A stretch of 64,000 bases of DNA. Origin: an uncultured bacterium. GTDB lineage: Bacteria; Acidobacteriota; Thermoanaerobaculia; Multivoradales; JAHZIX01. Made by a program: the position numbers and the translations under genes. Position 1 is the first letter of the stretch, and each line of letters starts with the position of its first letter. Positions 1 to 64,000 of the stretch are shown here, one piece after another. The notes below the pieces were generated by a model, which worked only from the letters and a program-made list of their open reading frames with translations, had not been told where the DNA came from and did no database searches. The stretch lies in NCBI GenBank assembly GCA_965368975.1, contig CBDUPA010000002.1:416001-480000 (forward strand), written 5' to 3'.

Positions 1-2630
1 CCACGCTTGGTCACCTTCACCTCGACCTCCCGGTAGGCACCATCTCGCGACACCGTGTCCGGCGCGTAGGCGATCAGGTACTGGCTACGCAGTTCTTCCT
101 CGATCTCCTTGTAGACCGAGAACAGCTCATCAGCATCGCTGATGAAGAAGGAGCGGCCGCCGGTCTCGCGCGAGAGATCCTTCAGCTTGTCGCGAATGCC
201 CAGGTCCAAGGTGCCGACATCGAGACCGATGGTATAGACCGAGACACCGGTGCGGCGCGAGTACTCCAGCGCTTCGCGGAAAGACAGGTTGCTCGACGTG
301 TCATCACCATCGGACAGCAGCACCAGAGCCCGGCGGCCGGTGACACCGCGGAAGTAGTACAGGCTGGTGACGATGGCATCGTGCAACGAGGTGAAGCCCG
401 CGGCCAGCAGGCCCTGTAGGCTGAGCTCCACCGCATCGACGTCGTTGGTGGGAGGCATCAGCATCACTGGTCGGTCCGAGAAGCCAACCGCGAAACAGCG
501 GTCCCGGCGCGTGACGATGTTGGCGAGGAAGTCGGTCGCCGCTTGCTGTGCCTCAATGATCGAGTTGGCCATCGAACCGGAGGTGTCGATGACGATGCCG
601 ATGGTCAGCGGTAGGTTCTCGACCAGCTCGAACTTGGCGATCTTCTGGCGCCGACCGTCCTCGTAGACTTCGAAGTCGTCGACGGTCAGGCCCTTGGCCA
701 GGCGATCGTTGCGGTCGACAACGGTGGTGTAGAGCTCGACCAGGCTGACATCGACTTCCTCCAGGTACTGGGGCGTAGTCAGGAAGCGCACGTCTTCGGC
801 CCGCGCGTCGTCGTCGAGTGTGGCCACGACGGTCAGATAGTTGAGGTCATTGCCGACCACCTGCGGCACCTCGACCTGCGCCTGCCAAGGCGGGCGTTCG
901 AGCGTCCGAATCAGCTCATTGTTGACGAAGAACTCGACCTTCTCGACCCGCCGGCCCTCCGGCACCACGACTTCGGCGCGCGCCTGCACGGTACTGCCAG
1001 CCGAAACACCCCGCTTGGGTTCCAGGATGCGCACTCGCAGCGAACCACGGGGCTGGTTCAGAATCACTTCGTCCGAGGCCACCAGCTCACCGGCTTCGTC
1101 GTACCCCTCGGCACGTACGATCTGCTCGGTCGGGAACTGCGACAGGCGTACTTCGGCGGTGAAGGGCGGTCGGCCGCGCGTGAGCTGTCGCTTGCCGTCG
1201 ACATAGAAGATGACACGCGCGATGCGCTCACCGGTGACCAGAGCTTCGGCACGCCACAAGCCGAGGATGACGTCCGACTCCGGTGGCACCAGCACCAGAC
1301 TGTCGTGACCGGCGATGCGCTGGCGTGCCAGCTTGTCACCCAAGGCCACGATCGCTTCTTCCGGCAGCGGCGGCTCCTCAATCTTCTGCGGGCCGTCCGG
1401 CACGTCGATCGTGCGCACGTAGCGTTTCTCCGCTCCCCCCACCTCATCGCGCACCATCAGGCGCGCCAGGTAGCGCCGGCCCGGTCGCAACGGCCGCTCG
1501 GCCACCAAGGCCAGCGGCGCCGGGTCCTTGGGAGCCTCGAGATTGAAGCGCACGCGGAAGGTGTCGAACACGGCACCGTCCTGCTCGATGACGCCGGAGA
1601 CTGTGAGGTCCAGCTCCGGCGGCTCGAGCTCGGTCGCGATCTCGAAGTTGGAACTCTCCGGCAACAGCCAGGTGAAACGGGCCAGCAGGCGCTGCCCCTG
1701 GCGCTCAGGGTACTGGATCGTCAACTCCTCGACCTGCAGCTCGGACGGCGGCTCGACATCCGGCCCGGTGCTGGCGGAGCGGGCCCAGGCGGCCAGATCG
1801 CTCGGTGGCTCCAGGTACTGGGCGAACACCTGGTTGCTCGGACGGTCTTCCTCGAAACCGAAGAGGCCATCGATACCGGTGATCTCGTCGATCAGCTCGG
1901 CCTGCGGACAGATCTGGTAGTCGAAGCGACGGCCGCGAATGCGCCCGCGCAGCTCCTCCCACTGCTCGAGGAAGTATTCGAGTTCCGGCGTGTAGAGCGA
2001 ACGCTTGGAATCCAACGGCAGCCACAGACGGAAGAGTTCACCACCGGTACGCTGGTAGACGAGCAAGAAGCGCCCGGCGTCCTTCAGGTCGATGTCATCG
2101 TCGTCCTTGTCCTGACTACCTTCGACGGCAGCGGACGGAGCAGTCAGTGTCTTCGTGGGATCGCTCACTCGCAGCTCAGGGCGCACGTCGTAGGCCCAGA
2201 TCTCGATCGGTCGGAACGCCGAGGCGCAGTCGATCACCTTGCGGTATTCGGGTGGCCCGTGCAGGAAGACCAGCTGGGCGCGCACGTCGAGCGACGACAG
2301 ACCGACCTGACGCAGGAACTGGAGGCGCCGACGGATACCTTCCCGCAGCTCGTTCTCGGGCGTTTGCGGGATCGGATCGGCATCGAGAAAGGCGTCGATC
2401 AACGCTTGTCGAGCCACCGGGTCTGCAGCTGACAGCAGGACCTCGACTTGCGCCTCTGAGAGCAGCCAACCAGGACCATCTTGCAGAAAGGCGCGTTGCT
2501 CTTCCGGCCAATCGAGCGGCGCCTGGCCGCCGAGCTGAGCCGCAGCGGCCGGCGACGGGGAGGACGGCGTCAAAGCCATCACCAGAGCGAAGCAGAGGAG
2601 GGAGAGGAACGTTCGGGGACTGCGTTGCAT
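1..2630 (-). CDS. Secreted VWA-domain protein (acidobacterial type; N-terminal GWxTD-like region, Ig-like segments, C-terminal VWA); 3' end runs off the window
   Basis: Not in the ORF track because it is open at the edge. Read by hand from ATG 2630: MQRSPRTFLSLLCFALVMALT... (signal peptide). MIDAS motif PLTIGIVIDTSGSM near 570-610, LLSDGDDTSS near 290-320, C-terminal YLIAYAP...DGAYREVEVKV. Confidence 0.8.
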   Translation of the reverse strand, partial: MQRSPRTFLSLLCFALVMALTPSSPSPAAAAQLGGQAPLDWPEEQRAFLQDGPGWLLSEAQVEVLLSAADPVARQALIDAFLDADPIPQTPENELREGIRRRLQFLRQVGLSSLDVRAQLVFLHGPPEYRKVIDCASAFRPIEIWAYDVRPELRVSDPTKTLTAPSAAVEGSQDKDDDDIDLKDAGRFLLVYQRTGGELFRLWLPLDSKRSLYTPELEYFLEQWEELRGRIRGRRFDYQICPQAELIDEITGIDGLFGFEEDRPSNQVFAQYLEPPSDLAAWARSASTGPDVEPPSELQVEELTIQYPERQGQRLLARFTWLLPESSNFEIATELEPPELDLTVSGVIEQDGAVFDTFRVRFNLEAPKDPAPLALVAERPLRPGRRYLARLMVRDEVGGAEKRYVRTIDVPDGPQKIEEPPLPEEAIVALGDKLARQRIAGHDSLVLVPPESDVILGLWRAEALVTGERIARVIFYVDGKRQLTRGRPPFTAEVRLSQFPTEQIVRAEGYDEAGELVASDEVILNQPRGSLRVRILEPKRGVSAGSTVQARAEVVVPEGRRVEKVEFFVNNELIRTLERPPWQAQVEVPQVVGNDLNYLTVVATLDDDARAEDVRFLTTPQYLEEVDVSLVELYTTVVDRNDRLAKGLTVDDFEVYEDGRRQKIAKFELVENLPLTIGIVIDTSGSMANSIIEAQQAATDFLANIVTRRDRCFAVGFSDRPVMLMPPTNDVDAVELSLQGLLAAGFTSLHDAIVTSLYYFRGVTGRRALVLLSDGDDTSSNLSFREALEYSRRTGVSVYTIGLDVGTLDLGIRDKLKDLSRETGGRSFFISDADELFSVYKEIEEELRSQYLIAYAPDTVSRDGAYREVEVKVTKR

Positions 2631-2887
2631 GGCGACTCCGTGTTGGACTGCGGCGTGTCCGTGGCGCGTGACAAGGGATCAGCTCGGGCTCTGCGACTCG
2701 ACCAGTGACGCTGGCTCGCGCTGGCTGCACTCGGATCACCTGGCCCCACTTCTGCCCAGGCTTCTTGCACGCCCGATGCCAGGCTGGGTGCAGGGTACCG
2801 CGAACGGCACAGCGCCAACAGCGCCGATGATGTTACTGTTGGAAGCCTCAACCTCGAAATTCACGGCGCAATCGATAGGAAGGCAGA

Positions 2888-3943
2888 ATGGGTCGGCACC
2901 TCAGCAACGAACCAATCAAGAACTGGCGCGACGGCGACCACATCCAGGGTTTTGCCCTGCTGACGCGGAAGCAACGCCGTACGGACCGCAACAACCGCGA
3001 ATACCTAGACCTCGAGCTTGCTGATCGCAGCGGCTCGATCACCGCCAAAGTGTGGCCCGATAGTCCAGCGTTGCAGGCCGACTTCAAGGAACACCAGTTC
3101 GTAGTCTGCCGCGGTCAGGTGAAGCAGTTTCGCGAAGAGCTGCAGCTGAGTGTCGATAGCTGCCGCACGGCCAACGAACTCGACCGCCAGTTCGGCTTCG
3201 ACGAGTCTCAGCTGGTACCGTCCACTTCCGAGGACATCGACGATCTCTGGCGACGCCTGGAGACCACACTCCTCGAAGGCGTGGAGCGGCCCGTGCTGCA
3301 ACGCCTGGTCACCGAGACGCTCGCCAGAGTCGGCAAGGATCTGCGTGAGCACCCAGCCGCCAAGGGTATCCACCACGCCTACCGCGGCGGTCTACTCGAA
3401 CACACGACGTTCATGGCCGAGCTGGCCAATCGTACCTGCGACCAGTACCCCTACGTCGACCGTGATCTGGTGCTGGTGGGCGTGCTCTTTCACGACCTGG
3501 GCAAGATCCGCGAACTCGGTGCCATGCCCTACAACGACTACACCGTCGAGGGCCGGCTGATCGGCCACGTCGTGCTCGGCCGGGACCTGCTGCGCGAGTG
3601 CTGCGCCGAGGTCGAAGAGTTTCCCGCGGATCTGCAGATGGAGCTGGAGCACCTCGTGCTGTCGCACCAGGGCCGCCGGGAGTACGGCTCGCCAGTCGAG
3701 CCGATGACCACCGAGGCAGTCGTGCTGCACTTCGTCGACGATCTCGATTCGCAGCTCAATCAGCTGCGCCGTGCCGCGCTGCAGGGCGGCGATGGCCTGC
3801 ACTTCCTCAAGGGGATGGGCCGCTACATCTACAGCAGTCGCAACGGTGACCAGACCGAGTCGGCGGAGGAAGAGGCAGCCGACCCGGCAGCGGAGCCGGA
3901 CGAAGACTTCGCTCGTCGCGGCCCCGCAGAAGGTCAGCTCTGA
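2888..3943 (+). CDS. yhaM: 3'-5' exoribonuclease YhaM/Cbf1 family (OB fold + HD domain)
   Basis: YLDLELADRSGSITAKVW OB fold; HHAYRGGLLEHT, HDLGK, GHVVLG, SHQG, DDLDS motifs; AGGAAGG RBS. Confidence 0.85.
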   Translation: MGRHLSNEPIKNWRDGDHIQGFALLTRKQRRTDRNNREYLDLELADRSGSITAKVWPDSPALQADFKEHQFVVCRGQVKQFREELQLSVDSCRTANELDRQFGFDESQLVPSTSEDIDDLWRRLETTLLEGVERPVLQRLVTETLARVGKDLREHPAAKGIHHAYRGGLLEHTTFMAELANRTCDQYPYVDRDLVLVGVLFHDLGKIRELGAMPYNDYTVEGRLIGHVVLGRDLLRECCAEVEEFPADLQMELEHLVLSHQGRREYGSPVEPMTTEAVVLHFVDDLDSQLNQLRRAALQGGDGLHFLKGMGRYIYSSRNGDQTESAEEEAADPAAEPDEDFARRGPAEGQL

Positions 3944-3973
3944 GGTAGGAGCAGCAGGGCGGGTGGCGCCGGC

Positions 3974-4906
3974 TCAGCGGCCGCCGCCGCCACGCACTCG
4001 GTCGAGGGTTCGCCGGAAGCGGCCGCCGAGACCTCCCTCGTCTTCCTCCTCTTCGTCGGCCGAATCACCATTGCCGGCAGCGAGACCGTCGAAGATGGAG
4101 GGCTGTTCCGTATAGCCAGCCGGCACCTTGAAGGCATCCGCGCGGACGCTCTCGGCGCGCAGCGTGGTCACCTCCTGGCTACCTCGACTGGTGGTGACAT
4201 TGCCCTTCTGATCGGTGTTCTTGGTCACCGACGTGCTGCGCAGCACAACGCCTTCGATCCGATTCAGCTCCTGCTGGATCATGCGATCGAGATCTTCGTT
4301 GCCGGTCTGGGGTGGCTCCTTGCGCAGGAACACCTCCATGCCCGGATCTCCCAGCGCCGTGGTGGTCCACAGATCCTGGATGGTCTCGCTGGAACTGGTG
4401 CGCTTGATGCCGATGACCTTGACCTGCATGTCGTAGCTGGTCTTGTAGCGGTAGTGCGTGGTGGCGTACCCGAGAAGACGGCCGCCGTTCTCCTTCAGCA
4501 GCAACTCGGACTCGGGGGACGAGAACTCGATGTTCACCAACCCCTTCATGCTGTCCATGATGTTGCCCACCGTCGACAGCATGCCACGGATGTCCCACTT
4601 CTGGTAGGTCTGGTTCTCTGGGTCGACCAGGAACATGGTTTCGCCCCCGTCCTCGGTGACGAAGTACATGCCGGGACGCAACATCGGATTGCCGGTCGAC
4701 TCTTGGAAGACCACTTTGGCCTTTGGACCGTCGGTCCAGGCCTGCATGTTCTGGGACTGGATGACCTTGCCGTTGTCATCCTCGACAGTGGTCACGGCTT
4801 CCATGTACATGCCGCGCGCCAGTGCCGGCGTCGCGGCCACGGCCGCGAGGGTCAGGATGATCAGGGCGCTGCTGAGAATATTGAGCTTCGTCTTGCGGAG
4901 CTTCAT
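3974..4906 (-). CDS. Secreted DUF4412-like protein
   Basis: Start moved to ATG 4906 (MKLRKTKLN...) behind AAGGAGG. Signal peptide ends in ALA. LGYATTHY and AFKVPAGY motifs are typical of DUF4412. Confidence 0.6.
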   Translation of the reverse strand: MKLRKTKLNILSSALIILTLAAVAATPALARGMYMEAVTTVEDDNGKVIQSQNMQAWTDGPKAKVVFQESTGNPMLRPGMYFVTEDGGETMFLVDPENQTYQKWDIRGMLSTVGNIMDSMKGLVNIEFSSPESELLLKENGGRLLGYATTHYRYKTSYDMQVKVIGIKRTSSSETIQDLWTTTALGDPGMEVFLRKEPPQTGNEDLDRMIQQELNRIEGVVLRSTSVTKNTDQKGNVTTSRGSQEVTTLRAESVRADAFKVPAGYTEQPSIFDGLAAGNGDSADEEEEDEGGLGGRFRRTLDRVRGGGGR

Positions 4907-4969
4907 GATGATGTCTTGCCTCCTTGGGGGGTTCATTGCATCTAGATCGACTTTGGAGCATATCAAGAG

Positions 4970-5764
4970 CTACTCTCCACGCAAGGGCGAGACCAACCTC
5001 AGCGTATGCTCGAGGAGTTCGCGACCACCCGGCTTGCCGTGTCCAGGCAGGACGATATTGACCTCCGGATAGGCCTTCAGAAGAACCTGGATCGAGCCGG
5101 GCCAGGCTTCGAGATCCGCGTCGGCGACGTTGCCGCGGCTCGTCGAGCCGGTGGAACGTACCAAGCAACCACCATACAGAGCCTTGGCCGACGGCACCCA
5201 CACGACGCTGTTGTCGCGCGCATGGCCGCCGCCCGGATAGCGCAGCTCGATATCGAGCTCACCAACACTCAAGCTGACCGTCTCGGTAAAGGTATGGGTC
5301 GGCACCTGCCAACCAGCCTCGGCTGCGAACTCAGCCGTCAACGCCGAGCTGTAGCTCGGAATGTCGCGGCGGTGCGCTTCCGCGATTCCGGCGATGCGGT
5401 CGTCATGGGCGTGCGTGACGACTAACGCGACGGTCCGGGCACCGAGCTGGGTCTCGACCCAGTCCAAGAGGGCACTGGTTTGGGTCTCGCTCCAGCCGGT
5501 GTCGACCAAGATCGCTTCGCCGCCATCGACAATCACCAGGCCGTTGGCAGCGACCATCCCCCACTGGGGCACCTCGCCGTAGGTCACATGCTGCCAGACG
5601 CCGGGTGCGAGGGCGTGCACCGCGACGTCCGACTGCAGCGTCTGAGCCCCTTGCGGGAAGGCCAGCGAGAAAGCCAGTGGCTCCGGAGCAGCCACTGACG
5701 GTGCGTTGAAGCTGGCCAGCAGAAGGTGCGTGACGAGGAGAAAGACTGTGCCCAGCTGCCTCAG
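4970..5764 (-). CDS. Subclass B1 metallo-beta-lactamase (ORF track start GTG 5695; probable start CTG 5764 supplies the signal peptide)
   Basis: All six B1 zinc ligands are present: THAHDDR (H116, H118, D120), GGGHARDN (H196), YGGCLVR (C221), PGHG (H263). Also GNVADA (N233), ANGL, LVDTGW. L3 loop [12 protein letters not shown] resembles NDM-type enzymes. Confidence 0.88.
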
Positions 5765-7113
5765 TCCATCTGCTTGCGCAAGACGGTCGGGATGTCGTAG
5801 TCGTCGACATTCGACCAGTTCGGCCCGTATGCACCGGGATCGTCCGCTCGCTGGTGCGCCAGTACCTTGCGGTAGAACGGGACTTCGACGTCCTCCTCCA
5901 CCGGCGGGCGGACCGCCTCGAGGTCGTCGCCGTCTTCGATCGGTGCGGCCATGCGCGGCGCTGGCGCCGGCTCTGGGGCCGGACGAGCATCGATCTGACG
6001 GCTGGCCGCGGTCACGGAACGGCGGCGCTCAGCCTGCGCGTCCATCGCTTCGACGTCGAAGCCGGTGGCGATGACCGTGACCTTCATGGCGTCTTCCATC
6101 TCCTCATCGAGCACCATGCCGGAGATGATGTTGGCATCCGGGTCGACGGCGGCGGCGATGATCTCGGCGGCTTCCGCAACCTCGTGCAGGGTCAGGTCCT
6201 GGCTACCGGAGATGTTGATCAGCACGCCCTTGGCACCCTCGATCGACGTCTCTTCGAGCAGCGGGGAGGAGATCGCACGCTGTGCAGCCTCGACGGCGCG
6301 ACTCTCGCCCTTGGCGACACCGGTTCCCATCAGCGCCATACCCATACCAGTCATGATCGTGCGCACGTCGGCGAAGTCAACGTTGATCTCGCCAGGAACA
6401 GTGATCAGGTCACTGATGCCCTGGACCGCCTGGCGCAGCACGTCGTCGGCGATCCGAAAGGCCTCCGACAGCGGGGTGCCGCGCTCGACGAACTTGAGCA
6501 GGCGCTCGTTGGGAATGGTGATCAGAGTGTCGACGGCCGCACGTAACTCTTCCAGCCCCTGGTCGGCCAGGTGCAAGCGGCGGCGGCCTTCGAAGCTGAA
6601 CGGCTTGGTGACCACCGCGACGGTGAGCGCACCGATCTCGGCGGCCAGCGACGCCAGGATCGGCGCAGCCCCCGTGCCGGTGCCACCACCCAGGCCGGCG
6701 GTCAGGAAGATCATGTCCGAACCGTCGAGCAAGGACAGGATCTGCTCCGTGTCCTCGAGCGCGGCCTTGCGGCCAATCTCGGGATCCGAGCCAGCGCCCA
6801 GGCCCTTGGTCAGCTGGTTGCCGATCTGCAACTTGGTGGGCGCCCGGCACTTGTTGAGTGCCTGCAGATCGGTGTTGGCGGCTATGAACTCGATGCCGCG
6901 CAGGTCTGCGTCGATCATGCGGTTGACGGCGTTGCCGCCACCGCCGCCGATACCGATGACGCGGATCTTGGCCGGTGCACCGGCGTGCGCGCTGACGGTG
7001 AGGTCCGACGGCTCGACCGGCAACACCGCCGGCAAGCTCGCCTGGACCTCGCCGCCCTCGGCGTCGGTATCCGACTGCGCCATCGCTTCTTCTGTATCTT
7101 CAAATAGGATCAT
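5761..7113 (-). CDS. ftsZ: Cell division GTPase FtsZ
   Basis: [20 protein letters not shown] tubulin signature, NVDFADV, C-terminal [11 protein letters not shown]. Confidence 0.99.
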
Positions 7114-7172
7114 CGCCCTCTCCCTGTTGGGTTGTCTCCGGAACCCATGCGTAGGTTCTACGATTTCGGCGC

Positions 7173-8411
7173 TTACAGCAAGTCTTCGAACATACCGCGC
7201 AGGCTGCCCATCATGTCCCGCACGCTGAAGCCGCTGCGGCCTCGCTTTCGCTGTTGTTTTCTATCGGCCATTTGCCCCCACAGCAGCAGGCCGGCGGTCG
7301 TGCTCCAAGCCGGACTGTGGATGACTTCGACCAGGCCGCCCAGGCCTCGGGGAAGCCCGTGGCGAACGCCGGTGTCGAAGATCGGCTCGACCAGTTCGAG
7401 CAGACCGTCCATCTGGGCACCGCCGCCGGTGAGCACGACCCCGGCCCGGGGCGCCTCTTCATAGCCGTGACGGTGCAGGTCGCGCCGGATCAGGTTGAAG
7501 ATCTCCTCGGCGCGCGGCTGCAGGATGTCGCTCAGCTCGCGCCGCCGCACCACGCGGGTGGTGCCACCGCCGACCGGTGGCACGGAGATGCCTTCGTCTT
7601 CTTCCACCAGGTGCGGCAGGCAGCAGCCCTTGCGGATCTTGATCCGCTCGGCTTCGGCGAACGGCGTACGCAGCACGACGGCCAGATCATTAGTGAAGTG
7701 ACCGGCACCGACCGGCAGAACGCCCGAATGCTGCACCTCACCGTTGTGGAACAGCGCGTACTCGGTGGTGCCGCTGCCGACGTCGACCAGCAGGACGCCA
7801 AGTTCTTTCTCGTCACGGCTGAGAACCGACTCGGCGGTGGCCAGCACCTCGAACACCATGCCGTTGATCTCGACGCCAGCGCGGTTGACGCAGGTCAGCA
7901 AGGTGCGCGTGCGCGTCGTGTTGCCGGTCACCAGGTGCAGCATCACTTCCAGCCGGCTGCCCAGCATGCCGATCGGGTCCGCGATGTCGCCCTGCTCGTC
8001 GACGAGGAATTCCTGCGGAATGGCGTGCAGGATCTCGCGATCGGACGGCAGTGCCGCCGATTGGGCTGCTTCCAGCACGCGTTCGATGTCGTCGCGGGTG
8101 ATCTCACGATCCTTGCGCTTGACGGACACCATGCCGCGGCAATTGACGCTGCGGATGTCCGAGCTGGCAATGCCGACCCAGGCTCGAGTGATCTCGACCC
8201 CGGCCATGACCTCCGCCTCCTCGCTGGCCATGCGCAGTGCCTCGACAGTGGATTCAACGTTCACGATGTTGCCTTTGCGGGCACCGTGGTTGGGCGCTTC
8301 ACCTTTGCCCACTACCTCGATTCCGCCTTGGCCGTCCGTGACGCCAATGAGCACGCCGATCTTCGACGAGCCGATGTCGATTCCTACCAGGTAGTCTTCT
8401 GGTCTGGCCAT
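7173..8411 (-). CDS. ftsA: Cell division protein FtsA
   Basis: [24 protein letters not shown] actin-fold motifs; directly upstream of ftsZ. Confidence 0.98.
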
Positions 8412-8420
8412 GTCTCCGCC

Positions 8421-9647
8421 TCAACCTTGGTTCTGGGAGCCGGCGACTGCCGAAGGGACAGCCACTGCGTCTCCGGATTGCTCGATAGTGCCGCGCTGCG
8501 CGGGAAGGGATGTCATCTCGGCCTCGTCGCGGGTCCAGACCATACGGCCCGACACCCTCAGATCGAGCAGCCAACCGCCCTCGGGGTAGCGTGCTCGTAG
8601 TTCTGGCAACACTCTGGTCAGTCCGGACGCCTGGTGCTCCAGGTCACCGAAGCGGACCAACAGTGGGAAGAGCCCACGAGGCCGAAGGAGAAAGTCGTCG
8701 TCACTCAGAATTTCGATGCTCTGCAACTCGCCGCGCCACGGCGCGTCGACGCGCTGCCACTGACGCATCAGGTCGAGACAGCGCAGCACGTCCGTCTCGG
8801 AACGCAGCCCCTGCAGCTGCGGCAGTGCTTGCGCCAGCGGTTCGTCGGCAGGTTGAGCGCGTGCGATCGGCTGGCCCGCCGCATCGACGTAGCGGTAGCC
8901 ACTGCGGTCGAGCGCCAGGGCAACGGGTTGGCGCGCCACCGCCTCGACGCGCAGGCCGTCCGGCAACTGCTTGTCCAGACTGACGTCGGCGAGCCACGAG
9001 TGCTCCGAGAGCACGTGACGCCGCACCTCGCCCAGCGGCAGCAACAGCAAGTTCTTGCCCTGGTAAGGCTCGAGCGTCTTCAGCAACTCGGCTGCCGGCA
9101 CCCGCTCGGTGCCGTGCACCTCCAGCAGGCGGAGCGAGAACTGCTGCGCGGTGAAGACCCAAGCCACCAGCGCCAGCGGCAGCCCGACGGCGAACAGCAA
9201 CATCAGCAACCGGCGCGCGACCTGCAGCCAGCGGCGCGGCCGCCGGTGCTGCGGCACCACGTGACGCCGCGGGCGCGGCATTGCCGGTGCCAGAGGGGAC
9301 TCGGCGAGCGGTCGGCGGCGCGGTGTCGGCAGCACCTCGGCCCAGCCGGCACGCTGGGCCTGAGGCTTTCCTGCCGAGAGCATGCTGGCCGGCAGCGGGG
9401 CCATCGAGGGACGGCTCCCTGAAGACGCCACGCCCGAAGACGGCACCCAGGGCCGCGGCCTGCGCACGCAGGTCACCGAGGAGGCACCCGACGGACGGGC
9501 GTTGCTACGGTGCACGGCCGGAGCATCGAGGTTCTCACTAGCCGGTACCGGGCGATCGGTATCGAACTCGGGCGACCCGAGGGTTGGCTCCGCGGCTCGA
9601 TCACGACGCGGGCGATCTTTCGGCGGGAAGGCGTGGACGGTACCCAT
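8421..9647 (-). CDS. ftsQ: Cell division protein FtsQ/DivIB with long Pro/Arg-rich N-terminus
   Basis: Single TM helix, then POTRA (VHGTERV...KQLPDGLRVEAVARQPVA) and C-terminal DLR. Lies between murC and ftsA. ATG 9647 overlaps the murC stop and follows GGAGGAGG. Confidence 0.9.
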   Translation of the reverse strand: MGTVHAFPPKDRPRRDRAAEPTLGSPEFDTDRPVPASENLDAPAVHRSNARPSGASSVTCVRRPRPWVPSSGVASSGSRPSMAPLPASMLSAGKPQAQRAGWAEVLPTPRRRPLAESPLAPAMPRPRRHVVPQHRRPRRWLQVARRLLMLLFAVGLPLALVAWVFTAQQFSLRLLEVHGTERVPAAELLKTLEPYQGKNLLLLPLGEVRRHVLSEHSWLADVSLDKQLPDGLRVEAVARQPVALALDRSGYRYVDAAGQPIARAQPADEPLAQALPQLQGLRSETDVLRCLDLMRQWQRVDAPWRGELQSIEILSDDDFLLRPRGLFPLLVRFGDLEHQASGLTRVLPELRARYPEGGWLLDLRVSGRMVWTRDEAEMTSLPAQRGTIEQSGDAVAVPSAVAGSQNQG

Positions 9648-11035
9648 CAAGCGGCCTCCTCCTGCACCAACTGTTGACCGAGGCGGTAGACATCACCGGC
9701 ACCGAGGGTCAGGATCAGATCGCCTTCGGCGGCATCTGACAGCACTTCTGGCGCTTGCTTCCAGTGCGGCACGAAGGTCACGTGCCGATGCCCGCTGGCC
9801 CGCGCCGCCGCCACCACCAGTTCACCGCTGACACCCGCGATCGGTGCCTCGCGCGAGGCGTAGACATCGGTCACCACGACTCTGTCGGCAGCCAGCAGAG
9901 CACGGCCGAAGTCTTCCGCCAGCAGGCGCGTGCGGCTGTAGAGATGGGGCTGGAACACGGCATGAACACGGCCGCCCGGGCACACCTGGCGGGCTGCACG
10001 CAGCACGGCGGTGACTTCGGTCGGGTGGTGGGCGTAGTCGTCGACCACGGTGGCACCGTGCCAGCTTCCAAGCTGCTCGAAGCGCCGGTGCACACCGCCG
10101 AAGCCGGACAAGGCCTCGGCGATGGCGGTGAAGCTCAGGTCCAGCGCCCGGCCGACGGCAACCGCGGCGAGGGCATTCTGGACGTTGTGCACGCCCGGCA
10201 TCGGCAGGGCAATCTGCCCCAGCTCGCCGAGTTCGGCAGCGCGTACCGTAAAGCGGCTGCCGTGATGATCCTGCGTCACTTCGGTGGCACAGAGCTCGGC
10301 CTGCGGACTCAAGCCATAGGAGGTCACGCGCCGTCCCGCCAGACGGGGAAGGATCTGCTGGATCTGGGGATCGTCGAGACACAGGATCACTTGACCGAAG
10401 AAGGGCACTCGGTTGGCAAAGGTGACAAAGGCCTCCTCGATCTCGCTGAGGTCACGGTAGGTGTCCAGGTGGTCGCAATCGATCGAGGTGATGACGGCGA
10501 TGATCGGCGCCAGGGTCAGGAAGCTGCGATCGAACTCGTCGGCTTCAGCGACCATCAGCTCGCTCTTGCCGTGCCGCGCCCCGGTACCCGTGACGCGCAG
10601 GCGACCACCGACGATCACGGTCGGGTCCAGCCCAGCCTCTGTCAGCACCGTGCCGACCAGCGAGGTGGTGGTGGTCTTGCCATGGGTGCCGGCAACCGCG
10701 ATGCCGTACTTGAGACGCATCAGCTCGGCCAGCATCTCGGCGCGGCGAACCACTGCGATACCCTGCTGACGGGCGGCCTGCACTTCCGGGTTGTCCGGTG
10801 GCACCGCAGACGAGACGACGACCAGATCCGCACCCGCGACATGCGCCGGGTCGTGCCCCTGGTGGATCTCGATACCCAGACCGGCGAGCCGGCGGACGGT
10901 CTCGCTCCGCGCCTGATCACTACCCGAAACCTTCAGCTCGTAATCGCGCAACACCTCGGCGATGCCACTCATGCCGGCACCGCCGATGCCGACCAGGTGA
11001 ATGTGGTCGAGACCGGTGAAACGTTGGAAGAGCAT
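9647..11035 (-). CDS. murC: UDP-N-acetylmuramate--L-alanine ligase
   Basis: HLVGIGGAGMSG, AGTHGKTTTT, EADEFDRSFL, DDYAHHPTE. True start is ATG 11035, overlapping the murG stop (TGATG). Confidence 0.98.
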   Translation of the reverse strand: MLFQRFTGLDHIHLVGIGGAGMSGIAEVLRDYELKVSGSDQARSETVRRLAGLGIEIHQGHDPAHVAGADLVVVSSAVPPDNPEVQAARQQGIAVVRRAEMLAELMRLKYGIAVAGTHGKTTTTSLVGTVLTEAGLDPTVIVGGRLRVTGTGARHGKSELMVAEADEFDRSFLTLAPIIAVITSIDCDHLDTYRDLSEIEEAFVTFANRVPFFGQVILCLDDPQIQQILPRLAGRRVTSYGLSPQAELCATEVTQDHHGSRFTVRAAELGELGQIALPMPGVHNVQNALAAVAVGRALDLSFTAIAEALSGFGGVHRRFEQLGSWHGATVVDDYAHHPTEVTAVLRAARQVCPGGRVHAVFQPHLYSRTRLLAEDFGRALLAADRVVVTDVYASREAPIAGVSGELVVAAARASGHRHVTFVPHWKQAPEVLSDAAEGDLILTLGAGDVYRLGQQLVQEEAA

Positions 11036-12186
11036 CAGCTGACCCTCCCCGCGGACGTCTTCGAGGCCAGCGCCAGCAGGTGGTTCGCAATGCGGGCAGC
11101 GGCATCTGGACGCGCCAGGCCGCGGGCAGCACGAGCCATGGTGCCGAGTTGGTCCGCATCGCGCAGCAGGCTGCTCAGACGGTCGGCGAGCACGGTGGCG
11201 GTCAAGTCGGCTTCGCTCTCGAGCAACTCGGCAGCGCCAGCCTCGACCAGCGTGCGCGCGTTGTCGCGCTGGTGGCCGAGAGCGAGCGACAGCGGAATGA
11301 GCAGCGACGGCCGGCCGGCCGCACACAGCTCGGCGAGCGTGATGGCGCCTGCACGGGAGACGACCAGGTGCGCACGCGCCATGGCACCGGCGACGTCGTC
11401 GAGGAAGGGGGTGACTTCGACCTGCAGATCGGGCAGGTCGGTACGCACCTCCTGGTAGGCCTCCTGGGTCAACTCCAGGTGACGCTGGCCGGTCTGGTGG
11501 AGCACGTCCAGGCGACCCAGCGTGCGCGCCGCCTGAGCGACCGCCGCAGGCACCAGACGGTTGAGCTGCAGCGCGCCCTGACTACCTCCCAGGATCAGCA
11601 GCCGGACGGGAGCATCGTCGCCCGGCGCTTCCAGGTCAGCGACCTCGTGGAAGGTCCGGCGGACCGGAATACCGGTGACCTCGGCGTCGCAGCTCAGTTC
11701 GCTCCGGGTGTGCTCGTAAGCGACCGCCGCGGCGTGGGCGAAGCGTGCCAGCTGACGGTTGGCGACGCCGCTCACCGCGTTGGGCTCGAAGAGCATCACC
11801 GGTCGACGGGCCAGACGGGCTCCGACCACCGCCGGCGCCGAGACGTACCCTCCGGTGCCCAACACCACGTCGACCCCCAGGCGGCGTACCAGGCTTCGTG
11901 CGGTGAAGGCCGAGCCGGTCAGCGTCAAGACAGCGCGCACCTTGCCCGCGAGCCCCTGCCCGACCAAGGGCCGGGCACTGAGCGGATAGAAGGCCAGCCC
12001 GTGCCGGGGTACCCAGCGTGCCTCCGGACCGGTGGCGGAGCCCGTGAAGCTCACCTGCCACCCCCGGTCACGCAGCTCATCCGCCAGGGTGAGCGCCGGA
12101 AAGACGTGCCCACCCGTACCGCCGCCAGCCAGCAGCACGTGCAGCGGCGGGGGTGCAGATGTGGAGGTGTGAGCGTCATCGTGCAT
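11035..12186 (-). CDS. murG: Lipid II N-acetylglucosaminyl transferase MurG
   Basis: GGGTGGHVFP, GGYVSAP, GGSQGA, SRAGAIT, HQRDNA. Confidence 0.98.
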   Translation of the reverse strand: MHDDAHTSTSAPPPLHVLLAGGGTGGHVFPALTLADELRDRGWQVSFTGSATGPEARWVPRHGLAFYPLSARPLVGQGLAGKVRAVLTLTGSAFTARSLVRRLGVDVVLGTGGYVSAPAVVGARLARRPVMLFEPNAVSGVANRQLARFAHAAAVAYEHTRSELSCDAEVTGIPVRRTFHEVADLEAPGDDAPVRLLILGGSQGALQLNRLVPAAVAQAARTLGRLDVLHQTGQRHLELTQEAYQEVRTDLPDLQVEVTPFLDDVAGAMARAHLVVSRAGAITLAELCAAGRPSLLIPLSLALGHQRDNARTLVEAGAAELLESEADLTATVLADRLSSLLRDADQLGTMARAARGLARPDAAARIANHLLALASKTSAGRVS

Positions 12187-12192
12187 ATCCGT

Positions 12193-13269
12193 TCACGCAT
12201 GCTGGGAGACATTGAGCAGCAGGCCGCTGGCGGCCAAGGTAACCACCAGCGACGAACCGCCGTAGGAGATGAAGGGGAGTGGCACACCGGTCGGTGGCAG
12301 CAACGCCAGCGCGACGCTCACGTGGGCCAGCGCCTGCATGCCGAGCATGCCGGTCAAGCCCCAGGCGAGGGCGGAACCGAACTCGTCGGGCGCGGCCAGG
12401 CCGGCAACGATGCCGCGCCAGATCAGGAGTGAAAAGGCGCACAGGGTCGCCAGGGCTCCCACGAAGCCGAGTTCCTCGCAGATGATCGAGAAGATGAAAT
12501 CCGACTCCGCGTGCGGCAGGAAGTGCAACTTCTGCACGCTTCCTCCCGGCCCGAGGCCCGAAAGGCCGCCCGTACCGACGGCGATCAGCGACTGCAAGGG
12601 CTGGAAGCCACCACCCAGGGGACTGGCCGAGGGATCGAGGAAGGTGGTCACCCGCTCCAAACGGTAGGGCTCGAAGGCGATCAGGAGCACCAGCACGCCC
12701 AAGCCGATCACCGCGGCTGCCGTGACATAGCGTAGCGGCAGGCCGCCGAGGAAGAGCATCAGAGCGCCAGTCGCCAGCAGCAGGCCGCCGGTCCCCAAGT
12801 CCTGGCCGAGAATCAAGCCCGACAGCAGCAACATGACGACGCCGGCAGGCACCAGGAAGGTCGGCTGCTCGATCTCTTCCCCTCGACTGCCGATCAGGTA
12901 GGCCAGGTAGATGACCAGCGTCAGCTTGGCCAGCTCCGAGGGCTGGAACGAGACGCCACCGATGAAGATCCAGCGATGCACGTTGTTGAGCTGCGGCATG
13001 AAGTACACGCTGACCAGCAGAGCGACCGTGGCCAGCAAGATGCCGTAGACCACTTGCTTGCGCCGCAGCCACGTGTAGTCCAGGTGCATGGTGACACCCA
13101 TGACCACCGCGCCAAGAAGCGCCGCCAACATCTGCTTGACCAGCTGCAGGTTGACGGGATCACCCAGTGCCTTCGGGGAGCTGGCGGAGGCCACCATGGC
13201 CAAGCCGAAGACGGTCAACAGGGTGATGGAGGTGAACATCCACTTGTCGAAGGCGAGCTTCTTGGCCAT
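12193..13269 (-). CDS. ftsW: SEDS peptidoglycan glycosyltransferase FtsW
   Basis: RWI...QPSELAK, SDFIFSIICEELG, LPFISYGGSS. Confidence 0.97.
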   Translation of the reverse strand: MAKKLAFDKWMFTSITLLTVFGLAMVASASSPKALGDPVNLQLVKQMLAALLGAVVMGVTMHLDYTWLRRKQVVYGILLATVALLVSVYFMPQLNNVHRWIFIGGVSFQPSELAKLTLVIYLAYLIGSRGEEIEQPTFLVPAGVVMLLLSGLILGQDLGTGGLLLATGALMLFLGGLPLRYVTAAAVIGLGVLVLLIAFEPYRLERVTTFLDPSASPLGGGFQPLQSLIAVGTGGLSGLGPGGSVQKLHFLPHAESDFIFSIICEELGFVGALATLCAFSLLIWRGIVAGLAAPDEFGSALAWGLTGMLGMQALAHVSVALALLPPTGVPLPFISYGGSSLVVTLAASGLLLNVSQHA

Positions 13270-14753
13270 CAGTTCACCACCTCCGGCAGCGCGGCCACCA
13301 GTTCGCAGAAGCGACGGCCACGGTGAGCGTAGCTCTGGAACTGGTCGTAGCTGGCACAGGCGGGCGACAGCAGCACCGCCTCGCCGGCACGGGCGACGCG
13401 CGAGGCCCGCTGCACGGCACTCTCCAGGGTGACGCTGTCCTCGCAGGGCGCGGCACCGGCGAAGGCCTGCTGGAAGGCCGACTTGGCCTCTCCGATCAGG
13501 TACAGGCGGCGGACCTTGCGCTGCACCAGCTCGCGCAGATCGCTCAGGTCGTCGCCCTTGTGCACACCGCCCAGGATCAGGTGAACCGTGCCATCGGGCA
13601 GGTCGGCCAGCGACTTGGCGGTGGCCGCTGCGTTGGTGCCCTTGGAATCGTCGTACCAGGCGACGCCGTCCAGCTCGCGCACCACCTGCATCCGGTGAGG
13701 CAAAGGACGGAAGTCGGCCAGGGCCCGGCGCAGATGCTGGGGTGCTGCGCCACGGGCACGTGCCAGCAGGGCCGCTGCCATGGCGTTCTCCAGGTTGTGC
13801 AGCCCACTCAGGTGGACGTCGGTGCGTCGGAAGAGTTCGACCGGTGCGCTCTCCGGCTGCACCTCGATGATCGCGTCACCGTCCAGGTAGCAACCGTCGG
13901 CCACCGGAGCGCGGTGCGAGAAGGTGCGTCGACGCGCGGTGCCGTGCATCCCCGGGCAGCCGTTCTCGATCCAAGCGGCAATCCACGGATCGTCGGCATT
14001 CAGTACCGCCACGTCGTCCGCCTCCTGGCGCTCGAAGATCGCCTTCTTGGCGCCGGCGTAGGCGTCGAAATCGGCGTAGCGATCGAGATGGTCCGGCGTC
14101 ACGTTGAGCAAGGCCGCGGCCCGGCAGCGGAAGGTCGACAGCGCCTCCAGCTGGAAACTCGACAGCTCGACGACGAAGCAGCGACCCTCTGCACCCCTGC
14201 CCGGCTCACCGCTGACACGATCGCTCAGCGGCTGCCCGATGTTGCCGCACACCTCGACCGCCTGGCCGGCGGCCCGCAGCATGGCACCGGCCAGCTCAGT
14301 GGTCGTGCTCTTGCCGTTGGTACCGGTGATGCCGAGGACCGGACCCGCGAGCAGCGGAAAGGCCAGCTCGACTTCCGCCACCACCGGCAGACCGGCCCGT
14401 CGGGCCGCGCTCAACAACGGCTTGCTGGGTGGCACGCCAGGACTCACCACGATGGCGTCGATCCTGGACAGTAGGGTTGACGTTGCTCCTGCAGCGTCAC
14501 TGCCGGTATCGAACTCTGCGCGCAGCTCGAACGCCTCGTGTTGGATCAGCTCGCGCAAAGCCTGTTGTTGCGGATCGATCTCCATCGACGGTCGGTCGTC
14601 GAGTCCCACCACCGTCACCCCGCGGGCGAGCAACAGGCGCGCCGCGGCACGCCCGGACAGACCGAGCCCGTAGACGGCCACGCGCAACCATCCCTGCTGC
14701 GTCCAGGGCAGGCAGCGGCTCGTCGGCGCGGGGTGGGGGGGAGTGCGTGACAT
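13269..14753 (-). CDS. murD: UDP-MurNAc-L-Ala--D-Glu ligase
   Basis: GLGLSG, ITGTNGKSTTT, ELSSFQL, DDSKGTN, LLSPACASYDQF. Confidence 0.98.
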   Translation of the reverse strand: MSRTPPHPAPTSRCLPWTQQGWLRVAVYGLGLSGRAAARLLLARGVTVVGLDDRPSMEIDPQQQALRELIQHEAFELRAEFDTGSDAAGATSTLLSRIDAIVVSPGVPPSKPLLSAARRAGLPVVAEVELAFPLLAGPVLGITGTNGKSTTTELAGAMLRAAGQAVEVCGNIGQPLSDRVSGEPGRGAEGRCFVVELSSFQLEALSTFRCRAAALLNVTPDHLDRYADFDAYAGAKKAIFERQEADDVAVLNADDPWIAAWIENGCPGMHGTARRRTFSHRAPVADGCYLDGDAIIEVQPESAPVELFRRTDVHLSGLHNLENAMAAALLARARGAAPQHLRRALADFRPLPHRMQVVRELDGVAWYDDSKGTNAAATAKSLADLPDGTVHLILGGVHKGDDLSDLRELVQRKVRRLYLIGEAKSAFQQAFAGAAPCEDSVTLESAVQRASRVARAGEAVLLSPACASYDQFQSYAHRGRRFCELVAALPEVVN

Positions 14754-14766
14754 CAGCGTTGGATCG

Positions 14767-15852
14767 TCAACGTAGTTTCAGGGTCGAGAGACCGATCAGG
14801 GCGAAGATCAGCGCCAAGATCCAGAACCTGACGATGATCTTGGGCTCCTTCCAGCCCAGGAGTTCGAAATGGTGGTGCAACGGCGCCATTCGGAAGATCC
14901 GCTTCCCCGTCAGCTTGAAGGATGCGACCTGCAGAATCACCGACACGGCCTCGGCGACGAAGACGCCCCCGACCAGGACTAGCACCAGCTCCTGCTTGCA
15001 CAGCACCGCTACCGAGCCGATGGCGGCGCCGATCGACAGGGAACCGACGTCACCCATGAAGACTTCCGCCGGATGACTGTTGAACCACAGAAAGCCGAGG
15101 CTCGCACCCACCAGAGAGGTGCAGAAGACGGCGACTTCGCCGGTCCCGGGCATGTGCTGCACCTGCAGGTAGTTGGCGACGACGGCATTGCCGGCGACAT
15201 AGGTGAAGACGGCGTAGGTCCCGGCCGCGATCAAGGTGGCGCCAATCGCCAGGCCGTCGAGCCCGTCGGTCAGGTTGACGGCATTCGAAGAGCCAACCAG
15301 TACCAGCATGACGAACGGCACGAAGAAGAGGCCCAGCGGCACCACCAGGTCCTTGAAGAAGGGGAACGTGAGGGTCGGTTCGAAAGGCGTCTCCAAGGGC
15401 AGACGAGTGACCACCAGCGCCATGGCGGCGGCCACCAGGCATTGCGCCAGGAACTTCTGGCGCGACGTCAGGCCCAAGTTGCGGCCCCTGCGTACCTTGA
15501 TGAAATCGTCGAAGAAGCCGATGAGACCAAAGGCAACGGTCACCACGACCACCACCCAGACCAGCGGATTGTCCAGCCGTGCCCACAGGAGGGTCGCCGA
15601 CAGCCAACCGAAGAGGATCAGCAGTCCGCCCATGGTCGGCGTGCCGGCCTTCACCTGGTGACTCTCAGGACCGACGTCTCGGATGTTCTGCCCCACGGAC
15701 AAGCGGCGTAGCATGGCGATGAAGCGCGGACCGAGCAGCAACATCAGGATCAGAGCGGTCAGCGTTGCCCCCGCCGCCCGGAAGGTGATGTAGCGGAAGA
15801 CGTTGAACAGCGCGAACTGGTCGGCCAGTGGAAACAGGAGGTGGTAGAGCAT
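14767..15852 (-). CDS. mraY: Phospho-MurNAc-pentapeptide transferase
   Basis: KAGTPTMGG, NAVNLTDGLDGLA, FMGDVGS, MAPLHHHFE. Confidence 0.99.
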   Translation of the reverse strand: MLYHLLFPLADQFALFNVFRYITFRAAGATLTALILMLLLGPRFIAMLRRLSVGQNIRDVGPESHQVKAGTPTMGGLLILFGWLSATLLWARLDNPLVWVVVVVTVAFGLIGFFDDFIKVRRGRNLGLTSRQKFLAQCLVAAAMALVVTRLPLETPFEPTLTFPFFKDLVVPLGLFFVPFVMLVLVGSSNAVNLTDGLDGLAIGATLIAAGTYAVFTYVAGNAVVANYLQVQHMPGTGEVAVFCTSLVGASLGFLWFNSHPAEVFMGDVGSLSIGAAIGSVAVLCKQELVLVLVGGVFVAEAVSVILQVASFKLTGKRIFRMAPLHHHFELLGWKEPKIIVRFWILALIFALIGLSTLKLR

Positions 15853-17345
15853 CAGGCACTCCCCTCCGTCCCACCATGGCCCGACAGAGCCAGCTGCTCG
15901 TGGAGCGCTCTGACGACAACGTCGAGGCCAGCACCACGGGAGGCCTTGACCAGCACCAGATCGCCGGCGGACAGACGATCCGGCAGTTGCCGCGCCGCCG
16001 TCTCGGCATCGTGCAGCTCTTCGGCATCACCGCCGGCCGCACGTGCCGCCTGAGCGATCAACGATCCCAGCTCCCCGACGCCGAGCACGTGGAAGCCCAG
16101 CCGCGCGGCCACCCGGCCGACCTCGCGGTGCAGTTCCGGTCCGCGCGGTCCCAGCTCCAACATGTCACCCAGCACGGCCCAGCTACGACCAGCACCCCGA
16201 TGCTCAGCCAGTGTCGCAGCACCGGTGAGTGCGCTGCGCACAGCCTCCGGATTGGCATTGTAGGCGTCGTCGATCAAGGTGATGTCCTGCGCCAGTGCGC
16301 ACACCTCGCCGCGACCGGCGAGGGGCCGCACGTCGGACAGCGCGGCAGCGATCGCGGGCAACTCGACACCGAGGGCCCAGGCACAAGCAGCCGCGGCAAG
16401 GGCGTTGGCCACGTTGTGCCGGCCGTAGAGTGGTAGGGAGATGTTCTGCCGTCCCGAGGGCGTCTCCAAGACAAAGCGACTGCCGGTACCACTCTCGTCG
16501 GCACTGACAGCCCGGGCCACGACTTCGAGTTCGTCTGGAGCCCGCTCGTCGAGAGATGCGCTATCGCCTGCAGGATGAAAGCCAAAGTGGACCAGGCGGG
16601 TACCAGGATGCTGCGCGTGGTGCCGGCGCGCGATGCGCAGCACGCGCTCATCGTCGGCATTGGCGACGATCAGACCCTCGGCGCTCAGGCCCTCGAGTAC
16701 CTCGGCCTTGGCCTCGGCAATCGCGTCGAGATTGGGAAAGGACTCGAGGTGGGCGGCACCGACGTTGGTCACGACGACGGCTTCCGGCCGGGCCAGCTGG
16801 GACAGCTGCGACAACTCGCCGGGCGTCGACATTCCCATCTCGGCCACCATCCACTCCGTGTCCCGCGGAATCCCCAGCAGAGCCAGCGGGAAGCCGAGCA
16901 AATTGTTCAGGTTGCCAGGGTTGGCGGCAGTGCGGAAACGCGACGCCAAGAGGGCGGCGAGCATCTCCTTGGTGGTGGTCTTGCCGGCCGACCCGGTGAT
17001 ACCGACCAGGTGCCGAGGTAGATCCTGGCGTACAGCTAGGGTCAGATCGTGCAGCGCACCCAACACTTCCGGCACGGCGAGCAGTGCCCCCGCCTGGCAC
17101 CAGGACGCCCAGACCTGCGGGTCGCCCTGCGCTCGGCCAGCGTCGACCACCGCGGCCGCAGCCCCCGCGGCGAGGGCCGCGGCGACGAAGCGGTGTCCGT
17201 CGGTATGCTCCCCCGGTAGCGCGAAGAAGAGATCCCCGGCTTGCACACGACGCGAGTCGATGGCCGCACCAGTGAAGGACACCGCGCCATCGCCCGTCAG
17301 GTTGGCGTTCATCGCTCGTGCTGCGTGCTGGAGTGTCCGTTCCAC
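15852..17345 (-). CDS. murF: UDP-MurNAc-tripeptide--D-Ala-D-Ala ligase
   Basis: GITGSAGKTTTKE, EMGMS, DDAYNANP, LGDMLELG, VKASRG. Confidence 0.97.
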   Translation of the reverse strand: MERTLQHAARAMNANLTGDGAVSFTGAAIDSRRVQAGDLFFALPGEHTDGHRFVAAALAAGAAAAVVDAGRAQGDPQVWASWCQAGALLAVPEVLGALHDLTLAVRQDLPRHLVGITGSAGKTTTKEMLAALLASRFRTAANPGNLNNLLGFPLALLGIPRDTEWMVAEMGMSTPGELSQLSQLARPEAVVVTNVGAAHLESFPNLDAIAEAKAEVLEGLSAEGLIVANADDERVLRIARRHHAQHPGTRLVHFGFHPAGDSASLDERAPDELEVVARAVSADESGTGSRFVLETPSGRQNISLPLYGRHNVANALAAAACAWALGVELPAIAAALSDVRPLAGRGEVCALAQDITLIDDAYNANPEAVRSALTGAATLAEHRGAGRSWAVLGDMLELGPRGPELHREVGRVAARLGFHVLGVGELGSLIAQAARAAGGDAEELHDAETAARQLPDRLSAGDLVLVKASRGAGLDVVVRALHEQLALSGHGGTEGSA

Positions 17346-17348
17346 GGC

Positions 17349-18956
17349 TCAGACCTCTTCCTGGTGCGAAGGGGGTTGTGAGGAACTCTCCGCGGCAGCG
17401 CTCGTAGCAGCGGTGCGCGCGGCTACCGCCGCCAGCGCTCCGCAGAGTTCTGCGTGATCGGAGAAAGGGGTCTTGACGCCGCCGATGTCCTGGGTCGCTT
17501 CGTGCCCCTTGCCGGCCACCAGCACCAGAGCCTCGGGCGGCGCCAGCTCGATGGCAAGCCGGATCGCCCGGCGGCGGTCGGGTTCGACCAGATAGTGAGG
17601 ATTGCCACTGGCCTCCAGGCCCTCTTCGACTTGCGCCAGGATGCGTTGCGGATCCTCGCCGCGCGGATTGTCGTTGGTGGCGATCGGCAGCTCGGACAGC
17701 TCACCAGCGATGCGCCCCATCGGCACCCGCTTGTCACGATCACGGTCCCCACCGCAGCCAAAGACCACGACCACGGGGCGTCGGCCGAACGGCGTCTCGG
17801 CCAGCTCGCGCAAGGCGCGCAACGCGGCTTCGAGAGCGGCCGGCGTGTGCGCGTAGTCGACGAAAGCCGGCGGTGCCTGGCCTGGCGGCGTCACCAATTC
17901 CAGGCGTCCGGGGACCGGCGGGAAGGTAGCGATCGCCTGCAAGACGGGACTGGTGTCCAGCTCCAGCGCTTCGGCCACGGCCAGCGCCGCCAGGAGGTTC
18001 TCCAGGTTGAAGCTACCCACCAGTTGGCCTTCGAAGTCGTGATCGCCGCGCGGCGTACGCAGCCGCCCCCGGCTACCCTGGACCGTCATGTCGGCGTCTT
18101 CAATGGTCACGTCGGCACCCAGCTCCGCAGCGACGCCATAGGTCAAGACTCGGGTCCCCTGCTGCTGCAGCATGTCGCGCAGCCTACGACCCCAGGCGTC
18201 ACCAAGGTGCACCACCGCGGTACCGCCGGCTTTCAGTTGCTCGAACAGCCGCTGCTTGGCCGCGAAGTAGCGCTCGAAGTCACCGTGGTAGTCGAGATGG
18301 TCGTGCGTCAGATTGGTGAACACGGCGACGTCGAAGGTCGCACCATGGACACGTCCCTGGTCGAGACCGATCGACGAGACCTCCATCGCCGCCGCTTCGG
18401 CACCGGCCGCGCGCATCGCGCGCAGCATGCGGAACAGATCCGTAGCCTCGGGCGTCGTGCGCCCGGTTCCCCAGCCTTCGCGGCTGAAGTCACGATTGGC
18501 GAAGCGGTAGCCGAGGGTACCGAGCACACCCGCGGGCCGGCCGGCGGCCTCCAGCATCGCTGCACACAGCGCTGCGACCGTCGACTTGCCATTGGTGCCG
18601 GTGATGCCGACCAGGGTCAGCTCGCGGTCTGGATGGCCATAGATCTCGGCTGCCAGCGGCCCCAACCACGGACGCGGGTCCTCACTCGTGCGGATCCACG
18701 GCAGCTGCGCTCCGGCCGCGAGAGAGGCGAGCGCTTCGGGCTCGCCTTCAGCCAGTACCGCGACCGCACCGCGGGCGACTGCGGCGGCAGCATGCTGGCG
18801 GCCATCGACGTGCGCTCCAGAGAGGGCCACGAACAGCTCGCCTGGACCTACGCTACGCGAATCGTGGCTGATGCCCACAACGTCGAGGGTCGCCAGCTGC
18901 TGGGACAGCTCGGCGACCGACAGAGGAACGGCGTTCAGCGCATCTCGCAGAGTCAT
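17349..18956 (-). CDS. murE: UDP-MurNAc-dipeptide--meso-DAP ligase
   Basis: GITGTNGKST, EVSS, DYAHTP, GCGGDRD, DNPR (mDAP-type), AGKGHE. Start at ATG 18956 (ATGA overlap with the ftsI stop). Confidence 0.97.
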   Translation of the reverse strand: MTLRDALNAVPLSVAELSQQLATLDVVGISHDSRSVGPGELFVALSGAHVDGRQHAAAAVARGAVAVLAEGEPEALASLAAGAQLPWIRTSEDPRPWLGPLAAEIYGHPDRELTLVGITGTNGKSTVAALCAAMLEAAGRPAGVLGTLGYRFANRDFSREGWGTGRTTPEATDLFRMLRAMRAAGAEAAAMEVSSIGLDQGRVHGATFDVAVFTNLTHDHLDYHGDFERYFAAKQRLFEQLKAGGTAVVHLGDAWGRRLRDMLQQQGTRVLTYGVAAELGADVTIEDADMTVQGSRGRLRTPRGDHDFEGQLVGSFNLENLLAALAVAEALELDTSPVLQAIATFPPVPGRLELVTPPGQAPPAFVDYAHTPAALEAALRALRELAETPFGRRPVVVVFGCGGDRDRDKRVPMGRIAGELSELPIATNDNPRGEDPQRILAQVEEGLEASGNPHYLVEPDRRRAIRLAIELAPPEALVLVAGKGHEATQDIGGVKTPFSDHAELCGALAAVAARTAATSAAAESSSQPPSHQEEV

Positions 18957-20728
18957 GGTGCCCCCCTGGCACGGACACCACCGGCCAGGACAGTACCGGG
19001 CAGCGGCGGTACCGCGTGGCGAGCGACTTGCTGCTGACCAGGCCACGCGGTGGCTGGTGAGACGTCCGGCGGTACGCCGAGGTAGAGCAGGGAGCGGTGG
19101 ACGATGCGGGCAAAGACGGGTGCCGCCACTTGACCGCCGTAACGTCCGTTGCGCGGCGCATGCAGCACGACGATGCCGGCCACCGCCGGCGCTCCAGCGG
19201 GTGCGAAACCGGCGAAGCTGGCCGAGCGCTTCCAGTCCGAGTAGGCGCCGAGTTCGGTATCGAAGATCTCACCGGTACCCGTTTTGCCGGCGACACGGTA
19301 GCCCGGGATCGCCGCTGCCTTGCCGCCGCCATCGGTGACCACGAGTTCGAGCACCTCCCGCAACTCCTCGACCACGCGCGGCGGTGCCACTCGACGAATC
19401 ACCGTCCGCCAGCCGCGCGGCTCGCGCTCGCCAGCCACCCGGTGCACCACATAGGGGCGCAGCAGGTTGCCGCCGTTGGCCAGCGCCGCAAAGGCGTTGG
19501 CCATCTGCAACGGTGTCACCGACAGGCCCTGGCCGAAGCTCAGGTAGGCCGACTGGTCGGGTGTCCACGACGACACCGGAGCCAGGCTGCCGACCGCCTC
19601 ACCACCCAGGTCGATTCCAGTACGCTCGCCGAAACCGAAGTCGCGAATGGTGCGGTAGAAGTCCGCCTCCTCCATTTGCTGGGCGACCTTGATCATGCCG
19701 ATGTTGCTCGAGTGAGCCATCACTTCTCGAAAGGACAACCAGCCGAAGGGACGGTGGTCGTGAATGGTGAGCAGCGTGCCTCGAGCACCGCGCACGCGGA
19801 TCGAGCCCATCTGACAGTCGATCCGCTCGTCGAGATCCACGGTGTCGCGAGCCCGGGCAGCGGCGGCGGTGACCACCTTGAAGGTCGAGCCCGGCTCATA
19901 GGCGTCGGTGATCGCACGGTTGCGCCAGGCATCCTTCTGCCCTTGGAAAGCGTTGGGGTCGAAGTCCGGGTAGTTGGCCATTGCCAGCACGGCACCGCTA
20001 TTGGGGTCGAGCAACACAACGCTGCCGCTCTCCGCCTGGTGCTCCTCGACGGCTTCGCGTAGCGCCTGCTCGGCGAAAAATTGGATACTGGCGTCGATCG
20101 TCAGGTAGACGTCACTGCCCAGTTCGACGTCGGGCAGGAAGCTGTGCACCGTCTCGCGACGACCGTCACGGACCAGCTGCTTGCGCTTGCCGCGAGGGTC
20201 GCCAGCGAGCACGTCTTCAAGATGAGCTTCGAGCCCTTCCAGGCCCTGGCCGTCAACGCCGGCGAAGCCGAGCACCGGTCCGGCGGACGCCGCCATCGGA
20301 TAATAGCGACGGTACTCCCGCGTCACGTGCACATCCGCCAGCTCGGCAGCGGCGACGCGCTCGGCCACATCCGGCGACACCTGCCGCTGCAGCCAGATGA
20401 AGCGCCCCGCCCCGGACAGCAGCTCTTCCAGCTCGGCCGCCGGCTGCTGCAGGAGCGGCGCAAGGACTTCGGCGGTACCGTGCGCATCCTCGACCTGGGC
20501 GGGATCAGCGAACAGCGAATCGCTCTGCACGGAGATCGCCAGAATGCGCCCGCGTGCATCGTGGACCGTGCCTCGCGGCAGCTGGATTGCCACGAGGCGC
20601 TGCTGCTGGCGCGCGGCACGCTCGGCATAGGCTTCGCGGTCGACCAGCTGCAACTGCACCAAGCGCGCCAGGATCAGCAACGACCACAGGGCGAACAGTA
20701 CCAACACCAGCGCCAGACGGCGGCTCAT
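18953..20728 (-). CDS. ftsI: Class B penicillin-binding protein FtsI/PBP3
   Basis: EPGSTFK (SxxK), HSSN (SxN), GKTGT (KTG); N-terminal TM and RGTVHD motif. Confidence 0.96.
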   Translation of the reverse strand: MSRRLALVLVLFALWSLLILARLVQLQLVDREAYAERAARQQQRLVAIQLPRGTVHDARGRILAISVQSDSLFADPAQVEDAHGTAEVLAPLLQQPAAELEELLSGAGRFIWLQRQVSPDVAERVAAAELADVHVTREYRRYYPMAASAGPVLGFAGVDGQGLEGLEAHLEDVLAGDPRGKRKQLVRDGRRETVHSFLPDVELGSDVYLTIDASIQFFAEQALREAVEEHQAESGSVVLLDPNSGAVLAMANYPDFDPNAFQGQKDAWRNRAITDAYEPGSTFKVVTAAAARARDTVDLDERIDCQMGSIRVRGARGTLLTIHDHRPFGWLSFREVMAHSSNIGMIKVAQQMEEADFYRTIRDFGFGERTGIDLGGEAVGSLAPVSSWTPDQSAYLSFGQGLSVTPLQMANAFAALANGGNLLRPYVVHRVAGEREPRGWRTVIRRVAPPRVVEELREVLELVVTDGGGKAAAIPGYRVAGKTGTGEIFDTELGAYSDWKRSASFAGFAPAGAPAVAGIVVLHAPRNGRYGGQVAAPVFARIVHRSLLYLGVPPDVSPATAWPGQQQVARHAVPPLPGTVLAGGVRARGAP

Positions 20729-21108
20729 GGTGTGGCTCCCATCGACGCGGGCTCGGCGCGACCGTAGCGGTCGGCCGGCATGGTCACCAACTGCTCCGGC
20801 GTCGGCGGCCGCATCCCCAGCAATTCGGTGGCCAGACGCTCCACCCGCCGCGGCGTCGACAACGCCGCCGCCTGCTGATGCAGAGCGCGCTCTTGCTGCT
20901 GCACCTCGTCGAGTTCACGCTGCAGCTCGGTGACGTCGTAGCCCACCTGCCGAATCTGCGCCTGGAGATGGATCTGCGCCAGCAGCAGTGCCACCAACGG
21001 CAGCACCACAACCAGGATCCACCACAGTTCCCGGCGCCGGCGGCGGTCCCGCTGGCGTACCAGGAAGGTGTTGTGCACCTCGCGATCGACGGCGTAGATA
21101 CGACTCAC
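20725..21108 (-). CDS. ftsL: Cell division protein FtsL
   Basis: Basic patch, one TM, coiled coil, RVERLATELLGM. GTG 21108 overlaps the rsmH stop (GTGA). Confidence 0.9.
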   Translation of the reverse strand: MSRIYAVDREVHNTFLVRQRDRRRRRELWWILVVVLPLVALLLAQIHLQAQIRQVGYDVTELQRELDEVQQQERALHQQAAALSTPRRVERLATELLGMRPPTPEQLVTMPADRYGRAEPASMGATP

Positions 21109-22115
21109 AGAGCTCCTTTGCCTCCTGGCAGCCGCTGACCTTCGAGGGCCTCCACGTCGCGACGGCGGGCAGCGCGCAGACGTGCGGAGCGGCACCGCGG
21201 GTTGCGCTCGATTTCCTCTTCCGAGGGGCGGATCGGCTTGCGGGTCAAGGCTTCGATCAGCTGGGTCTCGGCCCGGGCACGGCCGGTCACCATGTCGACT
21301 TCACCCCGCGCCAAGCCGCGCAGCGTGCGCTTGACGATGCGGTCTTCCAGGCTGTGGTACGAGATCATCACCAGCCGTCCGTCGGGCTCGAGCAGGCGCA
21401 GAGTGTCTTCCAGGTACTGCTCCAGACCGGCCAACTCCTGGTTGACCTCAATGCGCAATGCCTGGAACACCTGCGTCGCCGGGTCGATACGCTCTTTCTT
21501 CCAAGCTGGGCGTCGGCCCTTGGCTGCGATGACCGCCTCGCGTAGCTGCTCGGTCGTGGCCAAAGGGGCCTCTTCGCGCGACGCCACGAGCGCCCGCGCG
21601 ATTCGCCGCGCCTGCCTCTCCTCACCGTAGTCGCGAAAGATCCGTTCCAATTCGGCCTCCGAGTAGTGATGGACGATGTCGGCGGCCGTCTGCTCGTCGC
21701 GCGTCCCCATTCGCATGTCGAGGGGGCCGTCGAAACGGAAGCTGAAGCCGCGCCGGGCTGTATCGAGTTGCAACGACGAAACGCCGAGATCCGCGAGCAC
21801 GGCTCGCGGTCGCTCGGGAGAGACACCCTCGGGCGCCGACGTCTTCAAGATGGATTCGAGCTGATGGAAGTTGCCCTCCACCAAGCGCAGCCGATCGCCG
21901 AAGCCCGCCAGCTCCCGCTCGCAGTGAGCCAACGCCTCCGGGTCGCGGTCGATCCCCAGGCAACGTGCCTGGGGGCAAGCTTCGAGCAGGGCTCGCGTGT
22001 GGCCGCCGAGCCCCAATGTGCAATCCACGAACAGCCCGTCGGGCCGCCCATCGAAGGCCGGAATCAACAGGTCCAACGTCTCTTGCAAGAGGACCGGAAT
22101 GTGTTGCGCCGCCAT
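21105..22115 (-). CDS. rsmH: 16S rRNA m4C1402 methyltransferase
   Basis: HIPVLL, DCTLGLGGH, DLGVSSLQLD, GPLDMRM, SYHSLEDR, NPRCRSARLR. Confidence 0.99.
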   Translation of the reverse strand: MAAQHIPVLLQETLDLLIPAFDGRPDGLFVDCTLGLGGHTRALLEACPQARCLGIDRDPEALAHCERELAGFGDRLRLVEGNFHQLESILKTSAPEGVSPERPRAVLADLGVSSLQLDTARRGFSFRFDGPLDMRMGTRDEQTAADIVHHYSEAELERIFRDYGEERQARRIARALVASREEAPLATTEQLREAVIAAKGRRPAWKKERIDPATQVFQALRIEVNQELAGLEQYLEDTLRLLEPDGRLVMISYHSLEDRIVKRTLRGLARGEVDMVTGRARAETQLIEALTRKPIRPSEEEIERNPRCRSARLRAARRRDVEALEGQRLPGGKGAL

Positions 22116-22138
22116 GGCTCACCTTTGCGCTCCGCGCT

Positions 22139-22579
22139 TCAGATGCCATGCTCGTTGAGGACCTGGTAGTCCTCGTCGGTGAAGGGCTCCTCCTCGAGAC
22201 GGGTCTCGATGTGGTCACGATTCCACACCACCAAGTGGTCGAGTTGAGCACTGACCACGACGTCACCGTTCATCCCGGCGCTCTCGCGCAGGAGCTGCGG
22301 CAGCAGCAAACGGCCCTGGCCGTCGAGCTTGACCTGTTGACCGAAGTAGTTCACCCGCTGCAGGAAGCGGCGCCGGGAAGGGTTACTGGCGGGGAGAGCG
22401 GCCAGACGGCCTTCGATCTGCTCCCAGACCTCCAACGGATAGAGCAGCGCGCTGTCACCATGGATGGAAGTGACGAACAGCTCGTCGCCGTAGCGATCGG
22501 ACAGCTGGCGGCGAAAGTCCGTGGGGACTTTCAGTCTGCCTTTGTCGTCGATCTTGGCTGGTGAGCTGCCGCGAAACAT
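22139..22579 (-). CDS. mraZ: dcw cluster transcriptional repressor MraZ
   Basis: Two DxxGR repeats (IDDKGRL, LDGQGRL); first gene of the dcw operon. Confidence 0.98.
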   Translation of the reverse strand: MFRGSSPAKIDDKGRLKVPTDFRRQLSDRYGDELFVTSIHGDSALLYPLEVWEQIEGRLAALPASNPSRRRFLQRVNYFGQQVKLDGQGRLLLPQLLRESAGMNGDVVVSAQLDHLVVWNRDHIETRLEEEPFTDEDYQVLNEHGI

Positions 22580-22703
22580 AATCCGTTACCCGCTGGCGCC
22601 GGCAGGAAGTTGGAAACCCCGCTTCGAGGACGTCGTCTCCGCCCTCCTCTGTGCCTCTACTGATTCCCGTAGACCCGCTGCCCGCGCAGGTTAGAGTTGG
22701 CGC

Positions 22704-22732
22704 AGTCTACCACCGACCCCCACTTTTGTCTA
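22704..22732 (-). promoter_or_regulatory. Sigma70-type promoter of the mraZ/dcw operon
   Basis: Minus strand TAGACA (22732-22727), 17-nt spacer, TAGACT (22709-22704) preceded by TGG (extended -10). Confidence 0.7.
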
Positions 22733-22763
22733 TTTTCTTCCACCCGCGACCACTCTTGACCAC
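22710..22763 (-). promoter_or_regulatory. MraZ-binding direct repeats (GTGG, 10-bp period)
   Basis: CCAC on the + strand at 22710, 22720, 22740, 22750 and 22760. The missing copy at 22730 coincides with the -35 box. Matches known phased MraZ operators. Confidence 0.85.
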
Positions 22764-22789
22764 AAGTACTTCATAAAACCACAGATGCG

Positions 22790-25700
22790 GTGCTCTCGTC
22801 GAGTCGCGTTATGCTGTGCAACCACCCAGTTCGGGCTTCGCAGACGGATGAAAGAGACCTCCAGTTGACCCAAGACAGCTCGTCTCAGCAAGGCTTTCGC
22901 TGTTCGCCGCAGCAACTGCGCGCCTGGCGCACGGCGGCATCCGGCTGTCTACTCGCCGTGCCCTGGCCAGCCTACCGGCCGCGACAGCTGCAGCAGCGGC
23001 TGAACGCCACCGTCGACCGCCACGAAATCCTGCGCACGCGCGTCGAACTGCCGGAGGGTACCGCGGAACCGGAGCAAGTCCTCGACGAGTGCGGCAGCCT
23101 GCACCTCGTGACGCTCGACCTACGGCGACTGAGCGAGGTGGACGCCGAGCAGATGTTGCCACGCCTGCTTGGCGGACGAGCACCGGTCGTGCTGCGAGTC
23201 CCGGGACCGAAGGCACCTCGACTGGTGCTGGCGCTGCCAGCGACGCTCGGCGACCTGCATAGTCTCGAGCTGTGGGCAGCGGAGCTGGGGGCGATGCATG
23301 AGGAAGCGGAAGAGCCGGAAGAGCCGGTCCAGTACGCGGACGTCGCGGAGGTGTTCCAGCAGCTGCTGGAGTCCGAGGAGACGGCGGAGGGACGGTCGTT
23401 CTGGGATGGGAAGGTGGTCGAGGACCAGCTAGCGGAGATGCCGCCCTCACACCCAGGGCACCCACAGGGAGGCGCCCCTACAGCGGGCACCACTCCGGCA
23501 CCTACCACCTCGGCATTGGCGGAATCGACGCTCCTCGCCACCTACCTGCTCTGGCTCCACCACCTCACCGGACGCGTACGACGCACCCTCGCCGTGCGCC
23601 GCGACGGTCGCGGGCACCCCGGGCTCGACACCGCGCTCGGCCCCTTCGCCCGCTACCTGCCACTCACCGTCACCTACCACCCCGACCTTACCTGGACCTC
23701 TTGGGTCGAGCACGTCGAGGCGGAACTGCGCCAGCTCGACGCGCGGCAGGACTACTTCGATCCGGCACGACTGGGCACCAGCGCTGACGAGGCGTATTTT
23801 CTGCCGTTTCGTTTCGACATCGTCCCGGAAGTTCCTGGCTACCAGCCCACTCTGGCGCTCGACCTCGGCGAACCCTGCCACCTGGGCCTGAGCTGCCGCC
23901 GACAAGGTGCCGGCAGGGAAAGAGAAGGAACCTGGGAGACAACCTGGATCCACGATCCACGCATCTATCCACAAGACGAGGCGGACAAGCTGGCGCGCAG
24001 CTTCACCCAGCTACTCGACGCCTGCGTGAGCGCTCCGGCTAGCACTCGGCTGCCGCCCCTCGTCGAGGTTCTCGACGCCGCGACGCTGCCGATCCTCTAC
24101 GAACCGTCCCCGTTGCCGGATCGCATCGTGCCACTGGCTCGACCCGAGCGCGTGCCGGCATCGTTCGCCCAGCAGCGGCTGTGGCTGGTCGATCGCCTGC
24201 ATCCCGGCTCGGCCATCTACAACCTGCCCCAGGCGTCGCGGCTGCGCGGACCGCTGCAGCTCAATCGCTTGCAGGCCGCGCTCGATACGGTCGTACAGCG
24301 GCACGAGTCCCTGCGCACCGTCTTCGAGGAGCACGATGGCGCGCCGTGGCAGCGCATCCTGCCGCCGTACCATCTGCCCTTGCCGATCGTCGACCTCTCT
24401 GCACTGCCCGAGTCGCGACGCTGGCAGCTGGGCCACGTACTGGCGGCGCGCGAGGCGCGGCGCCCCTTCGATCTGCGCCATGACCCCATGCTGCGAGGCT
24501 TGCTGCTACGCCTGCACACGGACGAGAAGCAAGCGAACGACCACGCCCTGCTGCTGACCCTACATCACATCGCCGGCGACGGCTGGTCCTTGCCGATCCT
24601 GCAGCGCGAGATCGCGACGCTCGCGGCCGGCGGTCCGCGGGCGTTGCCACGCCTACACGTCCAGTACGCGGATTTCACCCTCTGGCAGCGCGCACGGCTG
24701 CAGGGAGCTCACCTGCAGACTCTGCTCGACTGGTGGCGCCGGCAGCTGGCCGAGCAACCAGAGTCCCTCTCCTTGCCCTTCGACCACGCACACAAGCGCG
24801 ACCACAAAGGCCGTCCCATCGCCCCGACCCGCGGCGGCAACCATCGCCACGTGCTGTCGCCAGAGCTGGCTGGGGCCCTCCAAGACCTGGCCGCGACCGC
24901 TGGCGCCAGCTACTTCATGGTGCTGCTGGCAGCGCTGCACGCCTGGTTGAGCCGCATCACCGGCCAGCGCCACGTGGCCGTCGGCAGCGCGACCGCCGGC
25001 CGTGACCGCGTCGAGATCGAGGGGTTGATCGGCTTCTTCGTCAACACGCTGGTGCTGCCGGCCGACCTGGGTTCCGGAAGCGGCCCGAGCTGCTGCCGGC
25101 CGAGCTTCCGGGATCTCCTCGGCCAAGCTCGCAACACCGCACTCGAAGCACAGGCTCACGCCGAGATCCCCTTCGAGCGACTGGTCGCCGAGCTGGCTCC
25201 TCGACGCAGTGCCGACGACGCACCGCTGGTGCAAGTCATGCTGGTGGTGCAGAACCTACCCCAGCAAGCCACCTCTGCAACACCAACTTCGGACACTGCC
25301 GGCGGCCTGCGCCTGGAAGGCCTGCCGAGCGATTCCGTGACGGATGAGGCGGACACCAAGCAGGACTTTCCCGCCCGCTTCGACCTGACCCTCACCGCCG
25401 ATGTCCCGGTACCCGGCCAGGGCGGCTGGCTCAGCCTGACCTACCGCCGTTCGCGCTTCGACTCGACCACCGCGCAGCGGTGCTTGGCACAGCTGGTCCA
25501 GATGCTGCGTGCCGCCGTGGCACGCCCGGACACGGCGGTCGCCGAGCTGGCCCTGTTCGATGCCGGCCAACAACACCAGCTGCTACACGAGTGGAGCCAG
25601 CAAGACGGCCCGCGCTTCGATGTCGACCTGCTCGCGGACAGCTCCCGTGGCAGCGGCACGCTGGCGCGCGATTCCACGACGCTGGCGGGGGTGCTGCCCC

Positions 25701-28700
25701 GACAGGTACGGCGCTGGCCCGACGCCATCGCCGTGGTCGACGGCCGGCGCCACCTCAGCTACAACCGCCTTCTCGTCGAAGCCGAGCGGGTCGCGGCTCG
25801 ACTGCACACGCTCGGCCTCCCGACGAACGAGGAAGCGGTCGCGGTCCTCACCGCCGGCCGCCCCGAGCCAGTGGCCCTACTGGCCGTTTACCTGGCGGGC
25901 GCCGCCTTCCTGCCGCTGGACGCCGACCAGCCACCAGCGCGCCTGGCCCGCATCCTCGACGACGCCCGTCCGTGCGCCGCCCTGCTTCCTCCCGGCACCG
26001 AGGACCGACTCCCCTCGGATCCCGAGATTCCGCATCGCCTGGCACTCACTCCCGACAGCTCAGCGAGCGAGCCTGTACTTCGGACGAAGCACGGCACGCC
26101 CCACCCGGACCAGCTGGCCTACGTCATCTACACCTCCGGTACCACCGGCCGCCCCAAGGCCGCCGGCAACACCCACCGCGGCATCTTGCCGTTCCTCGCC
26201 TGGGTGCTGGAAACCTATCCGCTGCGCCGCGGCTGGCGCACGCTACCGCACCTATCTCCCGCCTTCGACGTCGGCTTCCTCGAACTGAGCAGTACCCTGC
26301 TGGCCGGCGGCACCCTGGTGCTCGCGCCTGAGCGCGACCTGCGACGGATGGCGCGTTGGATCGAGCGCTGGAGCATCCAGATCGTGCACGGCACGCCGTC
26401 GTCGCTCACTGAGATCGTCGAGGCGGCGCGACGTGAGCGGCGCAGCCTGCACAGCCTGCGCGTGGTCGACGTCGCCGGGGAGGCCTTCCCGCTGGCGTTG
26501 CAGGAGAAGCTGCAAAGCACGCTCGCACCCGATTGCCGGATCTGGAACCTCTACGGCCCGAGCGAAGCCTCGATCGCCTGCACCGCCTACCTGCTGCCGG
26601 CACACCGACCCGACATCGAGCAAGGCGCACGTGGCAGCGTACCGATCGGCACCGCGCTGGGCAACGCCCGCGTCTTGCTGCTCGATGCTGCCGGACAGCC
26701 GGTGCCGCCCGGGGTCGCTGGGGAACTGTTCGTCGGAGGTGTCGATCTCGGGAACACTGGAACTGGGCTCTCTGAGACGGACTGCACGGGCGTCGGGCGC
26801 GGCTACCTCCGCCGCCCGGCGCGCACCGCCGGCAGCTTCTTGCCCGACGCCTTCTACACTTCCGGCAAAGGCGGCGCGCGCCTCTACCGCACCGGCGACC
26901 TGGTACGCCGCCACGCCGATGGTCGACTCGAGTTTCTCGGCCGCCGCGATCACCAGGTCAAGCTGCGCGGCATCCGGATCGAGATCGGTGAAATCGAAGC
27001 CGCGTTGCACCGCCACCCCAAGGTCGCCGAAGCAGCGGTCGAGCTGCGCCGCGACCTGCCCGGCGGCCCAGCCCTGGTCGCCTTTGTCGTGCCACGCACC
27101 GGGAAGCCGGCGCAGCTCGACAATCCGCGTGCCTTCCTCACGGATCGGCTGCCGGCGGCCATGGTGCCCACTCGCTACCACCACCTCGACGCTCTGCCGC
27201 GCACGCCCAACCGCAAGCTCGACCGCAAGCGGCTCAGGCAGCTCGACCTCGGGCAGATCGACCTCGGGCCCGGACGTAGCGCGCATTCACGGCGCCCCAC
27301 GCTCGACGCGGAGCAAGATCCCCTGCTGGCGACGATCCGCGACGTCTGGGCCACCGTACTGGAGCAGTCCGCGGCATCCATCTCACCGACCGATGACTTC
27401 TTCCAGCTCGGCGGGCACTCGCTGCTCGCCACCCGCGTCGTTGGGCGCCTGCACGAATGCCTGGGCGTCGACCTGCCCTTGCGCTCGATGTTCGACCATC
27501 CAACACTGGAGGCTCTCTCAAAACTAGTAGGAACCAAGCTCAACAAAGACGGACATGGCCAGGAGAGCATCGGCACATCTCTTCCCGCTATCGAGCCCCG
27601 ACCCGACCTTCTAGAGGCCCCGCTGTCCCTTGCGCAGCAGCGCCTGTGGTTCCTCGACCAGCTCGAGCCCGGCGATCCCGCATACAACCTGCCTTCGGCC
27701 CTGCGGCTGCGCGGCCCCTTGAACGTCGAGCGCCTGACCCTTGCCCTGACCCACATATGTGCGCGCCACACCAGCCTGCGCACAGTCTTTCTGAGAGACT
27801 TGAGCAATCTAGAAGACCTCGTCGAGGCAGGCGGAGGCATACCCGCGAAACAGGTCGTCCAGCCCGTGCATCGTCGATCCTTTCCCGTGGTCGACCTGGA
27901 ACGCTTGGCACCGGCGACCCGGCCCCTGGCGCAGCAGCTAATCCTCCAGGAAACCAGCAGACCCTTCGACCTGCGGCACGGCCCCGTGCTGCGCGCCCTG
28001 CTGCTGCGACTCGGGCCGCGCGATCACGCGCTGGTGATCAACCAGCATCACATCGTCTCCGACGGCTGGTCGATGGGCATCCTGACCTCCGAGTTGACCG
28101 CGCTCTACGCCGCCGGCTCCCCGGAAGCGGCACAGCTACCAACTTTGCCGGTGCAGTACACCGACTACGCACGCTGGCAACACGAGCAACTCGGCAAGGC
28201 GGTGCTGCAACGTGACCTCGAGTATTGGCGGCAACGCCTGGACGGTGCACCCGAGCGCTTGCAACTTCCATTCGACCGCCCTCCCCAGGCGCGACCCAGA
28301 CGCGGCGGCGCCACCGTGCCCGTGCGCATCGCGGCCGACGTCGTGGAGACGTTGCACCCCCTCGGCCGCGAGACGAGCGCCACGCTCTTCATGACGCTAC
28401 TGGCCGCCTTCCAAACCTTGTTGGCGCGGCACATCTGCACCGATCACCGCGACACTGATTACAGCGACACTGATTACAGCGACACTGATTACAGCGACAC
28501 TGATCACAGCGACACTAGCCACATCGGTATTGGCGCCAGCACCGCACCACGCTGGGACGTCAGCGTCGGCACACCGCTCGCCGGACGCGCCCGCCCGGAA
28601 CTCGAAGCCTTGATCGGCTTTTTCGTCAGCACCTTGGTGCTACGGGCTCGCCCCCGACCCCGCGAGGGCTTCGTCGAGTTGCTGCGGCGCGTGCGCGACC

Positions 28701-31700
28701 ATGCCCTGGATGCACACGCGCACCAACTCTTGCCCTTCGAACGCCTGGTCGAGGCCCTCTCGCCACGGCGCAGCCCGGAGCACACGCCGCTGTTCCAGGT
28801 GCTCTTCGCGCTCCAGAACGCTCCCAAGGGTCGCGTCGCCAGTGGCGCTCTAGTGCTCGAACCCCTGCCGTCTCATAGCGCCTCAGCCAAATTCGACCTT
28901 AGCCTCCTCCTTTCGGAGAACGCAGGCAGCATCGAAGGTTCGCTGGAGTACGACACCGACCTCTTCGATAGGACGACGGCACAGCGGCTCGTGCGACGCT
29001 ACCTGCGTCTGCTCGCCGCCGTCGCCAAGGAACCTCAGCAGGGCTTGGCGCGTCTGCCGATGCTGACCGCCTCGGAACACCACCAACTCCTGTGGGAAGC
29101 CGGGCTCGGTGCCTGGCACCCGTGGAGTCCCGCTGGTAGCAGTACTGCCAATAGTACCGGCAGCAGTACTGGCAGCAGCCAGCTAGACCTCGAAACCCAC
29201 CAAGGCGTAGACAGCTCCATCGATGTCGGCAAGCGCGCCGAGACCGAGATCGGCGATGCCCTCCTCGGCGATGCCCTCCTCGACGCTCCCCTGGCCGGCA
29301 TCGTGCGCGGCATCTGGGCGGAAGTCCTCGAACGGCCCACCTCCTCGATCCACCTCGACGACGATTTCTTCCAGCTCGGCGGACATTCCCTGCTGGCAAC
29401 GCGCGTCACCGGCCGGCTCTTGGATGTACTCGGCGTCGACCTACCGCTGCGCACGCTGTTCGAACATCCCACGCTGGCCTCGCTCAGCCAGGAGATCCAA
29501 AGGCGGCGGGGTCAGGCAGGTGGAACAGAGTCACCCTCGACCGTGCCTCCCTTGACGGCACCGAAACCCGACCACGAGCGGACGGAAGCGCCGCTGTCCT
29601 TTGCCCAGCAACGCCTGTGGCTGCTGGAGCAGCTGCGACCGGGCGACCCCGCCTACAACTTGCCGCTGGCGCTGCGTCTGCGCGGGCCGCTGGAACTACG
29701 GCGCCTGGCCCGTGCCTTCGACGCCGTCGTCGCACGGCATCACAGCCTGCGCACCGTCTTCGCGCCGGGAGAGGATTCAGTGCGCCAGCCCCGACAGCCC
29801 CGGCAGCTCGTGCAGCCGCCTGCTCCCGTGCCCCTGCCCGTCGTCGACGTGGCGGGCGTGCCCGGCACCGTCGCTGATGCGCTCGTGCGGGCGTTGATCC
29901 AACGCGAGGCAGCACGCTCCTTCGACCTTCGCCGAGGCCCCCTTCTACGCACCCTGCTGCTACGCAGGAGCGCGCTCGAGCACGCGCTGGTCGTCAACCA
30001 GCACCACATCGTCTCCGATGGCTGGTCCCTGGGCTTGCTGACCTCCGAGCTGAGTCGGTACTACGCTCAGCCAACCACCTCCGCGTCTGGCTCGGATGGG
30101 CTACCGGCGCTGCAGTACCCCGACTTTGCCGCCTGGCAGCGCTCGGAGGCGGGGCTACAAGCGCTGGAACGTGACCTGGCCTGGTGGCGTCACCAGCTCG
30201 CTGGCGCGCCACTGCGCCTGGAGTTGCCCTACGACCGGCCCCCGACGCTGGCCACCTCCAGTGACGCAGGCCCCAGGCGCCCCGGCGCCATGTGCGCGAT
30301 CCGCCTCGACAGCGCGTCGACCGCCAGCCTGCACCGGCTCGCCCGGCGCGAAGGGGCCACTCTCTTCATGGTGCTGCTCGCCGCCTTCCAAACACTGCTG
30401 GCGCGGCACCTGGCACCCGATGTCGCTCCCAACACTGGAGTCTGGGATATCAGCGTCGGCATCCCGACCGCCGGACGCACCCGGCCCGAACTCGAGACGC
30501 TGATCGGCTTCTTCGTCAACACCCTGGTGCTGCGCAGTCAGCTCCACCCCGAAGAGTCGTTCCAAGACCTGCTGCGGCGCGTGCGTCAATTCACCCTCGA
30601 CGCCCACAACCACCAAAGCGTCCCCTTCGAACGCCTGGTCGAAGAAGTCGCCCCGGAACGCAGCCTGCTGCACACACCGCTGTTCCAGGTCATGCTGGCG
30701 CTGCAGAACGTCCCCCAACAAGCCACCGCTGGTGGTGACCTGGTGCTCGAACGCCTGCCTGCGCACAGTGCCGCGGCCAAGTTCGACCTGACACTGAACC
30801 TGACGGAGACCCGCACTACAGGAGTCTCTACGACAGCAACGAGTGCAGCGGGTCTGCACGGATCCTTGGAATACGACACCCTCCTCTTCGACGCCACCAC
30901 CGCCCAGCGCCTGGCCCACCGCCTCGAACGCGTGCTCGTCAGCCTGGCCAGATCGACGGAAGATCCGGCAGAAGAAGCGCCGAGGCTGCGCGACCTCGAC
31001 CTGCTGGGCCCTGCGCAGCGACACCAGCTGCTGCTCGAATGGAGCCAGAGTTGCACCTGGAACAGTGACATCCATGGTGCGAGTGAACCCTGCCCTCTCT
31101 TCGCCGGCATCTACGAGCAGGCCCAACGTCGACCGGACGCCATCGCGGTCGCGGGCGAGCGGCTGCACCTGAGCTACGGCAGCCTGCGGCATCGCGCCGG
31201 CAATCTGGCGTCCACGCTGCGGGCGCGCGGCCTGCGACGCGAAGACACCGTGGGCGTGCGCCTGGAGCGCAGTGCCGAGCTGGTAGTGGCGCTGCTCGGC
31301 GTCCTCGAAGCGGGCGGCACCTACCTGCCACTCGACGCCCAACACCCCCTGACGCGCCAGCAGCAAGTGCTCGACGCCGCCGCGCCACGCCTTCTGTTGA
31401 GCCACCACCTGCTGAGCCGGGCAACGTCGAGCCCGTCGACCGAGCGCGAGACACCCGAGGACAGGGCACCGAGTAGCGTCGAAACCCTGGACCCCCTCGC
31501 CGCCGACGAAGCGCCCGTCGCGGGTCTCGCAACGCCGGCCGTCGTCCCCGACCAACTCGCCTACCTCATCTTCACCTCCGGCACCACCGGCCGCCCCAAA
31601 GGCGTTGCCCTGACGCATGCTCAGGCGGCCCCCCTGATCACCTCGACACCGCGGCTGCTCGGCCTGCGCCCTGGTCATCGAGTGCTGGAGTACATCTCGC

Positions 31701-32995
31701 CGGCCTTCGACTACTCCGTATTCAAGTTGCTGAGCACCCTGCGCGCCGGAGCCACGCTGGTCGATCCCGGTGCTCACCGTCGTCGGGATGCAGCCCGCTT
31801 CGAACAGCTGCTGCGGCGCTACGACATCGACGTCTTCCTCGCCACCCCGTCGCTCGTCGCGCAGCTGACGTCGCGGCTCGTGGAACCGACACTCCCAGCC
31901 GTCGAGATCCTGCACCTGGCCGGCGAAGCCCTGCCCGCGAACCTCCTGCCGCAGCTAGGTAGAGCCTTCCCACGCGCCCGCCTCTACGGCCACTACGGCC
32001 CGACCGAAGGTGCGATCAGCGCATCAATCACGCGACTCGATGCTGACACCCTGCATGGGAAGGTTCCGGTACCGGCTTCCCCGAGCAGCAGGACACCCGC
32101 GACCCCGATCGGGCGTCCGACACTCGGCAAGCGTGTTTACGTCCTCGACGCCTGGCTGCGGACCGTGCCGCTCGGGGTACCTGGCGAGCTGTGCATCGGC
32201 GGCCAGGTCGCGCGCGGCTACCTGGGTGACGCCGGCAAGACGGCCACAAGCTTCCTGCCCGATGCCTTCTCCACCCAGGCCGGCGGCCGGCTCTACAAGA
32301 CCGGCGACCTCGTGCGCCATCTCGCCGACGGCCAGCTACAGTTCCTCGGCCGCGCCGACGACCAGGTCAAGCTGCGGGGCTTCCGCGTCGAGCTGGGCGA
32401 GATCGAAGCCGCCCTGGTACGCCATCCGGCGGTCAGCGAAGCCGCGGCCCTGGTGCATGGCGAGGGCCCGCAGGCCCGCCTGGTCGCGGCCTATGTTGCG
32501 GCAGAGGGCACGGCTCCAGAGGGCACGGCTCCAGAACCCGGCGAGTTGCGCGAGTTCCTCTCGCACCAGCTGCCGGCCGCGCTCGTGCCTGGCGGCTTCC
32601 TGCAGGTCGATGCACTACCGCGGACCAGCGCCGGCAAGCTGGACCGGCGAGCGCTGGCCAAGGCTGCGGCGGAGAGTGCCGCGGAGCACGCGACCGCTCT
32701 CGGCGCACGCATGCACGAGCCGCCCGAAGGTGAACTCGAAGCGATTCTGGCCGAATACTTCCAGGATCTGCTCGGCGTCGAACACGTCGGTCGTCACGAC
32801 GACTTCTTCGACCTCGGTGGTCACTCGATGGTCGCCACCTGGCTGATCGGCCGCATCGTCGAAGAACTCAGCGTCGAGCTGCCGCTGCAAGCGCTGTTCG
32901 AAGCCCCCACCATCGCCGGCCTCGCGCGACTGATCGCGCCACGGCTGCCAGAAGACACCGCCGTCGACCCCGCGGCGGAAGACCAGGGGCTATAA
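22790..32995 (+). CDS. NRPS: degenerate C (interface-like)-C-A-T-C-T-C-A-T, no TE (likely start TTG 22865)
   Basis: [15 protein letters not shown] (~23234); HHIAGDG (~24563); A1 TSGTTGRPK (~26132); GGHS (~27410); HHIVSDG (~28046); GGHS (~29378); HHIVSDG (~30002); A2 [10 protein letters not shown] (~31575); GGHS (~32816). Confidence 0.95.
28436..28525 (+). repeat. In-frame 15-nt tandem repeat (GACACTGATTACAGC x3 plus degenerate copies) encoding DTDYS inside a C domain
   Basis: Perfect copies at 28451-28495, a one-mismatch copy at 28496-28510, and decayed copies on both sides. Confidence 0.95.
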
Positions 32996-32996
32996 T
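32991..32996 (+). promoter_or_regulatory. Possible -10 box (TATAAT) overlapping the NRPS stop codon, 9 nt before the HD gene ATG
   Basis: Perfect TATAAT in GC-rich DNA; no SD before ATG 33006; no obvious -35. Confidence 0.45.
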
Positions 32997-33005
32997 CCGT
33001 CGCGC

Positions 33006-33620
33006 ATGGACAAACACGACACCACACCTTCCTCGCTGCAACGCCTCGACCAGCAGATCCGCTTTACCCTCGAAATCGACAACCTGAAGCACGTCATCCG
33101 ACGCTGCTACCTGGTCAACGGTGAGCGGCGCGAGAACACCGCCGAGCACAGCTGGCACCTGGCGGTGGGCGCCGTGGTGCTGGCCGAGCACGTCGACGAA
33201 GAGGTCGACCTGCTGCGGGTGCTCAAGATGGCGCTGATCCACGACATCGTCGAGATCGACGCTGGGGACACCTTCGCCTACGATGCGAAAGGCTACGAGG
33301 ACAAGGCCGAGCGCGAACAACTTGCGGCCGAGCGGCTGTTCGGCCTGCTGCCCGAGAATCAGGCCAGCGAGTTCCGCCAGCTGTGGCACGAGTTCGAGGC
33401 CATCGAGACGCCGGAGGCCCGCTTCGCCACCGCCCTCGACCGCCTGATGCCGATGCTGCACAACTACCACACCGAAGGCCGCGCCTGGCGCGAACACGGC
33501 GTCACCAGCGAGCAAGTCCTGGGACGCATGAAAGACATCCGGCCCGCGTCGGAAAGCTTGTGGCAATTCGTCCAGGCGCTGGTACAGGACGCGGTCGACA
33601 AGGGCTTCCTGGCGGCCTGA
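33006..33620 (+). CDS. HD-domain phosphohydrolase (YfbR/HDDC2-like, HD_3)
   Basis: RRENTAEHSWH, LIHDIVEIDAGD, LWHEFE, EARFATALDR. Confidence 0.9.
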   Translation: MDKHDTTPSSLQRLDQQIRFTLEIDNLKHVIRRCYLVNGERRENTAEHSWHLAVGAVVLAEHVDEEVDLLRVLKMALIHDIVEIDAGDTFAYDAKGYEDKAEREQLAAERLFGLLPENQASEFRQLWHEFEAIETPEARFATALDRLMPMLHNYHTEGRAWREHGVTSEQVLGRMKDIRPASESLWQFVQALVQDAVDKGFLAA

Positions 33621-33642
33621 TCCGCCGGACGAAAGGAACGAT

Positions 33643-34563
33643 GTGCCCAACGATTCAGACACCCAGAGCGGCTTCGACATTCAAAGTGTAGAGATCGGCG
33701 GACGCCCCGTCGGCCCCGGACACCCGACCTACATCATCGGTGAGATCGGCATCAACCACAACGGCGATCTCGACGTCGCCCGCAAGTTGATCGACGCCGC
33801 CGCACTGGCCGGCTGCGACGCGGTGAAGTTCCAGAAGCGCACACCAGAGGTCTGCGTGCCACCCGAGCAGCAAAGTGTGATGCGTGAGACACCGTGGGGG
33901 CTGATCAGCTACCTCGACTACCGCTACAAGGTCGAGTTCGGCGAAGACGAGTACCGGCAGATTGACGCCTACTGCAAGGACAAAGGCATCCATTGGTTCG
34001 CCTCACCCTGGGATGTCCCCTCTGTCGACTTCCTCGAAGCCTTCGACCCCGTCTGCTACAAAGTAGCTTCCGCCTGCCTCACCGACGCCGACCTGCTCAC
34101 ACGCCTGCACGCCACCGGCCGGCCGGTGATCCTGTCGACCGGCATGTCGACGCTGGACGAGATCCGCACGGCCGTCGCGCGCCTGGGCGAGGGGCAGGGC
34201 AAGGAACGCTTGTTGGTCGCCCACACCACCAGCACCTATCCCTGCCCGGCGGAAGAGCTGAATCTGCAGATGATCGACACCCTGGCCCAGGAGTTCGGCG
34301 TACCGATCGGCTACTCAGGGCACGAGGTCGGCCTGCAAACCACCTGCGCCGCGGTCGTCCTCGGCGCCTGCTTCGTCGAGCGTCACATCACCGTCGACCG
34401 CGCCATGTGGGGCAGCGACCAGGCCGCCTCGGTCGAGCCCTGGGGCCTGATGCGCCTGGTGCGCGACATCCGCGTGGTCGAAAAGGCCCTCGGCGACGGC
34501 GTCAAGCAGGTGTACGACAGCGAAAAGAAGGCCCGCGCCAAACTGCGTCGCGTGACGTCCTGA
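33643..34563 (+). CDS. N-acetylneuraminate synthase (NeuB) family PEP-dependent synthase, short form without C-terminal SAF/antifreeze domain
   Basis: IIGEIGINHNGD, DAVKFQKR, YKVAS, ILSTGMS, HTTSTYP, GYSGHE, ERHIT. Confidence 0.92.
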   Translation: MPNDSDTQSGFDIQSVEIGGRPVGPGHPTYIIGEIGINHNGDLDVARKLIDAAALAGCDAVKFQKRTPEVCVPPEQQSVMRETPWGLISYLDYRYKVEFGEDEYRQIDAYCKDKGIHWFASPWDVPSVDFLEAFDPVCYKVASACLTDADLLTRLHATGRPVILSTGMSTLDEIRTAVARLGEGQGKERLLVAHTTSTYPCPAEELNLQMIDTLAQEFGVPIGYSGHEVGLQTTCAAVVLGACFVERHITVDRAMWGSDQAASVEPWGLMRLVRDIRVVEKALGDGVKQVYDSEKKARAKLRRVTS

Positions 34564-34595
34564 CACTCTTCTTCTGAATCCCGTCCGGAGAACTG

Positions 34596-35306
34596 ATGCG
34601 TCATCTACTCTTGATCAGCACGTCCCGTACCCACGGCACCGGCTTCCTTGAACACTGCGCCAGAGACCTGCAAGAGCGCTTCCAGAGCGCCGCCGATGCC
34701 GCAAAGCCGGTGATTTTCGTCCCGTACGCCTTCAAGGACTACGACAGCTACATCGCCATCGCGCGTCCAGCGTTCGAGAGCATGGGTTTCACGTGCCGCG
34801 GCATCCACGAAGGCGATCCGCGCCAGAACCTGCAGGAGGCAGGGGCGGTGTTCATCGGTGGCGGCAACACGTTCCGTCTCCTCGACACCTTGTACCGCGA
34901 GCAGCTCGTCGAACCCCTGCGTGAACGGGTCGGGAACGGCATGCCCTACGCCGGTGCCAGTGCCGGCTCCAACGTCGCTACGCTCAACATCCGCACCACC
35001 AACGACATGCCGATCCTCCAGCCACCCACCTTCGACGCACTGGGCTTCATCCCGTTCAACCTCAACCCGCACTACCTGGACCCGGATCCGAACTCCAAGC
35101 ACATGGGCGAGACCCGCGAGACACGGATCAAGGAGTTTCACGAAGAGAACGAGCAGCCGGTGTTGGGACTGCGGGAAGGATCGATGCTGTGGGTGGACGA
35201 CGACACGGCGCAGATCCGTGGTGAAGTCGGGGCACGATTGTTCTTGCGCGGTGAAAAGGCGCGGGAGCTGGAGCCGGGTGCGGATGTGTCGTTCTTGCTA
35301 ACCTAG
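34596..35306 (+). CDS. pepE: Peptidase E (Asp-specific dipeptidase, S51)
   Basis: FVPYA, GGGNTFRLL, GASAGSNV, TTNDMPI, NPHY, HMGETRETRI. Confidence 0.95.
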   Translation: MRHLLLISTSRTHGTGFLEHCARDLQERFQSAADAAKPVIFVPYAFKDYDSYIAIARPAFESMGFTCRGIHEGDPRQNLQEAGAVFIGGGNTFRLLDTLYREQLVEPLRERVGNGMPYAGASAGSNVATLNIRTTNDMPILQPPTFDALGFIPFNLNPHYLDPDPNSKHMGETRETRIKEFHEENEQPVLGLREGSMLWVDDDTAQIRGEVGARLFLRGEKARELEPGADVSFLLT

Positions 35307-35447
35307 CCGCCAGATCTTGGCTTGCCCAGAGCGTTCCGGCACAGACTCCGGCGGTCTGGTATCGTCGCTCTTCCGCCCCGCGGACCACCGATTATCCTGC
35401 GGTATACTTCGCATTCACGCTCATTATCCTCAAAACAAGCTGAGATC

Positions 35448-36869
35448 ATGTTCGACGGACTCCAAGGCAAGCTCAACGACGTCTTCCGCAACCTGCGTGG
35501 CGAAGGACGCATCACTGAACAGACGCTGAACGCGGCGCTACGCCAGATCCGATTGGCGATGCTGGAGGCGGACGTGCACATCCGCGTGGTGCGGCCGTTC
35601 ATCGACCGTATTCGCGAGAAGTCGCTGGGGCAGGAAGTCCTGCAAAGCCTGTCAGCGCCGCAGCAGGTGATCAAGATCGTCCGCGACGAGTTGATCGGGC
35701 TGCTGGGGGAAGACGGCGCCGAGCTGCGGCTGGACAAGCGCCCTTCCGTCGTCCTGATGTGCGGCTTGCAGGGTTCGGGTAAGACGACGACTTCTGGCAA
35801 GCTGGCCAAGCGGCTCAAGAGCAAGGGCCGGCAACCTCTGCTGGTGGCCGGTGACTTGCAGCGCGCGGCGGCGGTGGAGCAGCTGGTCCAAGTGGGCAGT
35901 CAGGCCGGAACCCCGGTGGTGCAGCCCGAGGACGGAGAGGGCGTGCTGGCACTGGCCAAACGGGCCCTTCGGCATGCTCAGGATCACGGCAACGACACCC
36001 TGATCTTCGATACCGCCGGCCGTCTGCACGTCGACACCGAGTTGATGGACGAGCTGAAGGCACTGGCGAAGCAACTGGATCCGCAGGAGATCCTGTTCGT
36101 CGCCGACTCGATGACCGGTCAGGACGCGGTGCGCAGTGCCGAGCAGTTCGCCGAGGCGCTCGACCTCACTGGCGTGGTGTTGACCAAGATGGACGGCGAC
36201 ACGCGCGGTGGTGCGGCGCTGTCGATCCGCACCGTGGCACGGGTGCCGATCCGCTTCGTGGGTGTCGGCGAGAAGCTGGAGGAGATCGAACTCTTCCACC
36301 CGGAGCGCCTGGCCGGACGCATGATCGGCATGGGCGACGTGCTCAGCCTGATCGAGAAGGCCGAGCAGAACATCGACCAGGAAGAAGCCGAGCGCCTGGC
36401 CAAGCGGGCGATGAAGGCCCAGTTCACGCTCGAGGATCTGCGCGACCAGCTCAAGCAGCTGCGGCGCATGGGCCCGCTCAGTCAGATCCTGGGCATGCTA
36501 CCCAAGGCCGGTCCGCTCAAAGGTCTCGACGCCTCGCAGGTGGACGAGTCGCAGTTCAAGCGCATCGAAGCGTTGATCAACTCGATGACGGCGGAGGAAC
36601 GGCGACGCCCCGAGGTGTTCAATTCCAGCCGCAAGCGGCGCGTGGCGAAGGGCTCCGGCACGTCCGTCGCCGAGCTGAACCGGCTGCTCAAGCAGTACAA
36701 GACGATGCGCAAGATGCTCAAGGGCAAGCAAGGCAAGATGATGCGTAAGATGATGAGCGGCGGTATGGATATGGGCGGTGGCGGTGGTCTGGGCTTGGGC
36801 GGCGGAGGCGGCTTGGGCGGCGGAGGCGGCTTTGGGGGCGGAGGCGGCCTGGGCGGCGGGCGGTTCTAG
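35448..36869 (+). CDS. ffh: Signal recognition particle protein Ffh with Gly-rich tail
   Basis: True start ATG 35448 (MFDGLQGKL). GLQGSGKTT, DTAGR, TKMDGD, GMGDV, INSMT..ER. TATACT candidate -10 at 35403-35408. Confidence 0.98.
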   Translation: MFDGLQGKLNDVFRNLRGEGRITEQTLNAALRQIRLAMLEADVHIRVVRPFIDRIREKSLGQEVLQSLSAPQQVIKIVRDELIGLLGEDGAELRLDKRPSVVLMCGLQGSGKTTTSGKLAKRLKSKGRQPLLVAGDLQRAAAVEQLVQVGSQAGTPVVQPEDGEGVLALAKRALRHAQDHGNDTLIFDTAGRLHVDTELMDELKALAKQLDPQEILFVADSMTGQDAVRSAEQFAEALDLTGVVLTKMDGDTRGGAALSIRTVARVPIRFVGVGEKLEEIELFHPERLAGRMIGMGDVLSLIEKAEQNIDQEEAERLAKRAMKAQFTLEDLRDQLKQLRRMGPLSQILGMLPKAGPLKGLDASQVDESQFKRIEALINSMTAEERRRPEVFNSSRKRRVAKGSGTSVAELNRLLKQYKTMRKMLKGKQGKMMRKMMSGGMDMGGGGGLGLGGGGGLGGGGGFGGGGGLGGGRF

Positions 36870-36885
36870 CACCCGGTAGGACGCC

Positions 36886-39800
36886 GTGGAGCAACAGAGC
36901 ACCGGCCTTGAGATCGCGGTCATCGGCTTGGCTGGACGCTTCCCTGGTGCCCCGGACATCGAGACCTTCTGGCGCAATCTCGACGCTGGCGTCGAGAGCA
37001 TTCGCTCCTTCAGCGACGAGGAACTGCTGGAGGCCGGTGTTGCGCTGGAGATACTGGCGGATCCGGCGTACGTCCGGGCGCGCGGCTATCTCGACGACAG
37101 CGAGCTGTTCGACGCGGAGCTGTTCGGCTTCAATGCACGCGAGGCGGAGATTCTCGATCCCCAGCAGCGCTTGTTCCTGGAAGTCGCTTGGAGCGCACTT
37201 GAGCACGCCGGCTACGGCCGCGGCGGCGAACGACCGTCAGTAGGCGTCTACGCTGGCGTCAGCCTCAACGGCTATTTCCTGAACAACCTGCAGACGCGCC
37301 CCGAGGTGCTGGCGGCGGTCGGTACGATGCAGGTCGGCACCGGAATCGACAAGGACTTCCTGGCGACGCGCGTTTCCTACAAGCTGGATCTGCAAGGTCC
37401 CAGCGTCAGCGTCCAGACCGCGTGCTCGACGTCGCTGGTGGCGGTGCACCTGGCGTGCCAGGCACTGCTCTGCGGTGAATGTGACATCGCCCTGGCAGGC
37501 GGTGCGTCGTTGGGTGTACCGCCGGTCTCCGGCTACCTGTACCAGGAAGGCGGCATCCTGTCTCCGGATGGGCATTGCCGCGCTTTCGACGCTGACGCCG
37601 CGGGCTGTCTGGCCGGGCACGGCGCCGGCGCGGTGGTGCTCAAGCGGCTCGACGACGCGCTGGCCGACCGCGACACGCTGTACGCGGTGATCAAGGGCTC
37701 GGCAATCAACAACGACGGGGCGCTGAAGGCTGGCTACACGGCACCGAGCGTCGACGGACAGGCTGCCGTGGTGCGGGCAGCACTGCGCGTGGCCGAGGTC
37801 GAGCCGTCGTCCATCGGCCTGATCGAAGCGCATGGCACGGGCACGCCGCTGGGAGATCCGATCGAGATCACCGCGCTGCGGCAGGCTTTTGAGATCGACG
37901 AGCAGGCGCTCGACCCCGGCAGCTGCGCGATCGGCTCGGTGAAGACGAACATCGGTCATCTCGATGCCGCTGCCGGCATCGCCGGCCTGATCAAGGCCGT
38001 GCAGGCGCTGCGCTACCGGCGACTGCCACCGAGCCTGCACTTCCGCACGCCCAATCCCCAGCTGCAACTCGATCGCTCGCCCTTCTTCGTGCCGGTCGAG
38101 AGTGCGGCTTGGGCGGCGGCAGACGGGGCTGGTTGGCCCCGGCGGGCGGGGGTGAGCTCCTTCGGCATCGGCGGGACCAACGCCCACGTGATCCTGGAGG
38201 AAGCGCCGTGCATCGATGCGGCGGACCGGCGCGAGACGGCTCGACCCTGGCAGCTGCTGTGTCTCAGCGGACAGCGTCAGGAGGCCATCGAGCAGCTGTG
38301 CCACGCACTGGCAGCACAGCTGAGCGAGACGGGGGACGTCCCTCTTGCAGACGTCGCCTACACTCTCCACCTCGGTCGGCGACCCTTGCGGCACCGCGCG
38401 GTTGTGGTAGCCCGAGACATCGCCGACGCGGCGCGAGTACTGGCTGGCGACATGCCCGAGCGCCTGCTGCACGGCACGGCCACCCAGGGCCGCACGCCCG
38501 TCGCGTTCTTGTTCTCTGGTCAGGGCACACAGTACCCCGGTATGGCGCGCGAGCTGTACGAGCGCGAGCCCGTGTTCCGGCGCCACCTGGACTACTGCCT
38601 GGAGTTGCTGCAACCCCACCTGGACACGGACCTGCGTCGTTGGTTGCTGCCGGTGGACAGTGAAGAGGGGCAGGCCGCGGAGGCGTTGCGGCGCACCGAG
38701 CTGACGCAGCCGGCACTGTTCGCCGTCGAGCATGCGCTGTACGAGCTGTGGCAGAGCTGGGGCGTCGAGCCGGACGCGCTGTTGGGGCACAGCATCGGCG
38801 AGTGGGTCGCCGCTTGCCGGGCCGGCGTGCTGACGCTCGAGGCGGCGCTCGAGGCCATCGCGCTGCGCGGACGCCTGGTGGCACAGTGTCCGCTGGGCGC
38901 CATGCTCAGCGTTCCCTTGTCGGAAGCGGAACTCGAGACCTGGCTGACAGGCCGGAACGTCGAGATCGCGGCGATCAACGCGCCACGGCTGTGCGCGGTG
39001 GCCGGGCCGCATGCCGACGTCGAAGCGCTGGAGGCTGAGCTGCGCGCCGACGGCGTCGAGGTTCGGCGGCTACACACCTCGCACGCGTTTCATACGCATG
39101 CCCTGCAGCCAGCGGCGACAGCCTTGCAGGAGCACCTGAGGCATGTCGAGTTGCGCGCGCCGCACTTGCCTTTTGTCTCCAATGTCACCGGAACCTGGAT
39201 CACCGAGAGCGAAGCCACCGACCCCGCCTACTGGGGTCACCAGCTTCTGCGGCCGGTGCGCTTCGCGGACGGCCTGGGGACGCTGCTCGGTTCTTCGCTC
39301 GGAGGCGGCCGGCGCTTGCTGCTGGAAGTCGGCCCTGGGCACACCTTGAGCCGGCTGGCTCGGTTGCATCCGAGCTTCGCCGAGGATCGAGGAGGTCCAC
39401 TTCCCGTGGTGGCATCTCTACCACCGGCACCGAGAGCCGGCATCGCCACCCAGAGCGCGAAGACGTCGACCGAAGATGCGCAAGCGTCGATGCTGACGGC
39501 CCTCGGCCGCCTGTGGCAGTGCGGCGTCCAGGTCGACTGGCAGCTTCTGTACGACGGCCAGGCGCGACGCCGGCGGCCGTTGCCGACGTATCCGTTCCAG
39601 CACCGTCGCTACTGGCTCGACGCCGCTCCTCGGCAGGAGGCCAGCGGCGCTAGCGCGACGAGCCGGCAGCCGCTACCGAGATGGTTCTGGCGACCGGTCT
39701 GGCAACAGGCTCCTCCGGCAACGGCCGCTGCACTCCCGGGCGACCGGCCACGACACCTAGTGCTCGCAGGCGAGCCGGGCAAGGCTCGTGACGAACTGGC

Positions 39801-42459
39801 CGGGGAGTTGGACAGCCAGGGCTGGGCGGTACGACCGGTGGCGTCGCCGGGCACACGGGAGACATGGCTGCACCTGCTGCGACAGCTGCGGGAAGCAGAA
39901 GCCTCACCCCGACGTATTGTGCATCTCGGTTCCTACGGCACGGCTTTCGATGGAACTGGGACCGAGGCGGTAAGCCGACCTGATTTTCACACCTCCTTCA
40001 CGCCTTTGCTGACGCTGGCACAAGCTCTGAGTGAGCTGGGTCCCAGCGCGGATTCCAATGCCAATGCAGCCAATGCGAACGGCAGCGAGGGCGGCATCGA
40101 CGTGCTGGCGGTGACGGTCGCGGCGTGGCCGGTCACCGGCGACGAGCACGCCCGAGCGGAAGAAGCGCTGACGTTGGGCCCGCTGCGAACGTTGCCGCAC
40201 GAAGTTCCTGGCATTCACTGCCGGGCAGTGGATATCGAGCAGACCTCGGCACGGCGGCTGGCTGCGGCGCTGTCGGAGTCGCTGGAGGTACAGCCACTGG
40301 AGGGAATGGATCTGCTGGCGCTACGGGGACGGCGTCGTTGGTGCTGGCACTGGGAGCCGGTTGAACTGCCCGGCTCGTCAGAGGCGCGCCAGCGAACTGA
40401 AGGCGTCTACCTGATCACCGGCGGTCTCGGGGGTCTGGGACGCGTGTTCGCTGAGCACCTCTTGACGCACGGCGCCACGGTGGTGACCATCGGTCGGTCC
40501 ACGGGGGCAGGGGAGGGGGTTGAGGCCTTGATCGCCGCCGGGGGCCCATGCTGGCTCCACCTGACCGCGGACGTCAGCGACGAGGACGCGATGCGGCAGG
40601 TCTTTGCCACTATCGGGGAGCGCTGGGGGCGGCTCGACGGCGTCATTCACGCTGCCGGGATTCCCGGTGAGGGTGCGTTGGCGCGTATCTCCGCTACGGA
40701 CGCTGAAGCCGTACTGGCACCCAAGGTCAGAGGCACGCGGGTATTGGATCGGCTGCTGCGCGAACCTGCCTCGAATGGTGAACCCTGGCTGCATCAGCTG
40801 GAATTCTTCCTGCTCTGCGGCTCACTGACCGGTCACCTCGGCGGTCCCGGTCAGGTCGCCTACACCGCCGCCAATCTCTTCCTGGACGCCTATGCACAGC
40901 GGACAGCGCTGGAACTGGAAGACCTGCCGTCTGCTCCGCATGTGATCGCGGTGGACTGGGACGCCTGGGCCGAAGTGGGCATGGCGGCCGCGGCCGTGCG
41001 AGGAGTGGCCTCGCCGCGCGAGCGCTCTGGCGACGAGAAGGACAGCCAGCGAATCGACGCTCATCCTCTGCTCCAGCAGCGGCGGATCGAGGGCGAGACG
41101 GTGGTCTTCACCAGCCGCCTGCACGCGAGCGATACCTGGGTACTGGCGGATCACCGAACGGGCGGCCGGTCGGTGCTTCCGGGTACTGGCTATGTCGAGC
41201 TGCTGCGCACCGCGCTGCTGCTGCACGGAGATGAGGCTAGCGTCGAGGTCGGAGCTGAAGGAGGCGTCGAGATCTCACAGCTGATCTTGCTGCTGCCCAT
41301 GGCTTTTGACGATGCGGCGCGTGAGGTGCGGGTTCGCCTGCGACCGGAAGCTGGTGACGGGTTCAGCGCGGAGGTGGCCAGTCGAGGGACCAGTCGAAGT
41401 GACACGGACAAGAGCTGGTTGCTGCACGCGCAAGCTCGGGTCACCGCAGGCGCCGGCGCCGGGAGCACTACCAAAGCCGAAGATCTGGACAGCTTTCCGT
41501 CGCGGGTCACCGATGAGGACGAGGCGGGAGACAACCCGCTGTTCGACTTCGGCCCCCGCTGGCGCTGCATCCGGCAAGCTCGCACGACCCTCGAAGAGGC
41601 AGAGCATGCCCGCCTGCGACTGCCGGCGGAGTTCACGGCGGATCTGCAGGACTTCCCCCTGCACCCCGCCCTGCTCGACGCCGCGGTCGCGGCCCGGCCA
41701 CCGAGCGAAGCGCTGGAAGAGGCCGCGTACCTGCCCTTTGCCTACGATCGAGTACATATCCACCGTCCTCTGACGGCCGAGATTCTCAGCCGCATCACTC
41801 GGCACTCGACGAATCCTCCCAACTCTGCCAAGTTCGACGTGGTGGTCTTCGATACCGACGGTCGAGTGCTGGTGGAGATCGAAGGCTACACCTTGCGCCG
41901 GCTGAGTGCTGAGCAGCTCGCCGTACCGACCACGCAGCCGGCCGAGGAAGCACCGCTGGCACAGGCCATTCGCAATGCCGAGGGAATCGAAGTGCTCGAG
42001 CGGATCCTGGCGGACCAGCTACCGCAACGAGGCCTGGCGCAGGTGGCCGTCTCGACGGTTGATTTCGCAGCGCGGCTCGCACGGCTCGGCGAGACCCGCG
42101 CGCAGGTCGAGGGAGACGGCACCACCGCGAGCCACGCCAGACCCAACCTCTCGACGACCTACGTGGCGCCGAGTTCGGAGTTCGAGCGACACGTCGCCGA
42201 GGTGTGGAGGGAGTTGCTCGGCGTCGAGGAGCTCGGAGTTCACGACGACTTCTTCGAACTGGGTGGCCATTCGATCTTGGCAACGCAGAGCGCGGCCCGG
42301 TTGCGGGAGAAGCTCGGCACGGACATGCCCTTGGACGAGTTCTTCGAAGCCAACACCATCGCGCAGCTGGCGCAGCGTCTACTCGACTTTGAAGCCGAGA
42401 CAGCGGCGGAGGGCGCCGGCGCGAGATCTTTGGGCGACATCGAAGAAGGCTCCCTGTGA
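36886..42459 (+). CDS. Type I cis-AT PKS module KS-AT-KR-DH-ACP (hybrid-type KS)
   Basis: KS VQTACSTS, HGTGT, KTNIGH with DKDFLATRVSYKL. AT GHSIG/HAFH (malonyl). KR ITGGLGGLG...YTAAN. DH HRTGGRSVLPG/HPALLD. ACP GGHSIL. Confidence 0.95.
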   Translation: MEQQSTGLEIAVIGLAGRFPGAPDIETFWRNLDAGVESIRSFSDEELLEAGVALEILADPAYVRARGYLDDSELFDAELFGFNAREAEILDPQQRLFLEVAWSALEHAGYGRGGERPSVGVYAGVSLNGYFLNNLQTRPEVLAAVGTMQVGTGIDKDFLATRVSYKLDLQGPSVSVQTACSTSLVAVHLACQALLCGECDIALAGGASLGVPPVSGYLYQEGGILSPDGHCRAFDADAAGCLAGHGAGAVVLKRLDDALADRDTLYAVIKGSAINNDGALKAGYTAPSVDGQAAVVRAALRVAEVEPSSIGLIEAHGTGTPLGDPIEITALRQAFEIDEQALDPGSCAIGSVKTNIGHLDAAAGIAGLIKAVQALRYRRLPPSLHFRTPNPQLQLDRSPFFVPVESAAWAAADGAGWPRRAGVSSFGIGGTNAHVILEEAPCIDAADRRETARPWQLLCLSGQRQEAIEQLCHALAAQLSETGDVPLADVAYTLHLGRRPLRHRAVVVARDIADAARVLAGDMPERLLHGTATQGRTPVAFLFSGQGTQYPGMARELYEREPVFRRHLDYCLELLQPHLDTDLRRWLLPVDSEEGQAAEALRRTELTQPALFAVEHALYELWQSWGVEPDALLGHSIGEWVAACRAGVLTLEAALEAIALRGRLVAQCPLGAMLSVPLSEAELETWLTGRNVEIAAINAPRLCAVAGPHADVEALEAELRADGVEVRRLHTSHAFHTHALQPAATALQEHLRHVELRAPHLPFVSNVTGTWITESEATDPAYWGHQLLRPVRFADGLGTLLGSSLGGGRRLLLEVGPGHTLSRLARLHPSFAEDRGGPLPVVASLPPAPRAGIATQSAKTSTEDAQASMLTALGRLWQCGVQVDWQLLYDGQARRRRPLPTYPFQHRRYWLDAAPRQEASGASATSRQPLPRWFWRPVWQQAPPATAAALPGDRPRHLVLAGEPGKARDELAGELDSQGWAVRPVASPGTRETWLHLLRQLREAEASPRRIVHLGSYGTAFDGTGTEAVSRPDFHTSFTPLLTLAQALSELGPSADSNANAANANGSEGGIDVLAVTVAAWPVTGDEHARAEEALTLGPLRTLPHEVPGIHCRAVDIEQTSARRLAAALSESLEVQPLEGMDLLALRGRRRWCWHWEPVELPGSSEARQRTEGVYLITGGLGGLGRVFAEHLLTHGATVVTIGRSTGAGEGVEALIAAGGPCWLHLTADVSDEDAMRQVFATIGERWGRLDGVIHAAGIPGEGALARISATDAEAVLAPKVRGTRVLDRLLREPASNGEPWLHQLEFFLLCGSLTGHLGGPGQVAYTAANLFLDAYAQRTALELEDLPSAPHVIAVDWDAWAEVGMAAAAVRGVASPRERSGDEKDSQRIDAHPLLQQRRIEGETVVFTSRLHASDTWVLADHRTGGRSVLPGTGYVELLRTALLLHGDEASVEVGAEGGVEISQLILLLPMAFDDAAREVRVRLRPEAGDGFSAEVASRGTSRSDTDKSWLLHAQARVTAGAGAGSTTKAEDLDSFPSRVTDEDEAGDNPLFDFGPRWRCIRQARTTLEEAEHARLRLPAEFTADLQDFPLHPALLDAAVAARPPSEALEEAAYLPFAYDRVHIHRPLTAEILSRITRHSTNPPNSAKFDVVVFDTDGRVLVEIEGYTLRRLSAEQLAVPTTQPAEEAPLAQAIRNAEGIEVLERILADQLPQRGLAQVAVSTVDFAARLARLGETRAQVEGDGTTASHARPNLSTTYVAPSSEFERHVAEVWRELLGVEELGVHDDFFELGGHSILATQSAARLREKLGTDMPLDEFFEANTIAQLAQRLLDFEAETAAEGAGARSLGDIEEGSL

Positions 42460-45400
42460 ACCGAGCTATCGAAACACTGTGGCTGGCCCTGGACAGCGGC
42501 TTGCAGCTCTGGGTCGACGGCGATCAACTGCGCTTTCGAAGCGCCACGGGAGCTTTGACGGACGAGCTGAAGGCACGGCTCAAAGCGCACAAGACGGAAC
42601 TGCTCGACCTGATCGGTCCGGGACGCAAGCTGTGCCTGCCGGCGTTGGCCCAGCAGAGACTGTGGTTCTTGCAGCAACTCGACCCGCACAGCCCGGCGTA
42701 CAACCTGCCGGCCGTGTCGCGACTGCAGGGGCAGCTGGATGCCCATGCCTTGGCGCGGGCGCTGGCGCGCATCGTCGAGCGTCACGAGAGCTTGCGGACC
42801 GTGTTCGTGCTGCTCGACGGCCGGGTCGCCCAGTCCGTGGTGACGGCGCGGACATCGGTGCCCGTAGTGGACCTGAGCCGCTTGCCACCGGCCTTGGTGG
42901 AGCGCCTGGCGCAAGAGCTGGCGTCGCGGGAAGTGCAGAGCGCCTTCGACCTGGCTAGCGGACCGCTGGTGCACTTCCGACTGTTTCGACTGGGTCCAGA
43001 GGATCACGCGCTGGTGATCAACATCCACCACAGCGTCTATGACGGCTGGTCGGTGGGCTTGTTGTTCGGTGAGCTGGTGGCCTTGTACAACTTCGAGGTC
43101 GATGGGCGCGGCGAGCCGGCAGTGCCACCTGGAGTCCCACCCGTTCCGGACCTACCGCTGCAGTATGCGGACTACGCTCTGTGGCAACGCGAGCAGCTGC
43201 AAGGCGCGCTTCTGGAGCGCCTGCTCGACTACTGGCGCGAACGGCTACCACGCGTGCCGTCGGCCCTCGACCTACCGGGTCAACTCACACTGCGGCGCAA
43301 CCCTGTTGCCCGAAACGACGACGGGTCCCCGAGGGATGCCGGCTTCCTGGGCGACGAGGTGCTCTTCAGCTTCCCGGGCGACGTGCGCGATCGGCTCGAA
43401 ACACTGGCTCGGCAGCGTGGCACCAGCCTGCCAGTGGTGCTGCTCGCCGGCTTCCAGACGCTGCTCCACGCCTACACCGGCGCACCGGCGGTGACGCTGG
43501 GTCAACCAACAGCGAACCGGACTCGGCGCGAGGTGGAAGCCCTGATCGGCTTCTTCGCCAACATCGTGGTCTTGCACACCGATCTGCGGGGTGATCCGAG
43601 CTTCGACGAGCTTCTGACGCGCGCGCAGATAACGGCGCGCGGCGCCGGAGCGCACCAGGAGTTACCCTTCGACCGCTTGGTGGAGGAGCTGGCACCCGAA
43701 CGGGACCCGGCACGAAGGAATCCGCTGTTCCAGATCTTCTTCGCGGTGCAGAACGCGCCGCGCGGCGAGGCGCGGCTACGGGGCCTGACACTGCAACCCC
43801 TGCCCTTCGCGGCACGGGTGACGCGCTTCGACCTGGAAGTCCACCTGACACCGGCACCAGACAGTGCCAGTGGCGGCAGTGGCAGTCGCAGTAGCAGCGG
43901 CATCCTGTGCCACGTGATCTACAGCACAGCCCTGCTGGAGCGCACCGCCGTGGAGCGGCTGCCACGGCATCTGCTGCGCATTCTGGAGCAGGCGGTAGAG
44001 CGGCCGGCGCGGCACCTTGGCGGGTTCCAGCTGCTGACTCGGGCCGAGACTCGGCAGCTGCTCGACTGGACGACAACTGGGGCGCACGGACCGGCAACCG
44101 AGCAGGCACTCTTGGGCGCCTTCAACGCCCACGTCGCCGCCGGGCCAGAGGCAGCCGCACTGGTCGGCGACCACGGATCCATCCTGGCAACGCGACGCGA
44201 AGTGCAGGACGCGGCGACTCGCGAGGCTCAGGAGCAGGGCAACAATCCGCTCCAGGCACTACTCGATGTCGGTGGCCTGCCGGCGTTACTGGAGGCAGCA
44301 AACCCGCACCTGCGCCTGCTCGGACCGACCGGACAACCGGCACCGATCGGCGTCTGGGCTTCCATCGACGTCTGTCTGCCGCGGGCCGGCGAGATGACTC
44401 CCGTGCCCAGCCGAGCCTTCCAGGGACGTTGGCGCTCCAACGGCGGCATCGAGCTGCGCCCGGCTGGAAGCCCGGTTGGCAGCAGGCCCGCCGGAACCGT
44501 GGATGCACACCGGCTGTGGCGGCAGGGTGCTCTTGTTGACACCCGGGTGATCGAACGTCGGCTGCTGGACTTGCGCTTTGGCGAGACTGGACTGAGCGGT
44601 GCGGCGGTGCGTGCACGGCGGGTGTTCAGCAACCCAGCGCGGGCGTGTGACCGCGGGGAGAATGATAGCGAACTCGTGGCGTGGGTGACGGCGAGCGTAT
44701 CGCTGGCACCGGAACGGCTGGACGCCGTAATGCGCGAGACCTTTTTGGCGAGGCAGGTAGACCCGCGTTGGATTCCACAGGCAATCGTCCAGGTGTCCTT
44801 GTTGCCCCTGACCCAGGACGGCCAGCTCGACGAGCGCGCGCTGCAGCGGGTGGAAGTGCCGACACCGGACATCCTACAGCGCTGGCGAACCCGCTTGCGG
44901 GCACTGCCGGAAGTTCGTGACGTGGAGGTAGTGTCGATCCAAGTGCCGCGGACGCTGGACCGCTACCACCGGGACGACCTTGTGCCTCCCGGCGAAGGTG
45001 TCTCGCCAGCTGCCACGGACACCACAACGCGGACCGCTGCTCGCGAGGCGGCCGTTCTCGAGATTCCGCCGGCCGAGACGCCGCCTGCCGAGGCATCGTC
45101 GACCGTGGCGGATGGCGGTCCGCTGGAGCTGCCGGCCGAGGCGCCAAGAACGCTGGGAGAGGCTCTGCTGCGAACAGCGCGGGAGCATGCCGAGCACGGC
45201 ATTGCCTACATCGGCGCGGATGGTAGCGAGGACCGGCAAAGCTATCCGCAGCTGCTTGTCGAGGCGCAGGCGATCCTCGGCGGCCTGCGCCGGGACGGCC
45301 TCGTCGCGGGCGACTATGTGGTGCTGCAGTTCGAGGACATCCGCCTGCACCTGACGACTTTCTGGGCCTGCATCCTCGGTGGTCTCGTACCGGTGACCGT

Positions 45401-48400
45401 GGCGGTACCGCCGTCCTACGAGGTCGACGAAGCCGGCGAGTACAACGCCGTGGCGCTCAAGCTGCTCAACACTTGGCGCTTGCTCGGCCATGCCGCGGTG
45501 CTGACGCAGGTATCGCTCGCTGGCGCACTCGCAAGGTTGGGACTCGAGCCGCCGATCCATGCCATTGTGGTCGATCCCTTCCTCGAGCGGAAGCCGGCGA
45601 CACCGCGTACCGCCGACTCCCACGACGTGGCTTTCTTGCAGCTGACCTCCGGCAGCACGGGCATTCCGAAGTGTATCCAGGAGACCCACCACGGCATCGC
45701 CCACCACATCGAGGGCTCGCGCCTGGTCAACGGCAACAGCGCACGCGACATCACGCTGAACTGGCTACCACTGGACCACGTGGTGCCGATGCTCACCTAC
45801 CACATCAAGGACGTCTATCTGGGCTGCCGGCAAGTGCAGCTGGCAGGTGCCCGCGTGTTCGCGGATCCACTGTGCTGGCTGGATGCCCTGGAAAGGCACG
45901 GCGTCACCCACAGCTGGGCGCCCAACTTCGGCTTCAAGCTCGTTGCCGATGCCCTGGCGCAAGCATCGCCGTCGCGGTCCGCACAGGTCTGGGATCTCAG
46001 CCGCCTGCAGTTGCTGATGAATGCGGGCGAGCAAGTGACGCTGCCGGTGGTCGACGACTTTCTCCGGCGCACGGCACCCTTCGATGTGCGACCCGAAGTG
46101 ATGCAGCCGGCCTACGGCATGGCTGAGCTGTGTACCGCCATGACCTACGCCAACGGCTTCCGGCCGGAAACTGGCGCCTTTCGCTGCCGCAAGGCTGGCC
46201 TGGGCGAGGCTCTCGTGGCCGCCGACACTGGGGATCCTCTGGGTGTCGACTTCATCGACGTCGGCCCGCCGATTCCGGGGGTACGGCTGCGCGTGGTGAA
46301 TGCCGACAGCCGACCGTTACCGGAGGGAGTCGTGGGTCGGCTACAAGTCGCGGGCGCCATCGTCACTCCCGGCTACCTCAACAACGAGGCGGCCAACCGG
46401 GAGGCTTTCCCGCGAACCTACGAAGACGACGGCGTCTGGTTCCACACCGGCGATCTGGCCTTCCTGCGAGGTGGTCACCTCACGATCACGGGACGCGAGA
46501 AGGAAGTGATCATCGTCCGCGGGGCCAACTTCTACTGCTACGAGATCGAGGACATCGTTTCGAGCGTTGACGGCGTCGCGGCCACCTTCAGTGCCGCCTG
46601 CGCACTGGAAGACCCCGTGACCGGCACCGAAGGGCTGGCGATTTTCTTCGTCCCGGAGTCACCAGATCCTGAGGCGTCGCATTGCAGGTTGGACACGACT
46701 GTGTCTCGCCGCGTGGCCCGGCTGGCCGATGCAGTGCAGGCGGCAGTGACGGAGCGGTTGGGAATCAGTCCGTCCGTGGTCTTGCCGCTGGCGCCCGAGG
46801 ACTTCCCAAAGACGACGAGTGGCAAGATTCAGCGTACTCGGCTGAAGGAGGCGCTGGAGACCGGTGAGTTCGACGAGCTGCGGCGCCGACTCGACTTGCA
46901 GGTCGATGCGCTGGCTGGGCCGCTCGGTACAGAGAGAACGGTACCAGCCTGGTTTCACCAGCGCGTATGGCGGCGTTGCCCGCTATCAGCCAAGCCGCGC
47001 CGGAACCGCGAGATACGCGTTCGGATGCTCGTTCCAAGGGATGCGAGTGGGTCTGCGGAGAGCACGCGTCTAGCCGCAGTGGTGCGAGAACAGCTGCAGC
47101 AGCAAGAGGCTACCGTCGACGGGTACCAGCTGCCGGCCACCGCGGAGCTGGCGCAAGCGTTACAGCCAGGAGACACTCTGATCTACCTGGGAGCCTGGAA
47201 TGCTACTCCGCGCGTTGAGACAGCGGAAGATCTGACCAGGCTGCAGGAAGTTTGGGTTCGAGATGTGCTGGAGTTGGTGAGTTCGCTGCAGACCGTACCG
47301 CCGGAACGACGACGCGGGCTGCACCTCCTGGTTCCGACGGCAAGCTCGCACCATGTGGGACCCGCAACGGGCGACCCTTCGGTCGGCACGGCGTCCGATG
47401 AGGCAGAATCGGCCCGGGGGTCGCAAGCAAGGGAACCGCAAGGCCGCAATGGCTGGGTGTACGCTGGGGTCTCCTCGGTGTTCAAGACTTGGAGCCAGGA
47501 GCAGCCCTGGCTGCAGGCACGCCACCTGGACCTGCCTGCCACTGCTTCGCATCTCGAACTGGCGCGGCACCTGGTGGCCGAGGTCGCGGCGCAGCACGGA
47601 GCCGGAGCGGTGAGCGCGGCAACCCTGGAGGACGTCGCCTGGCGGGATGGGACACGCTATGTGACTCGCTTGCGCCCCCTGAGGATGAAACCACCGGCGG
47701 CGGAGTCCTCAGCGGTCGAGATCTTCTCACGCCGTAGCCGCTGGTTGTTGACCGGCGGGTTGGGAGGGATTGGCCGACGGCTGGCAGCGTGGCTCCTACG
47801 GGAGCGTGGCGCCCGGCTCTTGCTGACCGGGCGACGGTCGGCCCAGGATTCCGACATCGTGCGCGAACTCCAGGCGCTCGCGACACTCGGCGACGTCACC
47901 TACGTGTCCTGCGACGTGACCGACGGTGCCGCATTGGAAACGGCCGTTGCGAGGGCCGAGAAGGCTTGGGGCGCGACGCTCTCGGGAGCCGTGCATCTGG
48001 CTGGCAGCTACCACGAAGCGCTGCTGTCGGATGAGAGCGTCGAGGGCTTCCTGCGCCCGTGGCGGTCGAAGGTGCTGGGCGGATGGCAATTACGCCAGCT
48101 TCTCGCGGCGCGGCCAGAAAGCCAGCTCATCGCCTTCTCCTCGGTCAACGGATCTCTTGGCGGCCGCGGTGTCGCAGCCTACGGGGCGGCGAATGCGGGG
48201 CTCGAAGGACTGTGCGCGATGCCTTGCCGTGACGGACCACGAGTTCACACGCTGGCCTGGAGCCTCTGGCAGGACGTCGGCATGAGCCAGGGTTTCGCCG
48301 CTGGCGAGGCTGCGCGGGCGCGCGGCTTCCTGCCGGTCTCGGCACCGGCGGGGTTGCTCTCTCTACAAGCCGTGCTTGGCCGGATGGGTCCTCAGGACGC

Positions 48401-49811
48401 TTCGCGGCAAGAAGCCTCGGCGCTTCTCGTGGGACTCGACGACCGGCAGCCACACGTGCGGCAGATCCTCGAGCTGCCGGGCAGCGAGCCCAAGGACCTG
48501 CGTGCTTGGCAGCTCGCGGCTGCCATGGTGATCGAGGGCGGGGTGCAGCCACGGCTGGATGACTTCGCTTTGCGGGACCGCTTCGGCACCCCGGCTCCGT
48601 GCAGCACCCACGAAGTCGACACCTTACCGCGCGGCACGGACGGTGGCGTCGACACGCCCACATTGCGCAGGCGGCTTCAGCAGCTGGTCACGGGTCGGAC
48701 GACAGTAGACCGGCACGTGGCACCGCGCAGCGACCTGGAAGCCCGACTGGCTGAGCTGTGGCAAGAGCTCTTGGGTGGTGCTTCACCTAGCGTGCGAGAC
48801 AATTTCTTCCGTCTGGGCGGCCACTCCCTGTTGGCGTCGCGACTGGTTCTGGAGATCGAACGCCGTCTCGACACGCAGCTCCCCGTCTCGGCGCTGTTCC
48901 AGGCACCAACCATTGAACGCTTGGCGCGGATCATCGAGGCCCAGGAGCGGGGAGCCGGAGGCAGGGCCTGGTCGCCGCTTGTGCCGCTACAGCCGGAAGG
49001 CGATAGGACGCCCTTCTTTTGCGTTGCACCGATCATGGGCACGGTGTTTCCCTACTTCGAGCTGGCGCAGTTACTTGGGCCCGGTGCCTTGGACCGTCGG
49101 CGGCCGTTCGTCGGCGTCCAGCCGCTGGGCCTTGCTACTGGCCAGACGGCGCTCGCCACGATCGAGGAGATCACGGAATACTTCCTGACCGAGATCCGGG
49201 CACTGCAGCCGACGGGCCCGTACTTTCTGGGCGGCTGGTCCTTCGGTAGCTTTGTGGTCTACGAGCTGACGCGCCGGCTACGCCAGCAGGGAGAGGAGAT
49301 CGCCCTGGCCGCGCTCATCGATACGCCAGCACCGCTACCGTCGCAACGACCGTCCTTCCTGCACGGTCTGCGCTTCCTCTTCGCCACTTTGCTGCGAAAC
49401 TTTTGGCCGTGGGTCAAGGATTACTTCGCCCTGCAACGCACTGGCGATTTCGGAGACGAGAAAGACAGCCGCGGTCTGTGGCAACGCTTGTTGGAGCGAG
49501 CAACGCTGGCCGAGGTGATCCCAGAGGAGTCGCGAGAGGTGATGTCGCACCAGCCACAGATCCGTGCCATGTTGCGCGCCATGCGCGCCAACAGCGAGGC
49601 GATGGGACGCTACCAACCGCGAGCCGCAGACGTGCGCGTGCTGCTGCTGCGCACCGAGCACAGCTGGAGTCGCAGCGAGGACGAGACGCTCGGCTGGAGC
49701 GAACTGGCCCTGGGCGGCGTCGAGGTGGAGCGGCTGCCGGGCAATCACATGACGCTGCTGCGGAAGCCGCACGTGGAGACGGTAGCGCGAGTGCTCGCGC
49801 GGTACCTGTAG
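42456..49811 (+). CDS. Terminal NRPS depsipeptide module: docking domain-C-degenerate A-A(keto acid)-KR-T-TE
   Basis: TubC-N-like LWVDGDQLRFRS..GALTDELK; C HHSVYDG; A TSGSTGIPK, NWLPLDHV, YGMAE, PKTTSGK; KR LTGGLGGIG...FSS...YGAAN; T GGHSLL; TE GWSFG and GNHM. GTGA overlap with the PKS stop. Confidence 0.93.
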   Translation: MNRAIETLWLALDSGLQLWVDGDQLRFRSATGALTDELKARLKAHKTELLDLIGPGRKLCLPALAQQRLWFLQQLDPHSPAYNLPAVSRLQGQLDAHALARALARIVERHESLRTVFVLLDGRVAQSVVTARTSVPVVDLSRLPPALVERLAQELASREVQSAFDLASGPLVHFRLFRLGPEDHALVINIHHSVYDGWSVGLLFGELVALYNFEVDGRGEPAVPPGVPPVPDLPLQYADYALWQREQLQGALLERLLDYWRERLPRVPSALDLPGQLTLRRNPVARNDDGSPRDAGFLGDEVLFSFPGDVRDRLETLARQRGTSLPVVLLAGFQTLLHAYTGAPAVTLGQPTANRTRREVEALIGFFANIVVLHTDLRGDPSFDELLTRAQITARGAGAHQELPFDRLVEELAPERDPARRNPLFQIFFAVQNAPRGEARLRGLTLQPLPFAARVTRFDLEVHLTPAPDSASGGSGSRSSSGILCHVIYSTALLERTAVERLPRHLLRILEQAVERPARHLGGFQLLTRAETRQLLDWTTTGAHGPATEQALLGAFNAHVAAGPEAAALVGDHGSILATRREVQDAATREAQEQGNNPLQALLDVGGLPALLEAANPHLRLLGPTGQPAPIGVWASIDVCLPRAGEMTPVPSRAFQGRWRSNGGIELRPAGSPVGSRPAGTVDAHRLWRQGALVDTRVIERRLLDLRFGETGLSGAAVRARRVFSNPARACDRGENDSELVAWVTASVSLAPERLDAVMRETFLARQVDPRWIPQAIVQVSLLPLTQDGQLDERALQRVEVPTPDILQRWRTRLRALPEVRDVEVVSIQVPRTLDRYHRDDLVPPGEGVSPAATDTTTRTAAREAAVLEIPPAETPPAEASSTVADGGPLELPAEAPRTLGEALLRTAREHAEHGIAYIGADGSEDRQSYPQLLVEAQAILGGLRRDGLVAGDYVVLQFEDIRLHLTTFWACILGGLVPVTVAVPPSYEVDEAGEYNAVALKLLNTWRLLGHAAVLTQVSLAGALARLGLEPPIHAIVVDPFLERKPATPRTADSHDVAFLQLTSGSTGIPKCIQETHHGIAHHIEGSRLVNGNSARDITLNWLPLDHVVPMLTYHIKDVYLGCRQVQLAGARVFADPLCWLDALERHGVTHSWAPNFGFKLVADALAQASPSRSAQVWDLSRLQLLMNAGEQVTLPVVDDFLRRTAPFDVRPEVMQPAYGMAELCTAMTYANGFRPETGAFRCRKAGLGEALVAADTGDPLGVDFIDVGPPIPGVRLRVVNADSRPLPEGVVGRLQVAGAIVTPGYLNNEAANREAFPRTYEDDGVWFHTGDLAFLRGGHLTITGREKEVIIVRGANFYCYEIEDIVSSVDGVAATFSAACALEDPVTGTEGLAIFFVPESPDPEASHCRLDTTVSRRVARLADAVQAAVTERLGISPSVVLPLAPEDFPKTTSGKIQRTRLKEALETGEFDELRRRLDLQVDALAGPLGTERTVPAWFHQRVWRRCPLSAKPRRNREIRVRMLVPRDASGSAESTRLAAVVREQLQQQEATVDGYQLPATAELAQALQPGDTLIYLGAWNATPRVETAEDLTRLQEVWVRDVLELVSSLQTVPPERRRGLHLLVPTASSHHVGPATGDPSVGTASDEAESARGSQAREPQGRNGWVYAGVSSVFKTWSQEQPWLQARHLDLPATASHLELARHLVAEVAAQHGAGAVSAATLEDVAWRDGTRYVTRLRPLRMKPPAAESSAVEIFSRRSRWLLTGGLGGIGRRLAAWLLRERGARLLLTGRRSAQDSDIVRELQALATLGDVTYVSCDVTDGAALETAVARAEKAWGATLSGAVHLAGSYHEALLSDESVEGFLRPWRSKVLGGWQLRQLLAARPESQLIAFSSVNGSLGGRGVAAYGAANAGLEGLCAMPCRDGPRVHTLAWSLWQDVGMSQGFAAGEAARARGFLPVSAPAGLLSLQAVLGRMGPQDASRQEASALLVGLDDRQPHVRQILELPGSEPKDLRAWQLAAAMVIEGGVQPRLDDFALRDRFGTPAPCSTHEVDTLPRGTDGGVDTPTLRRRLQQLVTGRTTVDRHVAPRSDLEARLAELWQELLGGASPSVRDNFFRLGGHSLLASRLVLEIERRLDTQLPVSALFQAPTIERLARIIEAQERGAGGRAWSPLVPLQPEGDRTPFFCVAPIMGTVFPYFELAQLLGPGALDRRRPFVGVQPLGLATGQTALATIEEITEYFLTEIRALQPTGPYFLGGWSFGSFVVYELTRRLRQQGEEIALAALIDTPAPLPSQRPSFLHGLRFLFATLLRNFWPWVKDYFALQRTGDFGDEKDSRGLWQRLLERATLAEVIPEESREVMSHQPQIRAMLRAMRANSEAMGRYQPRAADVRVLLLRTEHSWSRSEDETLGWSELALGGVEVERLPGNHMTLLRKPHVETVARVLARYL

Positions 49812-49905
49812 CCGGTACCCTCCGAGCAACCGGAATCGGAGGCGCCTGACGGCGCAGGGTGGCCCCATGTGGCCGCTCCTACCCGGTGTGCTCGTGACCG
49901 GCTAA

Positions 49906-49935
49906 CTCAGTTCGTCAGACCTCAGTTCGTCAGAC
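49906..49935. repeat. Perfect 15-nt tandem duplication (CTCAGTTCGTCAGAC x2) spanning the atpC stop codon
   Basis: 49906-49920 is identical to 49921-49935. Confidence 0.95.
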
Positions 49936-50311
49936 GCTGCTGCACGCGGGCGCGCTGCAGGGCCGCCTGACGACGCTCAAAGCTGTCTTCGTCCGTCACC
50001 AACATGGCATGCGCTTCGTCGAGGATGCGCTGCGCCGCTTCGGCGTCCAGCTCGTCCAGGCTACGTGCGTTCTCGGTCAGCAGGGTCAACGTGTTGCCCA
50101 CTACCTGGGCGAAGCCGCTGTCGACGTACACAAGGCGCTCGCCTTCGGGGGTCGTCACTTGCAGCACTCCGATTCCCAGCCGGCACAGCAAAGGTGCGTG
50201 GTTGGGCAGGATGCCGACCTGACCGTCGAACGCAGGTACCACCGCGGAGGTGGCTTCACACTCCAGGAAGGAGCCTTCCGGCGTCACAACGCTGCACTGA
50301 AAGGTGGCCAT
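49922..50311 (-). CDS. atpC: ATP synthase F1 epsilon
   Basis: VVTPEG, GQVGILPNHAPL, SGFAQV. Confidence 0.97.
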   Translation of the reverse strand: MATFQCSVVTPEGSFLECEATSAVVPAFDGQVGILPNHAPLLCRLGIGVLQVTTPEGERLVYVDSGFAQVVGNTLTLLTENARSLDELDAEAAQRILDEAHAMLVTDEDSFERRQAALQRARVQQRLTN

Positions 50312-50321
50312 GAGTTCCGCC

Positions 50322-52696
<2,375 letters not shown>

Positions 52697-52730
52697 GGGT
52701 CCTCCCTAGGATATCGGGTGGGCTTGCGGG

Positions 52731-54458
52731 TCAGGCCTGGTAGTCTTCGACGAAGCGAGCCTTGAAGGTCTCGATCGCGGCGATGAGGGTACTGGTCATT
52801 TCGTCGCTGAAACTGCCCCTGGCGTCCAGCTCGCTGACCAGGTCGGCGTGCTCGTCGCGCACGTACTCGATCATCTTGCGCTCGAACTCCAGCACCTGTG
52901 GCAGCGGCAGATCGTCCATGTAGCCCTTGGTACCGGCGAAGATGCTGATGATCTGACCGTTGACGTCGTACGGCGAGTACTGCGGCTGCTTGAGCAACTC
53001 GGCCATGCGCTGACCACGGTCCAGCTGACGCTGGGTGGCGGGGTCGAGTTCGGTTCCAAGCTGGGCAAAGGCTTCCAGTTCACGGAACGCCGCCATGTCG
53101 AGACGCAGTGAGCCGGCAATCTTCTTCATCGCCTTGCGCTGGGCGTTACCGCCCACGCGGCTGACACTGGTGCCAACGTTGACCGCCGGCCGGGTGCCAG
53201 CCAGGAAGAGGTCGGGCTCGAGGTAGATCTGGCCATCGGTGATCGAGATCACGTTGGTCGGGATATAGGCCGAGACCTCACCTTCCAGCGTCTCGATGAT
53301 CGGCAGCGCGGTCATCGAACCGCCGCTGTCCGGGAAATGATGAACCTTGAACTTGTCCTTGTCCGACAGTGTCTCCAGCCAAGCCTCGGCACGCTCGACG
53401 CCCTCGGGGCGATGGTAGAGGCCGTCGCTATCGTCCGGGCGATGCTCTTCCGGTGCGTTCAAACCGTCTGGATGCTTGCGTGCCAGGGAACGATCCTTGG
53501 AGTCTTCAGGAGTGTCCGCGGGCACAACGGCATACTCGTCGCGCAGCTTGACGGCGCGCTCGAGCAGGCGGGAGTGCAGGTAGAAGACGTCACCGGGGTA
53601 GGCTTCACGCCCTGGCGGACGGCGCAGCAGCAGCGACAGCTGACGGTAGGAGTACGCCTGCTTGGTCAAGTCGTCGTAGACCACCAGGGTCGCCTTGCCG
53701 TGGACGTACATGAAGTACTCGGCAATGGCGGCACCGGCATAGGGAGCGATGTACTGCAGCGGCGCGGCGTCGGAAGCACCCGCGGAGACGATGACGGTGT
53801 AATCCATCGCGCCGACTTCGCGCAGCTTCTCGATCACACCGGCGACCGTCGACTCCTTCTGGCCGATGGCGACGTAGACGCAGATGACGTCTTGGCCCTT
53901 CTGGTTGATGATCGTGTCCAGGGCGATCGCGGTCTTGCCGGTCTTGCGGTCGCCAATGATCAGCTCGCGCTGGCCGCGACCGATCGGGATCATGGCGTCG
54001 ATCGCCTTGATACCGGTCTGCAGCGGCTCGGTCACCGGCTGGCGGCCGGCGATGCCTGGAGCCTTGACCTCCAGTGGTCGGCGCAGTTCACCGTCGACCT
54101 CCGCGCCACCGTCGAGCGGACGGCACAGCGGGTCGACGACACGACCGACCAGGTTGTCGCTGACCGGCACGCTGAGTAGCTCACCGGTGCGCTTGACCTC
54201 GTCGCCTTCCTTGATACCCAGGTAGTCACCGAGCACCACGACGCCGACAGAGCTTTCTTCCAGGTTGAGCACCTGGCCCATGGCGCCATTGGCGAAGACC
54301 ACGCGCTCACTGGCCATGGCGTTCGCGAGACCGTAGACACGGGCAATGCCATCGCCGATCTCCAGCACACGGCCGACTTCGGCGAGGTCGACATCGCTAC
54401 GATATTGTTGAATCTCTTCGGCGATGACCGAGGAGATTTCGTCGACTTTGAACTTCAT
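52731..54458 (-). CDS. atpA: ATP synthase F1 alpha with a large internal loop insertion
   Basis: [42 protein letters not shown]. 73 aa lie between AVKL and GGSMTALP. Confidence 0.99.
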
Positions 54459-54482
54459 GGCAGCTTAGTCCCCATCTTGTCT

Positions 54483-55076
54483 CTAGGCCGCGATGTGGTC
54501 GCGGCTCTGAATCTCTTGGGCAGCACGGCGGAGCAGGCTCTGCCCCATGTGCTCCAGCCTCGTCTTGACACTGGCGTCGACCTTGCGGTCTCCGACCTGC
54601 AAAATCATGCCCCCGATCAGAGTGCCGTCCACGCGTTCGTGCAGCACGGGCTCGAGGTCTAGATTCTGCTGGATGCCGGCACTGATCTTGGTGCGCAGGT
54701 CGTCGGTGAGCGGCACGGCGGTGGTCACTTGTACATCGACTCGGCGGGAAGCCTCCAGAATGCCTCGCCGGTAAGCCTCCGCGACGGCCGGCAGGAAAGC
54801 CAGCCGGCCCTTGCGGTTGAGCACCTGTAGGGCGTCGACCAGCAGATCGCTAGTCTTGCCACGGAACATCGTCTCCAGGCTTTTGGCGCGCTCGGCGGAA
54901 TCGATCAACGGGCTCCCGATGAAGGCTCGGAACGGCTCGGAACGGCTCGCGAACTCGGCCAGCGCTTGCAGTTCTTCTAGCAATTCGTCCTGCTGTCCCT
55001 GCTCCGCCGCCACGTGATACATGGCGTCGCTGTACACCCGAGCCAGGGCGAGCATGCGGTCGTCGATCTTGGCCAT
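54483..55076 (-). CDS. atpH: ATP synthase F1 delta
   Basis: ARVYSDA, VTTAVPL, LIGG...VGDRKVDASV. Confidence 0.96.
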   Translation of the reverse strand: MAKIDDRMLALARVYSDAMYHVAAEQGQQDELLEELQALAEFASRSEPFRAFIGSPLIDSAERAKSLETMFRGKTSDLLVDALQVLNRKGRLAFLPAVAEAYRRGILEASRRVDVQVTTAVPLTDDLRTKISAGIQQNLDLEPVLHERVDGTLIGGMILQVGDRKVDASVKTRLEHMGQSLLRRAAQEIQSRDHIAA

Positions 55077-55148
55077 GTTGCCTCGCTTCAGTGTTCGTTC
55101 AAGCCTGCGGCCGCCCCGGGTTGTCCCGGCGGCCTTGGGCCTGAGAAG

Positions 55149-55766
55149 TCAGTTGGCCCGCAGGTGGGAGATGGCGTCGATGGACTCGGCCACCAGGCGC
55201 TCGTGATCTTCGGGCTTCAGTTCGCGCTCGAGAATGCGAGCCGCGGCGGATGTGGCCAGCTGGGTGGCCTGTGCATAGACGTCCTTGACGGCCTGCTCCT
55301 TGGCACGCTCGATCTCGCCCTGCACACGCTCGAGGGTTTCCTCCGCCTTACGGCGGGCCTCAGCCTCGATCTCCTGGCCGATTTCGACAGCTTTGCGGCG
55401 TGCTTTCTCCAGCGACTCGTCTGCGAGCTTGCGCGCCTCGGCCAGCTTGGCAGCGTACTCCTGCCGCTGCGCATCGGCTTCTTCGCGGTCCTTGCGGGCC
55501 TGCTCCAGGGAATCATGGATGAAGCGTTCGCGCTTCTGCAGCCCTTCGAGGATCGGACCCCAAACGAACTTGCCGAGCACGATCAGCAGAGCGATGAAAA
55601 TGACAGTGGTCCACAGCGCGTTGCCGATGTCACCGGCAAACGGGTTGTTGCCACCCTCGCCACCGCCGGCAGCCCAGGCGGGCAGAGACACGAACGCGAC
55701 CAGCAGAGCAGCTGCCGCAAGCAGTGCGGCGCTCACCCTGGGAGCGGTCTTGGTTTTGTTGATCAT
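55149..55766 (-). CDS. atpF: ATP synthase Fo b subunit (with signal-peptide-like extension)
   Basis: WTTVIFIALLIVLGKFVWGPI...RERFI followed by a long coiled coil. Confidence 0.95.
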   Translation of the reverse strand: MINKTKTAPRVSAALLAAAALLVAFVSLPAWAAGGGEGGNNPFAGDIGNALWTTVIFIALLIVLGKFVWGPILEGLQKRERFIHDSLEQARKDREEADAQRQEYAAKLAEARKLADESLEKARRKAVEIGQEIEAEARRKAEETLERVQGEIERAKEQAVKDVYAQATQLATSAAARILERELKPEDHERLVAESIDAISHLRAN

Positions 55767-55820
55767 CGTACGAAGATCCTCAGGCAGCTTTGCAGATAGA
55801 AGACAGGGGCGACGCTGGGC

Positions 55821-55842
55821 CGCGCCCGGGAGACCGGGCGCG
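55821..55842. other. Perfect 9-bp GC hairpin between atpE and atpF (likely mRNA-stabilising or attenuating element)
   Basis: CGCGCCCGG-GAGA-CCGGGCGCG; no long U-tract. Confidence 0.6.
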
Positions 55843-55914
55843 AACCAACCACGTCATGGGCCCACCACGAATGGCCAGCCACGGTTCAGATTGCCGCGTG
55901 TACCGGGCTCGGGG

Positions 55915-57230
<1,316 letters not shown>

Positions 57231-57325
57231 CTTCGGCTCCGTGGGTCTCGAGTGTTGGGAGTTTGCGCGAGGATCGCAGTGACCTGGCCCTCAACCATGA
57301 GAGCGGCCAGTTGCGAGAATCGCGA

Positions 57326-57736
57326 CTACTTGGAGGGCGACGACGGATCACCCTGGACCAGGATCAGTCGAGTGTCGACGATCAACAAGGCCATGTAGCT
57401 CAGTGCCAGCCAGAGAAGAAAGGGCTTCAGGGCCACCCAGCCCGAGAGCGCGATCAGGAGGCCCGCGAGGGCCACGATCACGAGACGGGCGCCCATCGCC
57501 GCCATGGCGGCGAAGACACCCTTCGGACCACCTAGATCGCGGCTGCGCAGGATGATCACAGCACCGACCAGCGCAGCAGCCAGGCTGACGGCGCACGCCA
57601 GCAGCAGAGCCGGCACGGCCGTGTCGCCCGCCAGCTTGCGCGTGATCGGGATGCCCACCAACACCAACAGCGTGGTGACGGCAACGGCGCTCAGTGCAAA
57701 GCGCAGCCAAGCCCACAATGGTGATCCAGATGGCAC
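57326..57736 (-). CDS. atpI: AtpI-like four-TM protein
   Basis: Four hydrophobic helices, directly upstream of atpB. Confidence 0.7.
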   Translation of the reverse strand: MPSGSPLWAWLRFALSAVAVTTLLVLVGIPITRKLAGDTAVPALLLACAVSLAAALVGAVIILRSRDLGGPKGVFAAMAAMGARLVIVALAGLLIALSGWVALKPFLLWLALSYMALLIVDTRLILVQGDPSSPSK

Positions 57737-57750
57737 GGGTGACGCGTGTG

Positions 57751-58065
57751 TCAGCGTTCGTCTCCGGATTGCTTCAAAGAGTTCGAGTCCGAGCCTTCAC
57801 GGCCCTTGCCGGCAACTGACGAACCCGAACCTGCGCGCAAGGCGCCGCGAATCAGGTTGTACATGGCACCGACGAGACCGAGAAGGGCGCCGCAAAGAAT
57901 GCCCCAAGGCCGACTGTCGTAGCGAAGATCCACCCAATACCCAACGAGAGCGAAACCCAGAACCGCGGCGGCGAAATCGAAGCCCAGACTGGCTGAAGTG
58001 AACGTCCCTCGAGAGCGTTCGCTGCGCCGGTGGCCTTCGCCGTCCTGCCCGTTACCGGTGGGCAT
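57751..58065 (-). CDS. AtpZ/AtpI (ATPase_gene1) two-TM protein
   Basis: LGFDFAAAVLGFALVGYWVD...PWGILCGALLGLVGAMYNLIR. Start uncertain; ATG 58065 chosen. Confidence 0.8.
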   Translation of the reverse strand: MPTGNGQDGEGHRRSERSRGTFTSASLGFDFAAAVLGFALVGYWVDLRYDSRPWGILCGALLGLVGAMYNLIRGALRAGSGSSVAGKGREGSDSNSLKQSGDER

Positions 58066-58199
58066 CGGCCGTTCCCTACCTCGTCGTGATGGTGAGATTT
58101 TCGCCGGGTCGGCACCGCACGGAAGCGTGATCACGTGTGGCGTTGATTCTGGCGGCGGTCAGACTTCTAGTGAGCGGCCCGTTGCCGGTCCGCAGGCGG

Positions 58200-58228
58200 A
58201 GTGTAGCAATGTCGACCTTCGGGTTCAA
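58200..58228 (-). promoter_or_regulatory. Sigma70-type promoter of the atp operon
   Basis: Minus strand TTGAAC, 17-nt spacer, TACACT with TGn extension. Confidence 0.65.
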
Positions 58229-58298
58229 CCCCCACTGCAACTTTCCGCCGCCGCGCTCCAGTGCAGCGACTCGCGGCGACGGAAGCGCCCGGGCGGAA

Positions 58299-59705
58299 TC
58301 AGGCGAAACTGTGCCCTTGAATGACCGCCCAGATGATCCACAAGATGGCCAACGGGCACAGCACGCGCACCAAGAAGCGCCAGAGGCCATAGAGCGGGAA
58401 GGGGCCATCGTTGCCCGCCTCCAGCTCGCCCTTGGTCAGGGAACGATCGAGCACCCACCCGGCGAAGACAGCAATCAGCAGCGCACCGATGGGCAGTAGC
58501 CAGTTGGTGCAGAAGTAGTCGATGCCGCCAAAGAAACCCATGCCTCCCCACAGACCGGTGAGACCTCCGTGGGCGCCTAGCGACAGAGCCGATGGCAGGC
58601 CGAGCAGGAAGACGAAGCCGCCGAGAACGAGCGACGCTTTGCGCCGGCTCCAGCCGCGACGGTCGATGAAGTAGGAGACCACGACCTCGAGCAACGAGAT
58701 GGTCGAGGTCAAAGCAGCGAAACCCACCAGTAGGTAGAAGACCGGGGCGATCACGACGCCGCCGGGCAGTTCATAGAACATGCGCGGCAGGGTGGTGAAG
58801 AGGATGGTCGAGCTCTGACTGAAGGTCGCGTCGCGGGTGTCTTCAGGCACGCTGAAGATGATTGAGAACATGACCACCGAGGCAGCCATGGCGATGCCGG
58901 TATCGAGAAGGCAGATGGTGGCGGACGAGCGCGGAATCGAGTCGTTGCGCGAGACGTACGAGCCGTAGGTGATCATGGCTCCCATGCCAAGGGACAGGCT
59001 GAAGAACGCCAGGCCGACGGCCTCGAGCACACCATTGGCGGTGATCGGGCCGACATGAAAGAGGAAGCCGATGGCGTCGCCGAAGCCGGGAGTGCGAATC
59101 GAGTTCAGCACCAGCAGCAGCAGAATGCCGCCGAGGACTGGCATCAAGAACTTGGTGGTGCGCTCGATGCCAGACTTGACGCCCATCGCCACCACGCCCA
59201 CGGTCGCAACCATGAAGACCAGGTGGAAGCCTAGTTGCATCGGCGCATTCCCGAGGAAGGAACCGAAGGAGCTGCCGAGATTCTCTGCGGTCTCGGCAGT
59301 GAAGCCCTGGACGGACCAGCTCACGCACTTGCCGAAGTAGAAGACGGTCCAGCCAGCGACGATCGAGTAGTAGGACAGAATCGCGCAGCCTGCAGCCACT
59401 CCCATCCAGCCGACAGCTCCCCACAACTTGCCGCCGACACGCCCTTTGGCCAGTTCGAGGAACGCTCCCACAGGGCTCTGCTGCGTACGCCTGCCGATCA
59501 AGATCTCGGCGACCATGATCGGCGCCCCGATCAACAGCACCGCGACCAGGTAGGTCAGAACAAAGGTGCCGCCATCATTGGCGTAGGTGACGTAAGGGAA
59601 CTTCCAGATGTTCCCAAGGCCGATCGCCGAGCCTGCGGCGGCCAGGATGAAGCCCAGACGGCCAAAGGTGCCGCGTGCGGACGCGGTGTCGGGTGCGGAT
59701 TCCAT
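58299..59705 (-). CDS. Sodium-dependent neurotransmitter:sodium symporter (NSS/LeuT family) transporter
   Basis: AAAGSAIGLGNIWKFPY, GLAFFSLSLGMGAMITYGSY, AALTSTISLLE. ATG 59705 follows GGAGGTGG. Confidence 0.95.
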   Translation of the reverse strand: MESAPDTASARGTFGRLGFILAAAGSAIGLGNIWKFPYVTYANDGGTFVLTYLVAVLLIGAPIMVAEILIGRRTQQSPVGAFLELAKGRVGGKLWGAVGWMGVAAGCAILSYYSIVAGWTVFYFGKCVSWSVQGFTAETAENLGSSFGSFLGNAPMQLGFHLVFMVATVGVVAMGVKSGIERTTKFLMPVLGGILLLLVLNSIRTPGFGDAIGFLFHVGPITANGVLEAVGLAFFSLSLGMGAMITYGSYVSRNDSIPRSSATICLLDTGIAMAASVVMFSIIFSVPEDTRDATFSQSSTILFTTLPRMFYELPGGVVIAPVFYLLVGFAALTSTISLLEVVVSYFIDRRGWSRRKASLVLGGFVFLLGLPSALSLGAHGGLTGLWGGMGFFGGIDYFCTNWLLPIGALLIAVFAGWVLDRSLTKGELEAGNDGPFPLYGLWRFLVRVLCPLAILWIIWAVIQGHSFA

Positions 59706-59888
59706 TTGTCCACCTCCAGAGGGGGTAAGAGCCATGCCCGCGCGGTGCTCACGGCCAGCCCAGACGGCCTCGGATGCTCACCACGCCCAGATTGAACCAA
59801 GCTAGCAGGACGAGAAGATATCACGAACAGACAGGGCACCCTGCGCTGCCCAGAGCCATGTTCAAGCGGCGCGGAACCGCCACGTGAA

Positions 59889-60881
59889 TCAGGGCTCGAG
59901 CGTGTGCGAACCCGACAGGCGATCGCCGAGCGAGCGCCCCCTGAGCGCCAGCAGCAGCGGCAGCCCCGCCAAGGCCAAGGTCACCAAGGCCACCAGCCAT
60001 CGGACGGTCGTCTGGACGAAGCTCAGGTTCTCACCACCCAGGCTGCGTGCACTCAGTCCCAGGCTCGCCATTCCCGGCGTCTGCCCCCAGAAAGCGAGAG
60101 GCACGACGGTGTAGAAGAAGGAGAAGACAAGCAAGAAGAGCAGCAGCGGCGGCCACTGGTGCTGGAGGTCGGGCGACACTCCCAGCAGGTAGTTGCCGAT
60201 CAGCAGGATGCCCAGCACCGCCGCGTGGACCGCTAGGTCTGCCAGTCCGCCCAACAGGCGACTGGAAACCCGCGCTGGCCGCCCTCCGGTGGCGTAGCCC
60301 TCGGCATCGAGCTCCTCCACGCCATAGTCGTCGAATTCGTCCTGACCTCCCAGGGCTCCCGCAGAACCCGCTGCCGCCTCGTCGAGCGGTACCGCGTACG
60401 GATCCTCTAGCTGGTCGTCGAGTAGGTCTTCGACATCGGGCAACTCGTGCCCCAGCGCAGAGACCGCCTGCGGCCCCTCGGCCTCCAGATCGGCTTCGTA
60501 CGCCTCGTCGTCGTACGCCCCCTCATCGAACGAGTCTTCCCGGTCGCACCCGTCACCGGCAGCGCCCTCCGACTCTACGTCGAAGGGCGGCTCTCCCGCA
60601 TCCTCTCCCCAGTCGTCGCCTGCGACCTCGCCATCGCCATCGTCCATGGGACCGTCGTAGATCAGGTTGGGAGCGGAACTGCCGACACGGGGCGGCGGCT
60701 CGGGCTCCGTCGCGGCCTCGGGAAACAGAGGCAGCGACTCAGCGAGATCGCGCGGCGGGCGCCGGGATCGCCCGCGACCATCACCGCGACGGCCGGGCAC
60801 CTCATCATCGGCCTCGGCGGCCGTGGATTCGGTGCCCGCGAAGAGCGGTAGATCATCATACGTCGGAGGTCGGCGGCTCAT
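59889..60881 (-). CDS. RDD-family membrane protein with long acidic N-terminal region
   Basis: SRLLGGLAD, GQTPGM...GL, DRLSGS in the C-terminal third. Confidence 0.85.
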   Translation of the reverse strand: MSRRPPTYDDLPLFAGTESTAAEADDEVPGRRGDGRGRSRRPPRDLAESLPLFPEAATEPEPPPRVGSSAPNLIYDGPMDDGDGEVAGDDWGEDAGEPPFDVESEGAAGDGCDREDSFDEGAYDDEAYEADLEAEGPQAVSALGHELPDVEDLLDDQLEDPYAVPLDEAAAGSAGALGGQDEFDDYGVEELDAEGYATGGRPARVSSRLLGGLADLAVHAAVLGILLIGNYLLGVSPDLQHQWPPLLLFLLVFSFFYTVVPLAFWGQTPGMASLGLSARSLGGENLSFVQTTVRWLVALVTLALAGLPLLLALRGRSLGDRLSGSHTLEP

Positions 60882-60896
60882 GAGTTCCGCCCGTCC

Positions 60897-63563
60897 TCAG
60901 GGCACGGTCCGGAAGGGCAGGTACTTGACGTAGATGCGGTAGAGCAGGTCGGCGTCCCGCTGCAGGTAGGTCTGCGCGAACAGCAGGTGGCGTCGAGCAT
61001 CGGCATCGTCCGGATCGACATCGAGCAGTTCGGTGAAACTCTGCTCGGCGCTGTTGAGGTTGCCACGCTGCAGGCTCTGGACACCGATATTGTAGTAGCT
61101 GTAGGCGATCAGCAGCTTGATGTCCGGGTCGTCGGGCTCGTCGAGGTGACGACGCCACAACATCCGTAGCGCTTCTTCCCATTCGTTGCGCTCGAACAGC
61201 TTGATCTCCTCGCTCAGCGAGCGGGCCTTCTCTTCGGTGTCGAACAACCGCTGACTGTCGGCGGGTGACAGCGCCAGGGTCTCACCAGCAGCTCGGAACA
61301 ATGCGCGCGCCTCGAGCATGCGACCCTCGGAAACCGCCGTACGGGCGGCGGCTGCCAGGGCGTCGTGGCGTGCCTGCACAGCGGGATCGATCTCGGGGCC
61401 GTCCCCGTCGTCCGGCTGCTGCGCGCCCTCCCATTGGGCGATCAACGCCTGCGCTTCTTCATAGTGCGGACTGCTCGGCGGCAACTTCTTGAGCGACGTC
61501 AAGGCGGCCTCGGTGTTGCCGCGCTCGTACTGGGCACGCGCACGATCGATGGGCGAAAGTCGCTGTCCGGGCGTTTCTTGGCCGGCGGACGGATCTGGCG
61601 TGTTGGGGAAGAAGTCGTCGCGGTGCGTGAACACATACCAGCCACCGCCGAGCACCAGCGCCAGCACAAGGCCACCGATGAGCAGGAAACGACGCCGGGC
61701 ACTGGCTCCACCGACCGCAACCTGACGCTTCTCTGCCGGGCCGCGCGGCGTGGACTCTTCGCCCGGCTCTGGCGGCACCATGATTTCTTTGGCGAGCATG
61801 TGCTCGGCCGCCGCCTCGATCGTGTCGGTCGTGTTGCCTTGCTCATCCACCTCGGGCATCTGGCCAGCTTCGAGCTGCTCCAGGAAGTCCCGAGCCTCGT
61901 TATTGCCGGGCTGAGCCGCGAGAACCTGCTCGAAGGCCTGCTTGGCGGCGTCGGCATCCTGGGCCCTGAGAGCCTCCATGCCCTCCTGGAACACTTCCTC
62001 GACTTGCCGCTCCGACTCGGCCTTGAGCTGGCGCGCCTTGTCGATGCGCGTAGAGGCCTCTTCGTTGTCGAGATCGATCAGAAAGATGCGCGACCAAGCG
62101 TCGATGGCCCCCTGGTAGTCACGTTGCTCAAAGGCCTCCTGACCCTCGCGCAGCAAATCGTCAATACGGCTGTCGCCGCTCGGCGGAATCGGCTCTGACG
62201 CGGGTGCCGCTGGGACGGGTGCCGCGGGAACGGTAGCCGGCTCTGCGGCGGCTTCCGCTGCAGCGGGCTCCGGCGAGAGCTCTTCGACGGGCAGAGCTGG
62301 CGGTTCGCTCGTCGGCTCCGGTGACGGCAAATCGAAGCCACCGCCGGCATCCTCGGACCCGAGGTCGAAACCACCCGGCGCGGAAGCAGCCTCCGGCGTT
62401 CCCAGATCGAAGCCATCTCCCAGATCGAAACCCGCGTCCGGCCCGGCGGTAGCCGGCGCCGCGGGTGTGGCGGCCGGTGCAGCAGGCGGGACCGGTTCCG
62501 TGGGCAGCTCGAAACCACCGACATCGGGCGGCGAGGCCGACGGCGGCGGCTCGAAACTCAAGTCCGCAGCGCCCAGCTCATCCGCGCCCAACTCTTCAGA
62601 ACCGAGCTCTTCAGCGCCTAGCTCAAAGCCGCCACCCCCGAGATCGAAACCCGCACCCGCTTCCGCGGCGGGTGTCTCCAAGCTGTCCGCCGCCGGCTCG
62701 CCGAGATCCGCAAGCGAGAAGTCGAAGCCTCCCTGATCCACCGGCGCGGCTGCCGTCGGCTCGGCCGCGGCAGGAGGCTGCATCTTGACGGTCCCCAGCG
62801 GCTCCCCCGCACCCGGCACCTCTTCGGATGCCGGCTCTTCCAGGCTGCCGAAGTCCAGGCTCTCGAGATCGAAACCCTGGTCTGCCGGGGCAGCGGCCTG
62901 CTGAGCAGCTTGCTGCGCGGCGGCCTGTTGCGCGGCGGCCTGTTGCGCGGCGGCCTGCTGCGCGGCAACAGCCTGCGCGTGCGCCTGCAGCATCTGCGCG
63001 ACCCGTGGGTTCTGGGGATCCAGCCCCTGCGCTTTCTTCAACTCTTCTGCCGCCACATCCAGCTCACCACGATCCAGGGCGCCAGCGGCCCCCCGCAGGA
63101 AGCCCTCGACGTATTGCGCGGTTTGCTGGCGCATCTGCACGGCCTGTACCAGCTCCTGCATGTCCTGGTGCTGCATCACCGTCGCCTGATACTTGCGCGC
63201 CAGCTGGAGCAGCTTGTCGAGGTCACCATCAGCCTGCAGCTTCTGTAGCGCTGCTCGCAGCTTGTTGGGATCGACCGCAGGAGCAGCCGCGGGAGCAGGC
63301 GCAGGAGCAGCCGCGGGAGCAGGCGTAGGTGCAGCCGCCGCTCCGGCAACCAGGTCTGCCGTCTCGACGGGCCCACCCTGCTGCAAGCGCTCCGCCAGAA
63401 TCTGTGCCGGTCGGAACTGGGGATCGAGACGCTGAATGAAATCGCATCCCAGCATCGCTTCCTGCACGCTGCCCTGTTGCGCGGAATCCAGGGTTTGCTT
63501 GAAGGTACCCAGAATTCGTTCACGGGTTTCCTTGGGCAGCGAGGGGTTGCCTTGATATTCCAT
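60897..63563 (-). CDS. Bitopic tetratricopeptide-repeat protein with low-complexity acidic linker
   Basis: Likely start ATG 63563 (MEYQGNPSL). TPR-like helices (AIDAWSRIFLIDLDNEEA; FTELLDVDPDDADA) lie on both sides of the TM RRRFLLIGGLVLALVLGGGWYVF. Confidence 0.8.
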   Translation of the reverse strand: MEYQGNPSLPKETRERILGTFKQTLDSAQQGSVQEAMLGCDFIQRLDPQFRPAQILAERLQQGGPVETADLVAGAAAAPTPAPAAAPAPAPAAAPAVDPNKLRAALQKLQADGDLDKLLQLARKYQATVMQHQDMQELVQAVQMRQQTAQYVEGFLRGAAGALDRGELDVAAEELKKAQGLDPQNPRVAQMLQAHAQAVAAQQAAAQQAAAQQAAAQQAAQQAAAPADQGFDLESLDFGSLEEPASEEVPGAGEPLGTVKMQPPAAAEPTAAAPVDQGGFDFSLADLGEPAADSLETPAAEAGAGFDLGGGGFELGAEELGSEELGADELGAADLSFEPPPSASPPDVGGFELPTEPVPPAAPAATPAAPATAGPDAGFDLGDGFDLGTPEAASAPGGFDLGSEDAGGGFDLPSPEPTSEPPALPVEELSPEPAAAEAAAEPATVPAAPVPAAPASEPIPPSGDSRIDDLLREGQEAFEQRDYQGAIDAWSRIFLIDLDNEEASTRIDKARQLKAESERQVEEVFQEGMEALRAQDADAAKQAFEQVLAAQPGNNEARDFLEQLEAGQMPEVDEQGNTTDTIEAAAEHMLAKEIMVPPEPGEESTPRGPAEKRQVAVGGASARRRFLLIGGLVLALVLGGGWYVFTHRDDFFPNTPDPSAGQETPGQRLSPIDRARAQYERGNTEAALTSLKKLPPSSPHYEEAQALIAQWEGAQQPDDGDGPEIDPAVQARHDALAAAARTAVSEGRMLEARALFRAAGETLALSPADSQRLFDTEEKARSLSEEIKLFERNEWEEALRMLWRRHLDEPDDPDIKLLIAYSYYNIGVQSLQRGNLNSAEQSFTELLDVDPDDADARRHLLFAQTYLQRDADLLYRIYVKYLPFRTVP
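62911..63324 (-). repeat. In-frame tandem repeats in the TPR gene: 15-nt (QQAAA) at 62911-62966 and perfect 24-nt x2 (APAPAAAP-type) at 63277-63324
   Basis: TG(C/T)TGCGCGGCGGCC x3+; GCAGGAGCAGCCGCGGGAGCAGGC x2. Confidence 0.9.
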
Positions 63564-63789
63564 GCTAGCGCCTTCAAATGATTCGAATCTGGAGACCGGG
63601 GCCGTCCACCGGCGAGTCTTCCGCACTCGGACGGCCCATTTTGACATAGATCTTCCAGCGTGTGCGGGCAGGTGCCCCGTCGACGCTCATCAGCCCGAGC
63701 ACCTACACAGGGGCTTCCAGCACAAATGCAGACGACCGGAGCACATGGCTCCGGTCGCATAGCAAGGCACGATCGCCACAGAGTGGCGG

Positions 63790-64000
63790 CTATTCGATCC
63801 AGGACTTGAAGTAATCCGGATCTTCCAGCGGCAACAGCGGCTTGGCCGCGTACAGTGGACGGAAGGTATCGAACATGACCGCCAGCTCGTCGGTGGCCGG
63901 CTGACCGAGCGACGCCTCCATGCGCCCCGGGTGGGGACCGTGCGGGATGCCATCCGGGTGCAACGTCACCGAGCCGAACTCGATGCCCTTGCGACTCATG
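63790..64000 (-). CDS. hmgA: Homogentisate 1,2-dioxygenase, 3' end only
   Basis: SVTLHPDGIPHGPHPG...DELAVMFDTFRPL. Confidence 0.88.
   Translation of the reverse strand, partial: MSRKGIEFGSVTLHPDGIPHGPHPGRMEASLGQPATDELAVMFDTFRPLYAAKPLLPLEDPDYFKSWIE

Follow-up and report, generated by a model that had tools for sequence, protein, structure and literature searches.

The locus described here is probably a patchwork, in which pieces of two assembly lines stand together with four unrelated genes and the megasynthases work in trans. It lies in a window of 64,000 nucleotides, the whole stretch of DNA that was analysed (G000:C2:416001-480000), and belongs to a genome of 7.13 Mb in 59 contigs that is 99.3% complete and 0.09% contaminated. 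Many of the named top matches come from Thermoanaerobaculia or other Acidobacteriota, so the genome is probably that of an acidobacterium. Under this explanation, lineage-specific rearrangement of blocks of one to few genes would have built the patchwork. NRPS1 would be the middle part of one NRPS line, and the PKS and NRPS2 together would make up an intact back half that belongs to a second line, a hybrid one. HD, neuB, pepE and ffh would be four unrelated genes that had left their original operons. The megasynthases would be intact and would most likely act in trans with subunits encoded elsewhere, which are found by docking ends, and all of them would share the single PPTase and the single MbtH of the genome.

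Gene content of the locus

The locus is composed of seven co-directional genes, as the first-pass annotation had described. All frames are open at the positions given, and the gaps of 10, 22, 32, 141, 16 and -4 bp are correct on recount. The features are:

22139..22579, minus strand: mraZ, head of the dcw operon, the divergent left flank
22865..32995, plus strand: NRPS1, I(interface-like)-C-A-T-C-T-C-A-T, with the longest ORF from 22790
22880..24049, plus strand: interface-type domain of NRPS1, condensation-like, N-terminal, without HHxxxDG
33006..33620, plus strand: HD, an HD_3-family hydrolase (Pfam)
33643..34563, plus strand: neuB-like, a short NeuB-family nonulosonate synthase, below the TIGR03569 cut-off
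34596..35306, plus strand: pepE, a dipeptidase, single copy in G000
35448..36869, plus strand: ffh, signal recognition particle protein, above the TIGR00959 cut-off, single copy
36886..42459, plus strand: PKS, one module, KS-AT-KR-DH-ACP
42456..49811, plus strand: NRPS2, TubC_N-C-(A remnant)-keto-acid AMP ligase-KR-T-TE
49922..50311, minus strand: atpC, end of the atp operon, the convergent right flank

The likely start of NRPS1 is the TTG at 22865, as a motif check and the starting points of related heads suggest. By Pfam and NCBIfam, no PPTase, MbtH, exporter, regulator or mobility protein is encoded among the seven genes, in agreement with the earlier description. Elsewhere, G000 encodes one PPTase and one MbtH. 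Because these serve the whole genome, the absence of both from the locus is uninformative. Every NCBIfam named-pathway model scores below its cut-off at the locus, and the 64-kb window has no Rfam match. Fourfold-site skew is -0.15 in NRPS1, +0.10 in the PKS and +0.14 in NRPS2; it was dropped as a discriminator between NRPS1 and PKS/NRPS2, since differences of this size occur in 3 of 21 adjacent pairs.

NRPS1 possesses three HHxxxDG motifs, two intact A3/A10 motifs and three carrier serines. Its middle module has no A domain, and the protein ends in T without a release domain, as first reported. T1-C2 and T2-C3 are reciprocal best in-genome matches (T 65%, C 50-52%), and the A-less module looks like the product of an old T-C duplication. 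The first A domain may load both T1 and T2. No close ortholog of NRPS1 above ~56% identity was found in the searches made, one of which was swamped by generic C domains.

There is no loading module at the head of the locus; NRPS1 begins with the interface-type domain, and the divergent mraZ lies upstream. Within the genome, this head is most similar to those of genes that stand behind TauD or a C-ending gene. In all 11 kin loci with an interface-type domain, a C-ending subunit and/or TauD is found upstream and an A domain is next. In NRPS1, by contrast, a C domain is next, and neither TauD nor a C-ending subunit is beside the gene; the TauD genes of G000 are on other contigs. The N-terminus of NRPS1 thus appears to call for a different upstream partner. 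Interface domains are reportedly part of the beta-hydroxylation units of siderophore NRPSs (described by Reitz et al. in 2019, as cited in PMC12230676 and PMC12971057). NRPS1 shares with those units an N-terminal condensation-like domain that lacks the catalytic motif and is related to TauD-associated heads in G000 and in kin, but it differs in the domain that follows (C instead of A) and in the missing upstream TauD or C-ending subunit.

Docking ends and the homes of the passenger genes

Whether NRPS1 feeds the PKS can be judged from the tails of the subunits, meaning the residues behind the last carrier domain, in three related genomes (G000, G001 and G002). In these genomes, a KS-headed gene is immediately preceded by a T-ending subunit in 14 cases (6 in G000, 2 in G001 and 6 in G002), and the tails of these subunits are 28-87 residues long. 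A basic patch of at least 5 K/R in 12 residues is present in 13 of the 14, and the remaining tail has a net charge of +15. Among 23 subunits that precede a C-headed gene, only 4 have the patch. The tail of NRPS1 is 17 residues long and acidic, with one K/R and a net charge of -4, and two G002 tails that are equally short precede C-headed genes. The 14/14 rule is empirical and drawn from these three genomes. An earlier, wider count over other phyla found net-positive ends in 5 of 7 junctions, both exceptions being PKS-to-PKS. There is precedent for basic tails at NRPS-to-KS junctions; a published account was not found in the literature searched. The claim that NRPS1 passes its chain to the PKS is not borne out, because the tail of NRPS1 falls outside the sequence pattern of the 14 KS donors, and the two docking ends do not appear to fit.

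Partners may be sought elsewhere in the genome. Four to five KS-headed genes in G000 have no nearby donor, including the PKS of the locus, and four genes with a basic tail are followed by no KS. The search for upstream modules ending in a carrier, which the first-pass annotation had suggested, thereby yielded four candidate donors, the orphan basic-tailed NRPS genes, classed by tail type:

G000 C2:549072-556355
G000 C6:2-13171
G000 C22:1-8583
G000 C40:20095-28515

The donor of the PKS is probably one of these Arg/Lys-tailed genes. NRPS1 probably receives its chain from elsewhere and hands it over to a C-headed subunit elsewhere. Its last residues loosely resemble the TubC_N-docking motif, so that NRPS1 may conceivably dock directly on NRPS2. 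No intact orthologous cluster that would name the true partners was found in the searches made, and the clusters of G001 and G002 are not orthologous to the G000 genes (best domain matches 30-62%).

The junction between the PKS and NRPS2 is different. The tail of the PKS matches the tails that precede TubC_N domains, and G000 has two such domains, both with a matching tail just upstream. The PKS and NRPS2 ends are therefore predicted to be compatible. Docking of this kind, between a short motif and a beta-hairpin, is treated in PMC12284057 and 10.1101/349555.

The genes between the megasynthases have other homes in related genomes. In all four kin loci examined, pepE is directly upstream of mbtH, from which it is separated in G000. 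In 3/3 kin loci fetched, the neuB-family gene sits in a polysaccharide operon, flanked by a cytidylyltransferase gene and a conserved gene; the G003 form is longer and 45% identical, and in G005 one gene lies in between. In G000, the polysaccharide operon is on C6, where the two former neighbours of neuB now overlap (-4 bp). The gene is thus displaced from a cytidylyltransferase/glycosyltransferase operon that closed up on C6. Both ffh and atpC have other neighbours in same-family genomes. At the flanks, mraZ is preceded by an mfd/PPIase block in 4/4 kin loci, and no megasynthase is downstream of atpC in 4/4. The HD gene is present in one of five same-family genomes (56% identical), beside another neighbour and with no link to an NRPS within the 1.5 kb flanks seen. 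Across kin and metagenomes, none of 63 loci of ffh, pepE, neuB, dcw or atp has C, KS, I or T domains, and a metagenome scan with pepE gave 27 loci, none closer than 64%. A duplicated housekeeping gene in a cluster can serve as self-resistance, an explanation set aside here because neuB, pepE and ffh are each single-copy. The second ffh match in G000, at 123 bits, is presumably FtsY.

The megasynthases of the locus were first regarded as one pathway scattered among core genes, a view that is poorly supported; neuB, pepE and ffh have separate, NRPS-free homes in kin. The contexts of mraZ, neuB, pepE, ffh and atpC are conserved among kin and contain no megasynthase. It is still conceivable that NRPS1, the PKS and NRPS2 form a single pathway into which four passengers were inserted, splitting a once contiguous cluster. 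Such a pathway agrees with the gene order, the common strand and the domain logic, in which T is followed by KS and lastly by TE. Interrupted complementary pairs also exist in G000, such as C5:281798/C5:290238 with two kinase genes between. In the sludge runs X1 and X2 both halves show similar contig depth, and the two megasynthase groups are only 3.9 kb apart, compared with 56 groups in 7.1 Mb. However, the tail of NRPS1 lacks both the length and the charge of all 14 KS donors, its interface-type head would still need an upstream partner, and three of the passengers stem from three separate operons. The single pathway is therefore unlikely.

The PKS and NRPS2 as a terminal unit

All checked catalytic motifs of the PKS are present, including the Cys-His-His of the KS and the Ser of the AT, which has a malonyl-type motif. 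The head of the protein is short, and proteins of its length and domain set are common. Its KS groups with KS-headed genes behind NRPS subunits, as expected from the earlier statement that it is of the type accepting peptidyl chains. NRPS2 has the TubC_N docking domain and the TE that had been assigned to the last gene. The order C-(A remnant)-KAL-KR-T is present and matches that of a keto-acid depsipeptide module; the A remnant is defined by an A10-like stub at 783 and weak matches only. The best solved relative of NRPS2 is StsA (PDB 6ULW). When the two are aligned, Val occupies the position of the amino-binding Asp235 in the A4 motif (residues 1103-1109), and Gly1221-Met1222 forms the Gly-Met motif. 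The KR has the NADPH motif and the catalytic Tyr1909.

According to PMC7923214 and PMC13643306, a hydrophobic residue for Asp235 and the Gly-Met motif mark keto-acid modules. NRPS2 is therefore predicted to be a depsipeptide termination module of the keto-acid ester type, a known architecture represented by ClyF and CrpD. The architecture had earlier been recognised from no characterised cluster; its terminal module, at least, is of a kind that the two papers already describe.

From these motifs and from the work on ClyF and Dol15D/CrpD, the chemistry of the back half can be predicted. The PKS would extend an incoming peptidyl chain with malonyl-CoA and, by reduction and dehydration, turn it into a vinylogous (alpha,beta-unsaturated) amino acyl unit. 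NRPS2 would adenylate a 2-keto acid, reduce it to the 2-hydroxy acid and join it as an ester, and the TE would release the product. In this product a hydroxy acid would be linked as an ester to a vinylogous amino acid, and the modules responsible are of known types. The proposal of a ketide and hydroxy-acid ester thus survives for the PKS and NRPS2, which are coherent in domains, motifs and docking ends, and is not supported for NRPS1 as their feeder.

Two known systems resemble this unit in different ways. In the chlorosphaerolactylate cluster of Sphaerospermopsis, as presented in PMC7923214, the ClyE-ClyF pair likewise consists of a PKS gene and, behind it, a gene for a depsipeptide synthetase (C-A-KR-T-TE, ~2300-2450 aa). 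There, a keto acid is activated, reduced, joined as an ester and freed by the TE. Cyanobacterial proteins of ClyF-like size and domain set are among the matches of NRPS2. According to the same source, the KS0/AT0 domains of ClyE are inactive, and its substrate is a halogenated fatty acyl chain supplied by FAAL/ACP. The PKS of the locus differs in having intact motifs in KS, AT, KR and DH, and the locus lacks the FAAL, ACP and halogenase genes of the cly/noc lactylate type. CrpD-M2, Dol15D-M2 and StsA, as described in PMC13643306, share with NRPS2 the C domain, degenerate A remnant, keto-acid AMP ligase, KR and T, together with Val for Asp235 and the Gly-Met motif. Unlike these, NRPS2 is a terminal module behind a KS-AT-KR-DH-ACP gene. 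The same PKS-NRPS two-gene end was found in one of 76 loci scanned (L093, a Blastocatellia MAG), and the searches made found no close ortholog above ~56% identity for NRPS2 or the PKS.

The intact motifs also bear on whether the dispersed megasynthases, this locus included, are relics, that is, broken clusters on their way out that make nothing. Many groups in the genome have no start or release, the interface-type domain of NRPS1 lacks its usual neighbours, and the second module of NRPS1 has no A domain. Yet no break interrupts the three reading frames (10, 5.6 and 7.4 kb), every catalytic motif checked is present, and DNA homologous to the PKS and NRPS2 extends over kilobases in a relative. 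Solitary genes retain their docking ends as well, with orphan tails and orphan heads similar in number. The genes appear to be maintained, because the arrangement is kept in a relative at ~90-93% identity and the motifs are intact. Decay to silence is quite unlikely.

Dispersal of megasynthases across the genome

The locus is not alone in its arrangement. G000 has 88 megasynthase ORFs (open-frame total), spanning 916 kb, in 56 same-strand groups, and six groups are on C2 alone. Clear of contig ends are 39 of the groups, of which 20 end in a bare carrier (tail ≤56 residues) and 6 in a TE. The best 111 condensation domains fall into 33-35 groups, and all 223 into 40-45. The same count gives 15-16 groups in G002 and 12-16 in G021 (best 111 of 151 and 173 candidate domains, respectively) and 17 groups in G003 (95 domains). 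Condensation domains are thus in about twice as many groups in G000 as in kin, a count that is inflated in G000 by assembly breaks, since the domains are spread over 27 contigs. The kin are NRPS-rich too, but clustered; 4 of the 5 G002 cluster stretches fetched run to a TE, and the core contigs G002 C3 (392 kb) and G003 C19 (938 kb) contain no megasynthase.

Gene order in G000 is also more broken. Among 89 consecutive shared pairs, scored on the contigs G002 C3, G003 C19 and G001 C1 only, G000 has 36 synteny breaks and G003 has 11, at similar divergence (median identity 61% and 64%). In G000, direct neighbour pairs survive at the rate seen between kin (three of four comparisons give 0.71-0.76 and the smallest gives 0.50), which argues that small blocks were shuffled and not every gene. 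Mobile elements and repeats were rejected as the cause of shuffling, as no repeat is common to the junctions and the genome apart from the short match noted below; repeats of at least 100 bp at 90% identity give only 78 hits genome-wide. The description of pathway pieces scattered among core genes is thus accurate as to the scattering, which is not special to the locus. The locus had also been called the best candidate for an undescribed system; it is less special than that, being one of dozens of such interleavings.

Subunits of one line at distant loci are known from the split (bifurcated) NRPS clusters of Pseudomonas lipopeptides (PMC9948697) and from pyoverdine genes in up to five loci (PMC12971057). 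G000 resembles these cases in that respect, but they are single pathways whose loci keep regulators and exporters. In G000, by contrast, most lines appear to be fragmented, with dozens of pieces lying among unrelated genes, and the pairing of subunits is predicted. The dispersal looks like split clusters taken to an extreme, with presumed pairing in trans. No description of genome-wide NRPS dispersal in Acidobacteria was found in the mostly open-access literature searched.

A different reading is that selection couples megasynthases to essential genes such as ffh, beside which or with which they are kept or cotranscribed and so become undeletable or unsilenceable. The single-copy ffh ends 16 bp before the PKS, with no terminator-like site between them. 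No sigma-70-like promoter was found in 32000-37500, and terminator-like sites there are at chance level. Read-through from ffh into PKS-NRPS2 is likely on this basis, and the genes would be co-transcribed. The arrangement also persists at 7-10% nucleotide divergence. Short gaps, however, are the norm in G000: among 3259 neighbour pairs on the same strand, 44% are separated by ≤40 bp, as are 19 of 63 same-strand boundaries between a megasynthase and another gene, and the tight spacing at the locus is not more than chance. Counted with 85 megasynthase ORFs, as in the comparison of neighbour pairs with kin above, kin-core orthologs are within one gene of a megasynthase in 5 of 296 cases versus 96 of 4455 for other genes, and within two genes in 10 of 296 versus 183 of 4455, which shows no enrichment. 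The 202 flanking proteins, assigned by Pfam and judged by eye without a matched random control, are a mixture (BioY, endonuclease V, Dus, GroES, TypA, UppS and kinases, for example), mostly of unrelated, non-essential function, with some true tailoring genes. Selected coupling is very unlikely.

The arrangement itself is found in DNA from other studies. Logan contigs from four runs in two studies (sludge X1 and X2; soil X5 and X6) contain a relative at ~90-93% nucleotide identity, as estimated from the listed differences. The NRPS1-HD junction is spanned in X2 (record 6), X5 (record 14) and X6 (record 22), HD-neuB-pepE-ffh in X1 (record 2) and from neuB onward also in X2 (record 7), and PKS-NRPS2 in X1 (record 3). 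Five of six internal junctions are thus bridged among the matches listed; the ffh-PKS junction has no bridging contig among these, with 5458 further pieces beyond them. In the soil runs, HD to ffh is covered, 39338-49999 is little covered, and no contig joins across. On the right, 78 bases of the atpC side lay within the stretch compared. Because related DNA bridges five of the six junctions, misassembly is unlikely, and the misassembly check that had been proposed gives no sign of an artefact as far as it reaches. No repeat at the junctions recurs elsewhere in G000, save a 55-bp match behind NRPS2, and no match to the locus exceeds 83% over 120 bp, as recent recombination between NRPS genes would leave. 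A chimera is extremely improbable: the assembly appears to be of metagenome type, in 59 contigs, and ffh ends in a low-complexity Gly-coding tract before the unbridged junction, but five junctions are bridged in other studies, the junctions lie exactly between intact genes, no second ffh, neuB or pepE exists, and completeness and contamination are as given above.

The patchwork with assembly in trans stands as the favoured reading. A broader version of it is possible, though doubtful: the genus may largely have given up clustering, so that ~88 dispersed megasynthase genes assemble in trans through a few docking codes and a terminal cassette caps more than one line. PKS-NRPS2 could cap more than one upstream line because several orphan donors and acceptors share a docking code. 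If this mix-and-match reading is true, the genome would hold a natural library that is unreadable by cluster-based genome mining.

In genome mining, megasynthase genes that lie next to each other are taken to make a single product. At this locus, that assumption would join two probably non-interacting lines and miss their real partners. The module types are each known, and the genome-wide declustering is the part worth following, if the pieces work in trans. In that case, the subunits would be a natural set of docking pairs for specificity tests, and the genome and its close relatives would test why biosynthetic genes cluster, with clustered kin of the same family as controls.

Genes and repeats in and around the assembly-line locus

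The following features of the window lie in or beside the neighbouring core genes.

4970-5695, minus strand: subclass B1 metallo-beta-lactamase (NF033088 match above the NCBIfam cut-off)
22710-22763, minus strand: short GTGG direct repeats, in three pairs, ahead of mraZ
36770-36869: Gly-rich, low-complexity tail of Ffh
52731-54458, minus strand: AtpA, 575 aa, its family model matched in two stretches

The GTGG pairs 5' of mraZ resemble a MraZ operator. Because these repeats are ~100 bp from the likely start of NRPS1, the divergent first megasynthase gene, MraZ might act on the NRPS1 promoter as well. Across the whole window, the GTGG repeat pattern is no more frequent than expected by chance.

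The metallo-beta-lactamase gene comes immediately after ftsZ and closes the dcw operon. In the same-family loci compared, other genes take the position directly after ftsZ. AtpA orthologs in these relatives are similarly long (579-583 aa), so the AtpA insertion is common to the whole family. The Ffh tail differs among relatives in both length and sequence.

The single-copy mbtH of the genome is located far away from every NRPS (contig C24:19116-19367). In four of four loci from relatives, mbtH immediately follows pepE in a core region (L042, L056, L057, and L031-L032).

Contig ends inside NRPS genes

The ends of contigs C21 and C39 overlap the starts of C22 and C40 within NRPS genes, and the start of C10 overlaps the end of C15, also within an NRPS gene. 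Moreover, C22 and C40 have 1.1 kb in common at 99%. Thus, some of the orphan genes, those without a partner nearby, are halves of longer genes. The FAAL-started C21 gene may run on into the C22 gene, whose C-terminal tail is Arg/Lys-rich.

Docking ends and units possibly divided among loci

Among the orphan ends compared (C1:153129, C7:70199, and C6:92823), two tails are similar to that of C19:66222, and the C6:92823 head is similar to the head of C19:59091, the in-locus partner of C19:66222. These similarities suggest a second docking class divided among loci.

A further set is composed of the following genes (L161, L141).

C11:26237-33078: ACP-KS-AT gene and ACP-aminotransferase gene
C2:503442-508358: orphan C-A-T gene

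The C11 pair and the C2 gene have similar Gln/Leu-rich linker ends and may form a beta-amino fatty acid unit divided between loci. They are a good pair for testing cross-locus interaction.
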